This document shows positions 1-64,000 of a stretch of 64,000 nt of DNA, piece by piece. The notes under the pieces were generated by a model. It saw only the letters and a list, made by a program, of their open reading frames with translations. It did no database searches and had not been told where the DNA came from. The stretch lies in the IMG/VR virus record IMGVR_UViG_3300032288_004964, positions 1-64,000 of that record; one strand, given 5' to 3'. How positions within the stretch are numbered: position 1 is the stretch's first letter; each line of letters opens with the position of its first letter. The translations under genes were made by a program, and so were the position numbers.

Positions 1-790
1 ACGGAACTGATGGTACAAATGGTACATCTGGTTCTGCTGGTACAAGTGGATCTTCTGGTACAAGTGGTACATCTGGTTCTTCCGGTACAAGTGGTTCTTC
101 TGGTTCTAGTGGTACAAGTGGTTCTTCTGGATCATCCGGTACAAGTGGATCTTCTGGTACATCTGGTTCCTCTGGATCATCCGGTACAAGTGGATCATCT
201 GGATCTTCTGGTACAAGTGGTTCTTCTGGTACATCTGGTTCTAGTGGCACAAGTGGTTCTTCCGGTTCTTCTGGTACATCTGGTTCTTCTGGTACAAGTG
301 GTACATCCGGTTCATCAGGTACAAGTGGCACATCTGGCTCCTCTGGTACAAGTGGTTCTTCCGGTCTTTCTGGTATAGACGGAACTGATGGTACAAATGG
401 TACATCTGGTTCTGCTGGTACAAGTGGATCTTCTGGTACAAGTGGTACATCTGGTTCTTCCGGTACAAGTGGTTCTTCTGGAACATCTGGTACATCAGGT
501 ACAAGTGGTACATCCGGTTCATCAGGCACAAGTGGTTCTTCTGGTACAAGTGGAACATCTGGAACATCTGGTTCTAGTGGTACAAGTGGATCAAGTGGTT
601 CTTCTGGTACAAGCGGTTCTTCTGGTACATCTGGATCATCCGGAACGAGTGGTTCTTCTGGTACAAGCGGTTCTTCTGGTACATCTGGTACATCTGGTAC
701 ATCTGGTACAAGTGGTTCTTCTGGTACAAGTGGAACATCTGGTACAAGTGGTTCTTCTGGTACATCTGGATATGATGGAAATGATGGATC
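1..790 (+). repeat. 9-bp-period G-[TS]-S coding repeat with a ~100-bp duplication at 378-bp spacing (1.. and 379..)
   Basis: ggtacaagt/ggttcttct/ggtacatct units; acggaactgatggtacaaatggtacatctggttctgctgg... occurs at 1 and 379. Confidence 0.95.
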
Positions 791-1682
791 TAATTCTTTA
801 AGATGGTTCTTTGATATTACAGTTGGTACTTCATCGGTTACTACCTTTACAAATGGTGGTGCTACTTCATTCGCTGGTATGGCACCAGGTACAGCATTTA
901 TAATAAATGATGTAGATTCTAATAGTAATAATGTTAATAGTTGGCATACAGCGGCTTTTAATTGGGTTAGTGCTACTAACTCAATAATTCTAAAAATTAC
1001 AGAAGTTGGTAATAATAGTAACTTTGGTGTGTATAATATTGACCAGATGACTGCTGGTACAGGTGAATACTCATATATAATTAGTACTTCGGGTGTTATT
1101 GCTACAAATGGTACTTTTTCAAATACTACTCTTTATTCTATAAGTTGGGTACTTAATGGGTCTAATGGTTCAAGTGTTTCTTTAACCGGCGTTAATAACT
1201 ATACTCCTTATTATACATCATCTACTACTTTATCATCCACTAGTTCTATATGGGACGATGGTGTGAATGTTGGTATTGGTCTTGTTCCTTCAGTTGGTAG
1301 TCCTTTTAAAGTAGATGTTCTTGGTGATGTTAATGTTCAAGGAACATTCTTCGCGATATCAAAATCATTTGATATTGTTCACCCTTCTGATCCCAATAAG
1401 AGATTAACTTACGGTTCATTAGAGGGTCCAGAGTATGGTGTTTATTATAGAGGTAAATTAAATGGATATATTATAGAACTTCCTTATTATTGGATTGACT
1501 TAGTTGATAATTCTACAATTAGTGTTGAATTGACTCCTTTTGGTTCATATCAAAGATTATTTGTTCAAAAAGTAGAAGATAATAAAGTTTATGTTAATTC
1601 GGATAATGGTGGTCTTCCTGATTGTTATTATGTAGTATATGCTGAAAGAAAAGATATACCTAAAATTATAATAGAAAAGTAA
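3..1682 (+). CDS. Collagen-like (G-X-X, Ser/Thr-rich) tail fibre protein, 5'-truncated by window
   Basis: The frame from nt 3 reads GTDGTNGTSGSAGTSGSS... without a stop into ORF 879..1682 (same frame). The C-terminus KSFDIVHPSDPNKRLTYGSLEGPEYGVYYRG is a motif typical of phage fibre C-termini. Confidence 0.8.
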   Translation, partial: GTDGTNGTSGSAGTSGSSGTSGTSGSSGTSGSSGSSGTSGSSGSSGTSGSSGTSGSSGSSGTSGSSGSSGTSGSSGTSGSSGTSGSSGSSGTSGSSGTSGTSGSSGTSGTSGSSGTSGSSGLSGIDGTDGTNGTSGSAGTSGSSGTSGTSGSSGTSGSSGTSGTSGTSGTSGSSGTSGSSGTSGTSGTSGSSGTSGSSGSSGTSGSSGTSGSSGTSGSSGTSGSSGTSGTSGTSGTSGSSGTSGTSGTSGSSGTSGYDGNDGSNSLRWFFDITVGTSSVTTFTNGGATSFAGMAPGTAFIINDVDSNSNNVNSWHTAAFNWVSATNSIILKITEVGNNSNFGVYNIDQMTAGTGEYSYIISTSGVIATNGTFSNTTLYSISWVLNGSNGSSVSLTGVNNYTPYYTSSTTLSSTSSIWDDGVNVGIGLVPSVGSPFKVDVLGDVNVQGTFFAISKSFDIVHPSDPNKRLTYGSLEGPEYGVYYRGKLNGYIIELPYYWIDLVDNSTISVELTPFGSYQRLFVQKVEDNKVYVNSDNGGLPDCYYVVYAERKDIPKIIIEK

Positions 1683-1683
1683 T

Positions 1684-3078
1684 ATGAGTACATACTATCC
1701 TTTTAAACCTATTGTTACTGATGGATTGGTCTTGTATTTAGATGCTCCTAATAAGAAGTCTTTTTCTGGATTCAATATTTGGTATGATTTAACTAATAAC
1801 TCAAATAATGCTTCTCTTTCAACTACACAGTCATCTATATCACTAGCTAATAGTATTATATTTGATGGATCTAGTGGACATGGAACTATGTCATCTTCAA
1901 CTAGTTTAGAATTGACATCCACAGGTACTATAATGGGTTGGTTAAAAATACCAAATTCTCCTAATGCTTTTGGTACTATTATAGCTAAAAGAGTTAATTC
2001 TACACCATCTGGTGTTGATTATCAATTAGATTTAGATTCATCAGGTTTTAATTTAAGAGGATCAATAAGTGATGGTGTTACTATAGATATTATAGGTGGT
2101 ACAACCACTTTAGCTACTGATACTTGGTATCACTTTACTTTTGTTTGGAATGGAACATCATTAAACTTATATCTAAATGGTGTCTCTGATGCTACTACAG
2201 TTTCACAAACAATAAATGCTCAAGTAACAAGTAATCCATTAGAAATAGGAAGAGGAAATGACACATCACCAGTTTATTTTAAAGGTAATATAGAACAGTT
2301 ATTAGTATATAATAAAGCATTATCTCAATTAGAGATAACTGAAAACTACAATATAACAGCAAGAAGATTTAGAGAAACTCTTGATGTGGTTTCACCTATT
2401 GTTCCATATGTTCCTCCTATAATAACTACTGGATTAATATTAAATTTAGATGCAGGTGATCTAAGTTCTTATCCTGGATCAGGTACTGATTGGTTTGATT
2501 TAACTGTTAATAACAATGATGTTATATTAATAAATGGTCCAACATTTAGTACTGCAAATGGTGGTAGTTTAGTATTTGATGGAGTTGGTGACTATGGTAC
2601 ATTGTCTTATAATTCTGGGTTTGATTTATCAATTACTGACTACACATTAGAAGGTTGGTTTAACTCAAATTCATTTGGGGCAGCTGCTGGTCAAATGTTG
2701 ATATCAAAAGATACAAGTGGATCTTCATTTGATTGGGGATTATATATACTAAATTCAACAACTTTGAAATTCTATAGTAATGCAACCTCAACAAATGTTA
2801 CCGCTACTGTGCCTACAATGAATACCGGACAATGGTATCATTATGTAGTAACTAGTATATCTGGAGTTATTAGAATATATTTAGATGGTGTACTATATCA
2901 AACAGGATCAATGAGTACTTCTAATAGTAGTACTACTCAAATTACTATTGGTTGCTTCTCATGGAATATTCCAGGTGGATACGTGGATGGTAAAATATCA
3001 ATATTGAGAGTTTATTCAATAGGATTAACCGGAGCTGAAGTTCTTCAAAATTATAATGCAATAAAAAATAGATATTAA
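1684..3078 (+). CDS. LamG/concanavalin A-like domain protein (2 domains), virion-associated lectin-like
   Basis: Repeated IVTDGLVLYLDA...SYPGSG..W.DL, WYH and YN.ALS..EI..NY motifs. Confidence 0.85.
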   Translation: MSTYYPFKPIVTDGLVLYLDAPNKKSFSGFNIWYDLTNNSNNASLSTTQSSISLANSIIFDGSSGHGTMSSSTSLELTSTGTIMGWLKIPNSPNAFGTIIAKRVNSTPSGVDYQLDLDSSGFNLRGSISDGVTIDIIGGTTTLATDTWYHFTFVWNGTSLNLYLNGVSDATTVSQTINAQVTSNPLEIGRGNDTSPVYFKGNIEQLLVYNKALSQLEITENYNITARRFRETLDVVSPIVPYVPPIITTGLILNLDAGDLSSYPGSGTDWFDLTVNNNDVILINGPTFSTANGGSLVFDGVGDYGTLSYNSGFDLSITDYTLEGWFNSNSFGAAAGQMLISKDTSGSSFDWGLYILNSTTLKFYSNATSTNVTATVPTMNTGQWYHYVVTSISGVIRIYLDGVLYQTGSMSTSNSSTTQITIGCFSWNIPGGYVDGKISILRVYSIGLTGAEVLQNYNAIKNRY

Positions 3079-3081
3079 AAT

Positions 3082-3366
3082 ATGAATACAAACACTTATG
3101 TAATCGCAAACATATCTGAATTGAATAATGTAGATTATTCACAGGTATCACAAACATCAGCCGAGACTGTTAGAAAAAGTATAGATTTAACTAAATTTAT
3201 TCTAAAGTATGATGGTAATAAACCAGCAACAATTCAATCTTTAGATACTAATGGTAAATTGGTATCTTATAATAATAATAAATACTTTACACATCCGCAA
3301 ATTCTAGAGATTGCATCAACAGTTGAATGGGTTGGAACACAAAGTTTTTTAATGAATGGCATATAA
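3082..3366 (+). CDS. Small hypothetical protein within the LamG cluster
   Basis: Clean 94-aa ORF tightly packed between LamG genes. Confidence 0.75.
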   Translation: MNTNTYVIANISELNNVDYSQVSQTSAETVRKSIDLTKFILKYDGNKPATIQSLDTNGKLVSYNNNKYFTHPQILEIASTVEWVGTQSFLMNGI

Positions 3367-5470
3367 TACTTTTTCACCTATAATAACTAATGGTTTAGTT
3401 TTCTGCTTAGATGCTGCTAACAATAAGTCCTATCCCGGTATAGGACTAAACTGGTATGATCTAAAAACAGTAACTCCAGCACTTTTAACCAATGGCGCTT
3501 ATTATGCTCCTTGGAATGATGGATCAATTAGTTTTGATGGGTTGAGTGATTATGTTAGTACTGATTTTATACCAACAATAGGAGTCGGTGATATTACTTA
3601 TGACGTTTGGTTTAAAACTGATACCGCTCAAACAGGCGGTATTATAGGAGTTAGAGACACTTCAGCTATTCAATGTGTTCTTGTTATGAGTGATAGTACT
3701 GGATCTTCAATAGGTGGTAACCTTTTATTATATTCATACGATGGGTCGGTTATTAATTCTACTTATACTACTAAAACATGGAATGATGGAATTTGGCACA
3801 ATGTAGTTATAGTACACAGCAGTACTAATCAAGATATATATGTTGATGGTATCCTTGAATCTAGTAATTCTTCCTCATCTCAGAATCTAAATATAACTTC
3901 CAAGTTACTTATAGGGTGTAATCCAAATGGTAATGTTCCTTTAAGTGGATGGAATTTTTATGGTAGTATATCAAATGCTAGAGTTTATGATAGAGCTCTT
4001 TCCTCTGATGAGATTTCTTATAACTATGATGCTATTAAATTTAGATATCTTAATAATAATACTTTTCCTAGTATAACAACAAGCGATTTGATATTAAACT
4101 TAGATGCTGGTGACTTAACATCTTATTCTGGATCAGGTCCAACTTGGTATGATTTAACTGCAAACTCATATGATGGTACTTTAACAAATGGTGCTTCCTT
4201 TAGCTCTATTGGTGCTGATAATATGGGATTTGATGGTACTAATGATTTTGTGGAGTTAGGTGATGTTTTAGATATGGGAACATATAGTTATACTATTAAC
4301 ACTTGGGTAAAAATATCAGCAACTAGTAGTGACCAAAAGTTTTTTAGTAAATCATTATCAGGTACTCAAAATTATAGATACGCTGTTGGTTTTCTAGCAT
4401 CTGCTCAGAAATTATGGGCTTTTATGCAAGGTAATGGTGGTCTTGATATAAAACCATATGGATCAACTACAATACTACCTTATCAGTGGTTTATGGCTAC
4501 TTATGTTTATGATAGAGGTTCTAATATAAAAATATATTATAATGGTGTTTTAGAAACACTAACTACTAGTTCTACAATATCATCTTGGAATGGATTAGAT
4601 TTTCAATCTAACAACCCGGCTAGAGTTGGTGCTTATACAGCAGCTGACAATACTAGTCCCATTGAAACAACTAATGGTAAAATAGCAATTTCTCAAATTT
4701 ATAGAAGAGCATTACCAGCATCTGAAATATTATATAATTATAATATAACTAAATGGAGATTTCTAAATGATAACCTACCTCCGGTTGTTCCAATTGTAAC
4801 TGACCAAATAGTTTTAAATTTAAATGCTAGTGATCCTGTTTCTTATCCTGGTACTGGAACTACTTGGTTTGACTTAACATTAAACACAAATGATGGAACA
4901 TTAACAAATGGTGTTGCTTATAACCCAGTTGATGGTGGTGTTATGATTTTTGATGGTGTTAATGACTATGTAGATTTCTCAACTACTAACCTATCAGGTA
5001 CTGGTGATATTACAATAGATACATTCCTTAAGTTAGATGGTGCTCAAACGGTCTATGCTAACATATTTGATTATAGCCATGCTGGTCCTCCAGGATTAGG
5101 TGGTTTTGTTATTCAACAAAATGCAGATGCTGGTGTTGGTAGTACTAATTTTTACTTTGCTTGGTGGACCGGATCGACATTTGACTTTTGTTTTTTTCAA
5201 GTTCCTTTAACCAACACTTACTTTCATTTGGTTATTACTAAAAGTGGCGGAAGTGTTGTGGTTTATATAAATAGTGTATCATCATTTACTGGATCAGGAT
5301 CATCTTATTTAGATGGAACTGGTAGAGTTATGGCGATTGGTGCTAATAAAGGAGGATATGGTAGATACATAAAAGGAACTATAGGTGAGTTTAGAATATA
5401 CAGTAAAGCATTAACAGCTGCTGAAGTTCTACAGAACTACAATGCTCAAAAAAGTAGATATGGTTTATAA
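3356..5470 (+). CDS. LamG domain protein (3 domains)
   Basis: Three copies of the L.L.LDA...SY.G.G..W.DL...Y.RAL...E...NY module. Confidence 0.85.
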   Translation: MAYNTFSPIITNGLVFCLDAANNKSYPGIGLNWYDLKTVTPALLTNGAYYAPWNDGSISFDGLSDYVSTDFIPTIGVGDITYDVWFKTDTAQTGGIIGVRDTSAIQCVLVMSDSTGSSIGGNLLLYSYDGSVINSTYTTKTWNDGIWHNVVIVHSSTNQDIYVDGILESSNSSSSQNLNITSKLLIGCNPNGNVPLSGWNFYGSISNARVYDRALSSDEISYNYDAIKFRYLNNNTFPSITTSDLILNLDAGDLTSYSGSGPTWYDLTANSYDGTLTNGASFSSIGADNMGFDGTNDFVELGDVLDMGTYSYTINTWVKISATSSDQKFFSKSLSGTQNYRYAVGFLASAQKLWAFMQGNGGLDIKPYGSTTILPYQWFMATYVYDRGSNIKIYYNGVLETLTTSSTISSWNGLDFQSNNPARVGAYTAADNTSPIETTNGKIAISQIYRRALPASEILYNYNITKWRFLNDNLPPVVPIVTDQIVLNLNASDPVSYPGTGTTWFDLTLNTNDGTLTNGVAYNPVDGGVMIFDGVNDYVDFSTTNLSGTGDITIDTFLKLDGAQTVYANIFDYSHAGPPGLGGFVIQQNADAGVGSTNFYFAWWTGSTFDFCFFQVPLTNTYFHLVITKSGGSVVVYINSVSSFTGSGSSYLDGTGRVMAIGANKGGYGRYIKGTIGEFRIYSKALTAAEVLQNYNAQKSRYGL

Positions 5471-6168
5471 TGTCAGTAGGTAGTTTAGATATAATAACAG
5501 ATGGATTGGTATTTTATGTGGATATTATTAATGACAAATCATATCCTGGTTCTGGTACAAATTGGTATGATCTTACTTCTAATGGTAATAATGGATCATT
5601 TAGTGGAAGCCCAACGGTCAATCAAAGATTTATTGGTTTCGATGGTGTTGTTGATTACATCAACTTTGGTTCTATTGGTCAATTACAGTTTTCAAATAGC
5701 GATGATTACTCAATATCAACTTGGTTTAGATGGACTACAAACTTAAATACTATACAGACCGTATTTAGCTATGCTCTATCAGGTGGTGCTGGTTATTATA
5801 TTGTTTTGAATTATCCCTCAAGTGATGTAGTACTCTCTGATTACTATGATGGTTCTAATTATCGTGGATTGAATACTAACTCACCAATTCCTAAAAATGA
5901 GTGGTGTAATATAGTAGTGACATCTGATACATCAAATTCATCAGCTGGTATGAACATTTATCTAAATGGTGAAATTATGAGTTGTACATCAAGAGGTTTT
6001 GGACCACCTAATTCTATAAACTATAGTGGTTTGGATGTAAATATTGCCACCAGAATGAATTCTGATTGGTTTGAGGGTGATATCTCTTCTATTATGGTTT
6101 ATAATAGAGCTCTGACACCTCAAGAAATACTACACAATTACAACAAATTAAAATGGAGGTTTTTATAA
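5470..6168 (+). CDS. LamG domain protein (1 domain)
   Basis: IITDGLVFYVD...SYPGSGTNWYDL...YNRALTPQEILHNY; start overlaps the upstream stop (taatg). Confidence 0.85.
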   Translation: MSVGSLDIITDGLVFYVDIINDKSYPGSGTNWYDLTSNGNNGSFSGSPTVNQRFIGFDGVVDYINFGSIGQLQFSNSDDYSISTWFRWTTNLNTIQTVFSYALSGGAGYYIVLNYPSSDVVLSDYYDGSNYRGLNTNSPIPKNEWCNIVVTSDTSNSSAGMNIYLNGEIMSCTSRGFGPPNSINYSGLDVNIATRMNSDWFEGDISSIMVYNRALTPQEILHNYNKLKWRFL

Positions 6169-6183
6169 AATAATATATAGATT

Positions 6184-9100
6184 ATGGCATCACAAAGAGA
6201 TATAAGAATAACCCCTAAGTTAGGATCTACAGCATCAAATGATTACCCAAATATTGATTTTGGTGGATTAAGTGCATCAACTATTAAATTAAAAGTTGAT
6301 GATGATGGTACAGTTGTTTATACTGGTACTTACGGTGTTCTTTTCAATGTAACTGATGAGAAGTTTGGACTTTTACATTCGGTTAATGATGTGTCAGGTT
6401 TACCTATTTTACAAGTTTATTCTTGGGATTATGTTCAGTTAGGAAAATGGGATAAATATGCCCTATCTGTTGCTACTGATAAAGTAGGTATTGGTTTAAC
6501 TGCTCCAAGTAATAAACTTCATATTTATTCAACACAATCTGATGCTTTCAGACTACAAGATGGTAGTGAAGGTTCTGGTTATGTTTTAGTTTCTGATGCT
6601 AATGGTGTTGGTAGTTGGTCTGCTAGTGCTGGTGGTGGTGGATCTGCTGTTATTTTATTGGGAGCTGGTGCTGGATCAAGTGTTAGATGTGGTTTAGGTA
6701 ATAATGCTTCTGGTGTTTGTTCAACTATAAGTGGTGGTTATAAAAACACAGTATCTAATGCACATTCAACTATAGGTGGTGGTAGTAATAATACTATATC
6801 CGGTAAATATGCTAATTGTTCAACTATAAGTGGTGGTTATCAAAATACAATCTCCGGTTATGGTTATTTTTCATTTGTTGGTGGTGGTGGTTGTAATTCA
6901 ATCTCTGGTAATAATTCATGTTACTCAACTATAAGTGGTGGTTATCAAAATACAGTCTCCGGATTTAAATCATACTACTCAACTATAAGTGGTGGTGTTC
7001 AAAATACAATATCTAGTTATTATTCCTCTTGTTTTTCATCTATAGGTGGTGGTAAATCAAACACAATTTCCGGATATTATTCATATCAATCAACAATCAG
7101 TGGTGGTTATTCTAATACAATCTCTGGTTATAGTTCATATTTATCGACTATAAGTGGTGGTTATGCTAATACAATCTCTGGTACAAATTCATACTCATCA
7201 ACAATCAGTGGTGGATGTCAAAATACAATCTCAGGATTTAACTCATATGAATCAACCATAGGTGGTGGTAGAAATAATACAATCTCAGGTCATTACTCAT
7301 TCGCATCAACAATCAGTGGTGGTGTGTTAAATAATGTAGTTGGGTATCAATCTTATGCAAACACTATATCTGGTGGTGTTCAAAATACAACATCTGGTGA
7401 TTACTCTACAATAGGTGGGGGTCGTTGTAATACAATATCAGGATCATATTCAACAAATTCAACAATAAGTGGTGGTTATCAAAATACATCTTCCGATAAA
7501 TATACTACTATTGGTGGTGGTTGTTTTAATGTGTCATCTGGTAGTGCTTCTACTATAGGCGGTGGTCTTAATAATACAGCATCTGGTTACTGCTCTACTA
7601 TATCCGGAGGTTCATTAAACTGCGCTTCTAATCAACTAGCTACTGTTGGTGGTGGTACTCTTAATAGCGCGAGTGGTATTAACTCTACTGTTGCTGGTGG
7701 TTGTTATAATACATCTACTAATACATTTGCTACAGTTGGTGGGGGTGTATTAAATCAATCTGATGGCGAATCTTCAACAATCAGTGGTGGGTATTCTAAC
7801 TTTATAGAAACTAGATCATATCAATCAACAATTAGTGGTGGTGGTTCAAACTCAATTGACAATTCATGTCAATCAAATATAGGTGGTGGTTATCAAAATA
7901 CAATCTCCGCTACTAATTCATATCAATCAAATATAGGTGGTGGTTATCAAAATATAGTATCTGGTGATAATTCATATTTATCAACCATAAGTGGTGGATA
8001 TCAAAACAAAATTTCTGGTATTCAATCATTCAAGTCAACAATAGGTGGTGGTGGTTCAAACTCAATTTCCGGTGCCATTTCAGAAGTATCAACTATTGGT
8101 GGTGGTTATTGTAATACAATCTCTGGTTTTTACTCATGTTTTTCAACTGTTGGTGGTGGTAAATTGAATACAATCTCTGGTTATTCTTCATATGCTTCTA
8201 CTATAGCTGGTGGTGGTGGTAAATTTGGAAATACAATCTCTGGGTTACATTCACAGAAGTCATCCATAGGTGGTGGTGATGCTAATTTAATATCTGGTGA
8301 TAATTCATATTTATCAACTATAAGTGGAGGATATTTTAATACAATCTCAGGTCAAAGTTCATATATGTCTAGTATTGGTGGTGGTAGAGATAATACAATC
8401 TCCGGTTATAATTCGTATTGTTCAACTATAGGCGGTGGTAATGTTAATACAATCTCTGGTACAAATTCGCAATTATCAACCATATCTGGTGGTCAATCTA
8501 ATGCAATCTCAGGATTTAATTCATATAGGTCAACTATAAGTGGTGGTTATCAAAATACAATCTCCGGTTACTATTCATATATATCAACTATAAGTGGTGG
8601 TAGACAAAATACAATCTCTGGTAATAATTCATATCAATCAACTATAAGTGGTGGTTATGCTAATACAATATCTGGTACAAATTCGCAATTATCAACTATA
8701 AGCGGCGGTTATTGTAATACAATCTCCGGTTATAATTCAGATAAATCAACTATAAGTGGTGGCCTTTTAAACACAATTTCTGGTTATCGATCATGTCAAT
8801 CAGCTATAGGTGGTGGTAATGCTAATACAATATCTGGTCAATGTTCGGTAGCATCAACTATTGGTGGTGGTAATGCTAATACAATCTCTGGTTATAATTC
8901 AGATAAATCAACTATAAGTGGTGGTGAAACTAACTACATATCTGGTACAAATTCATATAAATCAACAATTAGTGGTGGGTATCAAAATACAATATCCGGT
9001 CAAAATTCACAAATATCAACTATTAGTGGAGGATATGGCAATTTAGTCTCTGGGTTCAATTCATATTCATCAACTATAAGTGGTGGTAGACAAAATACAA

Positions 9101-10938
9101 TATCTGGTGATAATTCACAAATCTCGGTTATAGGTGGTGGTTCTCAAAATACAATCTCTGGTTATATTTCATATTGGTCAACTATAAGTGGTGGAAATAG
9201 TAATACAATCTCAGGAACCATTTCAGCTTTTTCAACTATAAGTGGTGGATACTGTAATTTAATATCTGGTCAATGTTCTTACTATTCAACTATAGGTGGT
9301 GGTAGACAAAATGAAATCTCAGGTTATTACTCATGTCTATCAACAATAAGTGGTGGGTGTAATAATACAATCTCTGGTTACTATTCACATTGTTCAACTA
9401 TTAGTGGTGGTAAATCGAATACAATATCTGGATTTAATTCATATCAATCAACTATAAGTGGAGGTTTCCAAAATACAATCTCTGGTTGTCAATCATATGT
9501 TTCAACTATAAGTGGTGGTACACTAAATGTGATATCTGGTGATGTTTCATATTTATCAACAATAAGTGGTGGGTATCAAAATACAATCTCCGGTACAAAT
9601 TCACAATGTTCAACTATTGGTGGTGGTAAACAAAATACAATTTCTGGTGATACTTCATATCTATCAACCATAAGTGGTGGTCTTGCTAATACCATCTCAG
9701 GAGTTTACACAAATAATTCAACCATAGGTGGTGGTGCTCAAAACTGTATATCAAGTCAACTTTCAGTAAATTCAACTATAGGCGGTGGTCAATCTAATAT
9801 AATCTCAGGTTATTGTTCATCAAATTCAACTATTAGTGGTGGTGAAACTAACTACATATCTGGTGTTACTTCATCCTATTCATCTATTGGTGGTGGTCAG
9901 ACTAATACAATCTCAGGAGATTGCTCACTTCAATCAACCATATCAGGTGGGTATTGTAATGCAATCTCTGGTACTAATTCTTATCAATCAATTATTGGTG
10001 GCGGTGCTAAAAATGAAATTTCTGGATTTAACTCATATAAATCAACTATAAGTGGTGGTGCTCAAAACTGTATATCTGGTCAATGTTCGGTAGGATCAAC
10101 TATTGGTGGTGGTATTCTAAATATAATTTCAAACGCTCCATGTAGTTCTATACTTGGTGGATGTAGTAATACTATAAATGGTATGACAGGTTCTGTTATT
10201 ATTGGGTCTGGTATAACTGCTTGTAGACAATATACAGCACATGCTAATGATATCATTATCACATCCATGACATCTTCAGTTTCTTGTTTTGTTGCTGTAG
10301 GTGCTGATGGATTATTAGTAGCAACATCATCTACCGGTGGTGGTGGAGCAAGTTTTTCTGGTACTGCTAATGTATTTACTAAATTCACATCCGCAACTAC
10401 AATTGGAGATACTTTATATGATGTACATGAAGATTCAACTGGTAGTAAATTATCATTTGGTCCTTCAACGGATACTGATGCTATCTCATATGGTCAAATA
10501 GCGCATTCTAAAGATAATATACTTACTAAGGGAGATGCTCAAACTAGTCAGATAATTCTAAAAAGAAATATCAATCCTAGTTCTTCCGGTCTTTTATATC
10601 CTGATAATGGTCTTACTCAATATCTTTATATACCTATTGATGGTGTTATAGCATTCGAAGTTCATGTAGTTGCTTTATCAACTGGTGGATCTGGCAATGC
10701 TACATTTATAAAGATTGAAGGTGCTGCTAAAAATATAGGTGGGTCTCCTGCTATAGTTGGTGGTGGAACAACCACTATAACCGTATCCGAGGACTCAATT
10801 GGTTTGCACGCAGTTAGAACGGTGAGTGTTAGTGGTTCCGGTTCTACATCTCATTTAACTATAGAGGTTGATAACAACTCAAATACGGAAAATGCTAATT
10901 TTGTAGCTTATGTGAGATATACTCAAACATTATACTAA
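6184..10938 (+). CDS. Repeat-rich fibre/adhesin-like protein (beta-helix/beta-roll STISGG repeats)
   Basis: Fibre-type N-terminus (VGIG...LHI...FRLQDG..G.GYVLVSDANGVGSW) followed by about 60 ~18-aa STISGGxxNTISGxxSxx repeats; TAATATATA promoter at 6171. Confidence 0.8.
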   Translation: MASQRDIRITPKLGSTASNDYPNIDFGGLSASTIKLKVDDDGTVVYTGTYGVLFNVTDEKFGLLHSVNDVSGLPILQVYSWDYVQLGKWDKYALSVATDKVGIGLTAPSNKLHIYSTQSDAFRLQDGSEGSGYVLVSDANGVGSWSASAGGGGSAVILLGAGAGSSVRCGLGNNASGVCSTISGGYKNTVSNAHSTIGGGSNNTISGKYANCSTISGGYQNTISGYGYFSFVGGGGCNSISGNNSCYSTISGGYQNTVSGFKSYYSTISGGVQNTISSYYSSCFSSIGGGKSNTISGYYSYQSTISGGYSNTISGYSSYLSTISGGYANTISGTNSYSSTISGGCQNTISGFNSYESTIGGGRNNTISGHYSFASTISGGVLNNVVGYQSYANTISGGVQNTTSGDYSTIGGGRCNTISGSYSTNSTISGGYQNTSSDKYTTIGGGCFNVSSGSASTIGGGLNNTASGYCSTISGGSLNCASNQLATVGGGTLNSASGINSTVAGGCYNTSTNTFATVGGGVLNQSDGESSTISGGYSNFIETRSYQSTISGGGSNSIDNSCQSNIGGGYQNTISATNSYQSNIGGGYQNIVSGDNSYLSTISGGYQNKISGIQSFKSTIGGGGSNSISGAISEVSTIGGGYCNTISGFYSCFSTVGGGKLNTISGYSSYASTIAGGGGKFGNTISGLHSQKSSIGGGDANLISGDNSYLSTISGGYFNTISGQSSYMSSIGGGRDNTISGYNSYCSTIGGGNVNTISGTNSQLSTISGGQSNAISGFNSYRSTISGGYQNTISGYYSYISTISGGRQNTISGNNSYQSTISGGYANTISGTNSQLSTISGGYCNTISGYNSDKSTISGGLLNTISGYRSCQSAIGGGNANTISGQCSVASTIGGGNANTISGYNSDKSTISGGETNYISGTNSYKSTISGGYQNTISGQNSQISTISGGYGNLVSGFNSYSSTISGGRQNTISGDNSQISVIGGGSQNTISGYISYWSTISGGNSNTISGTISAFSTISGGYCNLISGQCSYYSTIGGGRQNEISGYYSCLSTISGGCNNTISGYYSHCSTISGGKSNTISGFNSYQSTISGGFQNTISGCQSYVSTISGGTLNVISGDVSYLSTISGGYQNTISGTNSQCSTIGGGKQNTISGDTSYLSTISGGLANTISGVYTNNSTIGGGAQNCISSQLSVNSTIGGGQSNIISGYCSSNSTISGGETNYISGVTSSYSSIGGGQTNTISGDCSLQSTISGGYCNAISGTNSYQSIIGGGAKNEISGFNSYKSTISGGAQNCISGQCSVGSTIGGGILNIISNAPCSSILGGCSNTINGMTGSVIIGSGITACRQYTAHANDIIITSMTSSVSCFVAVGADGLLVATSSTGGGGASFSGTANVFTKFTSATTIGDTLYDVHEDSTGSKLSFGPSTDTDAISYGQIAHSKDNILTKGDAQTSQIILKRNINPSSSGLLYPDNGLTQYLYIPIDGVIAFEVHVVALSTGGSGNATFIKIEGAAKNIGGSPAIVGGGTTTITVSEDSIGLHAVRTVSVSGSGSTSHLTIEVDNNSNTENANFVAYVRYTQTLY
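6721..10180 (+). repeat. ~54-bp degenerate tandem coding repeat (tcaactataagtggtggt...aatacaatctctggt)
   Basis: Directly visible in DNA and protein. Confidence 0.95.
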
Positions 10939-10991
10939 GATGAAAATTAATATATATATAGAATTATAGATAAAAATTAAAAAGAACGTGA

Positions 10992-13900
10992 ATGGCTTAT
11001 ATAATTAATAACAGTGATGGTTTTAGGTTTAATTCTGGAACAGGTCCAGGAATAATTTATCTTGGGGGTGTTACAATTTCATCAAGTAATGATGCTATAG
11101 CTATTAGTAAATTAGATTTAGGTACCGAGAATAATCCATTTATTCTATCAGCATCTGGAAGTAGTATTTATGTAAATAATAGCGTTTTTTCATCTTTTGA
11201 TAGTAAGACAATTTTAGTTGCCTCGGATGGTGCTGATTTTACATCAGTTAAAACAGCTATAGAAAGTATAACAGATGCTACTGCTTCTAATGTTTATACT
11301 GTTAGAGTAAGATCTGGTATTTACTATGAACAACCATTTACTATTCCTTCTTATGTTGCTTTAGTTGGTGAGAGTTCAATTTCAACAATTATACAAGCTA
11401 CCTTTTCCGATCAGACTTTAGTAACATTGTCAGATCAGTCTGGTATTTTTGATGTTCAGATACAAGGATGTACTGATACTGGGGCTGCTGCTGTTGTTTA
11501 TTCTTCTGCTACTACACCACAGACCAATGCTATTGCATATGTTGAAAATGTTAGGTTTGGTCAGAATTACACACATGCTAAGGTTATAGGTACTGGAAGT
11601 AATGGAAACTGTATTATGCAGTGTTCTAATATAAAATATGGTGGATATTCATTTACCTTAGGTTTTCATGCTACAAATGCTGGAACTGGTATCGGTAGAA
11701 TGCAATTAAGAAATGTTACCTCAACTAATGGTGGTATTACAACAACAACAGGATTAGTATTTGCAAAGGCTGATGCAAGTGGTTGCGGATTTATAGTTAA
11801 TGGATGTTTATTAACTAAGTCTGCTGGTGCTGCTGCTGGTACTGGTTTTCAAGTTGAAAATGGTGGATTTTTAAGATTAACTGGTGTTAATTTTCAAAGA
11901 TGGGCAACTGCTATTTATGCACCGAATGATTCGGGTTCTCCTAGTATTGATGCTATTGCTCTTAATTTTGAAAACAATACAATTGATATACAAATAGATA
12001 ATACAAAGGCAACTGGTAAAATACAAGGAGCAGATTCATATACAAAAACAATAATTAGCGCGACCTCATCATTGTATGTCGTTAATAAGGATCCTAAAAG
12101 AATTCAAGTTGCTAAGAAAGGTGGTGATTTTTCTAGTGTTGCATCCGCAGTTAATTCCTTAAGTAATACATCTGAATCAAATAGATATGTTATTGAAGTG
12201 GGACCAGGTGTATTTTATGAGGGTTTAATAGACCTTTCTACCAAGCCTTATGTGAGTATTGTTGGATCTAATATTCAAACAACTCAAATAGTTGCATCAT
12301 ATTCTAATCATAATTTGATAAAAATGGGATTAGCTAATGAAGTATCATTTCTTTCCCTTAATGATGTTGGTTCTGGATATGCTGCCATTATAGCTGATGA
12401 TAGTGGAGATTTCTCGCAGGTACATAAGTTATCATTTTATAATTGTGATATTGGTATAAAAGTTCTATCAGCATCTCAAGATACTTTATTTTATGGTGAA
12501 TATGTTGATTTTAATGGATCCTATTCAAGAGCAGTAGTATTGGATTCACAATCTAGTGGTTACAGAGCTTTTGCTAATATTGAAAATTTTTATTGTTTTC
12601 CGAGTGCAACTGGAAGTAGAGCAGTTGAGGTTCTTAATCCACTTGCTGAAGTAAATATTGCCGCTGCTTCGATTCAAGGAGCTGGAAATGACATAGGTAT
12701 CTATGGTGAAAATGGTGCTATATTAAATGTTACCTCGATGGATATATTAGCTTATGAAACTGGATTATATATTGAAAATGCTGGGACATTCTCAAGCTTT
12801 GACTTTAATGCTGTTACAATTGACGATACTACAACAGTGCCTATTAATGTTCAACATCCTTATACTAAAGGTCTTTTTCAGGGATCATTGAATGATCACA
12901 CAACAATAGTAAATAATTCGGAATCTGTATATTGGCAATTTTTAGATCGATTGGACGGTGAGATTAATATCACAAGAAAAGGATCTGTTACATTTGTTGA
13001 TGGTACTACTACTGACTTTACCGCTTTACTTTTTGAGTCAGCTCCTATGGGTATTCTATCCGGTGGTGAGATATCTATTTCATCTGGTTTAACAGTTAGT
13101 ATATCCTCAGGGTATGGATATTTGGAAAATACAACAGGTGATGTTTATCAAAGAATTGATTGGTCAACTAGTCTTTATCAGTTACCTGATAATAGTTCTT
13201 CATATATTTATATTAATGAAAATAGTAATATTGTAGATAATACTTCTCTACCAAGTATTACTAATAATATAGTATTAGGTCGTGTAGTGACATTAAATGG
13301 TGGAATTTTATTTATTGAAAACACCAGAGTTGATAGTAAACACTCTAGTAATAAATTGAATCTTTTTAATAGAAGAGCTTTTGGTTCTATTTATGAATCA
13401 GGATCTATTGTTACCGAAGGTTCTTTCTCACAAACCCTAAATGTTACTTCAGGTTCATATTGGTTTGGTAATGCTAATTTTGCTCCTACTGGTGGATCGG
13501 GTATTACATTCTCACAATTCTATAGAGATGGTTCTGGGGGATGGATTATTTCATCAACTACTGGAGTTACCGGTAGATATGATGATGGATCTGGATCTTT
13601 AGTTGCTATGACAACTGGGTACTATACTAAACATACTCTCTATGTTGTTGGTGAGGGTTTTGATGAAAAATACTTATTAGTTGTCGGTCAATCCGAATAT
13701 GCAAATCTAGTAGATGCTGAGGCTAGCGCTCTCTCCACGCCACCATCATATATTGACGGTGCTGTAGTTTCTATAGCTGCTATTTATATGCAACAAGGTG
13801 GAACAGGAATATTACAAATAGAGGACATAAAACCTGTTCTTGGATTTAAATCATCAGGTGTTAATGCTTCCTCTGATCACGGTAATCTTTTAGGTTTAGC

Positions 13901-14909
13901 AGATGATGATCATCCACAATATCTTTTAGCAGATGGTACAAGGTCTATGACTAATAATTTAGTAATGGGTTCTAATTCTATAACTGGAGTTCTTCAAGTA
14001 AATGGAGTAACTATTGAATCACATGCTTCAAGACATTTACCAAATGGTTCAGATCCTTTAACTACTGGTGTCCCATACTCAATAGGTACAGTTAGTTCTG
14101 AAGGTATATTAAATGCGTTTGCTAGACAAGATCATATTCATGCTCATGATGACCAACCGGGTGGTTCACTACATTCCGTTGCTACTACTGACTCAAATGG
14201 ATTTATGTCATCTACTGATAAGACAACTTTTGATGCAATTCCAACAACTTATGTAAATAAATCCGGTGATACGATGACTGGTGGGCTAACTATGTCTGGT
14301 GGTTTAGTAATGAACTCATATTCTATATTTAGTGTATTAAAAGTAAATGGAGTTGTTGTTGAATCACATGCTTCAAGACATCTACCTGGTGGTCTGGATG
14401 CCTTAACTACTGGCACTCCATCATCAATAGGTACTGCTAGTTCTGAAGGTTCGGTAAATGCCTTTGCTAGACAGGACCATATTCATGCTCATGATAATCA
14501 ACCAGGTGGTTCACTACATTCCGTTGCTACCACTGACTTAAATGGGTTTATGTCATCTACTGATAAGACAACTTTCGATGCAATTCCAACAACTTATGTA
14601 AAGATTAGTGATGGTTTTTATAGCATAGTTAGTGTAACTACAACTACATATAATGCTGCTCAAACAACTGGTAATCCAGTTTTATTAGTTAATACAGTAA
14701 CTGCCGGTGGTAGTGTTACTATTAATCTACCAACTGCTGTAAGTAACAAGGCTATTTTTACTATTAAAAAAATAGATTCTGGCGCGTCTAGTGTAGTTAT
14801 TGATGGAAATTCAACACAAACAATTGATGGATCATTGACGGCTACAATTACTGTTCCATATACCTCAATAACTTTAGTTTCTGATAATTCTAATTGGTAT
14901 ATAATATAA
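10992..14909 (+). CDS. Tail fibre/tailspike-like protein with pectin-lyase-type beta-helix modules and His-rich repeats
   Basis: Two pectinesterase-like caps (VASDGADFTSVKTAI; VAKKGGDFSSVASAV), DHGNLLGLADDDHPQYL, HASRH/DHIHAH motifs, and a fibre-type C-terminal domain (TINLP...IKKID...IDG...W). Confidence 0.7.
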   Translation: MAYIINNSDGFRFNSGTGPGIIYLGGVTISSSNDAIAISKLDLGTENNPFILSASGSSIYVNNSVFSSFDSKTILVASDGADFTSVKTAIESITDATASNVYTVRVRSGIYYEQPFTIPSYVALVGESSISTIIQATFSDQTLVTLSDQSGIFDVQIQGCTDTGAAAVVYSSATTPQTNAIAYVENVRFGQNYTHAKVIGTGSNGNCIMQCSNIKYGGYSFTLGFHATNAGTGIGRMQLRNVTSTNGGITTTTGLVFAKADASGCGFIVNGCLLTKSAGAAAGTGFQVENGGFLRLTGVNFQRWATAIYAPNDSGSPSIDAIALNFENNTIDIQIDNTKATGKIQGADSYTKTIISATSSLYVVNKDPKRIQVAKKGGDFSSVASAVNSLSNTSESNRYVIEVGPGVFYEGLIDLSTKPYVSIVGSNIQTTQIVASYSNHNLIKMGLANEVSFLSLNDVGSGYAAIIADDSGDFSQVHKLSFYNCDIGIKVLSASQDTLFYGEYVDFNGSYSRAVVLDSQSSGYRAFANIENFYCFPSATGSRAVEVLNPLAEVNIAAASIQGAGNDIGIYGENGAILNVTSMDILAYETGLYIENAGTFSSFDFNAVTIDDTTTVPINVQHPYTKGLFQGSLNDHTTIVNNSESVYWQFLDRLDGEINITRKGSVTFVDGTTTDFTALLFESAPMGILSGGEISISSGLTVSISSGYGYLENTTGDVYQRIDWSTSLYQLPDNSSSYIYINENSNIVDNTSLPSITNNIVLGRVVTLNGGILFIENTRVDSKHSSNKLNLFNRRAFGSIYESGSIVTEGSFSQTLNVTSGSYWFGNANFAPTGGSGITFSQFYRDGSGGWIISSTTGVTGRYDDGSGSLVAMTTGYYTKHTLYVVGEGFDEKYLLVVGQSEYANLVDAEASALSTPPSYIDGAVVSIAAIYMQQGGTGILQIEDIKPVLGFKSSGVNASSDHGNLLGLADDDHPQYLLADGTRSMTNNLVMGSNSITGVLQVNGVTIESHASRHLPNGSDPLTTGVPYSIGTVSSEGILNAFARQDHIHAHDDQPGGSLHSVATTDSNGFMSSTDKTTFDAIPTTYVNKSGDTMTGGLTMSGGLVMNSYSIFSVLKVNGVVVESHASRHLPGGLDALTTGTPSSIGTASSEGSVNAFARQDHIHAHDNQPGGSLHSVATTDLNGFMSSTDKTTFDAIPTTYVKISDGFYSIVSVTTTTYNAAQTTGNPVLLVNTVTAGGSVTINLPTAVSNKAIFTIKKIDSGASSVVIDGNSTQTIDGSLTATITVPYTSITLVSDNSNWYII
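13998..14600 (+). repeat. Internal duplication of ~86 aa at 345-bp spacing
   Basis: VNGV..ESHASRHLP.G...DKTTFDAIPTTYV occurs at 13998 and 14343. Confidence 0.95.
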
Positions 14910-14927
14910 AAATAAAATAAATAGAAT

Positions 14928-15383
14928 ATGGCATATAATCCTAATAATCCAAATGGTCAAGCAACAATGGCGAATAGTGCCCCGGTTACTATAGCTTCTG
15001 ACCAACCAACACCTTCTCCGCATAATATTACACAGACTCAGGTTCATAAAGATGGTGTCTATACAAATACACAGACTTCAACTTCTATATGGGCTCCTGC
15101 TTCTGGTAAAAAATTTGTAATAACTGATATAACAGTTACTAGTGGTGGTACAGTTGCTGGTGTTGTTACTATATATGATGCGGCTTCTGCTACTGCTTAT
15201 GTGGCTGGTACACATCCCGCTATATTCAGAGGTGAATTTGCCCCAACAACAACATCAAGACCTGGTGTTGTTAAAAGCTTTGTTAATCCTTATGTGTCAA
15301 CAACTGCTAATAATAACGTATTGGTGACAACATCTGCGGCAATTAACCCCTTATATATACAAATAAATGGATATGAGATATAA
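14928..15383 (+). CDS. Hypothetical virion structural protein
   Basis: Thr/Ala-rich beta-type ORF in the fibre operon. Confidence 0.6.
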   Translation: MAYNPNNPNGQATMANSAPVTIASDQPTPSPHNITQTQVHKDGVYTNTQTSTSIWAPASGKKFVITDITVTSGGTVAGVVTIYDAASATAYVAGTHPAIFRGEFAPTTTSRPGVVKSFVNPYVSTTANNNVLVTTSAAINPLYIQINGYEI

Positions 15384-15386
15384 TAT

Positions 15387-16094
15387 ATGGCACTAGCATT
15401 TACACAATTGGCAGTTGGATTAGCATCCACAACTAACGGAACAGGAGCATATACAGCAACTGCCGGAACGCCGGTCGCTGGTGATTTACTTATATGTTTT
15501 GTGTTATGTAGTGGTAATTCAACGGTCGGTACTTTAACTGGTGGTGGTTGGACATGGACAAGATTGACTACATTTACAAAAACTGGTGGTGCTGATATTG
15601 CATCTATATGGTATGCTTATGCAAGTTCTAATACCTCTACCGCTCCATCATATACTCCTTCTTCTGCAGCAAGTGGTTGTTTAATTCATTGTGTTAGAAT
15701 AACAGGTGGTGAAGGAAAACTTCAACCTTATATAAGACAATTTGCTACTAATAGTGGAACTGGTGCTAATCCTACAGTTGTTTTCTCAACAGCTCCTTTA
15801 ACTGGTAATGGTATATTAGCGTGGGCTTCAAATGCTACTAATAGTACTACTCAATGGACAGCACCGACTGGATTGACTGAGATAGCTGAATTGGCATTTA
15901 ATAATCCAGCTAACTCATTAGAGATAGCAAGAGCTATATCTGGTGTTACAGCGACTACATTAACTTGGACTAATGCTCAGGTTACTGCATGGGTTACATA
16001 TGCTATTGAGCTTTATAATGCAGGAACTGGACCAACTAGTACTACTGATATAAATAGTGGTGATGGTTTCTTTGGATTGGTAAATACAATATAA
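15387..16094 (+). CDS. Hypothetical virion structural protein
   Basis: Thr/Ala/Gly-rich with a GDLLI motif, in the fibre operon. Confidence 0.6.
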   Translation: MALAFTQLAVGLASTTNGTGAYTATAGTPVAGDLLICFVLCSGNSTVGTLTGGGWTWTRLTTFTKTGGADIASIWYAYASSNTSTAPSYTPSSAASGCLIHCVRITGGEGKLQPYIRQFATNSGTGANPTVVFSTAPLTGNGILAWASNATNSTTQWTAPTGLTEIAELAFNNPANSLEIARAISGVTATTLTWTNAQVTAWVTYAIELYNAGTGPTSTTDINSGDGFFGLVNTI

Positions 16095-16109
16095 AAAAAT
16101 TATATAAAA

Positions 16110-16310
16110 ATGAAGACAAGAGTAATAGAACTGGTAGAAAAACAAACCGTTGATGGAAATATTAATCTAATTGCAGAGTGTAATGATTATGAAAATGGTG
16201 AAAGAACTCAACAACTTTCTAGATCGCCATTTACATTTACATCTACAATGACTGACGACGAGATTAAGTTATCTATTCAATCTAATCAATATTCAATTTA
16301 TTTTAGTTAA
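16110..16310 (+). CDS. Small hypothetical protein
   Basis: 66-aa ORF filling the gap, with an A-rich leader. Confidence 0.6.
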   Translation: MKTRVIELVEKQTVDGNINLIAECNDYENGERTQQLSRSPFTFTSTMTDDEIKLSIQSNQYSIYFS

Positions 16311-16339
16311 ACTTTTATTATATCATAGATATAATATAC

Positions 16340-17224
16340 ATGGATAAATTTGCAATATTTCATCTCGAGGGTGGGTTAGGAAAACATGTTGCTGCTACCG
16401 CAGTTGCTGAATGTATAAAGAATAATTACCCAGATAGAAAACTTTTAGTTGTTTGTGCTTATCCAGAAGTTTTTTTAAATCTAAAGTTTATTGATAGAGT
16501 ATATAAAATAGGAATGACTCCTTATTTTTATAATGATTATATTGATGGTAAAGATTCATTGATATTTAAACACGAACCTTACTTTACAACAGAACACATA
16601 CATAAAACACTACCTTTAATAGAAAATTGGTGTAAACTTTATAATCTTAATTATAGTGGTGAAATGCCTTCTTTAGTTTTTAATGCAAAGCAAAAACAAT
16701 TAGGTATTAATAGATGGAAAAGAGATAGACCAATAATGGTTATTCAAACTAATGGTGGTCCACTAACAAATCAGCCTTATATTAACTCTTGGACAAGAGA
16801 TATTCCAATTTACTTATCTGAGATAATAGTAAATCACTATAGAAATGATTATCATATTATTCAGATTTGTAGAGCAGGATCTGTAGCTATGCAAGGAGTT
16901 GAAGTTGTGTCAGATAGTATGTCTAATATGGAGTTATTTTCTCTATTATTAGTTTCTCAAAAAAGAATTTTAATAGATTCTTGCTTACAACATGCTGCTA
17001 CTGCTCTTGGATTATCTTCGGTTGTTCTTTGGGTTGGTACCTCCCCTAAAGTTTTTGGATATAATCTTCATAGAAATATTGTAGCTAATCTTCCAAATGA
17101 TATTGTGAAATTACCAGATAGTTATCTATTTGATTATAGTTTTGAAGGTATTTTACATGAATATCCTTCATTAGAATCAGAAGTTTTTGATCCTAATGTA
17201 GTGATACAACAAATTAATTTATAA
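16340..17224 (+). CDS. GT-B fold glycosyltransferase, GT9 (heptosyltransferase)-like
   Basis: EGGLGKHVAATAV near the N-terminus; IDSCLQHAATALGLSSVVLW..T.P..FGY is the GT9 C-terminal signature. Confidence 0.75.
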   Translation: MDKFAIFHLEGGLGKHVAATAVAECIKNNYPDRKLLVVCAYPEVFLNLKFIDRVYKIGMTPYFYNDYIDGKDSLIFKHEPYFTTEHIHKTLPLIENWCKLYNLNYSGEMPSLVFNAKQKQLGINRWKRDRPIMVIQTNGGPLTNQPYINSWTRDIPIYLSEIIVNHYRNDYHIIQICRAGSVAMQGVEVVSDSMSNMELFSLLLVSQKRILIDSCLQHAATALGLSSVVLWVGTSPKVFGYNLHRNIVANLPNDIVKLPDSYLFDYSFEGILHEYPSLESEVFDPNVVIQQINL

Positions 17225-17227
17225 TAT

Positions 17228-18046
17228 ATGCCAAAGAAAATATTCTTTCAAAGTTCCTTGCCTAGATCAGGATCAACTCTTTTACAAAATATAATGGGTC
17301 AAAATCCAGATTTTTATGTAACACCAACTAGTGGTGTATTAGAACTTGTTTATGCTGCTAGAAATAATTACACAAATTCACCTGAGTTCAAAGCACAAGA
17401 TTCAGAACTTATGAAAAATGGTTTTGTTAATTTTTGTAATTCGGGTATTAACGGATTCTTTAATGCTATAACTGATAAACCTTATGTTATTGATAAAAGT
17501 AGAGGATGGGGAGTTCATTATCAATTTTTAAATTCATTTTATCCAGATCCAAAGATTATTTGTATGGTTAGAGATTTAAGAGGTATTTTTGCTTCAATGG
17601 AAAAAAACTTTAGAAAGAATCAGCATCTTGATTCTGGTATTGTTAATCATGCTCAAATGACAGGAACAACAACAGAAAAAAGAATTGATATTTGGGTAGC
17701 AGGTCAACCGGTTGGTATTTCTATAGAAAGATTATATCAAGTTTTTAGAGAAGGTATAAATCAAAAAATGTTGTTTATTAGATTTGAAGATTTAACATCA
17801 AATCCACAGAAGGAAATAGAAAGAATTTATGAATATTTAGAGGTTAATCCATTCAAACATGACTTCAATAATGTTCAACAAATAACAGTAGAAGATGACT
17901 CAGTTTATGGTATTTATGGAGACCATAGTATAAAAAGTAAAATAGAACCTCTTAAAAATGATTATAAAGAAATTTTAGGACAAGGAGCTTGTGATTGGAT
18001 TAAAAATAATTACAAATGGTTCTATGATGAATTTAAATATTATTAA
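17228..18046 (+). CDS. Sulfotransferase (PAPS-dependent)
   Basis: 5'-PSB loop LPRSGSTLL, DKSRGW, 3'-PB motif MVRDLRGIFAS, RFEDL. Confidence 0.9.
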   Translation: MPKKIFFQSSLPRSGSTLLQNIMGQNPDFYVTPTSGVLELVYAARNNYTNSPEFKAQDSELMKNGFVNFCNSGINGFFNAITDKPYVIDKSRGWGVHYQFLNSFYPDPKIICMVRDLRGIFASMEKNFRKNQHLDSGIVNHAQMTGTTTEKRIDIWVAGQPVGISIERLYQVFREGINQKMLFIRFEDLTSNPQKEIERIYEYLEVNPFKHDFNNVQQITVEDDSVYGIYGDHSIKSKIEPLKNDYKEILGQGACDWIKNNYKWFYDEFKYY

Positions 18047-18047
18047 T

Positions 18048-18076
18048 AAAAAACCCACTCTAAAGTGGGTTTTTTT
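18048..18076. terminator. Bidirectional intrinsic terminator
   Basis: A6-CCCACT-ctaa-AGTGGG-T7 between convergent genes. Confidence 0.85.
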
Positions 18077-19217
18077 CTATTATATCTTTAATTTTTTCTA
18101 TTACCATTTCACCAGTTATTGACTTACTACATTCAAATTGTTTATCAGCTCCTTTATTAACAGGACACCAATTCCAATCACCAGCATCTAATCTATAATC
18201 ATTAAAACATCCAGTGCATTTGCCTTTAGGTGTTTCTATTCTAATTGTATTTTTAATTGTTTCTGTATATGTGTAACTAAATCCAGATATAATACAAGTT
18301 GTTGTTCCGGTTGCCCAACTTAACCAACTCAATCCAGATCCTATTCCAATAAATAATTTACTTTTCTGAAGAACCTTTATTACTTCTTCTATACTTCCAT
18401 TAGGGTGTTTCTCGATTCCTTCTGGATGTTCATTACCCATATATCCATCTTCCTCTCTCGAAATTAAAATAACTCTCCATCCTTTAGATTTTAGGTAATC
18501 AACCACTTCTTGCCAACCTTTTTCATTATTCCAATATTTTGACTGAGCCGTTCCATGAATAGCAATGCTTACTATATTTTCTTTTTGTATAGAACTATTC
18601 ATTGTTATTTTTGGTCTTATTTCCTTATGATCTAGTCCTAATATATCACTAGCTGTTTGTTGAAGTGGTCTTAATCTGAAGTTATTAGGATTATTGTTGA
18701 AATTAAAATCACCATCTTCATAATACCATCCAATATTATATTGAGCTGTTATATTATTTGCTGGAAGACCTCTTGGTATGAACTCTATTTCTGGATATTC
18801 ATTTTGGAATAAATTATTCCAAAATGTAGAACAGATAACATGACAATTATGTTTTTTTCTAAATTCATCTACATAAGGAATCCAAGCTAAATTATCACCT
18901 AAAGAAGATGAATCAAAGCATATAAAAACTCTTTTACCTTTTAAATCTAAATCTATATTATAGACTTCCTCTCCTTTGTTTTTATTTATAGATATTGACC
19001 AATCAATAAAATAAGACTTACTGGCTTTTATCCAGTGGTTCTCTGTGATTTTACCCATGTGATGTAATCTTCCTGTCTTTTTATCCTTAAATGAGACTTC
19101 AAATTCATCACCTGGTGAGTTTAATATTTCTACAAAAGGTCCTCTTATGTAGTTAACATTTATTATAGGATCTTTTTTTCTTATTATATTTGTATTTCTT
19201 ACTAAATTATTATACAT
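18060..19217 (-). CDS. Autotransporter strand-loop-strand O-heptosyltransferase (TibC/AAH, BAHT family)-like protein glycosyltransferase
   Basis: SSSLGDNLAWIPY catalytic motif, PLQQTASDILGL, TAQSKYWNN..GW, FIGIGSGLSWLSWA, and a C-terminal 4-Cys Fe site CTGC-x13-C-x11-C. Confidence 0.85.
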   Translation of the reverse strand: MYNNLVRNTNIIRKKDPIINVNYIRGPFVEILNSPGDEFEVSFKDKKTGRLHHMGKITENHWIKASKSYFIDWSISINKNKGEEVYNIDLDLKGKRVFICFDSSSLGDNLAWIPYVDEFRKKHNCHVICSTFWNNLFQNEYPEIEFIPRGLPANNITAQYNIGWYYEDGDFNFNNNPNNFRLRPLQQTASDILGLDHKEIRPKITMNSSIQKENIVSIAIHGTAQSKYWNNEKGWQEVVDYLKSKGWRVILISREEDGYMGNEHPEGIEKHPNGSIEEVIKVLQKSKLFIGIGSGLSWLSWATGTTTCIISGFSYTYTETIKNTIRIETPKGKCTGCFNDYRLDAGDWNWCPVNKGADKQFECSKSITGEMVIEKIKDIIEKNPL

Positions 19218-19218
19218 A

Positions 19219-20853
19219 TTATTCTTTTGATTTTGAAAATTGAAGAAGACCTTCTTGATTAACTTTATTATCCTGTTTTAGAGATTCAAATGATATTTTA
19301 TAAATATTTAAATTTTTAGAATCTAAATGTTTTTTTAATTTATCTTCCAAAGTATTATAAGGTTCTAATGTATAATAATCCTCTCTACTTTCGAAATGAT
19401 TAAAAAATGATAAAGAATGTTCTATTTTTGATGATAAGAACCCAGAACAGTAACCATCATATTCATTTTTTTCATATTTATAAATAATAATATCAAAATT
19501 ATCTAAAAGCCTAGAATTATCATTAAGTACTTTATTAGATATTTGATAATCATAATTTATTATATGCACTTTTTTATATCCAAGTCTTTCTATAAAATTC
19601 AATCCATCTTTTATTAAAGAATAAGCAGCATATCCGTGTTCAAATTCAAATGGAGTTGTTGTTTTATTTCCATTGATATCTATGCGCCAATAATTATAAT
19701 TTACATTATATTTTTTAAATTCCTCTTTATATAATAAGGGATTATTTTTATTATAAATATAATAATCACATAATAATTGATTTTCCTCACTTACCGGATA
19801 GTTTGTCGATAAGACAACTGGTAGACTAATAGAACTTAAGCATTCGTTTAGTAGATTTTTTCTATAATTTGTATTAGCATGCGCGACAACTAAACAAATT
19901 GAATCACTTTCAGATTTTATTTCAAAGTGTTCTAATATCAAATTTTTATTAACCAAAACATTATCTGTTATATATTTAGCTTCTTTATATTTAGGGTAAG
20001 TTTCTAAGTCTTTAATAAAAATTGGAAGACTATAACTAAGGGCCTCTTTTATAGAGATTGGATTAAGTTCCCATAGTGATGGAAAATAAAATAAGTCACT
20101 AGCCATATAAAATTTATCAACATCATTTCTCTCACCATGTATTATACAGTTTTCTGGTAAATTAACCATTAAAGGTTCCCAATAATCTTTGAAATTAATA
20201 GCTTGATTTCCTACAAAATGAAATTTAATTTTTTCATTTGAACAAAGTCTCGCCAATTCTATTATATGTTTTTGATTTTTACCAGGTGTGAATAAGCCGA
20301 CATTTAAAATATGTTTATATTCTTTATCAAATCCTAATTCCTCTTTAGCCTTATCCTTATCATAATCAATTTTTATAATAGGATATTCCCATATATCACA
20401 AGGAATACTTCCTTGAAATACTTTATCAAATACGCCTTTACTCCATTCTGAGACTAAAATAAATTTATCAGCAGTATATTTAATATTTTCTGGTTTAGTA
20501 TTAGATGAATGTGTTGTTGCTAAAATATAATAATTTCTACTCTCATCATATACCTCTTTTAAGATAGCATCATCTACAAAAGTATCTGGTATTTCCTCAA
20601 AGTGTATTATATCAGGATTTATATTTTTAATAATTTCCAACAGATATTTTTTATCATCTGATAATCCAAAAAATTTATTACCTAATAGATTTTTAATTTG
20701 ATTTCTTTGAACCACATAAGCATCTCCGTAGTAGGTATATTCAACACAATAAATATCAAAATCATTTATAAATGATTTAATCTTTTCTAATAAGTATTGT
20801 GGTTGACCACCGGTTGATAAGTGTGGTGTTATGAATAACAGTTTTCTTTTCAT
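19219..20853 (-). CDS. GT4 glycosyltransferase with an additional C-terminal domain
   Basis: TPHLSTGGQPQYL; NVGLFTPGKNQ; FYFPSLWELNPISIKEALSY (EX7E). Confidence 0.85.
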   Translation of the reverse strand: MKRKLLFITPHLSTGGQPQYLLEKIKSFINDFDIYCVEYTYYGDAYVVQRNQIKNLLGNKFFGLSDDKKYLLEIIKNINPDIIHFEEIPDTFVDDAILKEVYDESRNYYILATTHSSNTKPENIKYTADKFILVSEWSKGVFDKVFQGSIPCDIWEYPIIKIDYDKDKAKEELGFDKEYKHILNVGLFTPGKNQKHIIELARLCSNEKIKFHFVGNQAINFKDYWEPLMVNLPENCIIHGERNDVDKFYMASDLFYFPSLWELNPISIKEALSYSLPIFIKDLETYPKYKEAKYITDNVLVNKNLILEHFEIKSESDSICLVVAHANTNYRKNLLNECLSSISLPVVLSTNYPVSEENQLLCDYYIYNKNNPLLYKEEFKKYNVNYNYWRIDINGNKTTTPFEFEHGYAAYSLIKDGLNFIERLGYKKVHIINYDYQISNKVLNDNSRLLDNFDIIIYKYEKNEYDGYCSGFLSSKIEHSLSFFNHFESREDYYTLEPYNTLEDKLKKHLDSKNLNIYKISFESLKQDNKVNQEGLLQFSKSKE

Positions 20854-21518
20854 TTTTTATAAAATGGTTTTTCTACCCAGTTGGGTAAATCTAAATTTGA
20901 TATTATATTCAAATCCTGTTCTTTATTTTTATCAAATTTATCATAATCAAAATATGGATTATTAAATTGACAAATTGATTGTTTGCCTCTTCTAATAACA
21001 CCACATCCCCAATCTTTATTAACTACACAAATGTCTAAGTCATATCTTGTGCATCTCATCTTATATATGGCTTTCCAAACAGTTCCATTCCAAGCATCTC
21101 CAGCAGTTGTACTGTGATCATTGTAATAAGCCCTGGCATGATGTTCGGTAGGTGGATTACAATCATGTAAAACTATACTACCATTTTCTGAAAGATGATT
21201 TAGTGCATTATTTATATCTCTTTCTACTTGATCAGAAACATGTAGACCATCTATGAATATTATATCCCATTTGTAATCAAATGGTTTATCCAATAAACCA
21301 TTATCTATCATTGAGAAGAAGCTATCCGATGTGTATTTATATTTGGCTTGATTATTATCTGTTTCTAATCCAGGATCTACAGAATCTTTTGATTCACATT
21401 TAATATGGTTAAAACAATGAGATGGTTCTCTAAGACCTATTTCTAGATATTTTTTATAATTAAACTTTTCTGATAAAAAGTTAATGATATCAATTCTACT
21501 TTCAATTTGTTTTTCCAT
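20850..21518 (-). CDS. Class I SAM-dependent methyltransferase (Methyltransf_24-like)
   Basis: YLEIG, DIIFIDGLH...D..NAL..L..NG.IVLHD, WNGTVWK. Confidence 0.85.
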   Translation of the reverse strand: MEKQIESRIDIINFLSEKFNYKKYLEIGLREPSHCFNHIKCESKDSVDPGLETDNNQAKYKYTSDSFFSMIDNGLLDKPFDYKWDIIFIDGLHVSDQVERDINNALNHLSENGSIVLHDCNPPTEHHARAYYNDHSTTAGDAWNGTVWKAIYKMRCTRYDLDICVVNKDWGCGVIRRGKQSICQFNNPYFDYDKFDKNKEQDLNIISNLDLPNWVEKPFYKK

Positions 21519-21570
21519 ATCAATTATATCTACATAATATAATAAGTTTTATTAAATGATAATTTAGAAT

Positions 21571-21579
21571 TAATATATA
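21571..21579 (+). promoter_or_regulatory. Representative late-promoter motif TAATATATA (>20 copies in window)
   Basis: Lies 4-35 nt before starts and is oriented with the gene; copies listed in findings. Confidence 0.75.
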
Positions 21580-21584
21580 CATTT

Positions 21585-22331
21585 ATGAAACTTGTGAAGT
21601 ATTTAGAATTTAATCAATCTGATTTAAACGCTGTTAAATCATTTAGAATAAAAGATGATCTTAATCCTAAACTTTGGAAAGGATTTGAGATTAATGAAGA
21701 AGTTAGAGAAGATTTATTGAAAATTGCTCAAGATTTCTATGAATCTACTGAATTAAAAGCAGATGTTAAAGATATTGCTCTTACTGGGTCTTTAGCTAAC
21801 TATAACTGGTCTGAGAAGTATTCTGATTATGACTTACATATATTAATAGATTTTAATGACATTAACCAAGATGTTGAATTGGTTAAAAAATATGCGGATA
21901 GTGTTAAGAACATATGGAATAAAAATCATGATATCAAGATAAAGGGGTATGAAGTAGAGGTTTATATACAAGATATATCGGAACCACATAAATCAACCGG
22001 TATATTTTCCTTATTAAATAATAAATGGAATGTTAAACCTGAAAAAATAGAATTTACACCAGATGAAGATATGATAGCTGAAAAGGGAAAGTCAGTTATG
22101 ATGTTGGTTGATGATTTAGAAAAAGAAGTTGATGAAGATAAATATGAAGCTTTTGTTGAAAAAGTTCAGAAAGTATGGGATAAGGTTAAAAACTATAGAA
22201 AGAGTGGATTAGAAAGTGAAGGTGGTGAACTATCTATTGGTAATTTAGTTTTCAAGTTACTTAGAAGAAATGGGTATATTGAAAAAATAATGGACTTAAA
22301 AAGAAAGTCTTATGATAAACAATTTAAATAA
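21585..22331 (+). CDS. Pol-beta superfamily nucleotidyltransferase
   Basis: LTGSLANYNW...SDYDLH (GS...DxD) and EVEVYIQD. Confidence 0.8.
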   Translation: MKLVKYLEFNQSDLNAVKSFRIKDDLNPKLWKGFEINEEVREDLLKIAQDFYESTELKADVKDIALTGSLANYNWSEKYSDYDLHILIDFNDINQDVELVKKYADSVKNIWNKNHDIKIKGYEVEVYIQDISEPHKSTGIFSLLNNKWNVKPEKIEFTPDEDMIAEKGKSVMMLVDDLEKEVDEDKYEAFVEKVQKVWDKVKNYRKSGLESEGGELSIGNLVFKLLRRNGYIEKIMDLKRKSYDKQFK

Positions 22332-22334
22332 TTT

Positions 22335-23225
22335 ATGAAAGCTAAATACACAACTGAGAATTATATAGAGATGTGTAATAAAATACATGGAGATAGATAT
22401 GACTATTCTATGTTAGTTTACAATGGATTTAAAAACAAAGTATCTATAGTTTGTAAAAATCATGGAGTTTTTGAACAGAGAGCACAAGCACACTTAGAAG
22501 GACAGTGTTGTATAAAATGTTATAATGAAAGTAGAAATATAACTAATAGTGAGTTTATAAAAAAGTCTATAGAAATACATGGTGATAAATACACATATTC
22601 TGATTTTGTATCATTAAAAAAGAAAATACAAATTTTTTGTAAAAAACATGGATATTTTATACAAATGCCCTATAGACATCTAAAGGGACAGGGTTGTAAT
22701 TCATGTTCAAGAGAATTACATAGAATATCTCAGCAAGATTTTATAGAAAGATCCACAAAGATACATAAGGGTATTTATGATTACAGTAATGTTAAATACA
22801 TAAATCATTCTACTAAGGTAGATATTATTTGTAAAAAACACGGATCATTTAAACAGACACCAAACAATCATATGATTCATAGGAAAGGATGTATAAAATG
22901 TAGTAAAATGATATCTAAAATGGAGACAGATTGGTTAGACAAACTCGGTATCTATAATAGGCAACATAGAATTATTATTGAGAATAGAACATATATTGTT
23001 GATGCCTTTGATGTTTCTAATAAGATTATCTATGAGTTTTATGGAGATTATTGGCATGGCAATCCTAATATATACAGTCTGGATCTTATTAATAAAGTAA
23101 ATAATAAGAGTTTCGGTCAACTATATAAAGAAACTATAGATAGAGAAAAAACATTTTATAGAAATGGATATAAAGTTATTTCTATTTGGGAAGATGAATT
23201 TAAAAAAATGATTAAAAATGATTAA
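22335..23225 (+). mobile_element. Putative homing endonuclease (DUF723-like Zn repeats + Vsr/PD-(D/E)xK-like nuclease domain)
   Basis: Three HG..YDYS...K..I.C..HG.F.Q....H..G..C..C repeats; C-terminal YEFYGDYWHGNP...GYKVISIWE. Confidence 0.8.
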
Positions 23226-23910
23226 AATTTCAGAAATAGAACAATTGTTCAAAGACATATTCGAATCAGAAGATGGTGTGGTTAACTCAGTTGAGACTAT
23301 ATATGAAGCTCCTAAACATGGAGATTTTCTTAAATTGATAATTTCTATTCAGGGATTATCTGTAGAAGATGTGTCTATTATACATACTAAATTTATCTTT
23401 AAGGTAGATGAGGAAAAGAGAGAACTTATTGAGGACTCTTTTATTTACTTATATGATATTAATTGCGTTTATCACCAAATACAGATAAAAAACATAATAG
23501 ATATGAAGAAAAAAATTGAGGATATTATAGATTCTAATGATTTTGGAGAAGATATACAGATACTTTCTGACTTTATAGAGTCACCCGCTTTATTTCTAAA
23601 TTACTATATGAGAAGAGCTAATATAACAGAATACTCAATATTTGATGTGGAGTATCAACCTAAATTTAAAACTCAGCCTTGTTATAGAACCACATTTGAT
23701 TTCAAAATCAATATTAATAATAACTACAATATTGATTTGTCTATCTATAAGGTAGACACTGATGAGTTAGATGAATCGGATATTTATAGGTTTCAATTCA
23801 AATTTATGGATGAAATTCAAACAGTTGAAACAGACACATTGAAAAATATACATTATTTTATTGGAGATAACATAGCTAAAATTTTAGATAAAAAATTGAA
23901 AAATAAATAG
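23218..23910 (+). CDS. Hypothetical protein
   Basis: 230-aa ORF. Confidence 0.75.
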   Translation: MIKISEIEQLFKDIFESEDGVVNSVETIYEAPKHGDFLKLIISIQGLSVEDVSIIHTKFIFKVDEEKRELIEDSFIYLYDINCVYHQIQIKNIIDMKKKIEDIIDSNDFGEDIQILSDFIESPALFLNYYMRRANITEYSIFDVEYQPKFKTQPCYRTTFDFKININNNYNIDLSIYKVDTDELDESDIYRFQFKFMDEIQTVETDTLKNIHYFIGDNIAKILDKKLKNK

Positions 23911-23912
23911 AT

Positions 23913-24912
23913 ATGATAAAGAAATTTTACGAATTTAATGAATCATTAAAGAAAGTTGATAGTGGTGTAAAGAGAAAATTTGTGCCAAGTGGTTGGGTGA
24001 ATGTAAAAGTAGATAATGAATTATCTATCAGGATATCTAGATATGTTAAGTCTCTTGATAAAACATTAGCTACTAGACATAGAGCCAATTTATATGAGAA
24101 GATAAATAAACTTGGTAATATATCTAGTATAAAATATTTCTATGCAAACAAAAATAGGTATAATTACCCTTTTACAATATTTAAGAGAGATAAAAACACA
24201 ATTTAATGCACCATCTGGTGGGTTTCTCTTAGAGTCATTTTTGGCTGGTTTGATTTATGGTAAATTAGAAGAAACCGGTTTTGGAACTGCTGATTTAATA
24301 AATGATGATAGATCACTTATATATGATGTTGATAAGGAAGAGCTAAAATACCAAATCAAATTTTATAAACCAGGTTCTTCAATAAAAGTAAATATGAATG
24401 AAATTTGTGACTATTATGTTATTGCGTTAAGAGATGGTCAAAATGTTTCTGTTAATATTTTAGATGGAAAGAATATGGATGATCCTAGTTATATTGGTTA
24501 TTTTTCTACTAAAATACAAGGAACCGATGATTTTATAAGAGAAGATTCCAAAGGACAACATCTTATTATAAATACCAACAGATTAGGTTCACATACTTTC
24601 AAAGTTTTATTAAACTTGGATAATATAGATGAAAATATTGAAAAGATAGGTAAAGATGTTAAAAAGTCTATATCTGATGTTTATGATGCTATTTCCGATT
24701 TACACTATGATGTTGATGCTGTTATAACCGGAGTAGATAAGTTTAAAAGAAACATGAAGGTGGATAAGGCTTATCTAAGAGTTGAAAAGGATATACAAAA
24801 ACTTCAAGATAGTTTAAAACTGTTCACATTACACTATAAAGATACAATATATTCACCATCAATTGGTATATTTGGTGGAAGAAGAATACCACAAACAACA
24901 TCAACAACATAA
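23913..24912 (+). pseudogene. Probable single gene split by a +1 frameshift (ORFs 23913..24206 and 24142..24912)
   Basis: The ORFs overlap by 65 bp. Removing one A from the A4 run at 24131-24134 fuses them (...SINISMQTKIG...). Confidence 0.5.
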
Positions 24913-25550
24913 TGAGATATTTAGAAAATTTTGTTACATATATAAATGAGTCTACTGAAGATATCACTGATTTAACTAAAGAACAATTAGATGATTTACT
25001 TATTCCTATTAATGATTTAGGAGTAGAATATGATTTCTCAACGCCTAGTACAATAACAGATGGTGAGTTTGCTGGATATAAATCAATGAGTATTCATTTT
25101 AAAAATGATTTCAAACTTGATTCCGATAGAATTGTGGATGAAAGATTTTGGGATTTTTTAGATGAGTTAATAGCACTTAAAAATAGACTAGAAAGCTCAA
25201 GAGTTTCTATTAATTCAAATTGGAAAAATTATATAGTTATTAATTTTATTCAAAAAGCTAAAGTAGAAGGTGATTTATTTACAATTCAAAAGCTTTACAA
25301 TGATATGAATGCTAAAACAAATCATTCTAAAAGTGATTTTAACTATGGACTAGTTAAGAGGTTATATCCTGAAGAATTAAAGATTGTTGTTACCTGTGGT
25401 GGTAGTTTTGGAACCTCTGAATATACTGATAGAAAATGGAATACTCTTTTCAGAGGTGTAGATTTTTCTAAATTTAATGTTGATAAGAAAATTACTACTG
25501 ATGGATATGGTTATAAAAGTGCAACCGTTACAATTACTCTAAAAAAGTAA
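24912..25550 (+). CDS. Hypothetical protein with capsid-targeting-like N-terminus
   Basis: MRYLENFVTYINES. Confidence 0.7.
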   Translation: MRYLENFVTYINESTEDITDLTKEQLDDLLIPINDLGVEYDFSTPSTITDGEFAGYKSMSIHFKNDFKLDSDRIVDERFWDFLDELIALKNRLESSRVSINSNWKNYIVINFIQKAKVEGDLFTIQKLYNDMNAKTNHSKSDFNYGLVKRLYPEELKIVVTCGGSFGTSEYTDRKWNTLFRGVDFSKFNVDKKITTDGYGYKSATVTITLKK

Positions 25551-25587
25551 AAAAATATTTAATATATACAAAAAACTAATAATAAAG

Positions 25588-26019
25588 ATGGATAGTTATA
25601 ATGTGAATAGAAAAGTAGCCACTTTTGGTGATTTTTCAAATAATATAGAATCTGAAAAAGAAGAATTAAAAAAGGTTAGAAGATCAACCGTTCCTAATAC
25701 TCCTGATCAACAACAACACATCGGTAACGGTAGATATAAATTCAACAAAGTTACTCGTAAGATGGATGATTTAAGTCCTGAAGAAGTTCAAGATAAATTA
25801 GATGCTATTGATGAATTAGAAGAAACTAATGAATTATTTAATTTCAAAAAAACAGGGACATTAGATAACTTAAAGAAAGATATAGAAGGCGCTTTTAGTG
25901 AAGTAGTTATTCCTTCATTTGATACTTCTCCAGGTGGAAAAGATAAATATAGTTCTAAAACTCCAACAATTGAACAAGTAATAAAAAATATAGAAGAAGT
26001 TATATCTAAATATAAATAA
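25588..26019 (+). CDS. Hypothetical protein
   Basis: 143-aa ORF with TAATATATA at 25560 and a downstream terminator. Confidence 0.75.
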   Translation: MDSYNVNRKVATFGDFSNNIESEKEELKKVRRSTVPNTPDQQQHIGNGRYKFNKVTRKMDDLSPEEVQDKLDAIDELEETNELFNFKKTGTLDNLKKDIEGAFSEVVIPSFDTSPGGKDKYSSKTPTIEQVIKNIEEVISKYK

Positions 26020-26020
26020 T

Positions 26021-26051
26021 AAAAAACCTCAGATTTCTCTGAGGTTTTTTT
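26021..26051. terminator. Bidirectional intrinsic terminator
   Basis: A6-CCTCAGA-tttc-TCTGAGG-T7. Confidence 0.85.
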
Positions 26052-26271
26052 ATTTAAATATTTTATTTAATTTATATTCCCTTTTATCTTCTAATTCAAG
26101 TGGTTCAGCTATTAACTCACCATCTGATATTTTAATCTCCCATTTATTACCAGTCTTTTCATCTAGGAGAACCAATTTACTAATAACAGTATTACCATCA
26201 GAGTCTATGTGTAAAGAATTAGATCCATTAGGGTTATTAATTTGAAATGTATTACTTATTTGTCTAGCCAT
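26050..26271 (-). CDS. Small hypothetical protein (C-terminal REYKLNKIF motif)
   Basis: 73-aa ORF at the operon end. Confidence 0.7.
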   Translation of the reverse strand: MARQISNTFQINNPNGSNSLHIDSDGNTVISKLVLLDEKTGNKWEIKISDGELIAEPLELEDKREYKLNKIFK

Positions 26272-26273
26272 GT

Positions 26274-27218
26274 TTATAGTTTTTTACCAGTTGATGGGTC
26301 ATAGTTCATAATTAATAACTCAACTCCCTTAGCTTGTTCACCTTTGCCTTCTGAGTTATTACCACCTTGTGCTGAACTTCTAAAAACTTCTTTTTCAGTC
26401 CAGATATATTTGTCTCTTGGTAACAATTCTTCTAATAAAGGAAAATAGTAATAAGATAGTGACCAACGACATTTTGATTTTTTAATTAAATCTAATAGCC
26501 TTCTGTGTGATGCTGGTCCAAACATACCTTCTTTATCAGCTCCATACCAAGATAATCTTTTGGCATCATCATCTCCATTTTCATCAGGTCTGTGATATGG
26601 TGGGTCTAAATATAGATAAGTATCTTCTGAGTCATATTTATTAATAAGTTCTTCAAAATCAATATTAAGAAACTCCTTAATAGTGGATAACTTATCTGTG
26701 TATTTATTTTTCTTTAATTTATCAATAAGAACTTCTAGTTTCAAACGGTCTTTATCTTTCTTATAACCATTGAAACCAGCTCCTCTTGGATAAACCGAGT
26801 TGTGAGCTGATGTAATTAAGAAAGCATAAATTGCTGCTTTTTCAAAATCACCAATTTCAAAGTCCATATTATCTAGAAAATCATTCTTGATATATTCTCT
26901 ATAAATACCCTTATAGAAATCCCATTTTTTCAAAGGGTCTGTTTCTGTTGTATTTAGTAAGGTTTTTTTAAGATTCTCTAAGTGAATAACAAACTCAGCT
27001 GGTTGAGATGCACACTTATATAAATTAACTTGGTGACGGTTTTTATCATTATAGATAACTACATCAAACTTTAGTTTTGGATCATCCATATATGTTCCCA
27101 TTGAGCCAGAAAATGGTTCTAGATAAGTTTTGATACTACCATCTTTAGGTATTTTTGAATTTATAAATTCAATAAAAATATTTGAGGATTTTCCTCCAAA
27201 ATAACTTATAACTGACAT
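26274..27218 (-). CDS. dam: DNA adenine methyltransferase (Dam/D12 class)
   Basis: YFGGK, YLEPFSGS, YND, YLDPPY, ELLIMNY motifs. Confidence 0.9.
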   Translation of the reverse strand: MSVISYFGGKSSNIFIEFINSKIPKDGSIKTYLEPFSGSMGTYMDDPKLKFDVVIYNDKNRHQVNLYKCASQPAEFVIHLENLKKTLLNTTETDPLKKWDFYKGIYREYIKNDFLDNMDFEIGDFEKAAIYAFLITSAHNSVYPRGAGFNGYKKDKDRLKLEVLIDKLKKNKYTDKLSTIKEFLNIDFEELINKYDSEDTYLYLDPPYHRPDENGDDDAKRLSWYGADKEGMFGPASHRRLLDLIKKSKCRWSLSYYYFPLLEELLPRDKYIWTEKEVFRSSAQGGNNSEGKGEQAKGVELLIMNYDPSTGKKL

Positions 27219-27225
27219 TTTAATT

Positions 27226-27741
27226 TTATTTATTTTTATATTTGATTTGGTCTTCTAATGAAGGTCTTTGATTTCTCGGTGTTAATTCATCTCTAACTTC
27301 CATTAGAATTTTACCAAGATGATTTTGTCCTTTATCGCCACATTTATCACAGGTACATATACCCCAGTAGACATCGTGCCAATAATTACCTTCAACTATG
27401 TCTTGATTAGATGTATTAATTAGCATTTCTTTTAATTCTGGATTGTTTTTAAATTTCTGTCTAACTGCCCAGTTCATTACTTCTAATTTCTTTTCATCCC
27501 AGTTACTTCTTAGTTTAACTTTACTTCCAATCTTTTTAACTTCAGCTGGATTTTTAACTAAAGCTATCATTTCTCTAAAATCTCCAGGTGTGTAGTATTT
27601 ACCATTGATTAGTTGTTGGTCATTAACTTTCATGGCTACATAAAAGTTTTCCACTGATGGATATTTAATACCTTGATGTTCTATTTCACAAGGGTAAAAA
27701 TTAGATAAGAATCTATATCTGCCTTCAAATTTATTTATCAT
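27226..27741 (-). CDS. NADAR (YbiA-like) hydrolase
   Basis: FLSNFYP...YPSVE..Y...W......M...KF...IVEGNYWHDVYWG...GQNHLGKILMEVR. Confidence 0.92.
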   Translation of the reverse strand: MINKFEGRYRFLSNFYPCEIEHQGIKYPSVENFYVAMKVNDQQLINGKYYTPGDFREMIALVKNPAEVKKIGSKVKLRSNWDEKKLEVMNWAVRQKFKNNPELKEMLINTSNQDIVEGNYWHDVYWGICTCDKCGDKGQNHLGKILMEVRDELTPRNQRPSLEDQIKYKNK

Positions 27742-27770
27742 ACTTATTATATTAAATAATGTTTAATTGT

Positions 27771-28085
27771 TTACCAATACCAAGGTCCGTCTTTATAATT
27801 ATCTTCAAATACAAAATTATCAGATATGTTAATTAGCTTATAAAGGATTACTTTAGATTTAGCTCTTTGAATTCTATTTAATTTTTTACGATAGTGTTTA
27901 GGGGCAGTACTATACCATCCATAATATTCATTATAGAATTTGTACAGAAATTTTCTGTTTATTTCTTCTTCTCTAGTTGATGTTAGATAGTTTCTACTGC
28001 TTCTACTAAAAATAGCAGCATCTTCTAGTTTAAGTGAAATATATTCTTTTTCTCTTAACCAGTGTTTGTTTGTGTGTTTTGACAT
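27771..28085 (-). CDS. Basic, aromatic-rich hypothetical protein ending in WYW; start codon sequestered in a hairpin
   Basis: 104-aa ORF; leader structure described in findings. Confidence 0.75.
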   Translation of the reverse strand: MSKHTNKHWLREKEYISLKLEDAAIFSRSSRNYLTSTREEEINRKFLYKFYNEYYGWYSTAPKHYRKKLNRIQRAKSKVILYKLINISDNFVFEDNYKDGPWYW

Positions 28086-28108
28086 ATTGTAAGTTATTTT
28101 TTAAATAC

Positions 28109-28141
28109 TTACATGTCAATTCTATCTCTTAATTTTTTCAT
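28109..28141 (-). CDS. Putative leader peptide (uORF) MKKLRDRIDM
   Basis: ATG lies 5 nt after a TATATTTG box. Its last codons and stop form the 5' arm of a hairpin that pairs with the downstream ATG. Confidence 0.55.
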   Translation of the reverse strand: MKKLRDRIDM

Positions 28142-28145
28142 ACTA

Positions 28146-28153
28146 CAAATATA
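28146..28153 (-). promoter_or_regulatory. Bacteroidota-type -7 box TATATTTG
   Basis: Matches the TAnnTTTG consensus, upstream of the uORF/WYW/NADAR/dam operon. Confidence 0.6.
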
Positions 28154-28173
28154 TATAATTTTATTTAAATTGT

Positions 28174-28202
28174 AAAAACCCACAATTTTATTGTGGGTTT
28201 TT
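28174..28202 (-). terminator. Intrinsic terminator after tmRNA
   Basis: A5-CCCACAA-tttta-TTGTGGG-T5. Confidence 0.85.
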
Positions 28203-28206
28203 CTTG

Positions 28207-28584
28207 TGGAGATGAACGGTTCTGCCACCGATGTCTTAATAGTTGTTTATATTTATTCTTTTACAGGCTTAGTTATGTTTTTCTAAACTAACAAAATAGA
28301 TACTTTTTTTGAAGGACTCTAAAAAGTTACAAAAAATGGTCTCACCTTTTTTATCCTGTGTGAATCAGGTTGGAGAATTTTTTGATAGTAACTGTTTATT
28401 AGACAGTTGCTAGATCTTCTACCAAGATCATGTTGTTTTGTAGAGCCGCTACTAAATCTTCACGAGTTCCTACTTCATTTGTTTTGCCATTTACGACGTG
28501 TTACTTAATTTATTAATCGGACACTTAACCACCCGATACCTGCATAACTACCACCACACTACCAATCAATTCTAAAACATCCCC
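28207..28584 (-). ncRNA. ssrA: tmRNA (transfer-messenger RNA)
   Basis: 5' GGGGATG pairs with 3' CATCTCC-A, giving the G3:U70 alanine identity pair. Length is ~378 nt, with an internal tag ORF after gtaaat. CCA is not encoded. Confidence 0.88.
28399..28488 (-). other. tmRNA tag reading frame (A)GKTNEVGTREDLVAALQNNMILVEDLATV**
   Basis: Resume codon GGC follows TAAAT; the frame ends TAA TAA. Confidence 0.7.
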
Positions 28585-28606
28585 AAGTGTTATAATTATT
28601 ACATTA

Positions 28607-28637
28607 CAAAGATATATATAATATTCCAAAAGTCAAA
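28607..28637 (-). promoter_or_regulatory. Bacteroidota primary-sigma promoter TTTG-N19-TATCTTTG for tmRNA
   Basis: Exact match to the -33/-7 consensus and spacing. Confidence 0.7.
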
Positions 28638-28653
28638 AAAGTTTAAAAATAAA

Positions 28654-29103
28654 TTAGAAAGGAGCTTCATCATCTTCTAATCCTTCTCCATAATAGAAGT
28701 TAAATACTAAAAGTGGTTTGCCATCTTTAGTTTCCCACATTTCAAATTCAGAGTCATATTGAGGAAGAATATCTCTTTTTAATCTTTTAGCAGTGTCAAA
28801 AACACTTATAATTGATTCAATCTTTTCTCTATAACCCATAGTAACTGATATTGTTATATCAAGTTCATCATGTTCAACATAAACATCTTTAATACCTTTA
28901 TTCTTGAACATAGTTCTTAGTAAATATAGAAGGTTATCCATATCTGAATCACCAATCATTTCATCTTCCTCTTCTTCTTCGGTTGCCTTCTTTGAATGAT
29001 TTGGTCTACCAAAAAGATATTCATCATCATTATAATATGATTCATCTTCATCATAATCTTGTTCGTATTCTTCGAATAGTTCTTTATAATTCTTTAGTTT
29101 CAT
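28654..29103 (-). CDS. Acidic hypothetical protein with capsid-targeting-like N-terminus
   Basis: MKLKNYKELFEE. Confidence 0.75.
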   Translation of the reverse strand: MKLKNYKELFEEYEQDYDEDESYYNDDEYLFGRPNHSKKATEEEEEDEMIGDSDMDNLLYLLRTMFKNKGIKDVYVEHDELDITISVTMGYREKIESIISVFDTAKRLKRDILPQYDSEFEMWETKDGKPLLVFNFYYGEGLEDDEAPF

Positions 29104-29104
29104 A

Positions 29105-30454
29105 TTATTTTAATTCAATTTTTAAATATGTTCCGTCAAACATAATATCTGGATCCATTTTATACTTCATTAGAAGTGATTTTAATGATGATAGTCCATC
29201 AGATATTGATTCTATATCAGAATCATCTAAATCTACTCTTATAAAGACTTTACCATTATCTCCAATCATTTTAACTTCTAATTCAAATACTGTTGATTTA
29301 ACATCAGCGATTAATCCTTTGTGTTTTTGTATAATCTCTTGATTTATACCAACTTTTCTTACTGTTGGTAGTGAATTCCAATTAACTTTTATAGAAGCCT
29401 CACATAATGAGATAAGGTAATTCATATTTTGATATTCTTGGCCTGTGTGTTCATGGAAATAGCCTACTGATATATTAGTACATTCTCTAATATCATCTAT
29501 AAATGATGCTGAATCTGTGTATATTCCTGTAGGATCTAATGATAAATCTAATCCATTTTTGTTATATTCTTTACATAAAGCTGTTCCAAATTCATCTGAA
29601 CAACATCTTCTTCCTAATTGTGAAGTAATAACTGAGTGATAGTTTCTTCTATCAAAAGAAACACATCTTTTAATATCTTTTAGATAAGATACTTTATCAT
29701 ATATTAATGATAGTTTATTTGAACCTATCCCACCTCTTTCTTCTCCTATAAAGAAGTAGTAAAGACCGGGTATATTATGTTCCATCATGTATAACATTAC
29801 TGCTACTCCTGACTTATCATCAGCTCCTAATATAGTACTTTCATCTGTTACAATATATTCTTCATCATTCTCAATCATAGAGAATAATTTAGTATTTTTT
29901 TGTTCCCTATCAGCTGTGTCTAAATGTGATGTAAACATTGTTTGTGGATTTTTACCTATTATTTTATAATAGTTTCCTACTTCATCTTTTTGCAAAGAAG
30001 GTAAGAACTGAAGGACTTCATCTTCATGTCCGTGTGGATATGTTTTAGTAACTAAAGAAAGGAATGTAGACCTAACATCTTTTGGATTATATGAGAACTC
30101 TTTAGTCTCAATAGGTGTTCCTGGTTGAACAGGTTCTCCTTTTCTTATTTTATTATATAATCTTGAGAATTCACTAGCTTCTTTATCACTTATTATACCA
30201 GGGAAATAGTATCTAACAAACTTACCTATTTTCATAGGTGTTACTTTTCCGTCTATTGTTACATCAAAAGACCAATCTTGTTTAGATACATCTACTTTTG
30301 ATATTTTTAGTCCATTATGAAATTTAGCATCTGGTTCAATCATCCAAAGTAATTCAAAAGCCAAATAATTATTTTCAGCTTCTAATTTTTTTAGAATGTT
30401 ATAAAACTCTTCAGTAAATATCATTTTAATTCTTTCCGGTGTTTGATCTGCCAT
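29105..30454 (-). CDS. Zn-dependent peptidase (M28/M20 family)
   Basis: FTSHLDT, LGADDKSG, GEERGGIGS, YTDSASF, NISVGYFHEH. Confidence 0.85.
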   Translation of the reverse strand: MADQTPERIKMIFTEEFYNILKKLEAENNYLAFELLWMIEPDAKFHNGLKISKVDVSKQDWSFDVTIDGKVTPMKIGKFVRYYFPGIISDKEASEFSRLYNKIRKGEPVQPGTPIETKEFSYNPKDVRSTFLSLVTKTYPHGHEDEVLQFLPSLQKDEVGNYYKIIGKNPQTMFTSHLDTADREQKNTKLFSMIENDEEYIVTDESTILGADDKSGVAVMLYMMEHNIPGLYYFFIGEERGGIGSNKLSLIYDKVSYLKDIKRCVSFDRRNYHSVITSQLGRRCCSDEFGTALCKEYNKNGLDLSLDPTGIYTDSASFIDDIRECTNISVGYFHEHTGQEYQNMNYLISLCEASIKVNWNSLPTVRKVGINQEIIQKHKGLIADVKSTVFELEVKMIGDNGKVFIRVDLDDSDIESISDGLSSLKSLLMKYKMDPDIMFDGTYLKIELK

Positions 30455-30490
30455 TTCTATAATAATTTTATTAGAGTATATATTAATTAT

Positions 30491-30907
30491 TTAAATTATA
30501 ATTTCATATGAATTTGTATAATCAACCTTTACTTGACCATCATTCATACCTTTTTCTTTTTTAACAAACTTTCTTTGACAATAAACAATAGTAGCTTTTT
30601 CATCTTTTGGTGATTTACTATTCTTTTTAGCGAATTCTGCCGCCTTTTTTAAAACTTCTTTACTTGGAATTAACATTTCTTTTGTTGATGTTATTTCTTT
30701 TGTTTTAATCACAACATGACTACCAGGAACTCCTTTAACATGCATCCATATATCATCATTTTCTGCTATATTAAATGTTAGATAATCATTAGACTTGGCA
30801 TCTTTACCAATATAGACTGTAAATCCATCTATTTCCTTCTTTTGTATATTTGGAAATTTATCCTTTTTAGATTCTAAATATAATTTGAAATTACTAATGT
30901 GTTTCAT
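30491..30907 (-). CDS. NFACT RNA-binding (DUF814) domain protein
   Basis: IGKDAKSNDYLT...DIWMHVKGVPGSHVVI...AAEFAKKNSK...V.K..G...GQV. Confidence 0.9.
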   Translation of the reverse strand: MKHISNFKLYLESKKDKFPNIQKKEIDGFTVYIGKDAKSNDYLTFNIAENDDIWMHVKGVPGSHVVIKTKEITSTKEMLIPSKEVLKKAAEFAKKNSKSPKDEKATIVYCQRKFVKKEKGMNDGQVKVDYTNSYEIII

Positions 30908-30933
30908 AATGTATATATTAATTATTTAAAAAG

Positions 30934-30959
30934 AAAAAAGACCCCGAAGAGTCTTTTTT
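30934..30959 (-). terminator. Intrinsic terminator after major capsid gene
   Basis: AAAAAAGAC...GTCTTTTTT hairpin. Confidence 0.6.
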
Positions 30960-30981
30960 CAAAATTATAATCATTTTATGA

Positions 30982-32664
30982 TTAGTTAAGGTACTGTTTA
31001 GTATCAGTAACTGTAATAGTCATAAATTGTTTTTGAGGATACCAACCCACTTCAGCAACTGCATATCTTGATCTTAGTAACATTCTTGGTGCGAAAGTCG
31101 CTTCAGAAATTACAGAGATAGACTGAGCCATTAAATAAGGTACGAAAATGATACCTGGTTGGTCAGGATTGTTCTTTCTACCAAGAACGATTCTGTTGTC
31201 ATTATACTTCATGTATGGATCAACATAGATAGAAATATCTCCAATAGAACCTACTGGGTAAAGTTGACCTTGAGAGTTCATCTTAGATTTAACTGGGTTA
31301 ATTGTGTAACCAGAAATATCAGATAAAGCTGCTGCAAGACCTCCGTTTGTGATAAGGTATTGAGCTGGACCAACACGTCCTTCAGTTGCGATGTAGTTAG
31401 ATGCGTGAGCGATCTTAGTAACTAATTTTCTTTGAACTGCGTGTGTAGTTTCACCACCTAAAGTAGATGTAGCGTAAGCTGTATCTAAGTCAAAGATAGT
31501 AACTGCTGCTCCACCTGCTGTAGAAGCTGGTGCGTTAGTAGCATTAAGAGCACCCATTTCGAAAATCTTAGCAACAATTTGTTTAGAGATTGTTTGAGAT
31601 AATTCGTTAACAAGGATTGACTCCATTTTTTGAACGATATCCATACCTGTGTTAGCTTTGATATCTTCGATTTCAGTTCTTCTTAAAGCTGAAGATACTT
31701 CAATAGTACCAACTGCGATAGTCTTAGAAGAAATCTTAGGACCAATTACACCAGCATAGTTATCATCATCAGCTTGTCTTCCCATTGGGTAAGAACCAGC
31801 AGCTTGACCGCTAGAAGCAGATGTCCAGTTTGCAGAGAAACCTGGGATATGATCTTCTAAAGCTGAAATTAATTCAATAGATAAAGTACCAAATGAAGAA
31901 GCTGTAACACCAGCGATGTTAGTAATAACTGCTGTCATTGCACCTGTAGCAGGGAATGTGTTATCTGCTGCAACAAAAGTGTTAGGAACTACATTGCTAC
32001 CAGAAGTGTTAGCTTGTCTGTAAGCTCTGAACATTGGGTGACCATCGATACGAGAGAAACCTAAGAATTCAACTTGGTTAGTTTTTGTACCTGGCTCAGA
32101 GTAAGCTAAAACACCAGTTGAAATGTTATTCCACATTCTACCGTTAGATAAACCACCTGAGTTTTGAACAATACTAGATGCTGTTAAACCTGCTGTTAAA
32201 GCCGCGTTAACTGCTGTTAAGCTAGTAGCACTAAGTTTGAACACCATTGGTCTATCATTGTAGTTCTGGTTGATATCATCATATTGAAAATCAATATAAA
32301 GTAAGTCGATTTTTGGACCAGGAGTTGGCTTTACAGCTACTAAGTCTAAACCGATTGTTTGAGCAGCAATTTTCATAGCTACTGGAAGTAAGTTTTGACC
32401 TACATCTCCATTACCTGCTTGAGCACCTACACCAGCACCGTAAGCACCACCTAAAGTGTTACCTGCTAATGAACCTACTACTGGGTTTAATACAGCTCCC
32501 ATACCTGCTACGTTTGTAGCGTTAACGTAAGCGTTTTCATTGATTGAGTGAAATTCAGCATATTCAGCCATCCATTCAGCTCTTTCTCCAGTTACACCCA
32601 TGTTCTCTAATACTGGAGACCACTTCTTAACTGCTTTTTGTTTGTCTATTCTAATGTGTGACAT
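30982..32664 (-). CDS. Major capsid protein (T4 gp23-like)
   Basis: KWSPVLE, AQTIGLDLVAVKP, ELSQTISKQI, IYVDPY, GIIFVPY, F.PR.L.RSRYA; strongly biased codon use. Confidence 0.93.
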   Translation of the reverse strand: MSHIRIDKQKAVKKWSPVLENMGVTGERAEWMAEYAEFHSINENAYVNATNVAGMGAVLNPVVGSLAGNTLGGAYGAGVGAQAGNGDVGQNLLPVAMKIAAQTIGLDLVAVKPTPGPKIDLLYIDFQYDDINQNYNDRPMVFKLSATSLTAVNAALTAGLTASSIVQNSGGLSNGRMWNNISTGVLAYSEPGTKTNQVEFLGFSRIDGHPMFRAYRQANTSGSNVVPNTFVAADNTFPATGAMTAVITNIAGVTASSFGTLSIELISALEDHIPGFSANWTSASSGQAAGSYPMGRQADDDNYAGVIGPKISSKTIAVGTIEVSSALRRTEIEDIKANTGMDIVQKMESILVNELSQTISKQIVAKIFEMGALNATNAPASTAGGAAVTIFDLDTAYATSTLGGETTHAVQRKLVTKIAHASNYIATEGRVGPAQYLITNGGLAAALSDISGYTINPVKSKMNSQGQLYPVGSIGDISIYVDPYMKYNDNRIVLGRKNNPDQPGIIFVPYLMAQSISVISEATFAPRMLLRSRYAVAEVGWYPQKQFMTITVTDTKQYLN

Positions 32665-32743
32665 ATTATTTTATTATTTTTTTTTATGATCTATATATTC
32701 TCCTGTTAAAACTCTTATTTTTCAAGAGTGGATTTTTTATAGA

Positions 32744-34882
32744 TTAAATGTTTTTGAATCTTTCCATAATTGCAGTAACTTCATTATCTGAAAGTTTATC
32801 TTCTTGTATTAAACTTTCATGAGCTACTAACTTTTTAGTTATAGATTCATTTTTCTTGAAATTTCTAGTTAACCAGAAATGTTCAATTTGACTTTCAGTT
32901 TTTAATACATCTTCTGGGTATAATCTAGCTTGTGAAAGCGCAGACTTTTTAGAAGATTCATTTAACTGTTCCCAGATTGGCTTAATGTTTTCAGGCATCA
33001 ATCTGATTACTCTTTCTTCAAGAGATTCATTCTTTGTAGATAGGGCTTCTGCGATCAGAGTAAGTACTTCTTTCTGTGTGAAATAACTTCTTTCGTTTAT
33101 GTGAAATTTAACAGTTTCCTGTTCTTCATCTGATAGTGCATAAAAGCTATCAACTTGAGACTTGTTTAAGAATTTTAAGAAATTCAAGTCTGTTGTTTCA
33201 GAAACTTTACGTTTTTTAGCTTCTTCAATTAGTTTATTAATAGATTCAGATAACTCAGATTCGCTGTTCATATTCATATGAACTTCTTCTTCGTGAGCTT
33301 CTTCTTCTTTCTCTTCTTCTTTAGCATAAGCTTCTTCTTCATGAGCTGGTGCGATACCATTCTCTTCATAAGATTCTTCTTCATGAGCTTCTTCTTCTTT
33401 AGCAAAAGCTTCTTCTTCATGAGCTGGTGCGATACCATTCTCTTCTTGATCCATTGGACCACACTCTTCTTCTTTCTCTTCTTCTTTATTCCAATTTTCT
33501 ACAGATTCAAAACCTGCAGCATCAAGACTAGGGAAATTTTCTTCTTCACCAGCTGATTCATTTAATTTAGAGCTGTTTAATCTTTCTACAATCATTCCTT
33601 GGTAAGAAATTGATTTGTCTAAGTTTTCAGCGATATATTCAGAATAAGCAATATTATCATCTAAGTGTTCAGCGATGTATTCAGAGTAAGCGATGTTACC
33701 TTCAACATGTTCAGCTAAATATTCAGAATAAGCAATTGAGTTATCAACATGCTCAGCTAAGTATTCAGAATAAGAAATGTTCTTATCTAAATTTTCAGCG
33801 ATATATTCAGAGTAAGCAATGTTCTTATCTAAATTTTCAGCGATATATTCAGAGTAAGCAATATTTTTGTCTAAATTTTCAGCGATATATTCAGAATAAG
33901 AAATGTTCTTATCTAAGTTCTCAGCTAAGTATTCAGCGTAAGCAATATTCTTATCTAAGTTCTCACCTAAATATTCAGAATAGTTAATTGATTTTTCTAG
34001 ATTTTCAGCTAAATAATCATTGTGTTTAATTAGTTTATCAGCAGTTTCTTTTAATGATTTATTTTCATTAACCATAACTTGGAATTTCTCAGCTAGATAA
34101 TCTAAATATTTAATTACTTGAGAATTAGTTGTATTTAATTCTTCATAGTATTCTAATAGTTGCTCTAATTTCTTAGGATTCATATTACCCTTAGAAATTG
34201 CACCTTTAACTTCTTTCTTAGTAGAAGCTAGTTCATTAACTAAGTACTTAGAGTAGTCAGTTAATTGTTGCTTTGTAACATAATCACTTTTGTTCATGTT
34301 AAATAATTCGTTAATTTTTGACTCATCGGACATTTCATATATCCTGAAGTTAGATTTTGGGTTTGTGAATCCTAAAGACTCATTAAGAACTTTTACACTC
34401 ATTTTAGCTGATGCGAAACCTGGGTCAGCAACAATATCATAAGTGAATAATTTCTTTAGTGCAACTGAACCGTCAGCTTCTGTGATACCTGCCGCTCTTG
34501 AAGAAACGAATACAGGACATCCATCATCTACTAATGATTTAGCCTCTTTACCCCAGTAAGTACTTAGTAATCTAATCTCACCTGTAACCAGGTTAGATTC
34601 TTTTACATAATCAGCTTTGGTGATTATGTGAGAAGCTCTTGAAAGTGATGTATCAAATACATCTGGATGATCAAACTCACCATAAACAGCACCAAGTGTG
34701 TTCATTCTTTCATTAAGTTCTTCTAAAGCAGGAAGAAATTTATCAGCTGTATATACTCTCTCATTACGGTTTTTTACTCCGAATTCTGTGAATGTACCAC
34801 CTAATATATAATCCTTCTTACCAGTGCTACTCTCTCTAATAAGAGATGTAGTTGAATTTTCTACAATTAAAACTGGTTTCAT
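32744..34882 (-). CDS. Prohead protease (gp21-like) fused to scaffold/core (gp22-like) domain
   Basis: KNRNERVY, GEFDHP, SHII, VSSRAAG, TYDIVADPGF; followed by 14-aa repeats and an acidic region. Confidence 0.9.
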   Translation of the reverse strand: MKPVLIVENSTTSLIRESSTGKKDYILGGTFTEFGVKNRNERVYTADKFLPALEELNERMNTLGAVYGEFDHPDVFDTSLSRASHIITKADYVKESNLVTGEIRLLSTYWGKEAKSLVDDGCPVFVSSRAAGITEADGSVALKKLFTYDIVADPGFASAKMSVKVLNESLGFTNPKSNFRIYEMSDESKINELFNMNKSDYVTKQQLTDYSKYLVNELASTKKEVKGAISKGNMNPKKLEQLLEYYEELNTTNSQVIKYLDYLAEKFQVMVNENKSLKETADKLIKHNDYLAENLEKSINYSEYLGENLDKNIAYAEYLAENLDKNISYSEYIAENLDKNIAYSEYIAENLDKNIAYSEYIAENLDKNISYSEYLAEHVDNSIAYSEYLAEHVEGNIAYSEYIAEHLDDNIAYSEYIAENLDKSISYQGMIVERLNSSKLNESAGEEENFPSLDAAGFESVENWNKEEEKEEECGPMDQEENGIAPAHEEEAFAKEEEAHEEESYEENGIAPAHEEEAYAKEEEKEEEAHEEEVHMNMNSESELSESINKLIEEAKKRKVSETTDLNFLKFLNKSQVDSFYALSDEEQETVKFHINERSYFTQKEVLTLIAEALSTKNESLEERVIRLMPENIKPIWEQLNESSKKSALSQARLYPEDVLKTESQIEHFWLTRNFKKNESITKKLVAHESLIQEDKLSDNEVTAIMERFKNI
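33605..34025 (-). repeat. Ten tandem 42-bp (14-aa YSEYIAENLDKNIA) repeats
   Basis: Directly visible in the translation. Confidence 0.95.
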
Positions 34883-35050
34883 TTAAAATAATTATTTTTT
34901 GTCGTGTAGTATATATTACCTATAAAAAATCCTATTTTAATAAAGGTGGATTTTTTATAGTTTTTCGAGACATCTGATAAATAAAATGTTTAGATGACAT
35001 GGGAGGAAGAGTACTATTTTTAATAAATAAAAGAAATTGAGTGGTTTTTT

Positions 35051-35446
35051 ATGATCCTAACTAGAGAGATAAATATTAAAATAAATGAATCAAATTATCA
35101 ATACTATGATGATTTGGGATATGATGTCACTATAGGTGAGGAGATAATAATTCCAATTGAGTTAATGTCTAAAGGTTCACACTATAAAATAAAGTGTCAG
35201 TGTGATGGGTGTGGTATTGAAAAGCAGGTCATATTCAAAAACTATGTTAAGTATGATAACAAATGGGGTGAATACTATTGTAGAAAATGCTCAGAAGTTA
35301 AAAGAAAAAAAACATTAAGAGAAAACTTCGGAGTAGATTATCCAATTCAGAATAAGAAAGTTCTTTCAAAAATGCAAAATACTCTTATGGAAAAATATGG
35401 AGTAGATAATATATCTAAGAAAGATAAAATAATAAATGATAACTAA
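35051..35446 (+). CDS. Zn-finger protein with EKYGV-type repeats (homing-endonuclease-associated domains, no nuclease domain seen)
   Basis: CDGC...CRKC; TLRENFGVDYP, TLMEKYGVDN. Confidence 0.65.
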   Translation: MILTREINIKINESNYQYYDDLGYDVTIGEEIIIPIELMSKGSHYKIKCQCDGCGIEKQVIFKNYVKYDNKWGEYYCRKCSEVKRKKTLRENFGVDYPIQNKKVLSKMQNTLMEKYGVDNISKKDKIINDN

Positions 35447-35870
35447 AAGAATAAAGGTTAATATATCAGAAGGTACTAAAATATCTGACTTTGAACCTAT
35501 TTTAAATCCATTTTCAAACTGGATACAATTCAAAAGAGAAATTAAACTGTCATCTATATTAGAAGGAAAGAAAATAGAATATCTTATTGAAGATATAAAC
35601 TCTATACAAAATCCCATCTATGGTTTATTGGAACAATCAGGTCATATTGTTGAAATAAAGAAAATATCATTTCTTATAAAGGAGATTTTATTTAACATAA
35701 AGGATCAAGATGTTCTTAATTTAGAAGTTAGAATAGAATCTCTAAATACTGAATATGGTAAAACTATACAATCATTAATAGATGCTGATATTGATTTCAC
35801 TTTAGATTATTACAAAGCATCTGACTCAATGATATATTTTTATATAAATTTTCCAAAACAAGCCGCATAA
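35436..35870 (+). CDS. Hypothetical protein
   Basis: 144-aa ORF followed by a terminator. Confidence 0.7.
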   Translation: MITKRIKVNISEGTKISDFEPILNPFSNWIQFKREIKLSSILEGKKIEYLIEDINSIQNPIYGLLEQSGHIVEIKKISFLIKEILFNIKDQDVLNLEVRIESLNTEYGKTIQSLIDADIDFTLDYYKASDSMIYFYINFPKQAA

Positions 35871-35895
35871 AAAAACCTCTCATATGAGAGGTTTT
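35869..35895. terminator. Bidirectional terminator
   Basis: AAAACCTCTC-atat-GAGAGGTTTT. Confidence 0.8.
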
Positions 35896-35911
35896 ATTTT
35901 TTAATATCTTT

Positions 35912-37615
35912 TTAGAATTCGAATTCACCACCTGCTTCTCCTCCACCCTCAGCTGGTGCTTCTGGTGCTGCTTGAGCTTCTGGTGCTGCTTGAGCCCCAC
36001 CACCTTCTGGTGCTGCTTGAGCCCCACCACCTTCTGGTGCTGCTTGAGCTCCACCTTCTGCTCCTGGTTCTCCAGTTGCTCCGGCTCCGGCTCCTGTATC
36101 TTTTGCCCAATATTTTTGATTTTCGGCTTTTTCTTCTGGTGTCAATTTGAATATTCTATCCATAATCCACTCAATATGGAAGTAAGGTTTTTCACCATTC
36201 ATAACACCTAATAATGTTCCAACTATTTCAGATTTCTTAGCTAGATTATTTATTTTCTTCCACTCTTCAAATACTTGATTTGAATTGAACTTAATATCTA
36301 CTTCATTTATAAATCTTTCATCATCTTTTAGTTCTGGAAACTCAATTAACATTTGTAGTTTAATAGGTTTAACTATTAATTCTTTGAAGTTTGCTCTTAT
36401 TCTATTGATAAAGTTGTAGAATTTAATTTCATCTCTTGTCATCTCAGCAGCATCTGTTACTAAATTACCACCACCATTCTCTGCCTCAAATCTATTCATT
36501 GGTATTCTAGAAGCTCTTTTTAATGCTTTATAGAACCAAGATAACATAGTTTCATCATTTAAGTCATGTCCAGTTGGTGACATTAATTCCATATTTGGTG
36601 TACCTGCGTCTCCTTCTGGAAACCATATTTGTTTATTATATGGTAAATGTTTAGAACCATTTATTGTTAAAGTTCCTAATGAGTCATCCCATTCAACTTC
36701 TTCTGAGTAATCATGTATTAATTGACCAATTTGTTCTTCTGCTCTTTGACGAGACATACCTTTAATAGGAATAGTAAACTTTTGATAAATTGTTGCGTTG
36801 ATTATATTAAACATAATTCTTGTTTGCTCAAGAATCTTTAATTGATTATAAGGTTTGATTAAACCTTCTACATAAGATGTTTCTGAATAATCATTTTGCG
36901 TAGAATATGAAATATAAACTATTTGAGAATCTAAAAATATTCTTCTTAGTTGAGGATCTTCTGGAAATTGAATCCAAAGATGTCCAATACTAGGTTCAAA
37001 AGCCGGAACTAATGTTTCGGGTCTTAGTCTATTGAATCCAATAATATTTTTCTTTTTGTCATCATAAATAATTTCAACAGCTACATATCCATCTATTAAA
37101 AAATCTTTTATCATCATCCAAGCTGTGATACTATCAGAGAATCCAAACTTATTATAAACCTTTTCAAAATACTCTTGATACTTATCTTGAACTTCTTGTG
37201 GGTAGTCATTGGGAAGTGCTTTAGGTGAACAGAAATCATTATCATCACTATAAACAATACATTCATCGGCTACCGAACTTATAAAATCTCTTAATTCATC
37301 TTTAATTGAATACTCTCTAAGAATTCTTCTTTTGTCAGCATAAGCTTTATCTAAATAAGGAATAGATTTTCTATTTAAAACTGAGGCAACTGCTCTCTGT
37401 GAGAAGAAATCATACATTGAGTTTCCTCTAGCTGAATAGGGGTCTTCATTAATACCAACACCTACTTGGTTTCTAACAATCATGTCATCATATTTCATAC
37501 CATATGATGATAGTCCTCTTAGTATTCTACTGAATAGACCTTTGTTTTCAACTGCAGAATTTGCGCTAAAATTACTATTACTATTGTTTTGTCCAAATGA
37601 ATTATATGTTGCCAT
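35912..37615 (-). CDS. Portal protein (T4 gp20-like)
   Basis: FLIDG, SYVEGLIKPYNQLKILE, YKALKRASRIP, EMTRDEIKF..FI.R.R..F; low-complexity GGAQAAPE tail. Confidence 0.92.
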   Translation of the reverse strand: MATYNSFGQNNSNSNFSANSAVENKGLFSRILRGLSSYGMKYDDMIVRNQVGVGINEDPYSARGNSMYDFFSQRAVASVLNRKSIPYLDKAYADKRRILREYSIKDELRDFISSVADECIVYSDDNDFCSPKALPNDYPQEVQDKYQEYFEKVYNKFGFSDSITAWMMIKDFLIDGYVAVEIIYDDKKKNIIGFNRLRPETLVPAFEPSIGHLWIQFPEDPQLRRIFLDSQIVYISYSTQNDYSETSYVEGLIKPYNQLKILEQTRIMFNIINATIYQKFTIPIKGMSRQRAEEQIGQLIHDYSEEVEWDDSLGTLTINGSKHLPYNKQIWFPEGDAGTPNMELMSPTGHDLNDETMLSWFYKALKRASRIPMNRFEAENGGGNLVTDAAEMTRDEIKFYNFINRIRANFKELIVKPIKLQMLIEFPELKDDERFINEVDIKFNSNQVFEEWKKINNLAKKSEIVGTLLGVMNGEKPYFHIEWIMDRIFKLTPEEKAENQKYWAKDTGAGAGATGEPGAEGGAQAAPEGGGAQAAPEGGGAQAAPEAQAAPEAPAEGGGEAGGEFEF

Positions 37616-37688
37616 TAAAAATTATAAAATTTATATTATATATTAAATTTGATAAGTCCCTTCAAAGTCAATAGCAGTAAGCATTTTA

Positions 37689-38057
37689 TTACTTATCTGT
37701 GATTTTACTGATAACTTCTTGTTGTCTTTTATTTGTTTCTTCAACATTTGAAGGGTCATATAATTGGCTTCCGTATCTTCCTTGTCTAGGTCTAAATGAC
37801 ACATTTAATTCTTTAAGAGCTTTAATATATTCTTCAGAATCTGGTCCGTATAATCTATCAGATATTTCTTGCATAAAATCAGAATCAACCTTAGGTCCAA
37901 CTTTTACTGATAACTTATCCAAGTCTTTTTGAATTCTTTCAGTTTCTTCAGGTGTTGGTCTACCAGTAGATGATTTTAATCCTTTTGGAGTTAAGTCATT
38001 CTCCTCTTTCTTTTTACTAAACCAACCTTCATTAAATTTATCCCAATTCTTAATCAT
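37689..38057 (-). CDS. Hypothetical protein with capsid-targeting-like N-terminus
   Basis: MIKNWDKFNEG; TAATATATA at 38080-38088. Confidence 0.7.
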   Translation of the reverse strand: MIKNWDKFNEGWFSKKKEENDLTPKGLKSSTGRPTPEETERIQKDLDKLSVKVGPKVDSDFMQEISDRLYGPDSEEYIKALKELNVSFRPRQGRYGSQLYDPSNVEETNKRQQEVISKITDK

Positions 38058-38089
38058 ATCTAATATTAATTTTATATACTATATATTAA

Positions 38090-38815
38090 TTATTTTCTAC
38101 CATATTTTCTAAAACTAGCTTGTAGTCTTTTAATATGGTCTTTTAATATAACATACTTATCTGATATCTCTTTTTCTATGTCATACATCTCATTAACAAC
38201 TAATTGAGACATTTCTTTATCTCTTGAATTACTATCTTTGGCTTTCTTATTCCATATTTGTATTAGTTTCTTAGGGTCATATCTATTCTTAGGATGTTGA
38301 GAGTATAAAAATTTAGGTAATTCTGATAGGTGAATTTTATGAGCTATTTTTATTTGAGCTACATTATACTCCATAACAGAATATTGTAGTTTGTATTTAA
38401 CTAGTTCCGTATAAATTGCCTCAAAGTTAAATTTTCTAGAATAAACATCTTTTTTCCAAGGATCTCCAGGTGATGATCCTTGAAAATCTTTATCACTAAA
38501 TAATTTATCAAATATTTTAACTCTTATCTCAATTGGAATAAAGTTTAGATTAATTGCATAAAGTATAATTAAATTATCAAATCTTTTCACACTGACTGCG
38601 AATATAGGAGACCATTTTATCCAATTTGAATCGTCTAAATAGTGTAGAAAATAAAATCCACCAGTTCTTATTTTAGCAACTGGTATTCTTTCAACAAACT
38701 TATCACTTTTTCTATATTTATTGAAAAAGTATAAAGAGTTTATTTTGAAATTAGAAGCTTTATCACCTCCTTCAACCTTTACTTGATAATTAACAAATTC
38801 ATTTAACATTCCCAT
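38090..38815 (-). CDS. DNA end protector protein (T4 gp2-like)
   Basis: GGFYFLHY...WSPIF...INLNFIP..IR resembles gp2; adjacent to the gp4-like gene. Confidence 0.6.
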   Translation of the reverse strand: MGMLNEFVNYQVKVEGGDKASNFKINSLYFFNKYRKSDKFVERIPVAKIRTGGFYFLHYLDDSNWIKWSPIFAVSVKRFDNLIILYAINLNFIPIEIRVKIFDKLFSDKDFQGSSPGDPWKKDVYSRKFNFEAIYTELVKYKLQYSVMEYNVAQIKIAHKIHLSELPKFLYSQHPKNRYDPKKLIQIWNKKAKDSNSRDKEMSQLVVNEMYDIEKEISDKYVILKDHIKRLQASFRKYGRK

Positions 38816-38847
38816 ATTAGAGATTACTTTTTATTATATATAAATAT

Positions 38848-39372
38848 ATGTTAAACTCGAAACCTAGTAATAAGAATTATAATCAAGGTAATTATATTCC
38901 TAAGAATAAAGACAAAGTTCTTAAATTAAATACCCAAGGTGGTGTCTATTATAGAAGCTCTTGGGAAAAGAAAATAATGACATGGTTAGACCATAACAAT
39001 AATATTATAAAATGGGGAGCTGAGTGTATGAGAATACCTTATCAAATGACACATTTTGATAATGGTGATTCTAAAGTAAAAGAACACTGTTATTATCCAG
39101 ACTTTTATTATGAAATGAGAATAAATGGTGTCTTAAAACAAGTAGTTGTTGAAGTTAAACCAATGAAAGAATATAAAATGGTTCAAGATTTAAGTGAGGG
39201 TAGACTAAATGTTCCTGATAAAGGAATGAAGAAGTTGAAAAATTTTGAATATGACTTAAAAATGGCTTACAAAAATAAAAACAAGTGGGAAACTATGATA
39301 TCTTGGTGTAATAAAAAGGGTTATGAATTCATTATCATAACAGAAGACCACTTGAAAAAGTTTAACTTGTAA
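38848..39372 (+). CDS. Head completion nuclease (T4 gp4, TnsA-like)
   Basis: YRSSWE, W..E...IPY, YYPDF, VEVKP, NKW, F.IITE. Confidence 0.9.
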   Translation: MLNSKPSNKNYNQGNYIPKNKDKVLKLNTQGGVYYRSSWEKKIMTWLDHNNNIIKWGAECMRIPYQMTHFDNGDSKVKEHCYYPDFYYEMRINGVLKQVVVEVKPMKEYKMVQDLSEGRLNVPDKGMKKLKNFEYDLKMAYKNKNKWETMISWCNKKGYEFIIITEDHLKKFNL

Positions 39373-39709
39373 ACTTAATTAAAAGTATAATTCCTAAAAT
39401 TAGAACAGATACTACAGGAATAATATTATCAAATAAAACATAAAGATATTTTCTTTTTGATTTAAATGTTATAAATTTTATAAATCTTATTGAGAATAGA
39501 GCTATAAAATATGGTGATAAAGATGAAAACATCCCAGATATTAACCATATCCAATATAATACCTTTGTAAAATAATAAATAACATCAAGTATTGTGGTTG
39601 ATTCAATATCTTTATTTTTAAAATTAAGACTTAATCTATGTTTATTTAGTATATAATAGATTTCATTCCAGATGAATACTATTAGAAATGTGTAAAAAAA
39701 TGTTATCAT
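39362..39709 (-). CDS. Membrane protein
   Basis: Several hydrophobic segments. Confidence 0.7.
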   Translation of the reverse strand: MITFFYTFLIVFIWNEIYYILNKHRLSLNFKNKDIESTTILDVIYYFTKVLYWIWLISGMFSSLSPYFIALFSIRFIKFITFKSKRKYLYVLFDNIIPVVSVLILGIILLIKFTS

Positions 39710-39710
39710 T

Positions 39711-40001
39711 TTATTTTATAATTAATTCTTCAAATTTAATTAAATTATTTAATTCTGGCTCAATTAATCTTATAGATTTTTCTACATTTAATTTTTTAAA
39801 TAGCTCATCATCTATAAAAGCTTCTAATTCAGATCCTATAATCTTATCATATGTTTCGGGTACTACATCTCCTCTTGAATCATAGATAGATTTAATATAA
39901 TTATTTCTATTATTTAAGTCAATATGTATTGAACATCCATCTGGTCTAGTGCCAAATCCCTTTTCGGATTCCTCCCAAAGTTGCAAAACTACTTTATTCA
40001 T
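39711..40001 (-). CDS. Hypothetical protein (WEESE.G.G.RPDG.S.H motif)
   Basis: 96-aa ORF. Confidence 0.75.
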   Translation of the reverse strand: MNKVVLQLWEESEKGFGTRPDGCSIHIDLNNRNNYIKSIYDSRGDVVPETYDKIIGSELEAFIDDELFKKLNVEKSIRLIEPELNNLIKFEELIIK

Positions 40002-40084
40002 ATTTTAAATATTGTTACTTAATTTTTATATAATATTCTAAACAAAGTTTAAAAAAAATAATAAAATTAAAAAAAACAACACTT

Positions 40085-41176
40085 ATGAATATTAAATTAG
40101 AGTATATTTGGCTTGATGGTTCTAACCCTCAGCAAATTAGGAGTAAGACAAAGATTGTAAATAAGATGGATACAATGATTCCTATGGACTATCCTGTTTG
40201 GTCTTTTGATGGTAGTTCTACTGGACAAGCTCAGTCTGGTAAAGGTAAAAACACAGATTGTCTATTAAAGCCGGTATTTGTTACTATGGATCCATTTAGA
40301 GGTAATCCACATAGATTAGTTTTATGTGAAGTTCTTAACCCAGATGGTACACCACATGAATCAAATAACAGAAGAAAATTAGCTAAAAAAGTATCTGAAT
40401 TAAATATTGATTCAAATGAGAAATCTGATCTTCCTTGGTTTGGTTGGGAACAAGAATATACACTAACACATAAACCTATGGTTCCATTTGGTGTAGGTGA
40501 AGGTATTCCTTTAGGATTTAGTTTAGATCCAAATAGAGTACCAAGACCACAAGGTGATTATTATTGTGGTATCGGTTCTGATAATGTAGTAGGTAGAGAA
40601 ATTGTTGAAGAACATATGGACTTATGTATGGAAATTGGATTAGATATTTCAGGTATTAATGCTGAAGTTTTACTAGGTCAGTGGGAATATCAAATTGGTC
40701 CAGTTACTGCTCTAAACGGTTCAGACCAGTTATGGATATCAAGATATCTATTACAAAGAGTTGCTGAAAAACATAATGTTAAAGTTTCTTTACATCCAAA
40801 ACCATTAAAAGGAGATTGGAATGGAACTGGTTGTCACGTTAACTTTTCTACTAAAGAAATGAGAGAAGAAGGTGGAATAGAAATCATTAAGGAAAGTATG
40901 GTGAAGCTAGAAAGATATCAAAAAGAACATATTGCTGTTTATGGTTTACATAATAATGAGAGATTAACTGGAGCACATGAAACTTCAAGTATTAATGAGT
41001 TTAGTTATGGATTCTCTACAAGAGATACTTCTATTAGAATCCCAGCTCAAGCAATTGTTGAAGGTAAAGGTTATTTTGAAGATAGAAGACCAGCTTCTAA
41101 CTGTGACCCTTATTTAGTTTCTGAGAGAATGTTACAAACAGTTTATTCTGAAGTTGAAGTTTCAGCAGAAGCATAA
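40085..41176 (+). CDS. glnII: Glutamine synthetase type II
   Basis: EYIWLDG, RSKTK, WSFDGSSTGQA, GWEQEY, NAEV..GQWEYQIGP, HPKP..GDWNGTGCH, RLTG.HET, YFEDRRPASNCDPY. Confidence 0.95.
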   Translation: MNIKLEYIWLDGSNPQQIRSKTKIVNKMDTMIPMDYPVWSFDGSSTGQAQSGKGKNTDCLLKPVFVTMDPFRGNPHRLVLCEVLNPDGTPHESNNRRKLAKKVSELNIDSNEKSDLPWFGWEQEYTLTHKPMVPFGVGEGIPLGFSLDPNRVPRPQGDYYCGIGSDNVVGREIVEEHMDLCMEIGLDISGINAEVLLGQWEYQIGPVTALNGSDQLWISRYLLQRVAEKHNVKVSLHPKPLKGDWNGTGCHVNFSTKEMREEGGIEIIKESMVKLERYQKEHIAVYGLHNNERLTGAHETSSINEFSYGFSTRDTSIRIPAQAIVEGKGYFEDRRPASNCDPYLVSERMLQTVYSEVEVSAEA

Positions 41177-41194
41177 CATAAATGATTATAAAGT

Positions 41195-41223
41195 AAAAAT
41201 CCACTCAATTGAGTGGATTTTTT
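41195..41223. terminator. Bidirectional terminator
   Basis: AAAAATCCACTC-aatt-GAGTGGATTTTT. Confidence 0.85.
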
Positions 41224-41369
41224 ATTTTAAAGATATTTTGAATTTTTTCTTTTCTCCTTTTCTGTCTAGATGGAAATATAGTCATAGATGCCATTCCAAA
41301 TCCTGGATCTAAAACAATATCAAATGTTTTTATATTAATATTAGAGTGAGTGGAGTCCCATTCCGTCAT
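41205..41369 (-). CDS. Small 54-aa protein missing from the ORF track (MTEWDSTH...RRKEKIQNIFKIKNPLN)
   Basis: Fills the gap, overlaps the end of the gp55-like gene, and carries an RxxK(I/L)xxI motif. Confidence 0.5.
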   Translation of the reverse strand: MTEWDSTHSNINIKTFDIVLDPGFGMASMTIFPSRQKRRKEKIQNIFKIKNPLN

Positions 41370-41706
41370 TTGATCCTTCAATTGAAATTAATTTAATTAA
41401 GTGTTCATTATCGCCTTTCTTTTTATAGAGTTCATTATAACCTTTAGCGATTCCTCTTTTGAATACTTCTGTAAAATATGCGAAAGCATTTACAGATTTT
41501 TCTTCATTGAAATTATACCAGTTTTGAAACATATCAAGTAGTCCTGACTGATAACAATCTAATTTGTCATCATTTGACCAGTATCTCATTTTCTTGATTG
41601 TTTTTTTCGCTAATAATTCTAACATTTTTTCAGCGTTTCTTGTTAATTTTCCTTGTGCTTTTGACACTATGACCTCAATATAGAGATCTTTATTATTTAA
41701 ATAGAT
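41341..41706 (-). CDS. Late-transcription sigma factor (T4 gp55-like); start uncertain
   Basis: In-frame YLNNKDLY upstream of GTG 41667 (cf. gp55 YVNNKEL); NF...KS.NAFAYFT motif. No in-frame ATG precedes YLNNK. Confidence 0.75.
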   Translation of the reverse strand: MYLNNKDLYIEVIVSKAQGKLTRNAEKMLELLAKKTIKKMRYWSNDDKLDCYQSGLLDMFQNWYNFNEEKSVNAFAYFTEVFKRGIAKGYNELYKKKGDNEHLIKLISIEGSNDGMGLHSL

Positions 41707-41795
41707 AAGCGTTGGATTATTTTTTGAGTAAAAAAATTTTCATTTTTTGCTTTCATGTTATATAAACATGTAACATGAAAGTTTAATTTTAAAAT

Positions 41796-41826
41796 AAAAA
41801 ATCCTCAAATTTCTTTGAGGATTTTT
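41796..41826 (-). terminator. Intrinsic terminator
   Basis: AAAAATCCTCAAA...TTTGAGGATTTTT. Confidence 0.8.
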
Positions 41827-41841
41827 ATTATATTATAATAA

Positions 41842-43125
41842 TTAAAGTTTAATTCTTTCTTTGTATTGTAATTCTTTAGTAGCTTGTAGTTCAACATCTA
41901 AGTTTTCTCTTCTCTTTTCTAAGTTTTTAAGAGCTGTTGTTAGAACTTCTGACTCACCAATCATTTGAATAGAACCTTTTACTTTTTCAATGTTAAAATT
42001 AACATCTTCAAGTTTTAAAGTGATTTCTCTTTCTTTATCTTCTAATTTTCTTTTAACTATTAATTCTTTGTCTAATTTATTTTCAAAGAAATAAGTTAAG
42101 TCATAGTTTAATTCATTTCTAACTTCATTTACTAATTCTAAAGCTGATTCATATTTAAAGAATGAATTACCATATCTTTCATCACATCTGTAAACAAAAG
42201 TATTATTTTTGTAGTTGAATGCAAATACTTCTAAGTAAGGATTGATTAGATTGTTAACTTTTTTAACAACATCTAATTCAATGAATTTATCTAAACTTTT
42301 AGACACTTCAAGTAAAACAGGGTAGAAGTTTTTATTAACAATTGGAACAATTGGTGAAGAGAATAAACTTTCTAAAGTTGTTTCTTCATTCATCTCATCA
42401 TCATTGATATAGATAGAACCTTTTTTACTAACTGGTAATCCAATAGTTAAATATTCAGAAATTCTGAAATTAACTCTATCTTCAGTAACAGTAGCATATT
42501 TCATAGCTGTTTCTAACATTCTTAAAGATTTTAAATCTTCTTCATTTTTAACATGATTTTCTAAAAGAGTTTTCTCAATATTAGACTCAGTTAAAATAAA
42601 CCAAGAATCTTTTACTAAAGCAATATGACCTTCTTCAACTTGTTCAACAACTGTGAAAATAGATTCACCTTTACCACCACTTAAAAGATTTGTTTTCTTC
42701 TCAGGTGATTTAGTTAAGTTATGTACGAATAATTTAACTTCAGGTACCCAATCATAGATAGCTAATTCGTTAAGAATCTTAGACATTCTATCTTGATCAC
42801 TTTCAAGATTAATAGTCTGTAAAACAACATTAATTGGTTGTCTATAAAGTTCTCCTTGATTTTTAGTATTCAAAACATTATATAAATTTTTTAATTCATA
42901 TAATAATTCGTAATTTTTCATATCATCATTAAGATTCTCTAGTAATGATTTAACACTTTTATCGTAAGTATAAGGCTTTAATCTTTCGTTAAGTGAGTTT
43001 ATAATTACTTTTTCTGATAACTCATTACAAGCATTCATGTGTCCTTCAATTACAAATGAAATCTCTTCTTGATCAAGAGAAAGTTCCTTTTTGAAGTTAT
43101 ACAGTTCAAGTTTAAGATTCTTCAT
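41842..43125 (-). CDS. Hypothetical protein, probably late/structural (C-terminal coiled coil)
   Basis: 427 aa; TAATATATA promoter at 43154-43162. Confidence 0.7.
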   Translation of the reverse strand: MKNLKLELYNFKKELSLDQEEISFVIEGHMNACNELSEKVIINSLNERLKPYTYDKSVKSLLENLNDDMKNYELLYELKNLYNVLNTKNQGELYRQPINVVLQTINLESDQDRMSKILNELAIYDWVPEVKLFVHNLTKSPEKKTNLLSGGKGESIFTVVEQVEEGHIALVKDSWFILTESNIEKTLLENHVKNEEDLKSLRMLETAMKYATVTEDRVNFRISEYLTIGLPVSKKGSIYINDDEMNEETTLESLFSSPIVPIVNKNFYPVLLEVSKSLDKFIELDVVKKVNNLINPYLEVFAFNYKNNTFVYRCDERYGNSFFKYESALELVNEVRNELNYDLTYFFENKLDKELIVKRKLEDKEREITLKLEDVNFNIEKVKGSIQMIGESEVLTTALKNLEKRRENLDVELQATKELQYKERIKL

Positions 43126-43188
43126 ATTTTAAAATATTTTTTTTTATATACTCTATATATTAAGGTCAAAAAGTCATTTTTTACCATT

Positions 43189-44013
43189 TTAGTTATTTTT
43201 ATTTGGATCTGACGAATTTGGGTTATTTGTTCCTGGATTTGTCTTTTCTCTTGTCTTTAATAGGTTATTATACCATCTTGTCCTCTTTGGTGCTACTATA
43301 TAATTTGGATCATAAACTCCACCTATTTCAGTTAGAGGTCCATTTTCAGATCCATTTACCGATGTTTTATTAGATCCAACTCTATCTCTTCTTAATGCTG
43401 GATAATATGTCTGAACCTCAAATGAAATAGATAATTTAATAGTATTATCACCAGTCATATTCTTTTCTCTATTTATCTCAACAGTATTTTGATCAGGTAG
43501 TAACATCACCGCATCAATATTCATAAAGTTGTGTTCAAACCACATAAATCTATATAACCAAAGAGTATCTAATATAGCTTGACTACATTTGAATATATCA
43601 ATCTCACTAGATAAAATAATAGATAGATCATAACTAACTGTAATTGGAACAGCTCTTACTTTAGATAAAACTTTTCTTATTTCAGTATCATCTTCTAATA
43701 CCATTTTTAACCAAACATTTGGATTGGCAAACTCATCAGACCTAATAGTAAAATTAGTCATTGTTAAATGACCTCTTGGAATTTGATCAGTATTTAATTC
43801 AATAAATCTGTTTTCTGAAACTATATCATCTGCGAATGAGTCTAATAAAAATCTTTCATCCCCTGTTAATGAGTAGTAGAAAGGAACTTTAACATAGACA
43901 TCACCTGAGCTAAATCTATTAACCCAGTTAATTTGACCCTCCATTGTATCTAAAACACAAACAGTTAGATCTCTAAAAAATACGTCTTCGAAATTAAACT
44001 TTTTACCCACCAT
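43189..44013 (-). CDS. Tail sheath stabilizer/terminator (T4 gp15-like)
   Basis: VKVPFYY...ERFL...IPRG...AVP....YDL.I. Confidence 0.75.
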   Translation of the reverse strand: MVGKKFNFEDVFFRDLTVCVLDTMEGQINWVNRFSSGDVYVKVPFYYSLTGDERFLLDSFADDIVSENRFIELNTDQIPRGHLTMTNFTIRSDEFANPNVWLKMVLEDDTEIRKVLSKVRAVPITVSYDLSIILSSEIDIFKCSQAILDTLWLYRFMWFEHNFMNIDAVMLLPDQNTVEINREKNMTGDNTIKLSISFEVQTYYPALRRDRVGSNKTSVNGSENGPLTEIGGVYDPNYIVAPKRTRWYNNLLKTREKTNPGTNNPNSSDPNKNN

Positions 44014-44077
44014 GAAGTTATATATTAAATAAACTTTGTCTCTAATTTGTAATATATTAATTACTAAAAACTAAAAT

Positions 44078-45046
44078 ATGTCTACTATAAAATCACTTTT
44101 ATTATGGGAAAAATGGCGACCAAAAAATTTGGAAGAAGTTGTCTTACTACCAAGAATAAGAAAACAATTTGAAAAAGGAGTTACTCAAAATTATATATTC
44201 CACGGACACTATGGCAGTGGAAAAACCAGTCTAGCTAGAATTTTAATTGGTAAATACACAAAAGATAAAGCTTTCTTAGAGTTAAATAGTTCCTTATATA
44301 CATCTATTGATGTTTTAAGATCAGAGATTGAGAATTTCTGTAAGACCACGCCTATGATGGATGTTGAATCTGATATTAAATATGTATTTCTTGATGAGTT
44401 TGAAAGAGTTTCTGTTCAGTTTCAAGATGCTTTTAAGGCATTTATTGAGAAGTATAATAAAAATGTAAGATTTATTATTACCACAAATCACTTGAATAAA
44501 GTATCTGATGGTATTAAGTCTAGAATACCTCAAATAAATTTTGACTGTCAATCAGTTGAAGAAGAAAAATATCTTAAAATGGAAATTTTTAAGAGAATAA
44601 ATAATATTATTCTACCAAAAGAAGGAAAAGAAATTCCTAAGGAAGATTTAATTACAATAGTTAGTAAAAAGTTTCCAGACTTTAGGTCTATAATGGTTGA
44701 AGTTCAAAACTATTTAGAAACCGGTAGTCTTAGTGGTGGTTCATCTAATGTATCTAATAAATTAAAATTAGACCTTTATAGTTGTATCTATGATAAATCA
44801 ATGGATTATGAAAAGATATATCATTTTTTAATGTCTACATTCGGTCCAGATAAAATAGATGTTATGATAGGTCTTCTGGGTAGACCATTCATTGATTGGT
44901 CCTTAAATGAAAAGACCGAGAATGTTGATAAATTATTTAAATGTAATTATATTGTATCTGATTATACTTCAAAATTAGAAACAAATACCGATCCAATAGT
45001 GTTGGGTATGACCATATTAGGAAAGTTTAGGGATATTCTAAATTAA
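44078..45046 (+). CDS. Clamp loader subunit (T4 gp44/RFC AAA+)
   Basis: EKWRPK, Walker A GHYGSGKTS, LDEFE, FIITTN, IKSR, FPDFR. Confidence 0.93.
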   Translation: MSTIKSLLLWEKWRPKNLEEVVLLPRIRKQFEKGVTQNYIFHGHYGSGKTSLARILIGKYTKDKAFLELNSSLYTSIDVLRSEIENFCKTTPMMDVESDIKYVFLDEFERVSVQFQDAFKAFIEKYNKNVRFIITTNHLNKVSDGIKSRIPQINFDCQSVEEEKYLKMEIFKRINNIILPKEGKEIPKEDLITIVSKKFPDFRSIMVEVQNYLETGSLSGGSSNVSNKLKLDLYSCIYDKSMDYEKIYHFLMSTFGPDKIDVMIGLLGRPFIDWSLNEKTENVDKLFKCNYIVSDYTSKLETNTDPIVLGMTILGKFRDILN

Positions 45047-45056
45047 TATATACTAC

Positions 45057-45434
45057 ATGGCATCATTTAATTTTTCAGACTTTTATATTGGTTACCCTGG
45101 TCACCCAAGATTTGTGGATAAAGAACTTATCACTGATGAGTTGGTTAGAGTTATTGTTCAGAAATATGAAATGATAGTATTTACTAATAAAGGTGAAGTT
45201 TTTGGTGATCCTGAGTTTGGTGCTGATTTACCTAAATTATTATTTGAAACTAAAGTATCAGCTACAAATGTTGAGAATGATATAAGAGATCAAATAGCTA
45301 TTTATATTCCTGAGATTAAAAGTATACCTTATGAACTTTCTGTTTCATTTTATCAAGATCCTGAGAATTACCAAGATGTAATGGAAGTATTCTTTAAGAT
45401 AAAAGAATATGATGTTTATTTAACTATAAGTTAA
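45057..45434 (+). CDS. Baseplate wedge subunit (gp25-like)
   Basis: TNKGEV.GDPEFGADL..LLFE. Confidence 0.85.
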   Translation: MASFNFSDFYIGYPGHPRFVDKELITDELVRVIVQKYEMIVFTNKGEVFGDPEFGADLPKLLFETKVSATNVENDIRDQIAIYIPEIKSIPYELSVSFYQDPENYQDVMEVFFKIKEYDVYLTIS

Positions 45435-45633
45435 TTTTAATTCTTTCGCTGAATTCTTCAAATCTCATAATGCTTTCATTTTCAGCATATTTAGGTAAAG
45501 ATTTCATTTTTATTCCTTCTGTCCACTCCTTATCAAATACCCATTTCATATTCTTAGGGGCTTTCTTCTTAGAACCATATTTGTTTCTCATTGCCCAAAT
45601 ATATTTGGCTTGTTGTTGACTTCTCGCTGGCAT
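45424..45633 (-). CDS. Small basic hypothetical protein
   Basis: MPARSQQQAKYIWA... Confidence 0.7.
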   Translation of the reverse strand: MPARSQQQAKYIWAMRNKYGSKKKAPKNMKWVFDKEWTEGIKMKSLPKYAENESIMRFEEFSERIKINL

Positions 45634-45642
45634 TGTTTATAT

Positions 45643-46023
45643 TTATTTTTTTACCCAGTTATATTCTGGATGCTTTTTTATTACTTTATCCCAAAATCCT
45701 CCACTAACATCTTGGTCTATAATAATTGTAAAATCTTTATCTATTGAACTTAATATTACTCTCATGACTTCTTGTGATAAACCTTTTTCTCCGGTTGAAT
45801 TTACAATAGATTTTATTTCAATTGAATCTTTCCCAAATTTTAACATAAGAGCTTTGAGTGGTAGTTTAGAATCTATTCTAACATTTGGTTTTCCTGACTT
45901 ATCAAGAATAGATGATGCTAATATTGTATTATTAGTAATTTGAACATTTGTAAATATTTCTGATAACTTATTAGATATCTTATCCATTAATGTATATTCT
46001 TTATATTCTCTAATTAATCTCAT
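45643..46023 (-). CDS. Hypothetical protein (start reassigned to MRLIREYKEY)
   Basis: ATG at 46023 follows directly after the upstream stop; possibly GNAT-like. Confidence 0.65.
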   Translation of the reverse strand: MRLIREYKEYTLMDKISNKLSEIFTNVQITNNTILASSILDKSGKPNVRIDSKLPLKALMLKFGKDSIEIKSIVNSTGEKGLSQEVMRVILSSIDKDFTIIIDQDVSGGFWDKVIKKHPEYNWVKK

Positions 46024-46024
46024 A

Positions 46025-46639
46025 TTATTTAATTGGACAACTATTAGCAGTATAAATATACTTATAGTCTCTTTTAATTTTAACACCTAAACTCTCAGCT
46101 GTGGTAACAACATCTTCTAGACATTCTGAATCAGCTCCTCCAACAATAGTAACTTCTTTCCCATTTAAGGATTTTAATAACTCATATAGTTTTTTAGGGC
46201 ATTGAAACCAAACATGTTTGTTTCCTATATAAGTAATAATAGTTCCTTCTTTAGTATTGAATATATCACCTTTCTTCAGTGATTTAGATTCTTCCATCTC
46301 ACTTATTTTATCATAAACTTCTTTATCTAATATCTTTTTATAGAAATCAGCATCTACATCATAATTATATCTCTTTTCAATTAAATCTTTTTGATTTGGG
46401 AAATGATATAAGTCATCATGTATAGGAACTTCAGGTTCATCTTCATATAGATAATCTTTATCTACATTCTTACCGTCTATATGGTTGTCCCAAAGTTGGT
46501 AGACATTTTGAAAGTTACTACAATACTTATTCAATTCATTTAGGTACATTTCTGAAAAGAATTTCTTAAATGATTTCTGAACATCAACTATAATTAATGT
46601 ACCATTACTATAACTTTCAAATGTTTTAAGATATCTCAT
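46025..46639 (-). CDS. Isochorismatase/cysteine hydrolase family protein
   Basis: LIIVDVQ, EKRY, VGGADSECLEDV. Confidence 0.75.
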   Translation of the reverse strand: MRYLKTFESYSNGTLIIVDVQKSFKKFFSEMYLNELNKYCSNFQNVYQLWDNHIDGKNVDKDYLYEDEPEVPIHDDLYHFPNQKDLIEKRYNYDVDADFYKKILDKEVYDKISEMEESKSLKKGDIFNTKEGTIITYIGNKHVWFQCPKKLYELLKSLNGKEVTIVGGADSECLEDVVTTAESLGVKIKRDYKYIYTANSCPIK

Positions 46640-46655
46640 TAACTATATATTAAAT

Positions 46656-46684
46656 AAAAAACCCATCAAAAATTTGATGGGTTT
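46656..46684 (-). terminator. Intrinsic terminator
   Basis: AAACCCATCAAA..TTTGATGGGTTT. Confidence 0.75.
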
Positions 46685-46704
46685 CAATTTTTATAATTTT
46701 AATA

Positions 46705-47229
46705 TTATGCTGGTAATTCTTCACCACCTTCTGGTGCTTCTTCCTCTTTAGTTTCTTCTTCAGCTTCTTGAGTTTGAGCTTGAGGCTCTTCAAATTCTTC
46801 ACCTTGTGATTGAGCTTGTGGCTGAGCTTCGGTTTGAACTTGTGGTTGAGCTTCAGCTTGTGGCTGAGCTTCAACTTGAGGTTGAGCCTGTGGCTGAGCT
46901 TCAGTTTGAGCTTGAGGTTGAGCCTGAGTTGATTGAGCTTGTGCTTGGCCACCCATTAATGCTCCACCAGGAATTTTTTCAACATCTAAGTTGTTCATAT
47001 TTATATACTTAACAATTTCTTCAGCGATGTCAACATCACCAAAAAACTGACGTAAATTTTTACCAGTAGTATCTTTTACTTTCTTTACATAAGCATTAAT
47101 TAATGATTGGGGAATATCAATCATAGTTTTTACTTTGTAGATATCGTTTACTTGGAAAACAGATTCTTTAATAATCTCTTCTCTCTTACTCTTAGTACGA
47201 TAATTTTCAAATGTTCTAATATGCTTCAT
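46705..47229 (-). CDS. Hypothetical protein with Q/A/P/E-rich tail, likely head-associated
   Basis: MKHIRTFENY N-terminus; late promoter at 47253. Confidence 0.75.
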   Translation of the reverse strand: MKHIRTFENYRTKSKREEIIKESVFQVNDIYKVKTMIDIPQSLINAYVKKVKDTTGKNLRQFFGDVDIAEEIVKYINMNNLDVEKIPGGALMGGQAQAQSTQAQPQAQTEAQPQAQPQVEAQPQAEAQPQVQTEAQPQAQSQGEEFEEPQAQTQEAEEETKEEEAPEGGEELPA

Positions 47230-47286
47230 TTTACAATTTATTTTTTATAGTTTATATATTAAGATTAAAAACTCATTTTTTTCACT

Positions 47287-47784
47287 TTATGGTACTAATA
47301 AAATTATGAATAAAAGGCCGCCTATTATAGCTGCTCCGGCTCCTCCACCTAAAATCATTTTTAATCTCATTTTATTAATTTTTTTATCCTTTTCATCAAT
47401 AACTTGTTGTCTATTATCAATTTGTTCTTGTAGAACTTTTTCTTTCTTTTCATGCTCTTTAATTTCATTTTGTAAAGCAGATATCTTTTTATCTTTTGTA
47501 TTCAAAGATTCCTTCAAATTAGAAATTTGCAACTTCTGATCAGAGATAACAACATCTTTATCACTTATTACTTTTATACAAATTGAATCATAACTACCTA
47601 TTTGGCTATTTAATTTTTCAAACAATGATAGCATTTCAGAATTGTTATCTAAAGATTGAGCTTGTTCTATTGTCATTACTACAACCTTCTGCCCAAGTGA
47701 ATCTACTTCATATCTTGGGTAGTCTATTTGTGAATAAACATTAATACTTATTAATGTCAATAAGAATATTAAAAATACTTTCAT
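47287..47784 (-). CDS. Secreted coiled-coil protein with C-terminal TM (spanin-like)
   Basis: Signal peptide ...VYS|Q, coiled coil, hydrophobic C-terminus. Confidence 0.55.
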   Translation of the reverse strand: MKVFLIFLLTLISINVYSQIDYPRYEVDSLGQKVVVMTIEQAQSLDNNSEMLSLFEKLNSQIGSYDSICIKVISDKDVVISDQKLQISNLKESLNTKDKKISALQNEIKEHEKKEKVLQEQIDNRQQVIDEKDKKINKMRLKMILGGGAGAAIIGGLLFIILLVP

Positions 47785-47785
47785 A

Positions 47786-48199
47786 TTATTTGGTTTTATT
47801 TTTTAAAGATTGTAAAAGATCATCCCCGGTTCTTTTTACTGGATTCTTTTCTAGTTGTTCAATCTTATGTCTAGTTTCTTCCATTTCATGTCTTAACTTA
47901 TCTAAATTAGATTTAGACTTATTAGCCTCGGCTTCAGCTCTTTTTGTTTCAGCTTCTAATTTAATATTTTCTTGTCTAAGTCTATCATCTTCTTTTTGAA
48001 GAGAATCGAATTTAGACTTCCATTTATTTATTTCTAAATCAATTGACTTTTTCTCATTCTCTAATTCAACAAATTCTTTTTCTAGTTGCTTAACTCTTTC
48101 TTTATATGAGATATCTCCTCCAATAAACCATTTATATCCGAAGAATATCGCAACAATTAGTAATACTAATATTATTATGTTTTTAATGTTAAACTTCAT
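47786..48199 (-). CDS. i-spanin-like protein (N-terminal TM + coiled coil)
   Basis: IIILVLLIVAIFFGY followed by a long coiled coil. Confidence 0.55.
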   Translation of the reverse strand: MKFNIKNIIILVLLIVAIFFGYKWFIGGDISYKERVKQLEKEFVELENEKKSIDLEINKWKSKFDSLQKEDDRLRQENIKLEAETKRAEAEANKSKSNLDKLRHEMEETRHKIEQLEKNPVKRTGDDLLQSLKNKTK

Positions 48200-48259
48200 A
48201 AATTTTGATAATTTTTAGGTATATATAAAAAATAATACCTGACTTCCGAATATTTTATA

Positions 48260-48267
48260 TATATTTG
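48260..48267 (+). promoter_or_regulatory. Bacteroidota-type -7 box TATATTTG
   Basis: Ends 23 nt upstream of the HAD gene ATG. Confidence 0.55.
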
Positions 48268-48290
48268 TAATCTTAAAATAATAAAACATC

Positions 48291-48815
48291 ATGTATAAAA
48301 AACTAATTTGCTTTGACTTTGACGGTACCTTATGTCATACACCAGAACCTTCTCAAGGAGAAAAAATATGGTTAGAAAAAACAGGAACTGTTTGGCCTCA
48401 TAGAGGTTGGTGGGGTAAGGAAGAAAGTTTAGATACTGATATATTTGAAATACCTGTTAATAGTTGGGTCTATAAGAAGTACTTAGAAGCAATCGCTGAT
48501 GATGATGCTTATGTTATATTGGCTACTGGTAGATTAGAAAAGGCCACTAATATGAGAAATAGAGTAGAATCTATTTTAATTAAAAATAATCTTTCATTTG
48601 ATGAAGTTTATTTAAATACAGGTGGTGATACATTTAGATTCAAAACAAAATTATTTGAGAGCTTGACTAAAGAAATCGGAGCTACTGAAATGATTATGTA
48701 TGATGATAGACATGAACATCTTGTTAAATTTGAACAGTGGGCAACTGAACAGCCATTTGATGTTACTATTGTAGATGTGGTTAATAAAGAGACTAAAACA
48801 TTTGAAAATAAATAA
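48291..48815 (+). CDS. HAD-superfamily phosphatase (Swiss Army Knife RNA-repair-like HAD)
   Basis: FDFDGTL, WW, LATGR, FK, MYDDR..H. Confidence 0.85.
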   Translation: MYKKLICFDFDGTLCHTPEPSQGEKIWLEKTGTVWPHRGWWGKEESLDTDIFEIPVNSWVYKKYLEAIADDDAYVILATGRLEKATNMRNRVESILIKNNLSFDEVYLNTGGDTFRFKTKLFESLTKEIGATEMIMYDDRHEHLVKFEQWATEQPFDVTIVDVVNKETKTFENK

Positions 48816-48847
48816 ATATAATATATACTAAAAATTCATAAAAAAAT

Positions 48848-49132
48848 ATGGCAACAATTACAAAAAAACAAACAAAGACAAAAGTAGATCAGATACTTTC
48901 TAAGCCTTACCGTTTGACTTTACACAATGATGATTATAATTCATTTGATTGGGTTATTACTTGTTTAATTAAAGTATGTAAACATGACCATGAGCAAGCT
49001 TCACAATGCGCTCACATAGTACATTTTAATGGTAAGTGTGATGTTAAATATGGCGATCTTGAAACTATTTCTGAAATGAAAAGCAAACTACAAAGTGCTG
49101 GATTATCAGTTACTATGGAAGTAAATAATTAA
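48848..49132 (+). CDS. clpS: ATP-dependent Clp protease adaptor ClpS
   Basis: LHNDDYNSFDWVI..L...QA.QCA..VH..GKC.VK.G. Confidence 0.92.
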   Translation: MATITKKQTKTKVDQILSKPYRLTLHNDDYNSFDWVITCLIKVCKHDHEQASQCAHIVHFNGKCDVKYGDLETISEMKSKLQSAGLSVTMEVNN

Positions 49133-49158
49133 AAAAACCCTCAAATTGAGGGTTTTTT
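49131..49158. terminator. Bidirectional terminator
   Basis: A7-CCCTCAA-a-TTGAGGG-T6. Confidence 0.85.
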
Positions 49159-51300
49159 CTAATTTTTATTAGCTCCAAACCAATTTATTCCACTATCTGT
49201 ATTGTTTTTATACCTATTCATGTTTTGTTTTCTTATTCTTAAAACTTGACTATAATCCACCGCTTGAACAAAGTCTAAATTCTTTAGGCATTGATTCACA
49301 TAGTTCATAAATTCTTTATCTGAAAAATTATTACCCCACTCTTCAACCATTTCTTTAAATTCATTCTTGGTAAATATTGAAGTTGAGTTCACAATTGTCA
49401 TAACCGTATCATCATGTCCAACATCTGCTGCGTATCTTGTATTACCCGCTGATGTTGTGTGTTTAACAAATGTTGTTATCTCTCTTATATTGTCCTCATT
49501 TGATATTACAAATCCTCTACTTTGCATAAGATCTTGATAATCTTTAACCATAATATTCTTATTCTCACCAACTTTTAATCCAACTTTTTCCTCTGTTGAG
49601 TCAGCTCTGTGTTTGTACCTTACAAATACTGATGAACCATAGTCATTATTCCCATCAAATACATGTGGCAGTTCGGCAAAAAGAGTATTACCATAATTAT
49701 TTAACTCTACTACAACTTTAATATTCTCTGGGTTGAGATATTCAAAAACTAACATATAAAGTAATTCAGCTAACTGTTTTACTGATATTAAATTACTTCT
49801 AAATAATCCAATTTGTTCTAGTCTGAAAAAATCTGTTATTGACTTATATGATGGTTTTTGAACTTCTATTAATTCAATGGGTTTTTCGGATATTCTAAAT
49901 ATATTTATAATAGAATAATCCTGACCCAATCCTTCTGATATATCCACAGACATAACAATTTTATATTCCTTTCTCCTAAGTGGTAAAAATACACTATCAT
50001 CATCTATCCATTTAAGTCCTTCATAGCTAAATTTCAACTTTTGATCAAACTCAGGTATTGGTTCAAATACATAATTCTTCTTACCCTTTAATAATTCTTC
50101 TATTATACTCTCATTTAATAATGATTTACTTGAGTTAATGAATCTTAATCCATATTCTTGATTAAAAGCATCTTCACCACCAATATCCTTTACAGCTTCT
50201 TCTTTCCAAGTTGTCATTTCAGATATTGCTCTTATTGGAACTTCATGTCCTTTTTTATCAATGAATGTCATGGATTTAACATCATCATCAGAACATTTAT
50301 CATTATTATAGACATAGATAACATCTTTCATATTATCTAAGATGTACTTCATTTCTACCTTTGTAACATCTCCCCAGGTATCTGACATTAATTTGAATAT
50401 ATCCTCTTTTGTAACACCGTGCTCATGTAATTTATGAGCATTCAGTCTAATATATGTTACGAATCTACCTGGTACTTGATACCAGTAAACCCTCATTGGT
50501 TTATAGTTATTCTTTTGTGGATCCCCTTCAGGTCTCTCAGCATCAGTTAGTAACCTATGAAATAGATTCATACCATTTGGAGTTGATGTAATAATAATCT
50601 TTGAGTTCTGAACGGCTGATACGGTTGGAAAAGCAGCTGTATAGTATGGTTCAATAATATTTGATGGGATATGAGCAAACTCATCTAAATAAAGCACATC
50701 AATAGTAAAACCAATAGCTGGAGTTTTAGTTCTTGCTGATGTTTTGATTCTACAACCATTGTCAAATGTTAGTGATTTTTGATTCCAAGTTTTAATTCCT
50801 GGTTTTAAGAAGAACGGTAGTAAAGAGTAGATTGATTTAATCTTATCTACAATCTCAACTGCTGTATCACCTTTATTCGCAACAATCATTATATTCTTAT
50901 CATTGTTAAATAGAATAGTATGTAACATGAAAATAGAAGATGAGATTGTTTTACCAACCTGACGAGAAGCCATTAGAATATTAAATCTACTATTAACAAA
51001 ATTGTCAAGTATTTCTTTTTGATACTCTCTTAATTTTATATTATTGATTGATCCATCTTCTGTCTTAACTTTACAATATTTCTCAGTGAAATAATGAACA
51101 TCTAAAGCACATTTAATATACTCAGATTGTTCATCTTGAGTCATTTTAAATGATACGCCCGATCTTCTTAAACCAACTTCGGATTTTAACCAAGGGTTTT
51201 GGTATCTTTTTATAACAATACCATCATTTATCTTATCTGTAGATTCATCAACTAACTTAGTTGTGAATACCATTTGTCTTTCTTTTTGCTCAACAGCCAT
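49159..51300 (-). CDS. Terminase large subunit (T4 gp17-like)
   Basis: LREYQ, SRQVGKT, LDEFAHI, TSTPNG.N.F, FNQEY, VDISEG.G.DYS, ELNNYG, GHDD.VM. Confidence 0.96.
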   Translation of the reverse strand: MAVEQKERQMVFTTKLVDESTDKINDGIVIKRYQNPWLKSEVGLRRSGVSFKMTQDEQSEYIKCALDVHYFTEKYCKVKTEDGSINNIKLREYQKEILDNFVNSRFNILMASRQVGKTISSSIFMLHTILFNNDKNIMIVANKGDTAVEIVDKIKSIYSLLPFFLKPGIKTWNQKSLTFDNGCRIKTSARTKTPAIGFTIDVLYLDEFAHIPSNIIEPYYTAAFPTVSAVQNSKIIITSTPNGMNLFHRLLTDAERPEGDPQKNNYKPMRVYWYQVPGRFVTYIRLNAHKLHEHGVTKEDIFKLMSDTWGDVTKVEMKYILDNMKDVIYVYNNDKCSDDDVKSMTFIDKKGHEVPIRAISEMTTWKEEAVKDIGGEDAFNQEYGLRFINSSKSLLNESIIEELLKGKKNYVFEPIPEFDQKLKFSYEGLKWIDDDSVFLPLRRKEYKIVMSVDISEGLGQDYSIINIFRISEKPIELIEVQKPSYKSITDFFRLEQIGLFRSNLISVKQLAELLYMLVFEYLNPENIKVVVELNNYGNTLFAELPHVFDGNNDYGSSVFVRYKHRADSTEEKVGLKVGENKNIMVKDYQDLMQSRGFVISNEDNIREITTFVKHTTSAGNTRYAADVGHDDTVMTIVNSTSIFTKNEFKEMVEEWGNNFSDKEFMNYVNQCLKNLDFVQAVDYSQVLRIRKQNMNRYKNNTDSGINWFGANKN

Positions 51301-51350
51301 TTTAAAGGAACTATTTCTTTTTAATATATATTGTAAAAAACCGCGGTTCT

Positions 51351-51983
51351 ATGTCAAAAACAGAAAATGAAAGAAATAGACTACAGGATGAGTTTGATCA
51401 GATTCAGTCCGAAAATGGTGAGTTCGATATATCTAAACACCTTGCTAAACCTGAGGATTTACCAGATTTAGGTGAGATAGAAATATATGATTATGATTCA
51501 GATATGACAGTTGCTGCTCAGCAATCTATGCAAGTATTAGAATCATTGGTAGATTTATATTTAAGTGATGTTCCTCAATTAAAAGAACATTCATATATTA
51601 AAACAAAAATGAGAGAAGATGCTTTAGTTTATGCTGAGTCTATATTTTTATCAAAGATGACTCGTAAGAACTTTCTTTCTCAATTAAGACAAATTGATAA
51701 TGGTGATAATTCAGCTAGAATGCATGAAGTTGTCAATCAGACAATTGGTCAAATTAGAGAAAACTCTAAATTCTCATCAACTCAAAGAACTGAACTCGAA
51801 AAGTTCTATAAAGGATTAAGAAAAGATTTAGGTCTTAATGATATTGAAAGTCCGGATGTTCAAAGAGCTCAAACAGAAAATAAAGAAAATGATTCAACTA
51901 ATGATGACTTAGGTGAAGTTATGGATAATAGAAAACTTAATGATTTAATTAAGGCAGCTATGAATAAAGACAAAAAAGATTAA
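51351..51983 (+). CDS. Putative terminase small subunit
   Basis: Divergent from terL; helical, with SARMHEVV and L.DLIK resembling gp16 (R.YEV). Confidence 0.5.
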   Translation: MSKTENERNRLQDEFDQIQSENGEFDISKHLAKPEDLPDLGEIEIYDYDSDMTVAAQQSMQVLESLVDLYLSDVPQLKEHSYIKTKMREDALVYAESIFLSKMTRKNFLSQLRQIDNGDNSARMHEVVNQTIGQIRENSKFSSTQRTELEKFYKGLRKDLGLNDIESPDVQRAQTENKENDSTNDDLGEVMDNRKLNDLIKAAMNKDKKD

Positions 51984-51985
51984 TT

Positions 51986-52016
51986 AAAAAACCCATCATT
52001 TTGTGATGGGTTTTTT
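51986..52016. terminator. Bidirectional terminator
   Basis: A6-CCCATCA-ttttg-TGATGGG-T6. Confidence 0.85.
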
Positions 52017-52019
52017 AAT

Positions 52020-52481
52020 TTATTTTCTTATCATATCTCTACTTACTGCAAAGTTATACAGAGTTGGTAGATTCAAGTATTTGTTAAAATTATCTCTTAT
52101 ATCTTTAAATTTTTTAGCCTTCTTAATTATATTAACTATCAACATTCCAAATTCTTCTTGAAAATCTAAATAGCAATCACACCAAGGTTTGTTATAATGT
52201 TCTAATGTTCTCCATTCGGTATACCCACCAGTTAACCAAAATAGACATTTCTCAGGTGTTATTAAATCTGTGTTTATGTCTTTTAGGTCTTTTTCCCATA
52301 TCGGATCATTCCAATCAATTTTTCTCATCAAGATTGATATAGCTTCCGCAATATCTTCTGTGATTTCTGTACCAATTTCAAAAAAATACTCATTATTAGT
52401 AGATTTATTGATTCTGACGATTTCATTTATATAATCATCATTTGATCTTTTTGACTCTAGAACAATTTTTTTCTTTTTCAT
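52020..52481 (-). CDS. Hypothetical protein
   Basis: 153-aa ORF. Confidence 0.7.
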   Translation of the reverse strand: MKKKKIVLESKRSNDDYINEIVRINKSTNNEYFFEIGTEITEDIAEAISILMRKIDWNDPIWEKDLKDINTDLITPEKCLFWLTGGYTEWRTLEHYNKPWCDCYLDFQEEFGMLIVNIIKKAKKFKDIRDNFNKYLNLPTLYNFAVSRDMIRK

Positions 52482-52512
52482 TACATTACTTTATTTTTTA
52501 TATCATTAAAGA

Positions 52513-52797
52513 TTACAATTTAATTCCGTCTATCCATTTACCTTTAAAATTGCCATTTTCAAATATTCCATTTTCCCATATGCCGTAAAAATTACCATTT
52601 TTAAAAATACCATAATACCAATCACCTGTTAGGTAATCACCATCATGCCATATTAATGTATTATGATTTATTTCAATGTTAGCGTTCTCAATTTCAGAGT
52701 CGATTAACCAAAAGAATTTTTCTTTTTCTAGGATTTCATTTATTTGAGAACTGTTTGTGTAAACCTTTCCGTTGAATTTTAACTCGGAGTATCTCAT
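52513..52797 (-). CDS. Hypothetical protein with (W/F)xxG repeats
   Basis: WHDGD..TGDWYYGIFKNGNF.GIWENGIFENG. Confidence 0.75.
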   Translation of the reverse strand: MRYSELKFNGKVYTNSSQINEILEKEKFFWLIDSEIENANIEINHNTLIWHDGDYLTGDWYYGIFKNGNFYGIWENGIFENGNFKGKWIDGIKL

Positions 52798-52907
52798 ATT
52801 ATTTCAATTTGTTATTAAAGTATATATTGAATTTTTAAACGCATAAAAACTTGACCTTGAAAATTATCAAAAAAATCAATATTGAAAAATAAAAATTTAT
52901 TTAAAAT

Positions 52908-52936
52908 AAAAAAACCGAGAATTTTCTCGGTTTTTT
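52908..52936 (-). terminator. Intrinsic terminator
   Basis: AAAACCGAGAA..TTCTCGGTTTT. Confidence 0.8.
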
Positions 52937-52957
52937 ATAAAATTGGAAAAAGTTATA

Positions 52958-53320
52958 TTATTTTGAGTTTTCATCAAGGAAATTTCTTTCATTTATAGAA
53001 AGAGATTCAATTCCATATTTAGATATTTTATCTAAAATATTATCAATTGTCATCTCAAATTTAGGTTGTTTCTTTTTAGCAGTTACAGATGGAATTGATT
53101 TAAGAGAATTAGTGAAAGTATCGGCAATTACTATCTCATCTTTATTACTCTTATATGTAAATGCGATTAATACACCATCAGTAATATTTATGTAAAGTTT
53201 AGCAAAACCATTTTTTTTATTACTTAAAAGACTTTTTTCTTCTAAATTGTATAATTTAGATACTTCTACTAATTTCTCATTATTAAACATTGTCAAATCT
53301 ATACAAATTATATTTTTCAT
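52958..53320 (-). CDS. Hypothetical protein (C-terminal ID.ILDKISKYGIESL...E..FL motif)
   Basis: Start moved to ATG 53320 because the track's TTG start overlaps a TATATTTG promoter box (53354-53361). Confidence 0.7.
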   Translation of the reverse strand: MKNIICIDLTMFNNEKLVEVSKLYNLEEKSLLSNKKNGFAKLYINITDGVLIAFTYKSNKDEIVIADTFTNSLKSIPSVTAKKKQPKFEMTIDNILDKISKYGIESLSINERNFLDENSK

Positions 53321-53374
53321 AGTTTTATCTTTTAGTAGTTTATTATTTATATACAAATATAAGGATATATATTC

Positions 53375-53450
53375 AATTAACCAAGTTTATTTTAACTTAT
53401 TTGAACTTATTTAATTAACCAAGTTTATTTTAACTTATTTGAACTTATTT
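53375..53450 (+). repeat. Perfect tandem duplication of 38 bp in a divergent intergenic region
   Basis: aattaaccaagtttattttaacttatttgaacttattt x2. Confidence 0.95.
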
Positions 53451-53532
53451 ATCCTATAAATAAAGATACATATTTTTTATTATTTATACAAATTTATTTT
53501 AATATATACAGTTGAAAAAAATATAATTTTCT

Positions 53533-56175
53533 ATGAAATATTTAAAGGGTAGAGATAATTACTTAAATGAACTAAAGGTAAATAGTGGACTTGTACCATA
53601 TGCAAAAAACGATTCTATTGCTTCTATAAATGAAGAAGTAATGACTAATACAATTACCTGGGGTGATTCATTATTAGGTAGACTAATAAACTCTGCTATT
53701 AGAAAAGCAAAGGTTGGTGTTAATTTAGTTAGAATAAGTAGTGTTATTAAATCTCTTTATAAGTTATTTGATGAGATGGTGGCAGATGGTGTTATTAAAG
53801 AGATGCCAGTTGTTAGTAGAATAAAGATTTACAAATTCGCTTTAATTAAGTTTATTGAAGAAATTGAAAAGGTTGCTGCTGATCCATCAGATTATGTATT
53901 AAATGAACCAGGTGTTGAAGTTGAAGTTGAAGATATAGATGAGATTAAGAATATGACTGATGGTGTAATAACTGAGATAGAGAAGTATATGAGTGATATC
54001 ATATCAACTGGTCAATCTAGTGGTGAGATTCCAAAGAATGAAATAGATGAGTTAGAATTAGATAAAAAGGACTTAATAGACGCACTTACTAAGTTTAGAG
54101 AATCTTTAGATGAAATAAAAGCTCCTGAAGGTGATAAAGAAGAAACATCCGTAGTTTCAGAGCCTAAAAAGGAAACGGGTCTGGTATATTCTGAAAATAT
54201 GGCGAATAACTTAAAGTCCGTTTATATGATATTATTTTATTATCACCAAACTATATTATCTAAAAAGCCAGCATCTGGAGTTAATAAAGCCGAAGTGGTA
54301 AAAAAACCACAACCAGAAAATATTGTTAAAAGCTCTGTAGTTGATAAAAGTAAAGTTGCTGAGTCCGTACTATTAAATGAGTCGGTGCTAAATCCTAACC
54401 TATCAAATGCTATTAAGCCATTATATACTTACTTTAAGAATGAAGGTCAATTTACCTTTCCTAGTGAATCAAAGGGTAGAGAAAATGAATTTCATAAATT
54501 TCTTAGTGGGAATAAAGATGGTATATTAAAAGTATATAAATCAATTAGTTTAATTAAAGAAGATTTAAAAACTCTACTAACAAAACCAGAAAAGGTTGGT
54601 GGTCATATATTTAATTTATATAAAACTACCAGAACTAAACCAAATGGTGATTTTCAAGGAGTTGATGGTGATTTTCAGAGTCAGATTAAGATATTTAATA
54701 CTACAATGAAGTCAATTTTAGACTCTATAAAGGTTGAAACAAAAGTAGAGACTAGTGAAGATGGTGTTGAGGTTGGTAAGAAGTATAAATATACTAATAA
54801 AGAAGGAGAGACTAAAGATGTGTTGGTTGTTGATAAAGATAAAGTTGTTCAACCAGGTCCTGATAAAAAATTCCTAACCGGTGATGATAAAAAGGGAAAA
54901 GAATTGGAAAGTGGTCTTGTTTCAGTAGCTTCTGATAAATCAAAGGTTACATTCCCTGTGAGCCCAGAATCTCTAAAGAAAGAATCTAAATTAATATCTA
55001 GCTATCTTGATTTTATAAAAGAAGCTGATGAGAATAAAGATACCTGGTTAGTAAAAGTTCATGAGTCGTGGAGAAATAATTTTTTAGGTAATTTTAAAAA
55101 TCTAAAGAAGTATAAATTAACACAAGAGGAAGTTGATAAATTAACACAAGAAGTTGAAAAGGCTAGTAAGAATACTAAATCTCTTAAAATAGTTGGTAAA
55201 GATCCGGTTATAGAGGTTGTTAGACTATTCAATAGAGCTTATAGATTACACACTACTCAAGTTATACCAACAGGTAGAAGTGGTGGAAAAGTTTCTAATA
55301 AAACCTTTATGGAATATACATGTTTTGGAAGTGGTAGTCCGGATACTGCTGGTCAATCAGGTGGTCCATATAGAAATAACGCTGTATTTTCAAAATGGGA
55401 AAATGCTGTTTTAGATATAGTATCATCATCTAAATATAGAATCATTTTTAATGAAGAAGCTACTATACAAGTAGGTGAGGGTAATCCTGTTAAAGATTTT
55501 GGTAGAAAATTATTAAATTTTATGAATGAGTTATTAGATGATACTCAATTATATAAAGAAGGTGAGCAAAAGAAATTCATAAATAAATATTTTAATGTTG
55601 ATATTCAAACTAAAGAACTAAATTCTCCTGGTAAAAATGATACTGGGTCTAATGATAAACTATCTAAACAACAGAAACAAAAAAATGTCGACTTTACTGA
55701 ACAAGATGAGATTAAATTTGAAGAAGGTCAGATTTTTAAATTTAATTATAAAGAAGGTACTTTATATGGATATGTTTATAGTATAAAGAATAATAAGACA
55801 TATATTAAATTTAGTAAGAATCACTTATTTGTTAAGAAATATCTACCAGGTGATATTAAATTTAAAACAAATCCTAAATCTGTTGATGGTCCGGTTTATT
55901 TTGCTGAGATTAAAGGAACTAAACTTACTAAGAATACATATAAACTTGATAGTTGTTTAGATGTCTCTAAAAAAGTCGAAAAAAATGAAGTAGATAAATC
56001 ATTTAATATAGAATTTAGACCATCTAAGATGTATTTACTTAAAGAAGATGGGTCCACTGAATCTTATACTGTTAATACACAGGCTGATGACTTTGACTCA
56101 AATAGATTTTTGGTGAAAAGAGATTCAAAGAAACCAAAAGGATTTGATGGTTGGTATAAACTATTCATTTCATAA
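53533..56175 (+). CDS. Large hypothetical protein, likely internal head protein
   Basis: 880 aa; MKYLKGRDNYLNE; multiple (L/I)xE sites; late promoter at 53500. Confidence 0.7.
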   Translation: MKYLKGRDNYLNELKVNSGLVPYAKNDSIASINEEVMTNTITWGDSLLGRLINSAIRKAKVGVNLVRISSVIKSLYKLFDEMVADGVIKEMPVVSRIKIYKFALIKFIEEIEKVAADPSDYVLNEPGVEVEVEDIDEIKNMTDGVITEIEKYMSDIISTGQSSGEIPKNEIDELELDKKDLIDALTKFRESLDEIKAPEGDKEETSVVSEPKKETGLVYSENMANNLKSVYMILFYYHQTILSKKPASGVNKAEVVKKPQPENIVKSSVVDKSKVAESVLLNESVLNPNLSNAIKPLYTYFKNEGQFTFPSESKGRENEFHKFLSGNKDGILKVYKSISLIKEDLKTLLTKPEKVGGHIFNLYKTTRTKPNGDFQGVDGDFQSQIKIFNTTMKSILDSIKVETKVETSEDGVEVGKKYKYTNKEGETKDVLVVDKDKVVQPGPDKKFLTGDDKKGKELESGLVSVASDKSKVTFPVSPESLKKESKLISSYLDFIKEADENKDTWLVKVHESWRNNFLGNFKNLKKYKLTQEEVDKLTQEVEKASKNTKSLKIVGKDPVIEVVRLFNRAYRLHTTQVIPTGRSGGKVSNKTFMEYTCFGSGSPDTAGQSGGPYRNNAVFSKWENAVLDIVSSSKYRIIFNEEATIQVGEGNPVKDFGRKLLNFMNELLDDTQLYKEGEQKKFINKYFNVDIQTKELNSPGKNDTGSNDKLSKQQKQKNVDFTEQDEIKFEEGQIFKFNYKEGTLYGYVYSIKNNKTYIKFSKNHLFVKKYLPGDIKFKTNPKSVDGPVYFAEIKGTKLTKNTYKLDSCLDVSKKVEKNEVDKSFNIEFRPSKMYLLKEDGSTESYTVNTQADDFDSNRFLVKRDSKKPKGFDGWYKLFIS

Positions 56176-56178
56176 ATT

Positions 56179-56206
56179 AAAAACCCATCACAAAATGATG
56201 GGTTTT
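56179..56206 (+). terminator. Intrinsic terminator
   Basis: AAAACCCATCA-caaaa-TGATGGGTTTT. Confidence 0.8.
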
Positions 56207-56225
56207 CTTTTTAATATATACATTA

Positions 56226-57074
56226 ATGAGAGCTTACTTTTTTGATATAGATAGTATATTAACATTTGATAATAAGGTTTGGATTGTAGATAAGTCTAAT
56301 CCTAATATACCTTTATTAAGAATAAATCAATCTGATTTTAATTTGATTAAATCTGGTGTTTACAAGAACCAAGGTAATAAAATAAACTTTGCTGGTAATT
56401 TTTACTGGGTTCCAACTGACTTAATGAATAAGATTAAGATTAAATGTAAAAACTCTAAATCTGACATTTCTAAGTTAGCCTTTTCAATGCAAGAATTTAT
56501 GAATAAAGAATTAATTGAAAATATTAATTATGATATTAATATTGAAAATATAATGCATGTTAAGAATACAGATGATCACATCTATTTAATTTGTTCTAAG
56601 AATACTAAAAGAAATTATGAGTCTATAATAAAGAAGATTGAGGATAAATTAAAAGACAATGGAATGGTCATTAAAAACTATTATTTCATCTCTGAGACAT
56701 TTTATAATAGAAATGAAGATAATATTTCACATAAGAAAGTTAGACTCTTATTACAACATCTAATAGGGTTAAAAACGGATGATAATAAGTTTACATCTGA
56801 AGAAATAGAGGAATATAATGAGGTTTGTTTTTATGATGATGAGATAGGTGCTATAAATTTAGCAAAAAAATCAAATGATGTTTTACAGATACTATTATCA
56901 AATACTGATCCTGATATCAAAACTAAAATAAAAGAAAAGCTTAAGTCTAAAGAACATATTTTATATGTTAATCTAGTAACTCATAATAAAGTTAATAAAT
57001 TTATTATGGATAAAGTAATAATAGGTTGGAGTAACCTTATAAAAGCATTTGAGAGCTTTAATTGGAAGTCATAA
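56226..57074 (+). CDS. HAD-like hypothetical protein
   Basis: YFFDID (DxD) and FYDDE motifs. Confidence 0.55.
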   Translation: MRAYFFDIDSILTFDNKVWIVDKSNPNIPLLRINQSDFNLIKSGVYKNQGNKINFAGNFYWVPTDLMNKIKIKCKNSKSDISKLAFSMQEFMNKELIENINYDINIENIMHVKNTDDHIYLICSKNTKRNYESIIKKIEDKLKDNGMVIKNYYFISETFYNRNEDNISHKKVRLLLQHLIGLKTDDNKFTSEEIEEYNEVCFYDDEIGAINLAKKSNDVLQILLSNTDPDIKTKIKEKLKSKEHILYVNLVTHNKVNKFIMDKVIIGWSNLIKAFESFNWKS

Positions 57075-57111
57075 TGTCCTTTTTTACAAAAAAATTATTA
57101 ATATATATAAT

Positions 57112-57666
57112 ATGATACATTTAAAATCATATTTACCATTTTTGGAAGAAATTGATATCAGTGCAAATGATTCTCCAAATCTAAAAATTGCTAAAACAAG
57201 TTTAAATTCTGAAAATGATGAGATACAAGAGTTTAAAACTAAACTAAAGCCAGGTTTGGATAGGCTTTACAAGGATATTAAAGATCCTGTAGAGAGAGAT
57301 AAAAAGGTTACTCAGTTATTAGGAGATGAAAATGTAAATAAGTATGCTAATGATTATAAGATTATTCTAAATGATATAGAAAGCCTGGAGAAAAAGCAAA
57401 ATTCAATATTATCTGATGTAGCTGATATAAATGCTGATAAGAGTTTATTAGCATCATCATCAAGTACTGCAGATAATAAGGATATAAAAGCTAGAATAAA
57501 TCAACAAATAGCTGAAAGAAATATGAAAAAGTCTAAAACTATATCTGAGATTAATAAATTAAAAACAGATATTGATAAAAGACAGTCAGATTTTAAACAA
57601 AAAATGACAAAAAATATTCAAGATGTTGAAAATGATATAAAAACTTTATCTAAAGGTCAAAAATAG
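57112..57666 (+). CDS. Coiled-coil hypothetical protein (start reassigned to MIHLKSYLPFLEE)
   Basis: ATG lies just after TAATATATA (57099-57107). Confidence 0.7.
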   Translation: MIHLKSYLPFLEEIDISANDSPNLKIAKTSLNSENDEIQEFKTKLKPGLDRLYKDIKDPVERDKKVTQLLGDENVNKYANDYKIILNDIESLEKKQNSILSDVADINADKSLLASSSSTADNKDIKARINQQIAERNMKKSKTISEINKLKTDIDKRQSDFKQKMTKNIQDVENDIKTLSKGQK

Positions 57667-57726
57667 AAAAAATATGATTTTTGATATTTTATATATACTA
57701 AACAAAACAAAAATAAAAGAATAAAT

Positions 57727-60700
57727 ATGGCAATTCAAATTGGAAAATACAAAAGACCTGGTATCTTTATTGAGGAGTTCGACAATTCTATCATAAGCTC
57801 ACCTACTGTAGAAGGAATAACTAACATGGTTATTGGAGTATCTAAGAAAGGTCCCGTTAATACACCTATATTATTGAAAAATGTTAATGATTTAGAATCA
57901 ATCTTCGGTCAGTTAGACAGAAATTTAGAAAGAAAAGGATCTTTCTTTCACAGAACTGTTGCCAAGATGTTAGAATCTACTTCTGTTTATGCAGTTAACC
58001 TGTTATTAACAGATGATACATTAGATCAAATAGAGTATCAATCTTTATCAGCAGCTTCTAACTATATGAATGATGTAGAGAGATTAGGTGCTTACAGAAG
58101 ATTTTTTGATACTACAGGTTTCTGGAAAAGAGACACTGAATCATTTATTAACCTAACTAAAGGTAATGTTGGTTATAATGATAGAGTAATGAGTATTACT
58201 AACTTATCTGATAGATATACTACTGTATTTATTGTTAAATCTAAACTTACAGGTTTTGATAGAACTTTAATTGAGTGGTATGGTTCTCAAGAGAAATTAC
58301 CTCCTTATGTTAATCCTACAGATTATGCTTCTGATTATTTAGTTGATGTTGTTATTGTTGGTGGTGATTGGTCAAACTATCAAGATTTGGCTATAGATAC
58401 TAGATGGGGTGCTTACTTTAACTCAGAAGGTCTAAGAAAAGAACAACTTAGTAATTTTGCCAATGATAGAAATGTTACTCTTTTAGCTTATTATGAGGGA
58501 CTTTCTTTAATTCCATATTTTAGAGATTCTAATGGTAGAAATATATTTATTGAAACTACAATCAATAGAGACACAGACAAAACTGGTATCTTCTGTGCAT
58601 TCAATTCAGAATTACTTGAAGGTGATTATCCAAATGGATTAGTTGACCTTATTGGTAACGGTATTGTTGGACAAGATGCAGTTGAAATTGATTATCTTTC
58701 TTATAAAGAAACAATCAGTCAATCTGTTGAATATTCTAATGTTATTTTAGATAGACCAGGTAATACATTAGCATTAAGTGGTGCTTACGGTGGAGCTAGA
58801 GCTAATAATCACTCAAGAAGTGATGCTTCTACAAACAATACACCTACTATTGATGGTCCAGTTGTTTCTGGTGATAGAACAGGTTGGTTTGCTGAAGATT
58901 TTATTTTCAACTTAATATCTAATACACCTATTTCAAGTACATCTTCTATTTCTATTACATTTGATTCTGATCTTGTTACATATACAGACGCTTATGCTGT
59001 TATTGGTGGTGAATATATTCAACTTGCTGCAGCAGCAGGAGCTACAACATCATCTATTGTATCAACATCATTTAATGTATTGGGAACTAGTTACCCCAAT
59101 TCTGGTACTACTGCTTCTTATACAGTTGCTTTCGTCGTTGATGCTACTGGTAATATAGTAATGGTAGATAATGTTTTAACATCTGACAATCCAGTTGTTG
59201 CAACAAGTGATGTTGTATTAGGTTATATAGATTTTGATATTACTAATCAAGTTATCGCTACAAGCAGTGTTGTGTATAATCCAGTATCAATTGATAACTC
59301 TGGGTATATTGATTTAGATTTTGGTGTAGATTATACTGTTACTGAAACTTCTACAGGTGTTATTGAGGTTGAATTTTTAAATACTGCTTCTACACCAAGT
59401 ACTAAAAACTATGAACAATATAGAAAGATTAAAATGTTCAGTAAATTAACAGATGCTTTAGATGGATCATCTAAAGATAAAATGACAATGGTTATAGATT
59501 CTACTACAATGACTAAGAAGCCATTATCTAATATGACTGTTAGTGGTGTTATTACAAGTGCATCATCTAATAAATCATTTGTTATTACTACAGGATTAGA
59601 CAGTGCTGACATTGCTGATGTTGTTAATAATGGATACTTATTATTCTTTAATGTTGATGATGAATTTGTGTTAAATGAATATGAAATTGAAACTAAGGAT
59701 GAAGTTGCTTCTGTTTCAGGAACATCATCTACTGGTGTTGTTGCTAAATTCTCTACTTTCTATACTGATTATTATTCTGGTAAAGTTAACTCAGAAGATT
59801 ATTTCTGGAGTAACTTAGTTGAAAATAAAATAGACCAAAATGGAAATACTCCAGGATATGGTTTACCAGATATTATCTTTATTGCTGGTGAAGATTCACC
59901 TTCTATGACAGCTTCTGTAATTGGAAATGACTATATTGTCTTCTCTTGCACAGCTTCTGGATTTGGTAGCTCATTATTAGCAAATTTAGATGTTAATGAT
60001 ATTATATCAGTTCCTTCATCTACAAGTAATAAAGGAACATTTACAATTAAATCTGGTGGTGGTTCTACAGCAATTGCTTTAGCTACAACTTTAGGATATG
60101 GTTCAGGTTATTGGGCTTTTAGAGTTAATGAAAATGTTGTACTTGAAAGCTTAGTTGATGTTCCTGTTGTTTATGACTATATTACTAAACATTACTTAAA
60201 AATGTACTTAGATGGTCTTAATAACTTAGATGTTAAGTTTACAGATTCTTTATTATCAAGTTTTGAGCCAATTAATGTTAACACTAATCAAACAATTTAT
60301 ATTCAATCTTTAATTAACAATTACAAACAATCCATTGAGATTGAAATACCTACAGGTTATACTCAAGTTCCAAACAAGATTCTTGTTAATGGATCTAGAT
60401 ATACTGAGGTTAAAGTTGGTGACTTCTTAGAAGCTTATTATGATTCTACTTTATTACAAGTTGGTCAAGTTCCTAAGAAATTAACAAGAATCTTAACAAA
60501 GAGACAATATGCGGCTGATACATCATTAGTTGAAATTACTTGTGATTCTAGAATTGCTACTTATAACTTTAGTGGTGATTACCAAACATTTAGATATACT
60601 TCAATGGAAGATTATGTATCTACTTATAAGGCTTTATCACTTAAAGGATTTAGAGTTAGACAAGACTCTTTACCGGATGGTACTGAATCTAGACAAAATG

Positions 60701-61671
60701 CTATATTAAACCTTTTAGCTAAAGGAACTCCATTGTTCAAAGCAGCTACAAACAAAGAAGCAATTGACTTTAGATATTTAGTTGATTCATTTGGATTAGG
60801 TTTAACTGAAAGATCTAAACAACAATTAGTTGATATTTGTGGTGATAGATTAGATGCATTTGGTTTCATCAATATGCCTTCAATGAGATCATTCAAAAAC
60901 TCAAGTTCTCCGTCATTTGTTAACACAGAAGGTGTTCTTCAGTTAGAATATGTTTCTAAAGGTGGTGATCCTGAATCAAGTCCAGCTTTCCTTTACTCAT
61001 TTGGTGATGGTGCTGGTACAACTTGTGTAGGTTACTTCTTACCTTATATGACTGTTAGTGACAATGGTAGACCAGTTGAAGTTCCACCAGCTATGTTTGC
61101 GGCTACAACTTATATGAGAAAACACTTATCTAATATCTCAGCAATAACTCCTTGGACTATCGCTGCTGGTGTTACTAATGGTAGAATCACTAATATTGCT
61201 GGTCTAGAGATGGATTTCACACCATCTGATATTGAATGGTTAAATCAAGCTCAAATGAACCCAATTGTGTTCAAGAGAAATAGAGGTTATGTTATTGAGA
61301 CTGAAAATACAGCTCAAACACTTTATAAGTCAGCTCTTTCTTACATTCATGTTAGAGAGGTGTTAATTGAACTTGAAAGAGAATTATCAAGAATGTTATT
61401 AGATTACCAATGGAAGTTTAATACAGCTGATGTTAGAGCAGAAATTAAACTTAGAGCAGATGTTATCTGTGAAACTTATGTAAGTAGAAATGGTTTATAT
61501 AACTACTTCAATAAAATTGATGAAGAAAACAACACTCCTGATGTTATTGATAATCAAATTGGTGTTCTTGACACTTATGTTGAACCAATTAAAGGTATGG
61601 GTATCATTGTAAATAACATTACAATACTTAGAACCGGAGCAATCAGTGCAGGTGGATTCATCAACGGATAA
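57727..61671 (+). CDS. Tail sheath protein (gp18-like) with large insertion
   Basis: RPGIFIEEFD, GVSKKGPVNTP, W...AG..NG, NPIV, LSYIHVRE.LI, IDEENNT.DVID, YVEP.KG...I. Confidence 0.93.
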   Translation: MAIQIGKYKRPGIFIEEFDNSIISSPTVEGITNMVIGVSKKGPVNTPILLKNVNDLESIFGQLDRNLERKGSFFHRTVAKMLESTSVYAVNLLLTDDTLDQIEYQSLSAASNYMNDVERLGAYRRFFDTTGFWKRDTESFINLTKGNVGYNDRVMSITNLSDRYTTVFIVKSKLTGFDRTLIEWYGSQEKLPPYVNPTDYASDYLVDVVIVGGDWSNYQDLAIDTRWGAYFNSEGLRKEQLSNFANDRNVTLLAYYEGLSLIPYFRDSNGRNIFIETTINRDTDKTGIFCAFNSELLEGDYPNGLVDLIGNGIVGQDAVEIDYLSYKETISQSVEYSNVILDRPGNTLALSGAYGGARANNHSRSDASTNNTPTIDGPVVSGDRTGWFAEDFIFNLISNTPISSTSSISITFDSDLVTYTDAYAVIGGEYIQLAAAAGATTSSIVSTSFNVLGTSYPNSGTTASYTVAFVVDATGNIVMVDNVLTSDNPVVATSDVVLGYIDFDITNQVIATSSVVYNPVSIDNSGYIDLDFGVDYTVTETSTGVIEVEFLNTASTPSTKNYEQYRKIKMFSKLTDALDGSSKDKMTMVIDSTTMTKKPLSNMTVSGVITSASSNKSFVITTGLDSADIADVVNNGYLLFFNVDDEFVLNEYEIETKDEVASVSGTSSTGVVAKFSTFYTDYYSGKVNSEDYFWSNLVENKIDQNGNTPGYGLPDIIFIAGEDSPSMTASVIGNDYIVFSCTASGFGSSLLANLDVNDIISVPSSTSNKGTFTIKSGGGSTAIALATTLGYGSGYWAFRVNENVVLESLVDVPVVYDYITKHYLKMYLDGLNNLDVKFTDSLLSSFEPINVNTNQTIYIQSLINNYKQSIEIEIPTGYTQVPNKILVNGSRYTEVKVGDFLEAYYDSTLLQVGQVPKKLTRILTKRQYAADTSLVEITCDSRIATYNFSGDYQTFRYTSMEDYVSTYKALSLKGFRVRQDSLPDGTESRQNAILNLLAKGTPLFKAATNKEAIDFRYLVDSFGLGLTERSKQQLVDICGDRLDAFGFINMPSMRSFKNSSSPSFVNTEGVLQLEYVSKGGDPESSPAFLYSFGDGAGTTCVGYFLPYMTVSDNGRPVEVPPAMFAATTYMRKHLSNISAITPWTIAAGVTNGRITNIAGLEMDFTPSDIEWLNQAQMNPIVFKRNRGYVIETENTAQTLYKSALSYIHVREVLIELERELSRMLLDYQWKFNTADVRAEIKLRADVICETYVSRNGLYNYFNKIDEENNTPDVIDNQIGVLDTYVEPIKGMGIIVNNITILRTGAISAGGFING

Positions 61672-61684
61672 TAATTAAATACTT

Positions 61685-61716
61685 AAAAAACCCAGATAGA
61701 AATATCTGGGTTTTTT
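61685..61716 (+). terminator. Intrinsic terminator
   Basis: A6-CCCAGATA-gaaa-TATCTGGG-T6. Confidence 0.85.
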
Positions 61717-61793
61717 GTTTTAAACTTTTACTGATAATATACTATAATGGAGAGAGCAAACCGCTTAATATATAAAAAAAATATAATAATCCT

Positions 61794-62729
61794 ATGAGTG
61801 ATAATAATAAAAAAGATATGTCAGAAGAAGAATATCTAAGAAAACATTTAGAAAGTGTTGATAATCAGCAATCTAATTCCGATATACCATTCGTCAAACC
61901 TGTAGTTGAATCTGTTAAATCTAGTGATTTACATTATTTTAACTTTGATGTAAAAGAAATGCCTTGTGGTAAATATTATCCTACCGGTACTGTTGTTATG
62001 GTTAGACCGGCACAAGTAAAAGAAATTCAATCATATTCTATGGTAGATGATAATAACTTCTATGATATTGTAGAAAAAATGAATGATATGTTGCAATCTT
62101 GTGTTAGATTAAAATATCCCGATGGTAAGATTACCTCATTTTTAGAAATTAAAGATCAAGACCGTTTATTCTTAATCTTTATGATTAGAGAATTAACATT
62201 CCAGCAAGGTAATTCACTAGCAGTTAATGCTAGATGTTCTTGTGGTAATGATATGCAAATTGAAATGAAGAGAGATAATTTTGTATTTCACGAGTTTGAT
62301 GAGAAATTGGAAAGATTTTTTGACCTATCAACAAAATCATTTAAATTCAAAGTTCAAAATGGTAAAGATTATGAACTTTCTCCACCTTGTATTGGTATTC
62401 AAAAATCATTTACTGATTATATTATTAAAGAAAATAATGAAAAAAGAACTCCTAATTTGGCTTTCTTAAAAATCATTCCTTTTATGTTGAATGGAAGATC
62501 TTCTATTACAATTGATGGTATCAAAGCTAAACTTCAAGAATTTGAAAAGATAGATGATATCTCATTTCAATTCCTTAATGCAGCTGTTGGTAAAATGACA
62601 TTTGGATTGAAGGAGTTAAAGAAAACTTGTAGCTGCGGGTTGGAGGTGCGCAGCGAAATGACATTTCCCAACGGAGCGTCAGGTATTTTCGTTATTCATG
62701 ATGCCTTTGAAGCATATATTAAAGAATAA
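61794..62729 (+). CDS. Baseplate hub subunit/assembly protein (gp26-like)
   Basis: MPCGKYY...RP..VKE...DR.FL...IR..T, with two CxC motifs. Confidence 0.65.
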   Translation: MSDNNKKDMSEEEYLRKHLESVDNQQSNSDIPFVKPVVESVKSSDLHYFNFDVKEMPCGKYYPTGTVVMVRPAQVKEIQSYSMVDDNNFYDIVEKMNDMLQSCVRLKYPDGKITSFLEIKDQDRLFLIFMIRELTFQQGNSLAVNARCSCGNDMQIEMKRDNFVFHEFDEKLERFFDLSTKSFKFKVQNGKDYELSPPCIGIQKSFTDYIIKENNEKRTPNLAFLKIIPFMLNGRSSITIDGIKAKLQEFEKIDDISFQFLNAAVGKMTFGLKELKKTCSCGLEVRSEMTFPNGASGIFVIHDAFEAYIKE

Positions 62730-62949
62730 GTTACTTTTACAGAAACACTTTAATACACAAGAAATTTCAATGGATGAATGGCCTTATTGGTTATTAGAAG
62801 AGAATATTAAAATAGTTAATGAAATCATAGAAGAAGAGGAAAAACAAAAGAAAAAGGATGAAGAAAAACAACAAGCAGGAATGCCTAACTTTAATCCTGG
62901 ATCAATGATGAAAAATGCTTCAAGTATGATGGGTAATATTAAGAGATAA
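62698..62949 (+). CDS. Baseplate hub assembly protein (gp51-like)
   Basis: L.KH......MDEWPYW..E pattern, directly after the gp26-like gene. Confidence 0.55.
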   Translation: MMPLKHILKNKLLLQKHFNTQEISMDEWPYWLLEENIKIVNEIIEEEEKQKKKDEEKQQAGMPNFNPGSMMKNASSMMGNIKR

Positions 62950-62978
62950 AAAAAGAGAGACAAATGTCTCTCTTTTTT
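62948..62978. terminator. Bidirectional terminator
   Basis: AAAAGAGAGACA-aa-TGTCTCTCTTTT. Confidence 0.85.
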
Positions 62979-62995
62979 GTTTAGTATTTTTACTA

Positions 62996-63613
62996 TTAGT
63001 ATCCAGAAATAAGTGGAGGGTTAATAGAGAAGTTATTATCAATATATTCATCAATCCAGTAATCTGCTATGAAGTCTGCATCACAAGACCAGATATCACT
63101 TCCTTCCCATTTAAGAGAAATACCACTTACTGATTTAATTTGACAGTTTTGGAAAGTTACCCTTCTAAGAACAAATCCTTTTTTATCATGTTGATTTACA
63201 ATAATAGTTCCAATAATGTCACTCTTATAATGTAAGTAACCTGTTTGAGAATTCCAAACTAAATCATACCATGATTTTAATGTATTCCAGTTTTCCATTG
63301 AACCTCCTTGATTAACATTAACTTGGAAGTTAATTTTGAAGTCAATAGTTGTTTTAGCTGGACCAGCTGCCATAAAAGCTCTAGTTGAATACTTGAACCT
63401 TTGTTCTTTAGTTTCAATTGCTTCTGTTAAGTTTACATCAATTGATGTTGCGTTTTCTAATAGCAATAGGGTATTTCTACCTTGTGCTTGTAATAAAGTC
63501 GGTAATACAAATGTTATTTCAAACAAATTAGTATATACTGGTTCTTCTGGTGACGTACCTGGTCCACCTGGTGAACCTACGTTTGAGATATTTGTAAAAT
63601 GTGGTAATGGCAT
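62996..63613 (-). CDS. Tail tube protein (gp19-like)
   Basis: NLFEI.F, W..LV.N..TG, Y, L.W, F.ADYW. Confidence 0.8.
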   Translation of the reverse strand: MPLPHFTNISNVGSPGGPGTSPEEPVYTNLFEITFVLPTLLQAQGRNTLLLLENATSIDVNLTEAIETKEQRFKYSTRAFMAAGPAKTTIDFKINFQVNVNQGGSMENWNTLKSWYDLVWNSQTGYLHYKSDIIGTIIVNQHDKKGFVLRRVTFQNCQIKSVSGISLKWEGSDIWSCDADFIADYWIDEYIDNNFSINPPLISGY

Positions 63614-63726
63614 ATCTTTTTTAATTATTTTTTATAAATTATATATTATTACTCACATTCTCTTTATCTCCATTTATTATAATTATGTTGTTAAAAATGC
63701 CATTTCCACTTTTTAATAGATAGATT

Positions 63727-64000
63727 ATGAACTGTAACTATAGATTTTGCAATAAAGAGATTAAATGGGGTAGACCAGACAGAAAGTTTTGTAATAAAAA
63801 TTGCAAGTCAAAGGAAAATGCTATAATAAAAGAACTAAAGTCACTCAGTAGAAGAAATAAAAGAAACAAAGAATTTGTTGAAAAATCAAATATTAAACAT
63901 AACTATAAATATAATTATGATTTAACGCTTTATGAAAATTGCAGAAGTAAAGTTAAAATAATATGTCCAATACACGGAGAATTTGAACAAACACCAAACG
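63727..64000 (+). mobile_element. DUF723-type homing endonuclease, 3'-truncated by window
   Basis: MNCNYRFC...KFCNKNC...KHNYKYNYD...KVKIICPIHGEFEQTPN; same repeat family as 22335..23225. Confidence 0.7.

Follow-up and report, generated by a model that had tools for sequence, protein, structure and literature searches.

Bacterial autotransporter heptosyltransferases (BAHTs), as represented by TibC/TibA and Aah/AIDA-I of Escherichia coli, are known only as virulence-associated modifiers of bacterial autotransporters. TibC is a cytoplasmic enzyme with an N-terminal beta-barrel, a GT-B core, a hairpin thumb region and a four-Cys iron finger, which grips a monomeric right-handed helix of about 19-residue strand-loop-strand repeats, and the TibA acceptor Ser-313 is the Ser of an N-S-G-G turn (PMC4358343). 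A second BAHT-family protein, BimC of Burkholderia, is genetically paired with BimA, a YadA-like trimeric autotransporter, although BimC is described as a targeting and iron-binding partner without mention of BimA glycosylation in the text consulted (PMC11499645), and at 43.85% identity to TibC it belongs with the classical enzymes. Virion glycosylation in tailed phages is documented for very few systems. In mycobacteriophages, phage-encoded glycosyltransferases reportedly decorate the phage's own structural proteins (Freeman et al. 2023), but the enzyme families differ, the targets are reported to be the C-terminal tails of capsid and tail-tube proteins, and no BAHT, sulfotransferase or repeat fibre is reported to be involved. 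Collagen-like Gly-X-Thr/Ser repeats serve as dense O-glycosylation platforms on surface filaments in the BclA exosporium glycoprotein of Bacillus and in the collagen-like fibrils of giant viruses, with other glycosyltransferases in other organisms, and no equivalent is known for tailed phages. In the library searched, no paper describes phage BAHTs or phage O-heptosyltransferases, or mentions the Microcystis phage Mel-JY01 discussed below.

Here we examine a 64,000-nucleotide stretch (the window) of a 385-kb T4-like jumbo phage, in which a TibC-type enzyme and four other sugar-modifying enzymes lie inside the fibre-gene block. The features are as follows.

3..1682 (+): collagen-like fibre protein and candidate acceptor, its N-terminus cut by the contig end, with about 265 residues of (GTS/GSS)n followed by a globular C-terminal domain; ORFs 10..378 and 388..801 are out-of-frame shadows.
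1684..6168 (+): three LamG-like virion structural protein genes (1684-3078, 3356-5470, 5470-6168), which mark a baseplate/fibre block.
6184..10938 (+): predicted beta-roll repeat fibre of 1584 aa and candidate acceptor, with an N-terminal domain, 62 coils of mostly 18 residues (nt 6721-10149) and a C-terminal domain of about 260 residues.
10992..14909 (+): 1305-aa tailspike-like protein with a weak pectin-lyase-fold signal and a duplicated C-terminal module.
16340..17224 (+): putative GT9-like (GT-B) glycosyltransferase with no iron finger, first gene of a conserved pair with the sulfotransferase.
17228..18046 (+): PAPS-type sulfotransferase.
18048..18075: terminator-like hairpin with a 12-pair stem, flanked by an A-run on one side and a T-run on the other, so it could act in both directions; it overlaps the last codons of the BAHT.
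18060..19217 (-): BAHT-family (TibC/Aah-like) putative protein O-glycosyltransferase of 385 aa, with Asp-108 at nt 18894-18896 and the iron-finger cysteines spanning nt 18129-18218.
19219..20853 (-): GT4 glycosyltransferase (N-terminal about 310 aa) with a C-terminal half without family assignment, ending 1 nt before the BAHT start.
20850..21518 (-): Methyltransf_24 (TylF-like) O-methyltransferase, overlapping the GT4 start by 4 nt.

The first-pass annotation had described a BAHT with an LGD motif and a CxxC-x13-C-x11-C signature, a fibre of about 60 SGG repeats some 7 kb upstream, GT9-like, GT4, sulfotransferase and methyltransferase neighbours, and a second Ser/Thr-rich candidate acceptor at 3..1682, and each of these observations is borne out by our analysis. 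Its interpretation, that the BAHT glycosylates the SGG-repeat fibre, AIDA-I/TibA-like in its repeats, and that the four neighbours extend and cap that glycan, is supported only in part. Two corrections apply. The BAHT lies on the opposite strand from the fibre, in a convergent operon, so that "7 kb upstream" is only a distance, and the repeat is related to trimeric-autotransporter heads rather than to AIDA-I/TibA repeats.

The 18060-19217 product is a full-length member of the BAHT family. It scores 277.4 bits against a cut-off of 200 for NCBIfam TIGR04414 (hepto_Aah_TibC), covering profile positions 25-374 of 374, and phmmer matches it to TibC (4rap/4rb4) at E about 1e-56. An AF2 model (pLDDT 87.8) shows eight N-terminal strands, and Foldseek aligns it to TibC chains at TM 0.82-0.84 over 377-401 alignment columns with E down to 1e-34, while WaaC/GT9 structures reach only TM 0.40-0.53. 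The catalytic base Asp-110 of TibC, within the LGD motif, corresponds to Asp-108, the beta-phosphate residues Thr-226 and Lys-230 to Thr-223 and Lys-227, and the heptose O4 contact Trp-305 to Trp-298, all invariant or nearly so across the family, and Cys-334/337/351/363, with the exact spacing C-x2-C-x13-C-x11-C, align to the iron-finger Cys-339/342/358/370. The exception is Arg-286, which contacts adenine N1 and is given as the basis for the use of an ADP-activated donor (PMC4358343). It is Val-279 here, and whereas Arg is present in 36/38 classical BAHTs, 59/60 members of the clade of this enzyme carry V/I/T/L/M, so that ADP-heptose as donor, and the predicted +192 Da mass shift, are not secure.

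The fibre holds 62 STISGGxxNTISGxxSYx units between residues 180 and 1322, with 49 of the 61 spacings at 18 residues, and TRF finds a 54/108-nt period with about 40 copies (score 930-1045). Its 15-residue stretch (residues 375-535) aligns to the UspA1 head (3pr7) at E 1e-21, the shared motif being S-T-I-G-G-G-x-x-N-x-A-S-G. Among 2183 relatives at E<=1e-5, some carry LbR_Ice_bind, UspA1_rep, YadA_head and Peptidase_S74 (PF18792, PF21300, PF05658 and PF13884 among them), and relatives also carry tail-fibre chaperone domains. The fibre itself matches no Pfam model at E<=0.01, has no autotransporter domain, coiled-coil stalk or membrane anchor, and no signal peptide by inspection; it is a phage fibre, not an autotransporter. 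An AF2 model of residues 693-1052 (pLDDT 95.5) is a regular short-strand solenoid, but Foldseek against PDB gave no significant match (best E 0.04, to an RTX beta-roll), and the assignment to a UspA1/YadA-head-type beta-roll therefore rests on sequence similarity. Alignment of shifted repeat windows as pseudo-homologues gave nothing, as MAFFT returned them to true register, and real homologues were used instead. The fibre differs from solved heads in its mostly 18-residue coils and in having Ser rather than Gly before the GG in about half of the turns. Thirty-six units carry Ser before the GG, and the fibre places Ser there in 53% of its turns against a median of 19% in 119 relatives. Locally the motif resembles the AIDA-I repeats, which read ..TVNSGGxQxVSSGG.., in the form STISGGYQNTISG, although the period is 18.

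The remaining genes were assigned largely by profile searches. The sulfotransferase matches Sulfotransfer_3 (PF13469) at 2e-20, 74 bits against a cut-off of 27, and Sulfotransfer_1 at 1e-12, and has a visible N-terminal P-R-S-G-S-T loop. The GT4 matches Glycos_transf_1 at 3e-16 and the methyltransferase Methyltransf_24 at 2e-8, the latter domain being fused to the GT4 in most other phages. The 16340-17224 product gave no Pfam, NCBIfam or PDB sequence hit; hhalign against the BAHT alignment gives 91.6% (E 8e-7, 179 columns), its Atlas neighbours carry PF01075, and it has Lys where GT9 enzymes have the catalytic Asp of L-G-D. The LamG-like genes match PHROG 24074 and 8510 ("virion structural protein") and, more weakly, baseplate-wedge and tail-fibre families. 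The tailspike-like protein matches Pectinesterase at 6e-6, below the cut-off, and is absent from the close relative (L019/L085; L-numbers denote the comparison loci), so it is not an obligatory part. The C-terminal domain of the collagen-like protein matches phrog_17490/28536, and the homologous position in L019 (12918-15101) gives a Pfam Collagen hit at 3e-28. Genes within each glycosylation module are tightly packed, with 1-nt and 3-nt gaps and one 4-nt overlap, and the two modules converge on the hairpin. The T4 late-promoter motif TATAAATA occurs 25 times against 20.7 expected and does not mark the glycosylation genes, so no timing can be inferred, and sigma-70-like sites are below the shuffled expectation.

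Co-occurrence of the BAHT with SGG-repeat genes across related phages, which the first-pass annotation had set as a check, was not found in general. Of 81 phage BAHT loci, only this one and its 89%-identical relative have such a fibre within 10 kb. The BAHT tree splits into a classical and a phage-type clade on a 100/100 branch, with the window's enzyme in the latter. In the classical clade an SGG-rich giant protein is adjacent in 19/38 records, the substrate gene of classical loci lying immediately beside the BAHT and usually directly downstream, and a GT4 is present in none. In bacterial records of the phage-type clade, 0/17 have an SGG-rich neighbour and 7/17 have a small secreted (G-S/T-S/T)n protein within 2 kb, against 0/38 in the classical clade. 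Fisher p is about 1e-4 for each contrast, but the rows are related and these values are indicative only. L160 adds a Ser-run protein with the same signal peptide. In phage loci a GT4 homologue lies next to the BAHT in 75/81, or 41/43 after dereplication, and a collagen-like Gly-Ser/Thr protein lies within 10 kb in 9/43, including cultured Mel-JY01, which carries a fused version of the cassette, and all three members of the sister group of this BAHT. In the 89%-identical relative a GSS collagen-like gene lies 1.8 kb from the BAHT, whereas in the window the distance is 16 kb. Across genomes the collagen-like protein is the better-supported partner of this clade. However, the largest phage subclade (26 dereplicated rows) has neither a collagen-like nor a beta-roll gene within 10 kb, only a fibre of about 2300 aa ending in a tail-fibre chaperone-like C-terminus. 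The flanks compared are only 10 kb, many loci come from a few lineages so that counts are not independent, and a background set built from the LamG structural protein returned only 3 loci, too few for a background rate of collagen-like or beta-roll genes in fibre blocks.

The steady partner of the beta-roll fibre in other phages is instead the GT9-like/sulfotransferase pair, which is linked in nearly all of 59 phage loci. Lineages whose GT9-like gene is at least 57% identical to the window's and that have a readable upstream flank carry a beta-roll-type repeat fibre 0.1-2.5 kb upstream (L088, L089, L230, L233, L236, L238, L239, L240, and L234 with a variant repeat). There the pair comes with GT8, a short BAHT-derived enzyme and often APS kinase, the last, which directly follows the sulfotransferase in related phages, lying next to its orthologue in L089, L093 and L230-L240. 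The short BAHT-derived enzymes, which follow beta-roll fibres in L230-L241, were considered as possible keepers of Arg-286, but they lack both Arg-286 and Lys-230 in the alignment and form a very long branch. A search of the 64-kb window for APS kinase, GT8, GT60 and the nucleotidyltransferase-containing giant protein that follows the BAHT in most phages found none. Fibres next to the cassette mostly have 41-62% Ser before GG, 1.7-2.8 SD above the family trend, although those of L236 and L238 are not Ser-rich. Conversely, the expectation that Ser-rich beta-roll proteins have the cassette nearby held for two such proteins, P0139 and P0224, and failed for bacterial P0229, which has no glycosylation genes nearby; P0225 and P0201, on short contigs, are left out.

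We tentatively propose a model of fibre decoration that best fits these observations. Two glycosylation modules are inserted in the fibre-gene block. Module 1 (GT9-like enzyme and sulfotransferase, 16340-18046) runs in the same direction as the fibre genes and would most likely place a sulfated sugar on the beta-roll fibre, whose coils place a Ser before the GG of the turn. Module 2 (methyltransferase, GT4 and BAHT, 21518-18060 on the minus strand) is a cassette found in many phages, in which the phage-type BAHT would O-glycosylate Ser (or Thr) of repetitive fibre proteins in the cytoplasm, the GT4 would extend the sugar and the methyltransferase would cap it. Its best-supported acceptor class is the collagen-like Gly-Ser/Thr protein, here 3..1682, and the beta-roll fibre may be a second acceptor. 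Our analysis establishes the enzyme families, the conserved catalytic residues, the gene linkage and the repeat anatomy, whereas virion proteins as acceptors, the assignment of enzyme to fibre, the order of steps and the donor, which may not be ADP-heptose, are inferred from sequence and gene context alone, and any heptosyltransferase activity, dodecameric ring or iron binding would rest on analogy with TibC.

The first-pass model, in which the BAHT uses ADP-heptose to hyper-heptosylate the SGG serines of the 6184-10938 fibre and the other four enzymes build upon that one glycan, appears unlikely. In its favour are the resemblance to the TibA and AIDA-I turns, an SGG count typical of classical BAHT neighbours, the enrichment of Ser before GG, the retention of the fibre and all five enzymes together in L019/L085, the divergent BAHT-derived enzyme behind beta-roll fibres in L230-L241, and the BimC/BimA precedent. 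Against it, 79 of 81 phage BAHT loci have no such fibre within 10 kb, the clade has no SGG-rich neighbours in the bacterial records, the adenine-reading Arg is replaced, and the fibre is related to left-handed, probably trimeric, beta-roll heads. Furthermore, no heptose-pathway gene was seen among the larger ORFs of the 64 kb that were scanned, and the two modules are separate operons that occur apart in many other phages.

It is equally unlikely that the enzymes act on the host, remodelling lipopolysaccharide, capsule or host surface proteins during infection, for example to block superinfection or adsorption of progeny to debris, and sit among fibre genes only because that region tolerates insertions. 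The GT4, GT9-like, sulfotransferase and methyltransferase families mostly build envelope glycans, the BAHT matches no PHROG family at E<=0.001, the GT4 falls in a "moron, auxiliary metabolic gene" PHROG, the content of the island varies between related phages, and the bacterial partners of this clade are exported proteins. However, the predicted fold, iron finger and catalytic residues of the BAHT are those of a cytoplasmic protein O-glycosyltransferase, and the modules keep their place directly behind repetitive fibre genes across divergent phages with different enzyme sets, L086 having a GT60-type polypeptide GlcNAc-transferase in that position. Module 1 also runs on from the fibre genes on the same strand with no convincing terminator-like hairpin between them. 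Least likely is the absence of any enzyme-substrate relation with a neighbouring gene, which could draw on the near-copies among the loci, the missing background rate and the abundance of beta-roll fibres, most of the 2183 having no annotated glycosylation genes, but which sits poorly with recurrence of the association in non-orthologous enzyme sets (full-length BAHT+GT4+MT; GT8+short BAHT+APS kinase; GT60+GT2+HtrL) and, for the Gly-Ser/Thr partner, in bacteria of several orders.

A more far-reaching possibility, which we consider unlikely on present evidence though not excluded, is that phage-type BAHTs are an undescribed, widespread family of viral protein O-glycosyltransferases. At least 288 IMG/VR stretches encode relatives, and about 2400 proteins match at E<=1e-10 across both clades. 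In this view they would have switched both nucleotide-sugar donor and acceptor class, from autotransporter helices to collagen-like Gly-Ser/Thr tracts and beta-roll fibres, and together with the GT4, methyltransferase, GT9-like enzyme and sulfotransferase would give tailed-phage fibres a methylated, sulfated glycan coat, to our knowledge the first sulfated glycoprotein of a bacteriophage. The enzyme, ring-shaped by analogy with TibC, might work processively along a periodic fibre.

Cultured Mel-JY01, with its fused BAHT cassette beside a collagen-like gene, offers an immediate experimental handle. If these modules do decorate fibres, the BAHT family would extend to viruses and to new acceptor folds, a donor-specificity switch would be open to test at a single residue, and sulfation would be added to the list of phage virion modifications. 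A common class of "hypothetical" genes next to tail fibres in freshwater and jumbo phages would thereby be explained, with consequences for host recognition, resistance to proteases and particle stickiness.

The IMG/VR contig IMGVR_UViG_3300032288_004964, of which the window is the first 64 kb, has 385,333 bp. It encodes a T4-type major capsid protein, portal, large terminase and tail sheath, together with three LamG-like virion structural proteins, and the finding therefore lies in the structural part of a jumbo T4-like phage with about 30% G+C. The features described in the first-pass annotation, namely a TibC/Aah-like enzyme, a fibre of about 60 SGG repeats, four neighbouring sugar-modifying enzymes and a Gly-Ser/Thr collagen-like protein, are all real. 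The parts of the region are the following:

3..1682, read in frame 3, about 265 residues of (GTS/GSS)n plus a C-terminal domain, collagen-like; the listed ORFs 10..378 and 388..801 (+), with Val/Leu/Gln/His-rich translations, are out-of-frame shadows of this gene
6184-10938 (+), beta-roll repeat fibre of 62 units
10992-14909 (+), 1305-aa tailspike-like protein
16340-17224 (+), GT9-like enzyme, followed on the same strand by a sulfotransferase
18048-18075, 12-pair terminator-like hairpin
18060-19217 (-), BAHT, in an operon with a GT4 and a Methyltransf_24 enzyme

The BAHT at 18060-19217(-) scores 277.4 bits on NCBIfam TIGR04414 (cut-off 200) over the whole profile and matches TibC chains at E about 1e-56. 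An AF2 model (pLDDT 87.8) superposes on TibC at TM 0.82-0.84, including the N-terminal beta-barrel, while LPS heptosyltransferases reach only 0.40-0.53. Asp-108, Thr-223, Lys-227 and Trp-298 align to TibC Asp-110, Thr-226, Lys-230 and Trp-305, and Cys-334/337/351/363 align to the four iron-finger cysteines. In the fibre, 49 of the 61 spacings between units are 18 residues, and the 54-nt tandem period has about 40 copies. The product of 16340-17224 has no library hit, but it matches the BAHT/GT9 core in a profile-profile comparison (91.6%) and its protein-language-model neighbours carry PF01075.

The 15-residue stretch of the fibre aligns to the head of the trimeric autotransporter UspA1 (3pr7, E 1e-21), and more than 2000 related proteins were found in the large database, many of which carry LbR_Ice_bind, UspA1_rep, YadA_head and tail-fibre chaperone domains. 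A model of residues 693-1052 built on real homologues is a very regular solenoid of short strands (pLDDT 95.5), although a Foldseek search with the fibre model returned no significant PDB match. On the strength of sequence similarity we therefore regard it as a beta-roll fibre of the YadA/UspA1-head kind and not an AIDA-like helix. The local motif is nevertheless close to the AIDA-I repeat, and the mapped TibA acceptor, Ser-313, is the Ser of N-S-G-G (PMC4358343). In the family the residue before GG is Gly in 47% and Ser in 21% of motifs, whereas this fibre has Ser in 53%, about 2 SD above a weak compositional trend.

To place the enzyme we collected 81 phage loci, 80 loci from bacterial genomes and two Aah/AIDA-I plasmids. 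A maximum-likelihood tree of 98 dereplicated sequences splits into two clades on a 100/100 branch. The classical clade holds Aah and enzymes from Negativicutes, Proteobacteria and Lentisphaerota, and has an SGG-rich giant protein beside the enzyme in 19/38 records, and never a GT4; this clade served as a positive control for the SGG test. The phage-type clade holds every viral sequence, plus sequences in Methylococcales, Burkholderiaceae and assorted metagenome bins. In its bacterial records no SGG-rich neighbour occurs (0/17), but seven of 17 have, within 2 kb, a small protein consisting mainly of (G-S/T-S/T)n, several of them with a signal peptide, and an eighth has a Ser-run protein with the same leader. 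These counts rest on 10-kb flanks and on simple patterns for detecting repeat proteins, and the loci are phylogenetically clustered, so that Fisher tests on them are indicative only. The bacterial arrangement, in loci numbered L150-L169, looks like an undescribed enzyme/substrate pair distinct from autotransporter glycosylation, and examples of the neighbouring proteins are:

L161, 11166-12059 (-)
L156, 7240-8229
L163, 8919-9881
L158, 11235-11600 (-)
L160, 11536-12012 (-)

In phages the enzyme is followed or preceded by the GT4 in 41/43 lineages, and the GT4 is usually fused to the methyltransferase domain. A collagen-like Gly-Ser/Thr protein lies within 10 kb in 9/43 lineages, including the cultured Microcystis phage Mel-JY01 and all members of the sister group of the window's enzyme, whereas only the window and its 89%-identical relative have a beta-roll fibre nearby; no background rate stands behind these comparisons. 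In Mel-JY01 (locus L001, PP395634.1, 4750-8430) the BAHT is the C-terminal part of a 1226-aa fusion that is annotated only as 'methyltransferase FkbM' and also holds a GT4-like segment, with a Gly-X-Y-rich reading frame upstream (record positions 2-3049, 606 Gly-X-Y residues) and a cytidylyltransferase-like gene downstream. In the largest phage subclade (L051:1-7437 and about 40 related loci) a Ser/Thr/Gly-rich fibre of about 2300-2500 aa precedes the GT4-MT/BAHT cassette; the L051 copy ends in a tail-fibre chaperone-like C-terminus, as judged by eye, and a related copy in the phage locus L023 has an intein-like (Hint) segment.

Arg-286, which in TibC contacts adenine N1 and is said to explain the use of an ADP-sugar, is present in 36/38 classical enzymes but is replaced by V/I/T/L/M in 59/60 phage-type ones, and the donor may therefore differ. 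In most phage loci (L023:12646-16485, L071:12661-17172 and 55 others) a Lys-rich protein of 1000-1500 aa with an N-terminal CTP_transf_like nucleotidyltransferase domain follows the BAHT, a GNAT domain also being found in L071. This protein may make the donor sugar, but a search of the window found none in the first 64 kb of this genome.

Searching from the fibre and from 16340-17224 gave a different picture. The GT9-like gene and the sulfotransferase form a pair in nearly all of 59 phage loci, and where the GT9-like gene is at least about 57% identical to the window's and the upstream flank is readable, a beta-roll-type repeat fibre lies just upstream of the cassette, within 0.1-2.5 kb. The pair is then flanked by a GT8 and a short, N-terminally truncated BAHT-derived enzyme, which keeps the Asp, the Trp and the four Cys but lacks Lys-230 and Arg-286 and lies on a very long branch, and an APS kinase, which supplies the sulfate donor, is often present. 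This conserved five-gene cassette lies directly behind beta-roll fibres in the phage loci L230-L241, and in L093/L230 it runs as follows (L093 coordinates):

8338-9078, GT8
9078-9986, short BAHT-like enzyme
9992-10876, GT9-like enzyme
10878-11696, sulfotransferase
11700-12155, APS kinase

Another phage (L086) has a related SGG fibre in a glyco cluster with a PF11397 gene (GT60-type polypeptide GlcNAc-transferase, 2417-3667, 2e-68), a GT2, an HtrL_YibB-like protein and a sulfotransferase 64% identical to the window's. The presence of non-orthologous enzyme sets behind the same kind of fibre is the strongest argument that the fibre is a glycosylation target.

In the window the fibre genes, the GT9-like gene and the sulfotransferase all run on the + strand, while the methyltransferase, GT4 and BAHT form a tightly packed operon on the - strand (a 4-nt overlap and a 1-nt gap), and the two meet at the terminator-like hairpin at 18048-18075. 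In the close relative the tailspike-like gene and two small genes are missing, and a GSS collagen-like gene sits there instead, directly beside the enzymes. The tailspike-like protein (10992-14909) carries two near-identical copies of a C-terminal module of about 115 residues (..HASRHLP.G.D.LTTG..HAHD.QPGGSLHSVATTD..), which is 40% identical to part of a collagen-like giant protein in the phage locus L007. Other genes elsewhere in the window are the following:

22335-23225 (+), a 296-aa protein with three repeats of a C-x2-C-containing module and a C-terminal ..YGDYWHGNP.. motif that recalls endonuclease-like domains, and no Pfam hit
26274-27218 (-), a D12/Dam-class DNA adenine methyltransferase
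27226-27741 (-), a NADAR-domain protein (5e-29), which may form an anti-defence pair with the methyltransferase beside it
40085-41176 (+), a glutamine-synthetase-like gene (both Gln-synt domains), which may be an auxiliary metabolic gene

We propose, tentatively, that the region is a fibre-decoration island made of two modules, as the model that is best supported by these observations. In this view the GT9-like/sulfotransferase pair would serve the beta-roll fibre, and the phage-type BAHT with its GT4 and methyltransferase would serve Gly-Ser/Thr-rich fibre proteins, and perhaps also the beta-roll fibre. The enzyme families, the conserved residues, the repeats and the gene linkage are shown by the analysis, whereas the modification itself and the assignment of enzymes to fibres are inferred, as everything rests on sequence and gene neighbourhood. 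The interpretation given in the first-pass annotation, in which the BAHT glycosylates the SGG-repeat fibre and the neighbouring enzymes extend and cap that glycan, finds only partial support. This single pathway remains possible but unlikely: the SGG motif, the Ser enrichment, the conserved synteny in one lineage, the second BAHT-derived lineage behind beta-roll fibres and the BimC/BimA precedent speak for it, but it is weakened by the lack of general co-occurrence, the different neighbours of the clade and the lost adenine contact. A host-envelope role cannot be excluded.

The searched literature has no paper on phage-encoded BAHTs or on Mel-JY01, and the BAHT of the window matches no PHROG family at E<=0.001. 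Automatic pipelines already label these genes 'autotransporter strand-loop-strand O-heptosyltransferase', and here that label is probably wrong about the substrate and possibly wrong about the sugar.

What the first reader, a model, noticed from the sequence alone, without database searches (positions are those of the whole stretch)
21585..57666. At least ten unrelated proteins share a T4 capsid-targeting-like N-terminus, including three with enzyme/RNA-binding domains
Seen: MKLVKYLEFNQS (nucleotidyltransferase), MIKKFYEFNES, MRYLENFVTYINES, MKLKNYKELFEE, MKHISNFKLYLES (NFACT-R), MIKNWDKFNEG, MRLIREYKEY, MRYLKTFESY (isochorismatase), MKHIRTFENY, MKYLKGRDNYLNE, MIHLKSYLPFLEE. C-terminal variants are IMRFEEFSE and LIKAFESF. 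Most follow late promoters. Known: T4 internal proteins use MKTYQEFIAE-type signals cleaved after Glu by gp21. Inference: a portable tag loads a cargo set into the head for injection at infection.
Basis: partly seen in the sequence, partly recalled or inferred. Interest (0 to 1): 0.65.

Follow-up and report, generated by a model that had tools for sequence, protein, structure and literature searches.

The report
Shared head-targeting-like tag on phage proteins
A freshwater huge phage puts the same short N-terminal peptide, which resembles the signal phage T4 uses to load proteins into its head, on about one in six of its proteins; this may mark a very large set of proteins delivered with the DNA, but no experiment has tested it.

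Summary
The window is the first 64 kb of a 385-kb freshwater huge phage with a T4-type head module: gp23-like capsid protein, gp20-like portal, and a gp21-like protease fused to a repeat-rich scaffold. Across the genome, 76 of 446 ORFs (17%) carry the tag M-[KR]-x-[LI]-[KR]-x-[FY] followed by Glu at residue 8-13, against 8 of 1916 internal-Met windows. With the tag removed, these proteins fall into 69 BLAST families.

Synonymous codons vary freely, so selection acts on the peptide. The tag lies outside the fold in two AlphaFold models. In 107 of 111 NFACT-R orthologues, tags of 9-15 residues always end in Glu-Ser or Glu-Gly just before the conserved body. Tagged genes are enriched behind the AT-rich motif that also precedes the head genes. 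Relatives share the tag; four other AT-rich T4-like jumbo phages do not.

All this fits a T4 CTS-like propeptide cleaved after Glu. Packaging, cleavage and injection are untested. The cargo is mostly acidic, unlike T4 internal proteins. The two C-terminal "variants" are not supported. Of the three named domains, only NFACT-R passes Pfam.

The parts
21585..22331 (+). Tagged gene, 248 aa, borderline tag; probable nucleotidyltransferase-fold body
   Evidence: ORF. Tag profile 7.8 bits. phrog_36119, function unknown. No Pfam hit. Atlas neighbours are PF01909 clusters at 0.97-0.98. Promoter-like motif ends 5 nt before the ATG.
23913..24206 (+). Tagged ORF, 97 aa, canonical MIKK-type tag; overlaps the next ORF out of frame
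   Evidence: Tag profile 8.3 bits. The junction with 24142-24912 lies near an A-run, so this may be one gene split by a frameshift.
24912..25550 (+). Tagged gene, 212 aa, body unknown
   Evidence: No Pfam or PHROG hit. No promoter motif of its own.
28654..29103 (-). Tagged gene, 149 aa, very acidic (pI 4.3), last gene of the head operon
   Evidence: It lies directly downstream of the peptidase gene 29105-30454, which carries the motif.
30491..30907 (-). Tagged gene, 138 aa, NFACT-R RNA-binding domain, next to the capsid gene
   Evidence: Pfam PF05670 4.8e-16, domain from residue 25. In 107 of 111 orthologues Glu-Ser or Glu-Gly sits at the tag/body junction, with tags of 9-15 aa. In the AF2 model residues 1-16 have low confidence. 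A terminator-like hairpin and then the motif 4 nt before the ATG precede the gene.
37689..38057 (-). Tagged gene, 122 aa, immediately upstream of the portal gene
   Evidence: Motif 22 nt upstream. No family hit.
45643..46023 (-). Tagged gene, 126 aa counted from the ATG
   Evidence: It follows 46025-46639 with no gap, so the two are probably co-transcribed.
46025..46639 (-). Tagged gene, 204 aa, highly conserved; possibly an isochorismatase-like cysteine-hydrolase fold
   Evidence: 1218 homologues; the top 120 are at least 77% identical. Glu8 is invariant, Lys5 and Phe7 are at least 90% conserved, and residues 11-14 vary. In the AF2 model residues 1-10 have pLDDT 36 and the fold starts at residue 11. 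Fold matches reach Z 5-6.6 only.
46705..47229 (-). Tagged gene, 174 aa, acidic with a Gln/Ala/Pro-rich tail
   Evidence: Weak match to phrog_6015. Motif 23 nt upstream. The orthologue in LR745206 keeps the tag.
53533..56175 (+). Tagged gene, 880 aa, weaker tag, upstream of the sheath gene
   Evidence: Tag profile 8.6 bits. No family hit. Motif 24 nt upstream.
57112..57666 (+). Tagged gene, 184 aa counted from the ATG, directly before the sheath gene
   Evidence: Motif 4 nt upstream.
32744..34882 (-). Prohead protease (about residues 1-170) fused to a scaffold-like part with about 11 tandem 14-aa repeats and an acidic stretch; the proposed tag receptor and cutter
   Evidence: 31% identity to T4 gp21 over 107 aa, E 2e-6, with the His and Ser motifs kept. 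Pfam Peptidase_S77 5.6e-4, below the cutoff. The repeats, rich in [IL]-A-E, are visible in the translation.
30982..32664 (-). Major capsid protein, gp23 family, with a probable propeptide site I-N-E|N at residues 41-44
   Evidence: Pfam Gp23 2.7e-28. Matches to T4 gp23 chains in the PDB. The N-terminal alignment shows a conserved hydrophobic-x-Glu site in the relatives, aligned to I-F-E of T4 gp23.
35912..37615 (-). Portal protein, gp20 family
   Evidence: Pfam Portal_T4 9.1e-56.
41341..41667 (-). gp55-like late sigma factor, the likely reader of the AT-rich late promoter
   Evidence: phrog_234, late sigma transcription factor, 4.2e-7.

Best explanation
The shared N-terminus is a portable propeptide of about 8-15 residues that works like the T4 capsid targeting sequence. 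It is made late, together with the head proteins. Its hydrophobic positions 4 and 7 dock the protein onto the protease-scaffold core while the prohead forms. The gp21-like protease then cuts after the closing Glu and frees the mature protein inside the head. At least part of this cargo probably leaves with the DNA at the next infection. Shown here: the tag is strictly N-terminal, is selected as a peptide, sits on unrelated bodies outside their folds, ends in a fixed Glu, occurs in a phage with a T4-type head module, and is enriched on late-motif genes. Inferred: binding to the core, cleavage, residence in the virion, and injection.
For: Strict N-terminal enrichment: 76 of 446 N-termini against 8 of 1916 internal-Met windows, with no true internal hit. 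The tagged proteins fall into 69 unrelated body families with distinct Pfam domains: NFACT-R, PolyA_pol, NUDIX+AAA_33, ankyrin, 2H phosphoesterase, PQ-loop. Synonymous codon usage in the tag equals that of gene bodies. Among the 43 class-A tags, position 4 is L, I or V in all 43 and position 7 is F or Y in 41; in T4, residues 4 and 7 carry targeting and residues 8 and 10 carry processing. Hydrophobic-x-Glu occurs within 20 aa in 69 of 76 tagged proteins against 36% of the others. In NFACT-R orthologues, Glu-Ser or Glu-Gly always sits at the junction although tag length and sequence vary. The protease is homologous to gp21 with catalytic motifs kept, and proteases of this family cut after Glu in T4, phiKZ and SPN3US. 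Similar sites occur in the capsid propeptide and the scaffold repeats. The tag is low-confidence and detached in two AF2 models. The late-type motif is direct in 37 of 76 tagged genes against 79 of 370 others (p 3e-6), and direct or reachable within the same-strand run in 64 of 76 against 169 of 370. Three tagged genes lie inside the head operon. Relatives with the same capsid lineage share the tag at 14-20% of ORFs. Capacity is not an obstacle: the SPN3US head holds about 50 proteins.
Against: There are no proteomic or expression data. The T4 CTS scores only 4.5 bits against the tag profile. The cargo is acidic (median pI 5.2, 72% below 6), whereas T4 internal proteins are basic. One tagged protein is a 3-TM PQ-loop protein. 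Some tags have Glu directly after the aromatic residue, without a hydrophobic residue at P3. The late-motif enrichment was weak in relative G016: 17 of 50 against 57 of 232. The complex prediction gave no answer. Seventeen percent of genes is far more than any known CTS set.
Confidence: 0.55

Rival explanations
1. The tag is a real portable peptide signal, but for something other than the head: docking to another phage or host factor, assembly into a cytoplasmic complex, or regulation. The resemblance to the T4 CTS would then be convergent or accidental.
For: The tag has no significant sequence similarity to the T4 CTS. The cargo is acidic and includes enzymes that act in the cytoplasm, such as a CCA-adding-type enzyme and a NUDIX-kinase. 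The set is very large. The promoter link was not replicated in G016.
Against: It does not explain the fixed Glu at the tag/body junction. It does not explain the match of positions 4 and 7 to the T4 determinants, the placement of tagged genes in the head operon, or the late-motif enrichment in this genome.
Confidence: 0.25
2. The pattern comes from translation or mRNA constraints at gene starts in an AT-rich genome (Lys codon at +2, unstructured A/U-rich 5' ends, leaderless-like transcripts), not from a protein signal.
For: Many genes have the promoter-like motif only 4-9 nt before the ATG, which suggests very short leaders. The tag codons are A/T-rich.
Against: Synonymous codons vary as freely as in gene bodies. 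Conservation follows residue class (L/I, F/Y, K/R, Glu) and tolerates length changes. Four other T4-like jumbo phages with 25-31% GC have 0 tagged ORFs of 168. Untagged genes also use the 4-5 nt spacing.
Confidence: 0.07
3. The tagged proteins are one old, fast-evolving paralogue family, and the N-terminus is simply its best-kept segment.
For: Many tagged genes stand in tandem arrays (310-317 kb, 377-384 kb). A few small BLAST families exist among them.
Against: There are 69 separate families, and the bodies have different Pfam folds. The tag lies outside the fold. Different tag types sit on the same orthologous body.
Confidence: 0.05
4. The tag is a latent degradation signal. Trimming by a phage peptidase would expose an aromatic or Leu N-terminus that the phage ClpS-like adaptor reads, so that these proteins are removed at a set time.
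For: The window encodes a ClpS-like protein (48848-49132, phrog_27368) and a peptidase in the head operon (29105-30454, phrog_4191). Residues 3-4 of the tag are mostly Tyr/His and Leu/Ile.
Against: No known enzyme removes Met-Lys. His at position 3 is not an N-degron. The idea explains neither the fixed Glu nor positions 7-13. It is pure inference.
Confidence: 0.04

Closest known systems
[quoted passage not shown]
   Same: A short N-terminal peptide shared by otherwise unrelated proteins. It starts Met-Lys, has hydrophobic or aromatic residues at positions 4 and 7, and has a Glu near position 10 (T4 sequence read; determinants). The phage has gp20-, gp21-, gp22- and gp23-type head genes and a gp55-like late factor.
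   Different: There is no significant sequence identity (4.5 bits). It is on 76 proteins, against a handful in T4. Tag length is variable (9-15 aa). The cargo is mostly acidic and includes several enzyme folds. The protease and scaffold are one polypeptide. Function is untested.
Propeptides of head and ejection proteins of giant phages phiKZ, 201phi2-1 and SPN3US
   Same: These are huge phages with a gp21-related protease that cuts after Glu at a short motif. Many different proteins sit inside the head (about 50 in SPN3US). Paralogues gp53 and gp54 share identical N-terminal 15-mers, which were suggested to act like a CTS.
   Different: Those propeptides are mostly over 100 residues, the motif is A/S/G-x-E, and only 8-19 proteins are processed. 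Here the tag is 8-15 residues with an aromatic or aliphatic residue before the Glu. It belongs to a different clade, with a capsid protein close to the Mahaphage genomes.
Dar anti-restriction proteins of phage P1, loaded into the head
   Same: Defence-countering proteins are packaged in the head and delivered with the DNA (titles and abstracts; the N-terminal loading signal of DarB is from my own knowledge).
   Different: Loading in P1 depends on an ordered set of partner proteins, not on a short tag cut by a gp21-type protease. No sequence relation was tested here.

Membership tests
T4-type capsid targeting sequence | Located at the extreme N-terminus, about 10-19 residues | tested here: met
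   All hits start at residues 1-4, and none is truly internal. Tag length is 9-15 in the NFACT-R orthologues.
T4-type capsid targeting sequence | Shared by proteins whose mature parts are unrelated | tested here: met
   69 BLAST families among the 76, with different Pfam domains.
T4-type capsid targeting sequence | Targeting determinants at residues 4 and 7 (hydrophobic or aromatic) | tested here: met
   Position 4 is L, I or V in 43 of 43 class-A tags, and position 7 is F or Y in 41 of 43. That these residues actually target is not shown.
T4-type capsid targeting sequence | Ends in a gp21-type site, cut after Glu | tested here: inconclusive
   Hydrophobic-x-Glu occurs in 69 of 76, and Glu is fixed at the tag/body junction in 107 of 111 orthologues. 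Some tags lack a hydrophobic P3. Cleavage itself cannot be tested here.
T4-type capsid targeting sequence | The phage encodes a gp21-family prohead protease and a scaffolding core | tested here: met
   31% identity to T4 gp21, E 2e-6, with the His and Ser motifs kept. A repeat-rich scaffold part lies in the same ORF. The Pfam S77 score is below the cutoff.
T4-type capsid targeting sequence | Sequence homology to the T4 CTS itself | tested here: not met
   T4 IPII and IPIII N-termini score 4.4-4.5 bits, a level that 3% of internal-Met windows reach.
T4-type capsid targeting sequence | The tagged protein is incorporated into proheads and found, processed, in virions | not testable with these tools
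   No cultured relative and no proteome. No RNA runs were found either.
T4 internal proteins (cargo type) | Small basic proteins | tested here: not met
   Median pI 5.2, 72% below 6, length 64-880 aa.
Sec, Tat or lipoprotein signal peptides | Hydrophobic core of 10 or more residues after a basic start | tested here: not met
   The tag alternates charged and single hydrophobic residues. Only 3 of 76 tagged proteins have any TM-like segment.
DNA-level mobile cassettes at gene starts (T4-type promoter/stem-loop cassettes) | Conservation at the nucleotide level | tested here: not met
   Synonymous codon usage equals that of gene bodies. Upstream regions share only the short promoter-like motif.
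NFACT-R domain (30491-30907) | Pfam PF05670 above its gathering score | tested here: met
   59.7 bits against a cutoff of 29.8.
Isochorismatase-like hydrolase (46025-46639) | Family profile match or a clear fold match | tested here: inconclusive
   No Pfam hit. Foldseek gives nothing at E 0.001 or better. VIA-align's top 33 rows are nearly all isochorismatase, nicotinamidase or cysteine-hydrolase chains, but at Z 5.2-6.6. Asp19 and Cys173 are invariant.
Nucleotidyltransferase fold (21585-22331) | Family profile match | tested here: inconclusive
   No Pfam hit at 0.01. Atlas neighbours carry PF01909 at 0.97-0.98.

The most novel reading that the evidence does not exclude
A widespread freshwater clade of huge phages (176-735 kb records) marks roughly one gene in six, about 70 unrelated protein families per genome, with a short CTS-like propeptide. 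It thereby ships a very large arsenal inside the head for delivery at infection. The set includes RNA-repair and signal-degrading enzyme folds: a CCA-adding-type nucleotidyltransferase, a NUDIX-kinase, a 2H phosphoesterase resembling anti-CBASS Acb1, and NFACT-R. If so, the tag would be a sequence-readable label for injected effectors in uncultured phages.
Probability: 0.35. Interest if true: 0.85.

Novelty: new variant of a known kind. Interest (0 to 1): 0.62.

Why it matters
If the tag is a head-loading signal, the proteins a huge uncultured phage carries into the cell could be read straight from sequence. The list would be about ten times longer than in T4. That would point to candidate counter-defence and take-over proteins among hundreds of "hypothetical" genes. 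It would help explain what huge phages do with their extra capsid volume and genes. It would also offer a second, naturally diversified targeting peptide for packaging foreign proteins in phage heads. I found no paper in the searchable library that describes this tag.

Tried and rejected
- **Complex prediction.** I folded the tag (residues 1-45 of 46025-46639) with the full protease-scaffold. The result was no answer (score 0.00), so it counts neither for nor against binding.
- **Fold of the 46025-46639 model.** Foldseek against the PDB gave no match at E 0.001 or better.
Neither the 'isochorismatase' nor the 'nucleotidyltransferase' gave a hit.
- **C-terminal 'variants' at 45424-45633 and 56226-57074.** Neither reaches the profile threshold. 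I treat them as chance.
- **Depletion of host-type Bacteroidetes promoters.** A loose two-box pattern gave 1 of 76 tagged genes against 38 of 370 others (p 0.007). The single -7 box gave 6 of 76 against 35 of 370, which is not significant. I do not rely on this.
- **Replicating the late-motif enrichment in relative G016.** It was not significant.
- **Cultured relatives with virion proteomes.** tblastn of two tagged proteins against 50,697 phage records found only uncultured huge phages.
- **Possible frameshift at 23913-24912.** No orthologues among the loci in hand, so it stays unresolved.
- **RNA evidence.** No RNA run holds the region.
- **Not used or not met.** The large representative protein search was not used. 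No alternative genetic code was used.

Full report
**What the window is.** The 64-kb window is the start of a 385,333-bp virus record with 28.7% GC, estimated 95% complete. Its capsid protein (30982-32664, minus strand) belongs to the gp23 family (Pfam 2.7e-28). The portal (35912-37615) belongs to the gp20 family (9e-56).

ORF 32744-34882 carries a protease domain at its N-terminus. That domain is 31% identical to T4 gp21 over 107 residues (E 2e-6) and keeps the His and Ser motifs. About eleven tandem 14-residue repeats and an acidic stretch follow, which looks like a fused scaffold. A gp55-like late sigma factor lies at 41341-41667.

The nearest records are uncultured huge phages of more than 600 kb, with 70% capsid identity. 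These are the genomes that Al-Shayeb et al. place in the Mahaphage clade and assign to Bacteroidetes hosts. Near-identical DNA occurs in freshwater, plankton, groundwater and lake metagenomes.

**Checking the observation.** I called 446 ORFs of at least 50 aa on the whole genome and found the same N-terminus all over it.
- A loose regular expression matches 55 N-termini. When residues 2-16 are shuffled the mean is 4.1, and 15 of 2080 internal Mets match.
- A profile built from the tags reaches 8 bits on 76 of 446 N-termini. It does so on 8 of 1916 internal-Met windows, and some of those are simply mis-called starts.
- A scan of full-length proteins gave no true internal or C-terminal hit.

The consensus is Met, Lys/Arg, Tyr/His, Leu/Ile, Lys/Arg, any residue, Phe/Tyr, then a Glu at residue 8-13. 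The Glu is often followed by Ser. A shorter Met-Ile-Lys-Lys-aromatic form also exists.

**A portable peptide, not a gene family or a DNA element.**
- With the first 18 residues removed, the 76 proteins fall into 69 BLASTP families.
- Eight of them carry unrelated Pfam domains: NFACT-R (in the window), a PolyA_pol head domain, NUDIX plus an AAA_33 kinase, ankyrin repeats, a 2H phosphoesterase with a weak Acb1 match, a three-helix PQ-loop membrane protein, DUF2608, and a 2OG-Fe oxygenase with a doubtful tag.
- Synonymous codon usage in tag codons 2-13 equals that of gene bodies. Selection is therefore on the peptide.
- AlphaFold models built from deep alignments leave the tag outside the fold. 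In 46025-46639, residues 1-10 have pLDDT 36. In the NFACT-R protein, residues 1-16 have pLDDT about 50.
- Base composition does not explain it. Four other AT-rich T4-like jumbo phages (LR756500, Tenacibaculum PTm1, Sphingomonas PAU, Lak-B5) show 0 tagged ORFs of 168. LR745206 shows 9 of 45 and LR756501 shows 7 of 49.

**Evidence for head targeting and cleavage.**
- In T4, the CTS is the first ten residues of IPIII. Residues 4 and 7 carry targeting, and residues 8 and 10 carry processing. I read the T4 peptide from the T4 record. Here, positions 4 and 7 are the most constrained hydrophobic positions.
- A hydrophobic-x-Glu triplet lies within the first 20 residues of 69 of 76 tagged proteins. 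It does so in 36% of the others and in 35% of internal windows. This test is partly circular, because Glu is part of the profile.
- An independent test comes from orthologues of the NFACT-R protein. Among 111 sequences with a recognisable body start, there are 38 different tags of 9-15 residues. In 107 of the 111 the two residues before the conserved body are Glu-Ser or Glu-Gly.
- In the 204-residue family, Glu8 is invariant and the linker after it varies.
- Proteases of the gp21 family cut after Glu in T4, phiKZ, 201phi2-1 and SPN3US.
- The capsid protein has a conserved Ile-Asn-Glu|Asn at residues 41-44, which aligns with Ile-Phe-Glu of the T4 gp23 propeptide.
- The scaffold repeats are full of [Ile/Leu]-Ala-Glu. 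The protease's own N-terminus has Ile-Val-Glu at residues 6-8, much as T4 gp21 has Leu-Ile-Glu at residue 9.

**Expression.** The most enriched upstream 8-mers are AATATATA and ATATATAC, at 19-21 times background. The motif precedes the capsid, protease-scaffold, portal and terminase genes and many very large structural-size genes. With a gp55-like factor present, I take it to be the late promoter. That is an inference.
- The motif lies within 80 nt upstream of 37 of 76 tagged genes and 79 of 370 others (odds ratio 3.5, p 3e-6).
- Allowing for same-strand runs, the figures are 64 of 76 against 169 of 370.
- In the window, 7 of the 11 tagged genes have it, two of them right after terminator-like hairpins.
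- Three tagged genes sit inside the head operon.
- In relative G016 the enrichment is weak: 17 of 50 against 57 of 232.

**Spread.**
- In those loci, 257 of 937 ORFs are tagged, a sample biased by how it was chosen.
- Of 30 such contigs, 19 have a match to this capsid protein, including all six that are at least 90% complete. Two of those six matched only weakly, at the capsid N-terminal region.
- The complete 243-kb relative G016 has 50 of 282 ORFs tagged (17.7%, with a few false positives). This genome has 17.0%.

**What speaks against it.**
- The tag is not significantly similar to the T4 CTS (4.5 bits).
- The cargo is acidic (median pI 5.2), unlike T4 internal proteins.
- One tagged protein is a membrane protein.
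- Some tags lack a hydrophobic P3.
- The complex prediction gave no answer.
- There are no proteomic or RNA data.
- Capacity is not an obstacle. One copy of each tagged protein is about 2 MDa (17,933 residues), and the SPN3US head holds about 50 proteins and more than 40 MDa of ejection proteins.

**Verdict.** The CTS reading is the best explanation (about 0.55), but it is inferred. The claim that the cargo is injected is the weakest step. This is a new variant of a known kind, and I found no description of it in the searchable literature.

Noticed in passing
G000 190610-191029 (+), locus L015:10924-11340: A 139-aa protein is collinear with only the first 130 or so residues of the capsid protein: the propeptide KKW motif, the LLPxAMK stretch and the following strand. 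Similar small ORFs in relatives matched capsid residues 7-46. This could be a truncated capsid paralogue that uses the capsid's own N-terminal region.
   Followed up: partly
window 48848-49132 (+): A 94-aa ClpS-like adaptor (phrog_27368, 2e-8) follows the late-type motif. It is unusual in a phage and could bear on N-terminal recognition of proteins.
   Followed up: partly
window 29105-30454 (-): A 449-aa peptidase (phrog_4191, 2.6e-66) sits inside the head operon, between the NFACT-R gene and an acidic tagged gene. This would be a second protease in the head module, of unknown role.
   Followed up: no
window 23913-24912 (+): A 97-aa ORF with a canonical tag overlaps a 256-aa ORF out of frame, near an A-run around 24150. 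It may be one gene with a frameshift or an assembly error.
   Followed up: partly
whole genome; examples at window 30908-30920, 46640-46652, 57098-57111: The promoter-like motif (T)TAATATATA(C/G) has two distinct spacings to the ATG, 4-9 nt and 16-28 nt. The short class implies nearly leaderless late transcripts.
   Followed up: partly
window 33500-34000 (-), within 32744-34882: About eleven tandem 14-residue repeats lie in the scaffold part, each with an [Ile/Leu]-Ala-Glu triplet. An acidic Glu-rich stretch follows.
   Followed up: no
NFACT-R orthologues P0138, P0141, P0148 and others (228-241 aa): In some relatives the NFACT-R gene is called as one ORF together with an upstream gene of about 100 aa, so the tag with its Met lies internally. 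This may be a read-through call, or a polyprotein with two Glu sites.
   Followed up: no
window 40085-41176 (+): A 363-aa ORF looks like a glutamine synthetase by eye, next to the late sigma factor gene. I did not test it.
   Followed up: no
G000 314643-315176 (-), locus L022:3895-4425: A tagged 177-aa 2H phosphoesterase (2'-5' RNA ligase superfamily, 6e-9) has a sub-threshold match to anti-CBASS Acb1 (1.2e-5, 25.6 bits against a cutoff of 27). It lies in a tandem array of twelve tagged genes.
   Followed up: partly

What the first reader, a model, noticed from the sequence alone, without database searches (positions are those of the whole stretch)
27771..28153. Near-leaderless uORF and hairpin gate a small basic WYW protein right after the tmRNA
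Seen on the minus strand: TATATTTG box, ATG 5 nt later, MKKLRDRIDM-TAA. The RNA UUGACAU-GUAAGU-AUUU...AAAU-a-ACUUAC-aau-AUGUCAA (28119-28079) can form a ~17-bp hairpin. Its 5' arm covers the last uORF codons and stop, and its 3' arm contains the AUG of the 104-aa gene. Inference: a ribosome dwelling at the uORF stop (slow termination or stalling) frees the start codon, so the element senses translation-termination stress. The small, Lys/Arg- and aromatic-rich product next to ssrA would fit an alternative ribosome-rescue or ribosome-binding factor (functional analogy to ArfA/BrfA only; no homology claimed).
Basis: partly seen in the sequence, partly recalled or inferred. Interest (0 to 1): 0.75.

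Follow-up and report, generated by a model that had tools for sequence, protein, structure and literature searches.

The report
uORF-gated gene beside phage tmRNA
In a 385-kb freshwater phage, a tiny upstream reading frame ends inside an RNA hairpin that hides the start of a small, unexplained protein gene always found next to the phage's own tmRNA; this is a conserved translational switch of a known general type, guarding a protein family nobody has described.

Summary
On the minus strand the order is: a tmRNA gene (28204-28584), its terminator, a Bacteroidota-type TAnnTTTG box 4 nt before an ATG, a 10-codon uORF (28141-28109, MKKLRDRIDM*), a 17-bp hairpin (28119-28079, -11.1 kcal/mol) holding the uORF stop in its 5' arm and the main AUG in its 3' arm, then the 104-aa ORF.

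The uORF and hairpin recur in 35 distinct leaders of homologues. Remote long-form relatives have the same layout with unrelated uORF peptides and stem sequences. Homologues without a uORF have an open start region.

Every locus with enough upstream sequence (36 of 36) carries a same-strand tmRNA upstream. The family is phage-only and matches no known sequence family or fold.

Best reading: translational coupling. The hairpin silences the SD-less start, and translating the uORF to its in-stem stop opens it.

Stop-to-start spacing is too tight in a third of leaders for a parked ribosome and an initiating one to coexist. Formal covariation in the close set is not significant.

The mechanism is a new member of a known kind. 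The tmRNA-linked orphan protein is the more interesting part.

The parts
28605..28618 (-). Promoter box of the tmRNA gene (TATATATCTTTGTA, containing TAnnTTTG)
   Evidence: One of only 5 copies of TATATAT(N)TTTGTA in the 385-kb genome. TAnnTTTG is enriched 0-30 nt upstream of ORFs. It is the Bacteroidota -7 consensus (PMC7366714).
28204..28584 (-). Phage tmRNA gene
   Evidence: RF00023 full-length match, 33.7 bits, below the gathering score of 47, E 1.6e-11 in the local scan. Missed by ARAGORN. nhmmer homologues lie upstream of every family member. The relative in L137 scores 73.3 bits. RNA-library contigs cover 28206-28555 only. The acceptor stem has a G3-U pair, read directly.
28399..28488 (-). 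tmRNA tag reading frame, 29 codons plus TAA (GKTNEVGTREDLVAALQNNMILVEDLATV*)
   Evidence: My reading. The same frame stays open in window, L001, L002 and L138, with synonymous and conservative changes, and ends in ATV or AVA. The resume codon is not verified.
28174..28202 (-). Intrinsic terminator of the tmRNA gene (stem ACCCACAA/TTGTGGGT followed by a T run)
   Evidence: Read. Equivalent hairpin plus T run follows the tmRNA in the related loci. RNA contigs stop at 28206.
28144..28157 (-). Promoter box TATATATATTTGTA (TAnnTTTG at 28153-28146), 4 nt before the uORF ATG
   Evidence: 13 of 35 distinct leaders carry the box, always with exactly 4 nt to the ATG. Five long ORFs of the genome have the same 4-nt spacing. 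The transcription start itself is inferred, not mapped.
28109..28141 (-). uORF, 10 codons plus TAA, MKKLRDRIDM*
   Evidence: Conserved as a 10-codon class (M K K/N x R D R x D M) and a 7-codon class (M K K x L D R L), with synonymous GAT/GAC, AGA/CGA, TTA/TTG/CTA and ATT/ATC changes. The two classes differ by a 9-nt, in-frame indel.
28079..28119 (-). RNA hairpin. The 5' arm holds uORF codons 8-10 and the stop, the loop displays an A run, and the 3' arm holds positions -9 to -1 and the main AUG.
   Evidence: -11.1 kcal/mol, z -4.4. A hairpin is present in all 35 uORF leaders, -6.5 to -11.5 kcal/mol. The upper helix is paired in 98.9% of cells. Remote leaders have a different stem sequence but the same layout.
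27771..28085 (-). 104-aa basic, aromatic-rich protein ending in WYW; orphan, phage-only family
   Evidence: 47 clusters and 74 representatives including 227-270-aa long forms. pI 9.7. All-helical model, pLDDT 75. No family or fold match. Absent from cellular genomes.
27226..27741 (-). NADAR-domain gene, the constant downstream neighbour (context only, not part of the switch)
   Evidence: PF08719, E 4.9e-29. It lies directly downstream in L003, L057, L138, L144, L146 and L148, and one gene further in L026.

Best explanation
This is a translational coupling switch. The host type does not use Shine-Dalgarno pairing, so a start codon is chosen by being unstructured and preceded by A-rich sequence. 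Here the hairpin pairs 7-11 of the 12 bases before the main AUG, and in the window the AUG itself, so the 104-aa gene is silent on the naked mRNA.

The uORF is translated in one of three ways: from a leaderless or nearly leaderless transcript (box plus 4 nt plus ATG), by coupling to a small upstream ORF whose stop overlaps its ATG, or on read-through transcripts from the tmRNA gene.

Because the uORF stop codon lies inside the ascending arm, a ribosome that reaches it has melted the whole 5' arm. The 3' arm, the A run and the AUG, 19-27 nt further on, become single-stranded. The main ORF is then started by the same ribosome after release (reinitiation or short scanning) or by a fresh one before the stem re-forms. 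Output of the 104-aa protein therefore follows ribosome traffic, and to some degree dwell time, at the uORF stop.

Shown: the anatomy, its conservation, the co-occurrence of uORF and hairpin, and the SD-less A-rich context. Inferred: that the uORF is translated, that the hairpin represses, and that passage of a ribosome relieves it.

The product is an uncharacterised basic helical protein. Its conserved N- and C-terminal motifs and its constant position after the tmRNA suggest a role tied to the phage's tmRNA or tRNA-type RNA, but that is not shown.
For: Anatomy and stability of the hairpin.

35 distinct leaders keep a uORF whose stop sits in the 5' arm and a 3' arm ending 0-6 nt before the AUG or containing it.

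Coding-type variation in the uORF, and an in-frame 9-nt indel between the two classes.

Remote long-form relatives L137, L135, L141, L142 and L143 have short uORFs with unrelated peptides and stems of different sequence but the same layout (stop in or at the top of the 5' arm in L137, L135, L141 and L143; in L142 the stop lies in the 3' arm). These include two-sided changes relative to the window (G-C to U-A, U-A to C-G).

uORF and hairpin co-occur. uORF leaders pair 7-11 of the 12 nt before the AUG, against 3-5 in five uORF-less homologues (Mann-Whitney p = 1.5e-4, not corrected for relatedness). L138, L144 and L148 also lack both.

Loop length varies from 8 to 13 nt, and single changes in the stem go to G-U pairs. 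That fits RNA on this strand, not a DNA operator.

The genome lacks SD (10 of 276 against 18 in the control window) and has A-rich leaders. The invariant A run in the loop falls at -12 to -17, the region reported as A-enriched and linked to translation efficiency in Bacteroidetes (PMC7366714).

The uORF start is always set up to be translated: box at exactly 4 nt in 13 of 35 leaders, or an ATGA-type overlap with an upstream small ORF.

The leader occurs only in front of this family: 13 of 74 pattern hits, all family members; the rest are chance.

The RNA-unfolding and reinitiation models are established for MS2, f1 VII-IX and rpmI-rplT (PMC12548453).
Against: There is no experimental or transcript evidence for this mRNA. 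Metatranscriptome contigs cover only the tmRNA, so the transcription start and uORF translation are inferred.

Formal covariation on the 26 close leaders is not significant. The upper helix is nearly invariant and the shuffle controls reach the observed values. The two-sided changes come from a handful of remote leaders aligned by eye.

The hairpin is modest (-6.5 to -11.5 kcal/mol), and 17 other ORF starts in the genome fold at least as well.

Conservation of R5, D6, R7 and D9 of the peptide in the close set is more than simple coupling requires.

Several homologues do without any leader, so the switch is not essential to the gene.
Confidence: 0.58

Rival explanations
1. Termination or rescue-load sensor. 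The main ORF is opened only while a ribosome lingers at the uORF stop, so output rises when release, recycling or trans-translation is limiting. The product would then be a back-up or accessory factor for ribosome rescue, a feedback loop comparable in logic to ArfA or BrfA control by tmRNA.
For: The stop codon is kept inside the ascending arm rather than overlapping the main start, so it is specifically the terminating ribosome that holds the stem open. In 23 of 34 leaders the P-to-P spacing is 28-33 nt, enough for a second ribosome beside a parked one. The gene follows a tmRNA in 36 of 36 loci and in remote relatives. The phage carries SmpB, an NFACT-R protein and bS21 but no release factor.
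Against: 11 of 34 leaders have P-to-P spacing of 25-27 nt, too tight for co-occupancy. The residues before the stop differ between classes (DM against RL) and are unrelated in remote leaders, so no shared termination-stalling peptide exists. UAA followed by G is not a known poor termination context (own knowledge). The protein has no similarity to ArfA, ArfB, BrfA or SmpB. Synteny with NADAR is equally constant.
Confidence: 0.18
2. Translational operator. The hairpin, with its invariant stem and A-rich loop, is bound by a protein, possibly the basic 104-aa product itself, which represses its own start as MS2 coat protein or T4 RegA do. The uORF sets the basal opening rate.
For: The stem and the 3' half of the loop are almost invariant in 26 leaders although the protein has diverged to about 50% identity. 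Between window and L001 the leader is 83% identical, against 69% for the gene and 48% for the spacer. The product is basic, pI 9.7.
Against: Remote leaders have quite different stem and loop sequences while the protein's conserved motifs are the same, which a specific protein-RNA pair would not predict. The invariance of the stem is partly explained by the fixed UAA, and that of the A run by start-site preference. No RNA-binding fold was recognised.
Confidence: 0.1
3. Nascent-peptide arrest. The conserved peptide (M K K x R/L D R) stalls the ribosome around codon 7 in response to a small molecule, an antibiotic or a host or phage factor, as in erm, cat and cmlA leaders, and the stalled ribosome melts the stem.
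For: R5, D6, R7 and D9 are kept through synonymous codon changes, and the conserved block keeps its distance from the N-terminus in both length classes. A ribosome with codon 7 in the P site would already cover the 5' arm in both classes (geometry). R-D-R fits the +X+ pattern of macrolide-dependent arrest (own knowledge).
Against: The 7-codon class has L-D-R, not +X+. Remote leaders have unrelated peptides. No inducer is evident for a freshwater phage. Conservation could instead reflect limited divergence and a need for an unstructured purine-rich uORF.
Confidence: 0.08
4. No RNA switch. The inverted repeat is a DNA operator or a chance palindrome, and the small ORF is not translated.
For: The formal covariation test is not significant. 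There are no transcript data.
Against: Arm spacing varies from 8 to 13 nt. Stem changes give G-U pairs, which would be C-A mismatches on the other strand and meaningless in duplex DNA. ORF integrity, the in-frame indel and synonymous variation hold across 35 leaders. The same layout recurs with unrelated sequences. The hairpin is strictly absent where the uORF is absent.
Confidence: 0.04

Closest known systems
Translational coupling by RNA unfolding or reinitiation (MS2/fr coat-lysis, f1 genes VII-IX, E. coli rpmI-rplT); review PMC12548453
   Same: The downstream start is silenced by local structure. A ribosome translating or terminating the upstream frame removes it. The stop-to-start distance is positive and tens of nt, as in rpmI-rplT.
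   Different: The upstream frame here is a dedicated 7-13-codon uORF with no evident product function. It sits in an SD-less system, is often leaderless, and its stop codon is placed inside the ascending arm.
Leader-peptide translation attenuation of resistance genes (cat-86, cmlA, ermC and others) - own knowledge
   Same: A leader ORF of about 9-10 codons overlaps the 5' arm of a single hairpin whose 3' arm hides the initiation region of the next gene. A ribosome held in the leader opens it.
   Different: Those leaders hide an SD sequence, depend on a drug-stalled ribosome at a defined sense codon, and need a specific peptide. Here there is no SD, no known inducer, and remote leaders have unrelated peptides.
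Leaderless short-ORF attenuators in mycobacteria (polycysteine uORFs; bioRxiv 10.1101/834739, title and abstract seen)
   Same: A leaderless short ORF at the 5' end of the transcript controls expression of the downstream gene.
   Different: The mycobacterial ORFs sense cysteine through Cys codons. This uORF has no codon bias that suggests an amino-acid sensor, and it acts through a start-site hairpin.
ArfA and BrfA control by trans-translation - own knowledge
   Same: A small basic protein whose synthesis might be tied to rescue capacity through an mRNA hairpin; genomic theme of ribosome rescue.
   Different: The ArfA and BrfA hairpin or terminator lies inside the coding frame and produces a non-stop mRNA. 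Here the hairpin is upstream, there is no sequence similarity, and the function is untested.
MS2 coat protein operator hairpin - own knowledge
   Same: A small hairpin that includes the start codon of the regulated gene.
   Different: No evidence here for a protein ligand, and the stem sequence is not conserved in remote relatives.

Membership tests
Translational coupling by RNA unfolding or reinitiation | The start region of the downstream ORF is sequestered in local secondary structure | tested here: met
   Prediction only. 9 of the 12 nt before the AUG and 2 nt of the AUG are paired in the window; 7-11 of 12 in all 35 uORF leaders.
Translational coupling by RNA unfolding or reinitiation | The upstream ORF runs into the structure, so its translation must unfold it | tested here: met
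   The stop codon lies in the 5' arm in all close leaders and in L137 and L141, and at the top of the 5' arm in L135 and L143. L142 is the exception: its stop lies in the 3' arm, so the uORF still runs through the structure.
Translational coupling by RNA unfolding or reinitiation | Downstream expression depends on translation of the upstream ORF | not testable with these tools
   Needs reporters with uORF start and stop mutants.
Leader-peptide translation attenuation (erm/cat/cmlA type) | A short leader ORF overlaps the 5' arm of a hairpin that hides the next gene's initiation region | tested here: met
Leader-peptide translation attenuation (erm/cat/cmlA type) | A specific leader peptide is required for stalling | tested here: inconclusive
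   The peptide is conserved with synonymous changes in the close set but unrelated in remote leaders with the same layout.
Leader-peptide translation attenuation (erm/cat/cmlA type) | Inducer-dependent ribosome stalling | not testable with these tools
   Needs toeprinting or ribosome profiling.
tmRNA (Rfam RF00023) | Score at or above the family's gathering threshold | tested here: not met
   33.7 bits against 47 in the window. The homologous RNA in L137 scores 73.3. ARAGORN is negative in all loci.
tmRNA (Rfam RF00023) | tRNA-like ends with a G3-U pair in the acceptor stem, a discriminator base and a CCA-type end | tested here: met
   GGGGAUG pairs with CAUCUCC, followed by A and CAA (ACCA in L138); read.
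tmRNA (Rfam RF00023) | An internal tag reading frame ending in a stop codon | tested here: met
   A 29-codon frame is conserved in window, L001, L002 and L138. The resume codon is assigned by eye.
tmRNA (Rfam RF00023) | Expressed as a discrete stable RNA | tested here: inconclusive
   Contigs of four RNA libraries cover 28206-28555 and nothing else nearby. Contigs cannot exclude DNA carry-over, and some derive from relatives.
ArfA / ArfB / BrfA alternative rescue factors | Sequence membership: an ArfA family match, or an RF-1/GGQ domain for ArfB | tested here: not met
   No such Pfam hit for any of 44 family members, even at E up to 10. No RF-1 domain anywhere in the genome.
ArfA / ArfB / BrfA alternative rescue factors | Synthesis from a non-stop mRNA produced by a hairpin or terminator inside the coding frame | tested here: not met
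   The hairpin is upstream of the ORF, and the ORF has its own TAA.
ArfA / ArfB / BrfA alternative rescue factors | Binds stalled ribosomes and promotes release | not testable with these tools
   Biochemistry is required.
SmpB | SmpB fold and family (PF01668) | tested here: not met
   No hit for the 104-aa protein. The phage has a separate SmpB at genome position 238695-239117, 174.7 bits.

The most novel reading that the evidence does not exclude
The leader is a dwell-time meter for ribosomes at a stop codon. It converts a shortage of release, recycling or rescue capacity in the infected Bacteroidota cell into synthesis of a phage protein that works with the phage's own tmRNA-SmpB system. That protein could be a loading, protection or tag-handling factor recognised through its invariant N-terminal motif and WYW C-terminus. 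This would be a virus-encoded feedback loop on trans-translation and a new tmRNA accessory protein.
Probability: 0.13. Interest if true: 0.8.

Novelty: new member of a known kind. Interest (0 to 1): 0.5.

Why it matters
Huge phages carry translation genes whose use is largely unknown. This locus offers two concrete handles.

The first is a compact cis-element of about 60 nt that is easy to mutate. It shows how start-site choice can be controlled in a Shine-Dalgarno-less system by a leaderless uORF plus a hairpin.

The second is an orphan, phage-only protein family that has stayed directly downstream of the phage tmRNA across very deep divergence. That makes it the best available candidate for a phage-specific partner of trans-translation. 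If the protein does act on tmRNA or ribosomes, it would help explain why phages carry tmRNA at all.

A practical point: this tmRNA clade is invisible to ARAGORN and often falls below Rfam's threshold, so surveys have undercounted it.

Tried and rejected
- ARAGORN and Rfam at gathering score found no tmRNA. It was rescued by a permissive scan and by homology.
- Pfam, PHROGs, PDB sequence search, Foldseek against PDB and AlphaFold DB clusters, and the ESM Atlas gave nothing for the protein.
- Two resemblances recalled from memory got no support from Pfam scans of all 44 members at E up to 10, and the model is all-helical. These were the RNase P protein 'RNR' motif against NRIQR, and bS21. Both were dropped.
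- I first took the sequence upstream of some leaders for the end of an ordinary upstream gene. It is a mobile cassette: an opposite-strand HNH endonuclease plus a 51-55-aa ORF that looks ribbon-helix-helix-like by eye only.
- Complex prediction of SmpB + NADAR + the protein returned 'no answer' (score 0.00, partner pLDDT about 35). It counts neither way.
- Formal covariation on 26 close leaders, in two registers, was not significant.
- A scan of 185,579 species genomes found no relative.
- Metatranscriptome contigs gave no coverage of the uORF or the gene, so no transcription start could be read.
- Terminator or attenuator reading of the hairpin: rejected, because no U run follows it.
- SmpB-replacement reading: rejected, because the phage has SmpB.
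Full report
WHAT THE WINDOW IS. The window is the first 64 kb of a 385,333-bp virus record with 28.7% G+C. Its nearest annotated relatives are the 634-kb and 642-kb 'uncultured phage' genomes LR745206 and LR756502, about 71% identical over this locus. Those belong to the huge-phage set that Al-Shayeb et al. assigned to Bacteroidetes hosts (PMC7366714). Public runs that hold the sequence are freshwater, lake and groundwater metagenomes. The genome's own signals agree with a Bacteroidota host. An SD-like core occurs in 10 of 276 long ORFs against 18 in a control window. Positions -20 to -5 are 50-63% A. The TAnnTTTG '-7' box is enriched in the 30 nt upstream of ORFs (consensus and A-rich leaders as summarised in PMC7366714).

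CHECK OF THE OBSERVATION. All coordinates hold on the minus strand.
- TATATTTG lies at 28153-28146, followed by a 4-nt spacer.
- The uORF runs 28141-28109 and encodes MKKLRDRIDM followed by TAA.
- The hairpin spans 28119-28079.
- The main ATG is at 28085, and the 104-aa ORF ends at 27771.

In 121 nt of context the z-score is only -1.2. Among 401 ORF starts of the genome this one ranks 18th for folding energy and 31st for low accessibility. So it is unusual but not unique.

The tmRNA needed work. ARAGORN and Rfam at gathering score find nothing. A permissive scan gives a full-length RF00023 match at 28204-28584, with 33.7 bits against a cut-off of 47. Four things support it:
- a readable acceptor stem with a G3-U pair and a conserved 29-codon tag frame;
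- homologous RNAs upstream of every relative;
- one homologue that scores 73.3 bits;
- contigs from four freshwater RNA libraries that cover 28206-28555 and nothing on either side.

CONSERVATION OF THE LEADER. The protein has 47 clusters of close relatives. I fetched 59 loci, which gave 46 distinct upstream regions. Thirty-five distinct leaders carry the uORF. They fall into a 10-codon class (M K K/N x R D R x D M stop) and a 7-codon class (M K K x L D R L stop), which differ by an in-frame 9-nt indel. Variation is of the coding kind. Asp6 is GAT or GAC in nearly equal numbers, Arg7 is AGA or CGA, and Leu is TTA, TTG or CTA. Amino-acid changes are confined to positions 3, 4 and 8.

All 35 leaders fold into a hairpin of -6.5 to -11.5 kcal/mol that pairs 7-11 of the 12 nt before the main AUG. 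The stop codon always lies in the 5' arm (G-UAA-GU). The 3' arm (ACUUAC) ends 0-6 nt before the AUG, or the stem continues into it. The loop carries an invariant A run.

Between the window and L001 the leader is 83% identical, against 69% for the gene and 48% for the spacer. The leader is unique in the phage's own genome. In IMG/VR its core pattern precedes a family member in 13 of 74 hits; the other 61 are chance matches without a comparable uORF.

HOW GOOD IS THE STRUCTURAL EVIDENCE. A formal count on 26 close leaders is sobering. The 7-bp upper helix is paired in 98.9% of cells but hardly varies, and its few changes are one-sided transitions to G-U. The lower helix changes register between sub-groups. 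The shuffle controls reach the observed scores. There are isolated compensatory cases. For example, the window has U-A where L016 has C-G, through two synonymous changes, one in the uORF and one in codon 2 of the main ORF.

Better evidence comes from remote relatives found with a profile search. These are long forms of 227-270 aa that keep the N- and C-terminal motifs around an insert of about 130 aa. Their leaders have unrelated uORF peptides and different stems, but the same kind of layout:
- L137: MIKIIPTARFQDC*, stem UUAAGUU/AACUUAA, stop inside the 5' arm.
- L135: MKNIKHVFK*, stem AUUCAAGU/ACUUGAAU, stop at the top of the 5' arm.
- L141: MEYTKNKNLKFY*, stem UUUUACUAG.../...UUAGUAAAA, stop inside the 5' arm, 3' arm abutting the GUG start.
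- L142 and L143 also have short uORFs and hairpins. In L142 the stop falls in the 3' arm instead, 5 nt before the main AUG.

Conversely, homologues without a uORF (L044, L055, L057, L058, L059, L138, L144, L148) have an open start region, with 3-5 of 12 nt paired in the five that were scored. A hairpin without a uORF, or a uORF without a hairpin, was never seen. The variable arm spacing (8-13 nt) and the G-U changes argue for RNA on this strand and against a DNA operator.

HOW THE uORF GETS TRANSLATED. In 13 of 35 leaders a TAnnTTTG box lies exactly 4 nt before the uORF ATG, and never at another distance. Five long ORFs of the genome share that spacing. The full box TATATAT(N)TTTGTA occurs only five times in 385 kb, and two of those drive the tmRNA and the uORF. 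This fits a transcript that begins at or next to the ATG, but the start is not mapped. In other leaders the uORF ATG overlaps the stop of a small upstream ORF, or follows the tmRNA terminator by 12-25 nt, which implies read-through transcripts.

MECHANISM. The best-supported reading is translational coupling. In an SD-less system an occluded, otherwise favourable start is silent. A ribosome that reaches the in-stem stop has unwound the 5' arm, which exposes the A run, the 3' arm and the AUG. The two accepted models for such coupling, RNA unfolding and reinitiation or scanning, are reviewed in PMC12548453.

The stop-to-AUG gap is 19-27 nt, so the P site of the terminating ribosome is 25-33 nt from the main AUG. 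In 11 of 34 leaders this is under 28 nt, about one ribosome footprint (footprint size from own knowledge). A second ribosome could therefore not load while the first is parked in a third of the family. That favours reinitiation, or loading immediately after release, as the common mechanism. It does not exclude a dwell-time component in the wider-spaced leaders, including the window (29 nt).

The conserved residues of the peptide keep their distance from the N-terminus, not from the stop, and remote leaders have other peptides. This argues against a shared termination-arrest peptide. Peptide-specific arrest near codon 7 remains a minor possibility within the close sub-family.

THE PROTEIN. It is basic (pI 9.7, 21 K+R) with 20 aromatic residues. 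The model is all-helical at moderate confidence (pLDDT 75, pTM 0.48). The invariant positions are N6, K7, W9, E12, K13, P62, R66, N70, Q73, R74, Y97, Y103 and W104, the last being the C-terminal residue.

Nothing matches it in Pfam, PHROGs, PDB, AlphaFold DB clusters or the ESM Atlas. No cellular genome among 185,579 species representatives encodes a relative.

Its position is remarkably stable. All 36 distinct loci with at least 700 nt of upstream sequence have a same-strand tmRNA upstream, 28 of them within 250 nt. The other eight have a mobile HNH cassette wedged in between. Remote relatives L137, L138, L141, L144, L146 and L148 also follow a tmRNA, and L135 sits among tRNA genes.

Two cautions apply. 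NADAR is just as constant on the other side, and these phages share general synteny, so adjacency alone does not prove a functional tie. The phage also has its own SmpB 210 kb away, so the protein is not an SmpB substitute. A complex prediction with SmpB and NADAR gave no answer.

COMPARISON AND VERDICT. The element works like RNA-unfolding or reinitiation coupling, and in shape like the single-hairpin cat/cmlA attenuators. It also resembles leaderless uORF attenuators in mycobacteria in using a leaderless short ORF. It is not a member of the ArfA/BrfA regulatory type, because the hairpin is not inside the coding frame, and the protein is not ArfA, ArfB or SmpB by sequence.

I rate the mechanism a new member of a known kind. 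It is well documented by comparative data but untested experimentally. The associated protein family and its bond to phage tmRNA are undescribed and are the more promising lead. Its interpretation is partly supported: gating by uORF and hairpin is supported, while termination-stress sensing and a rescue function are not shown.

Noticed in passing
window 28204-28584 (-); tag frame 28399-28488 (-): This phage tmRNA clade is missed by ARAGORN in every locus tried and falls below Rfam's gathering score in most, so surveys that rely on those tools undercount it. Its tag frame is long (29 codons), conserved across window, L001, L002 and L138, and ends in ATV or AVA rather than the usual LAA-type end.
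   Followed up: partly
window 30491-30907 (-): A 138-aa protein with an NFACT-R RNA-binding domain (PF05670, E 4.8e-16), the domain of the RqcH/NEMF ribosome quality-control factors. It lies three genes upstream of the tmRNA. With SmpB and bS21 elsewhere in the genome, this gives the phage several ribosome-associated genes.
   Followed up: no
L003 1593-2421; L026 1528-2453; also L019, L032, L035, L037, L054, L056: A mobile cassette is inserted between the tmRNA and the leader in eight loci: an opposite-strand HNH endonuclease plus a 51-55-aa ORF that looks ribbon-helix-helix-like by eye (not tested). In the 7-codon-class loci the small ORF's stop codon overlaps the uORF ATG.
   Followed up: partly
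whole genome G000; window 28146-28141: TAnnTTTG boxes show a sharp spike at exactly 4 nt before the ATG of five long ORFs. This suggests the phage has a class of leaderless mRNAs, whereas 5' UTRs shorter than 10 nt were reported for only about 3.7% of B. thetaiotaomicron mRNAs.
   Followed up: partly
L006, L007, L008 about 2390-2455: An extra 21-codon ORF (MSKYNRTYHLPWSPGSTKLGI*) sits between the promoter box (again 4 nt before its ATG) and the uORF. Its stop overlaps the uORF ATG, making a three-step chain of coupled frames.
   Followed up: no
L002 4685-4966 (-): In the 642-kb relative LR756502 the slot between the tmRNA and NADAR holds an unrelated 93-aa ORF without a uORF or hairpin, so the 104-aa gene is replaceable.
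   Followed up: partly
L144 758-1036: In one remote relative a ClpS (N-degron adaptor) gene lies immediately upstream of the tmRNA, which adds a proteolysis theme to the neighbourhood.
   Followed up: no
P0063, P0065, P0067, P0082, P0084 (L135, L141, L137, L142, L143): Long forms of the family (227-270 aa) carry an insert of about 130 aa with no family match between the conserved N-terminal and C-terminal motifs. This shows the two ends are the conserved functional parts.
   Followed up: partly
window 26274-27741 (-): NADAR and a D12-class (Dam-like) adenine methyltransferase follow the 104-aa gene here and in most relatives. NADAR is as constant a neighbour as the tmRNA.
   Followed up: partly
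window 28298-28441 (run X17): One abundant metatranscriptome contig matches both flanks of the tmRNA but replaces 142 nt of the middle with 121 other letters. This is probably a relative's tmRNA with a divergent tag and pseudoknot region.
   Followed up: no
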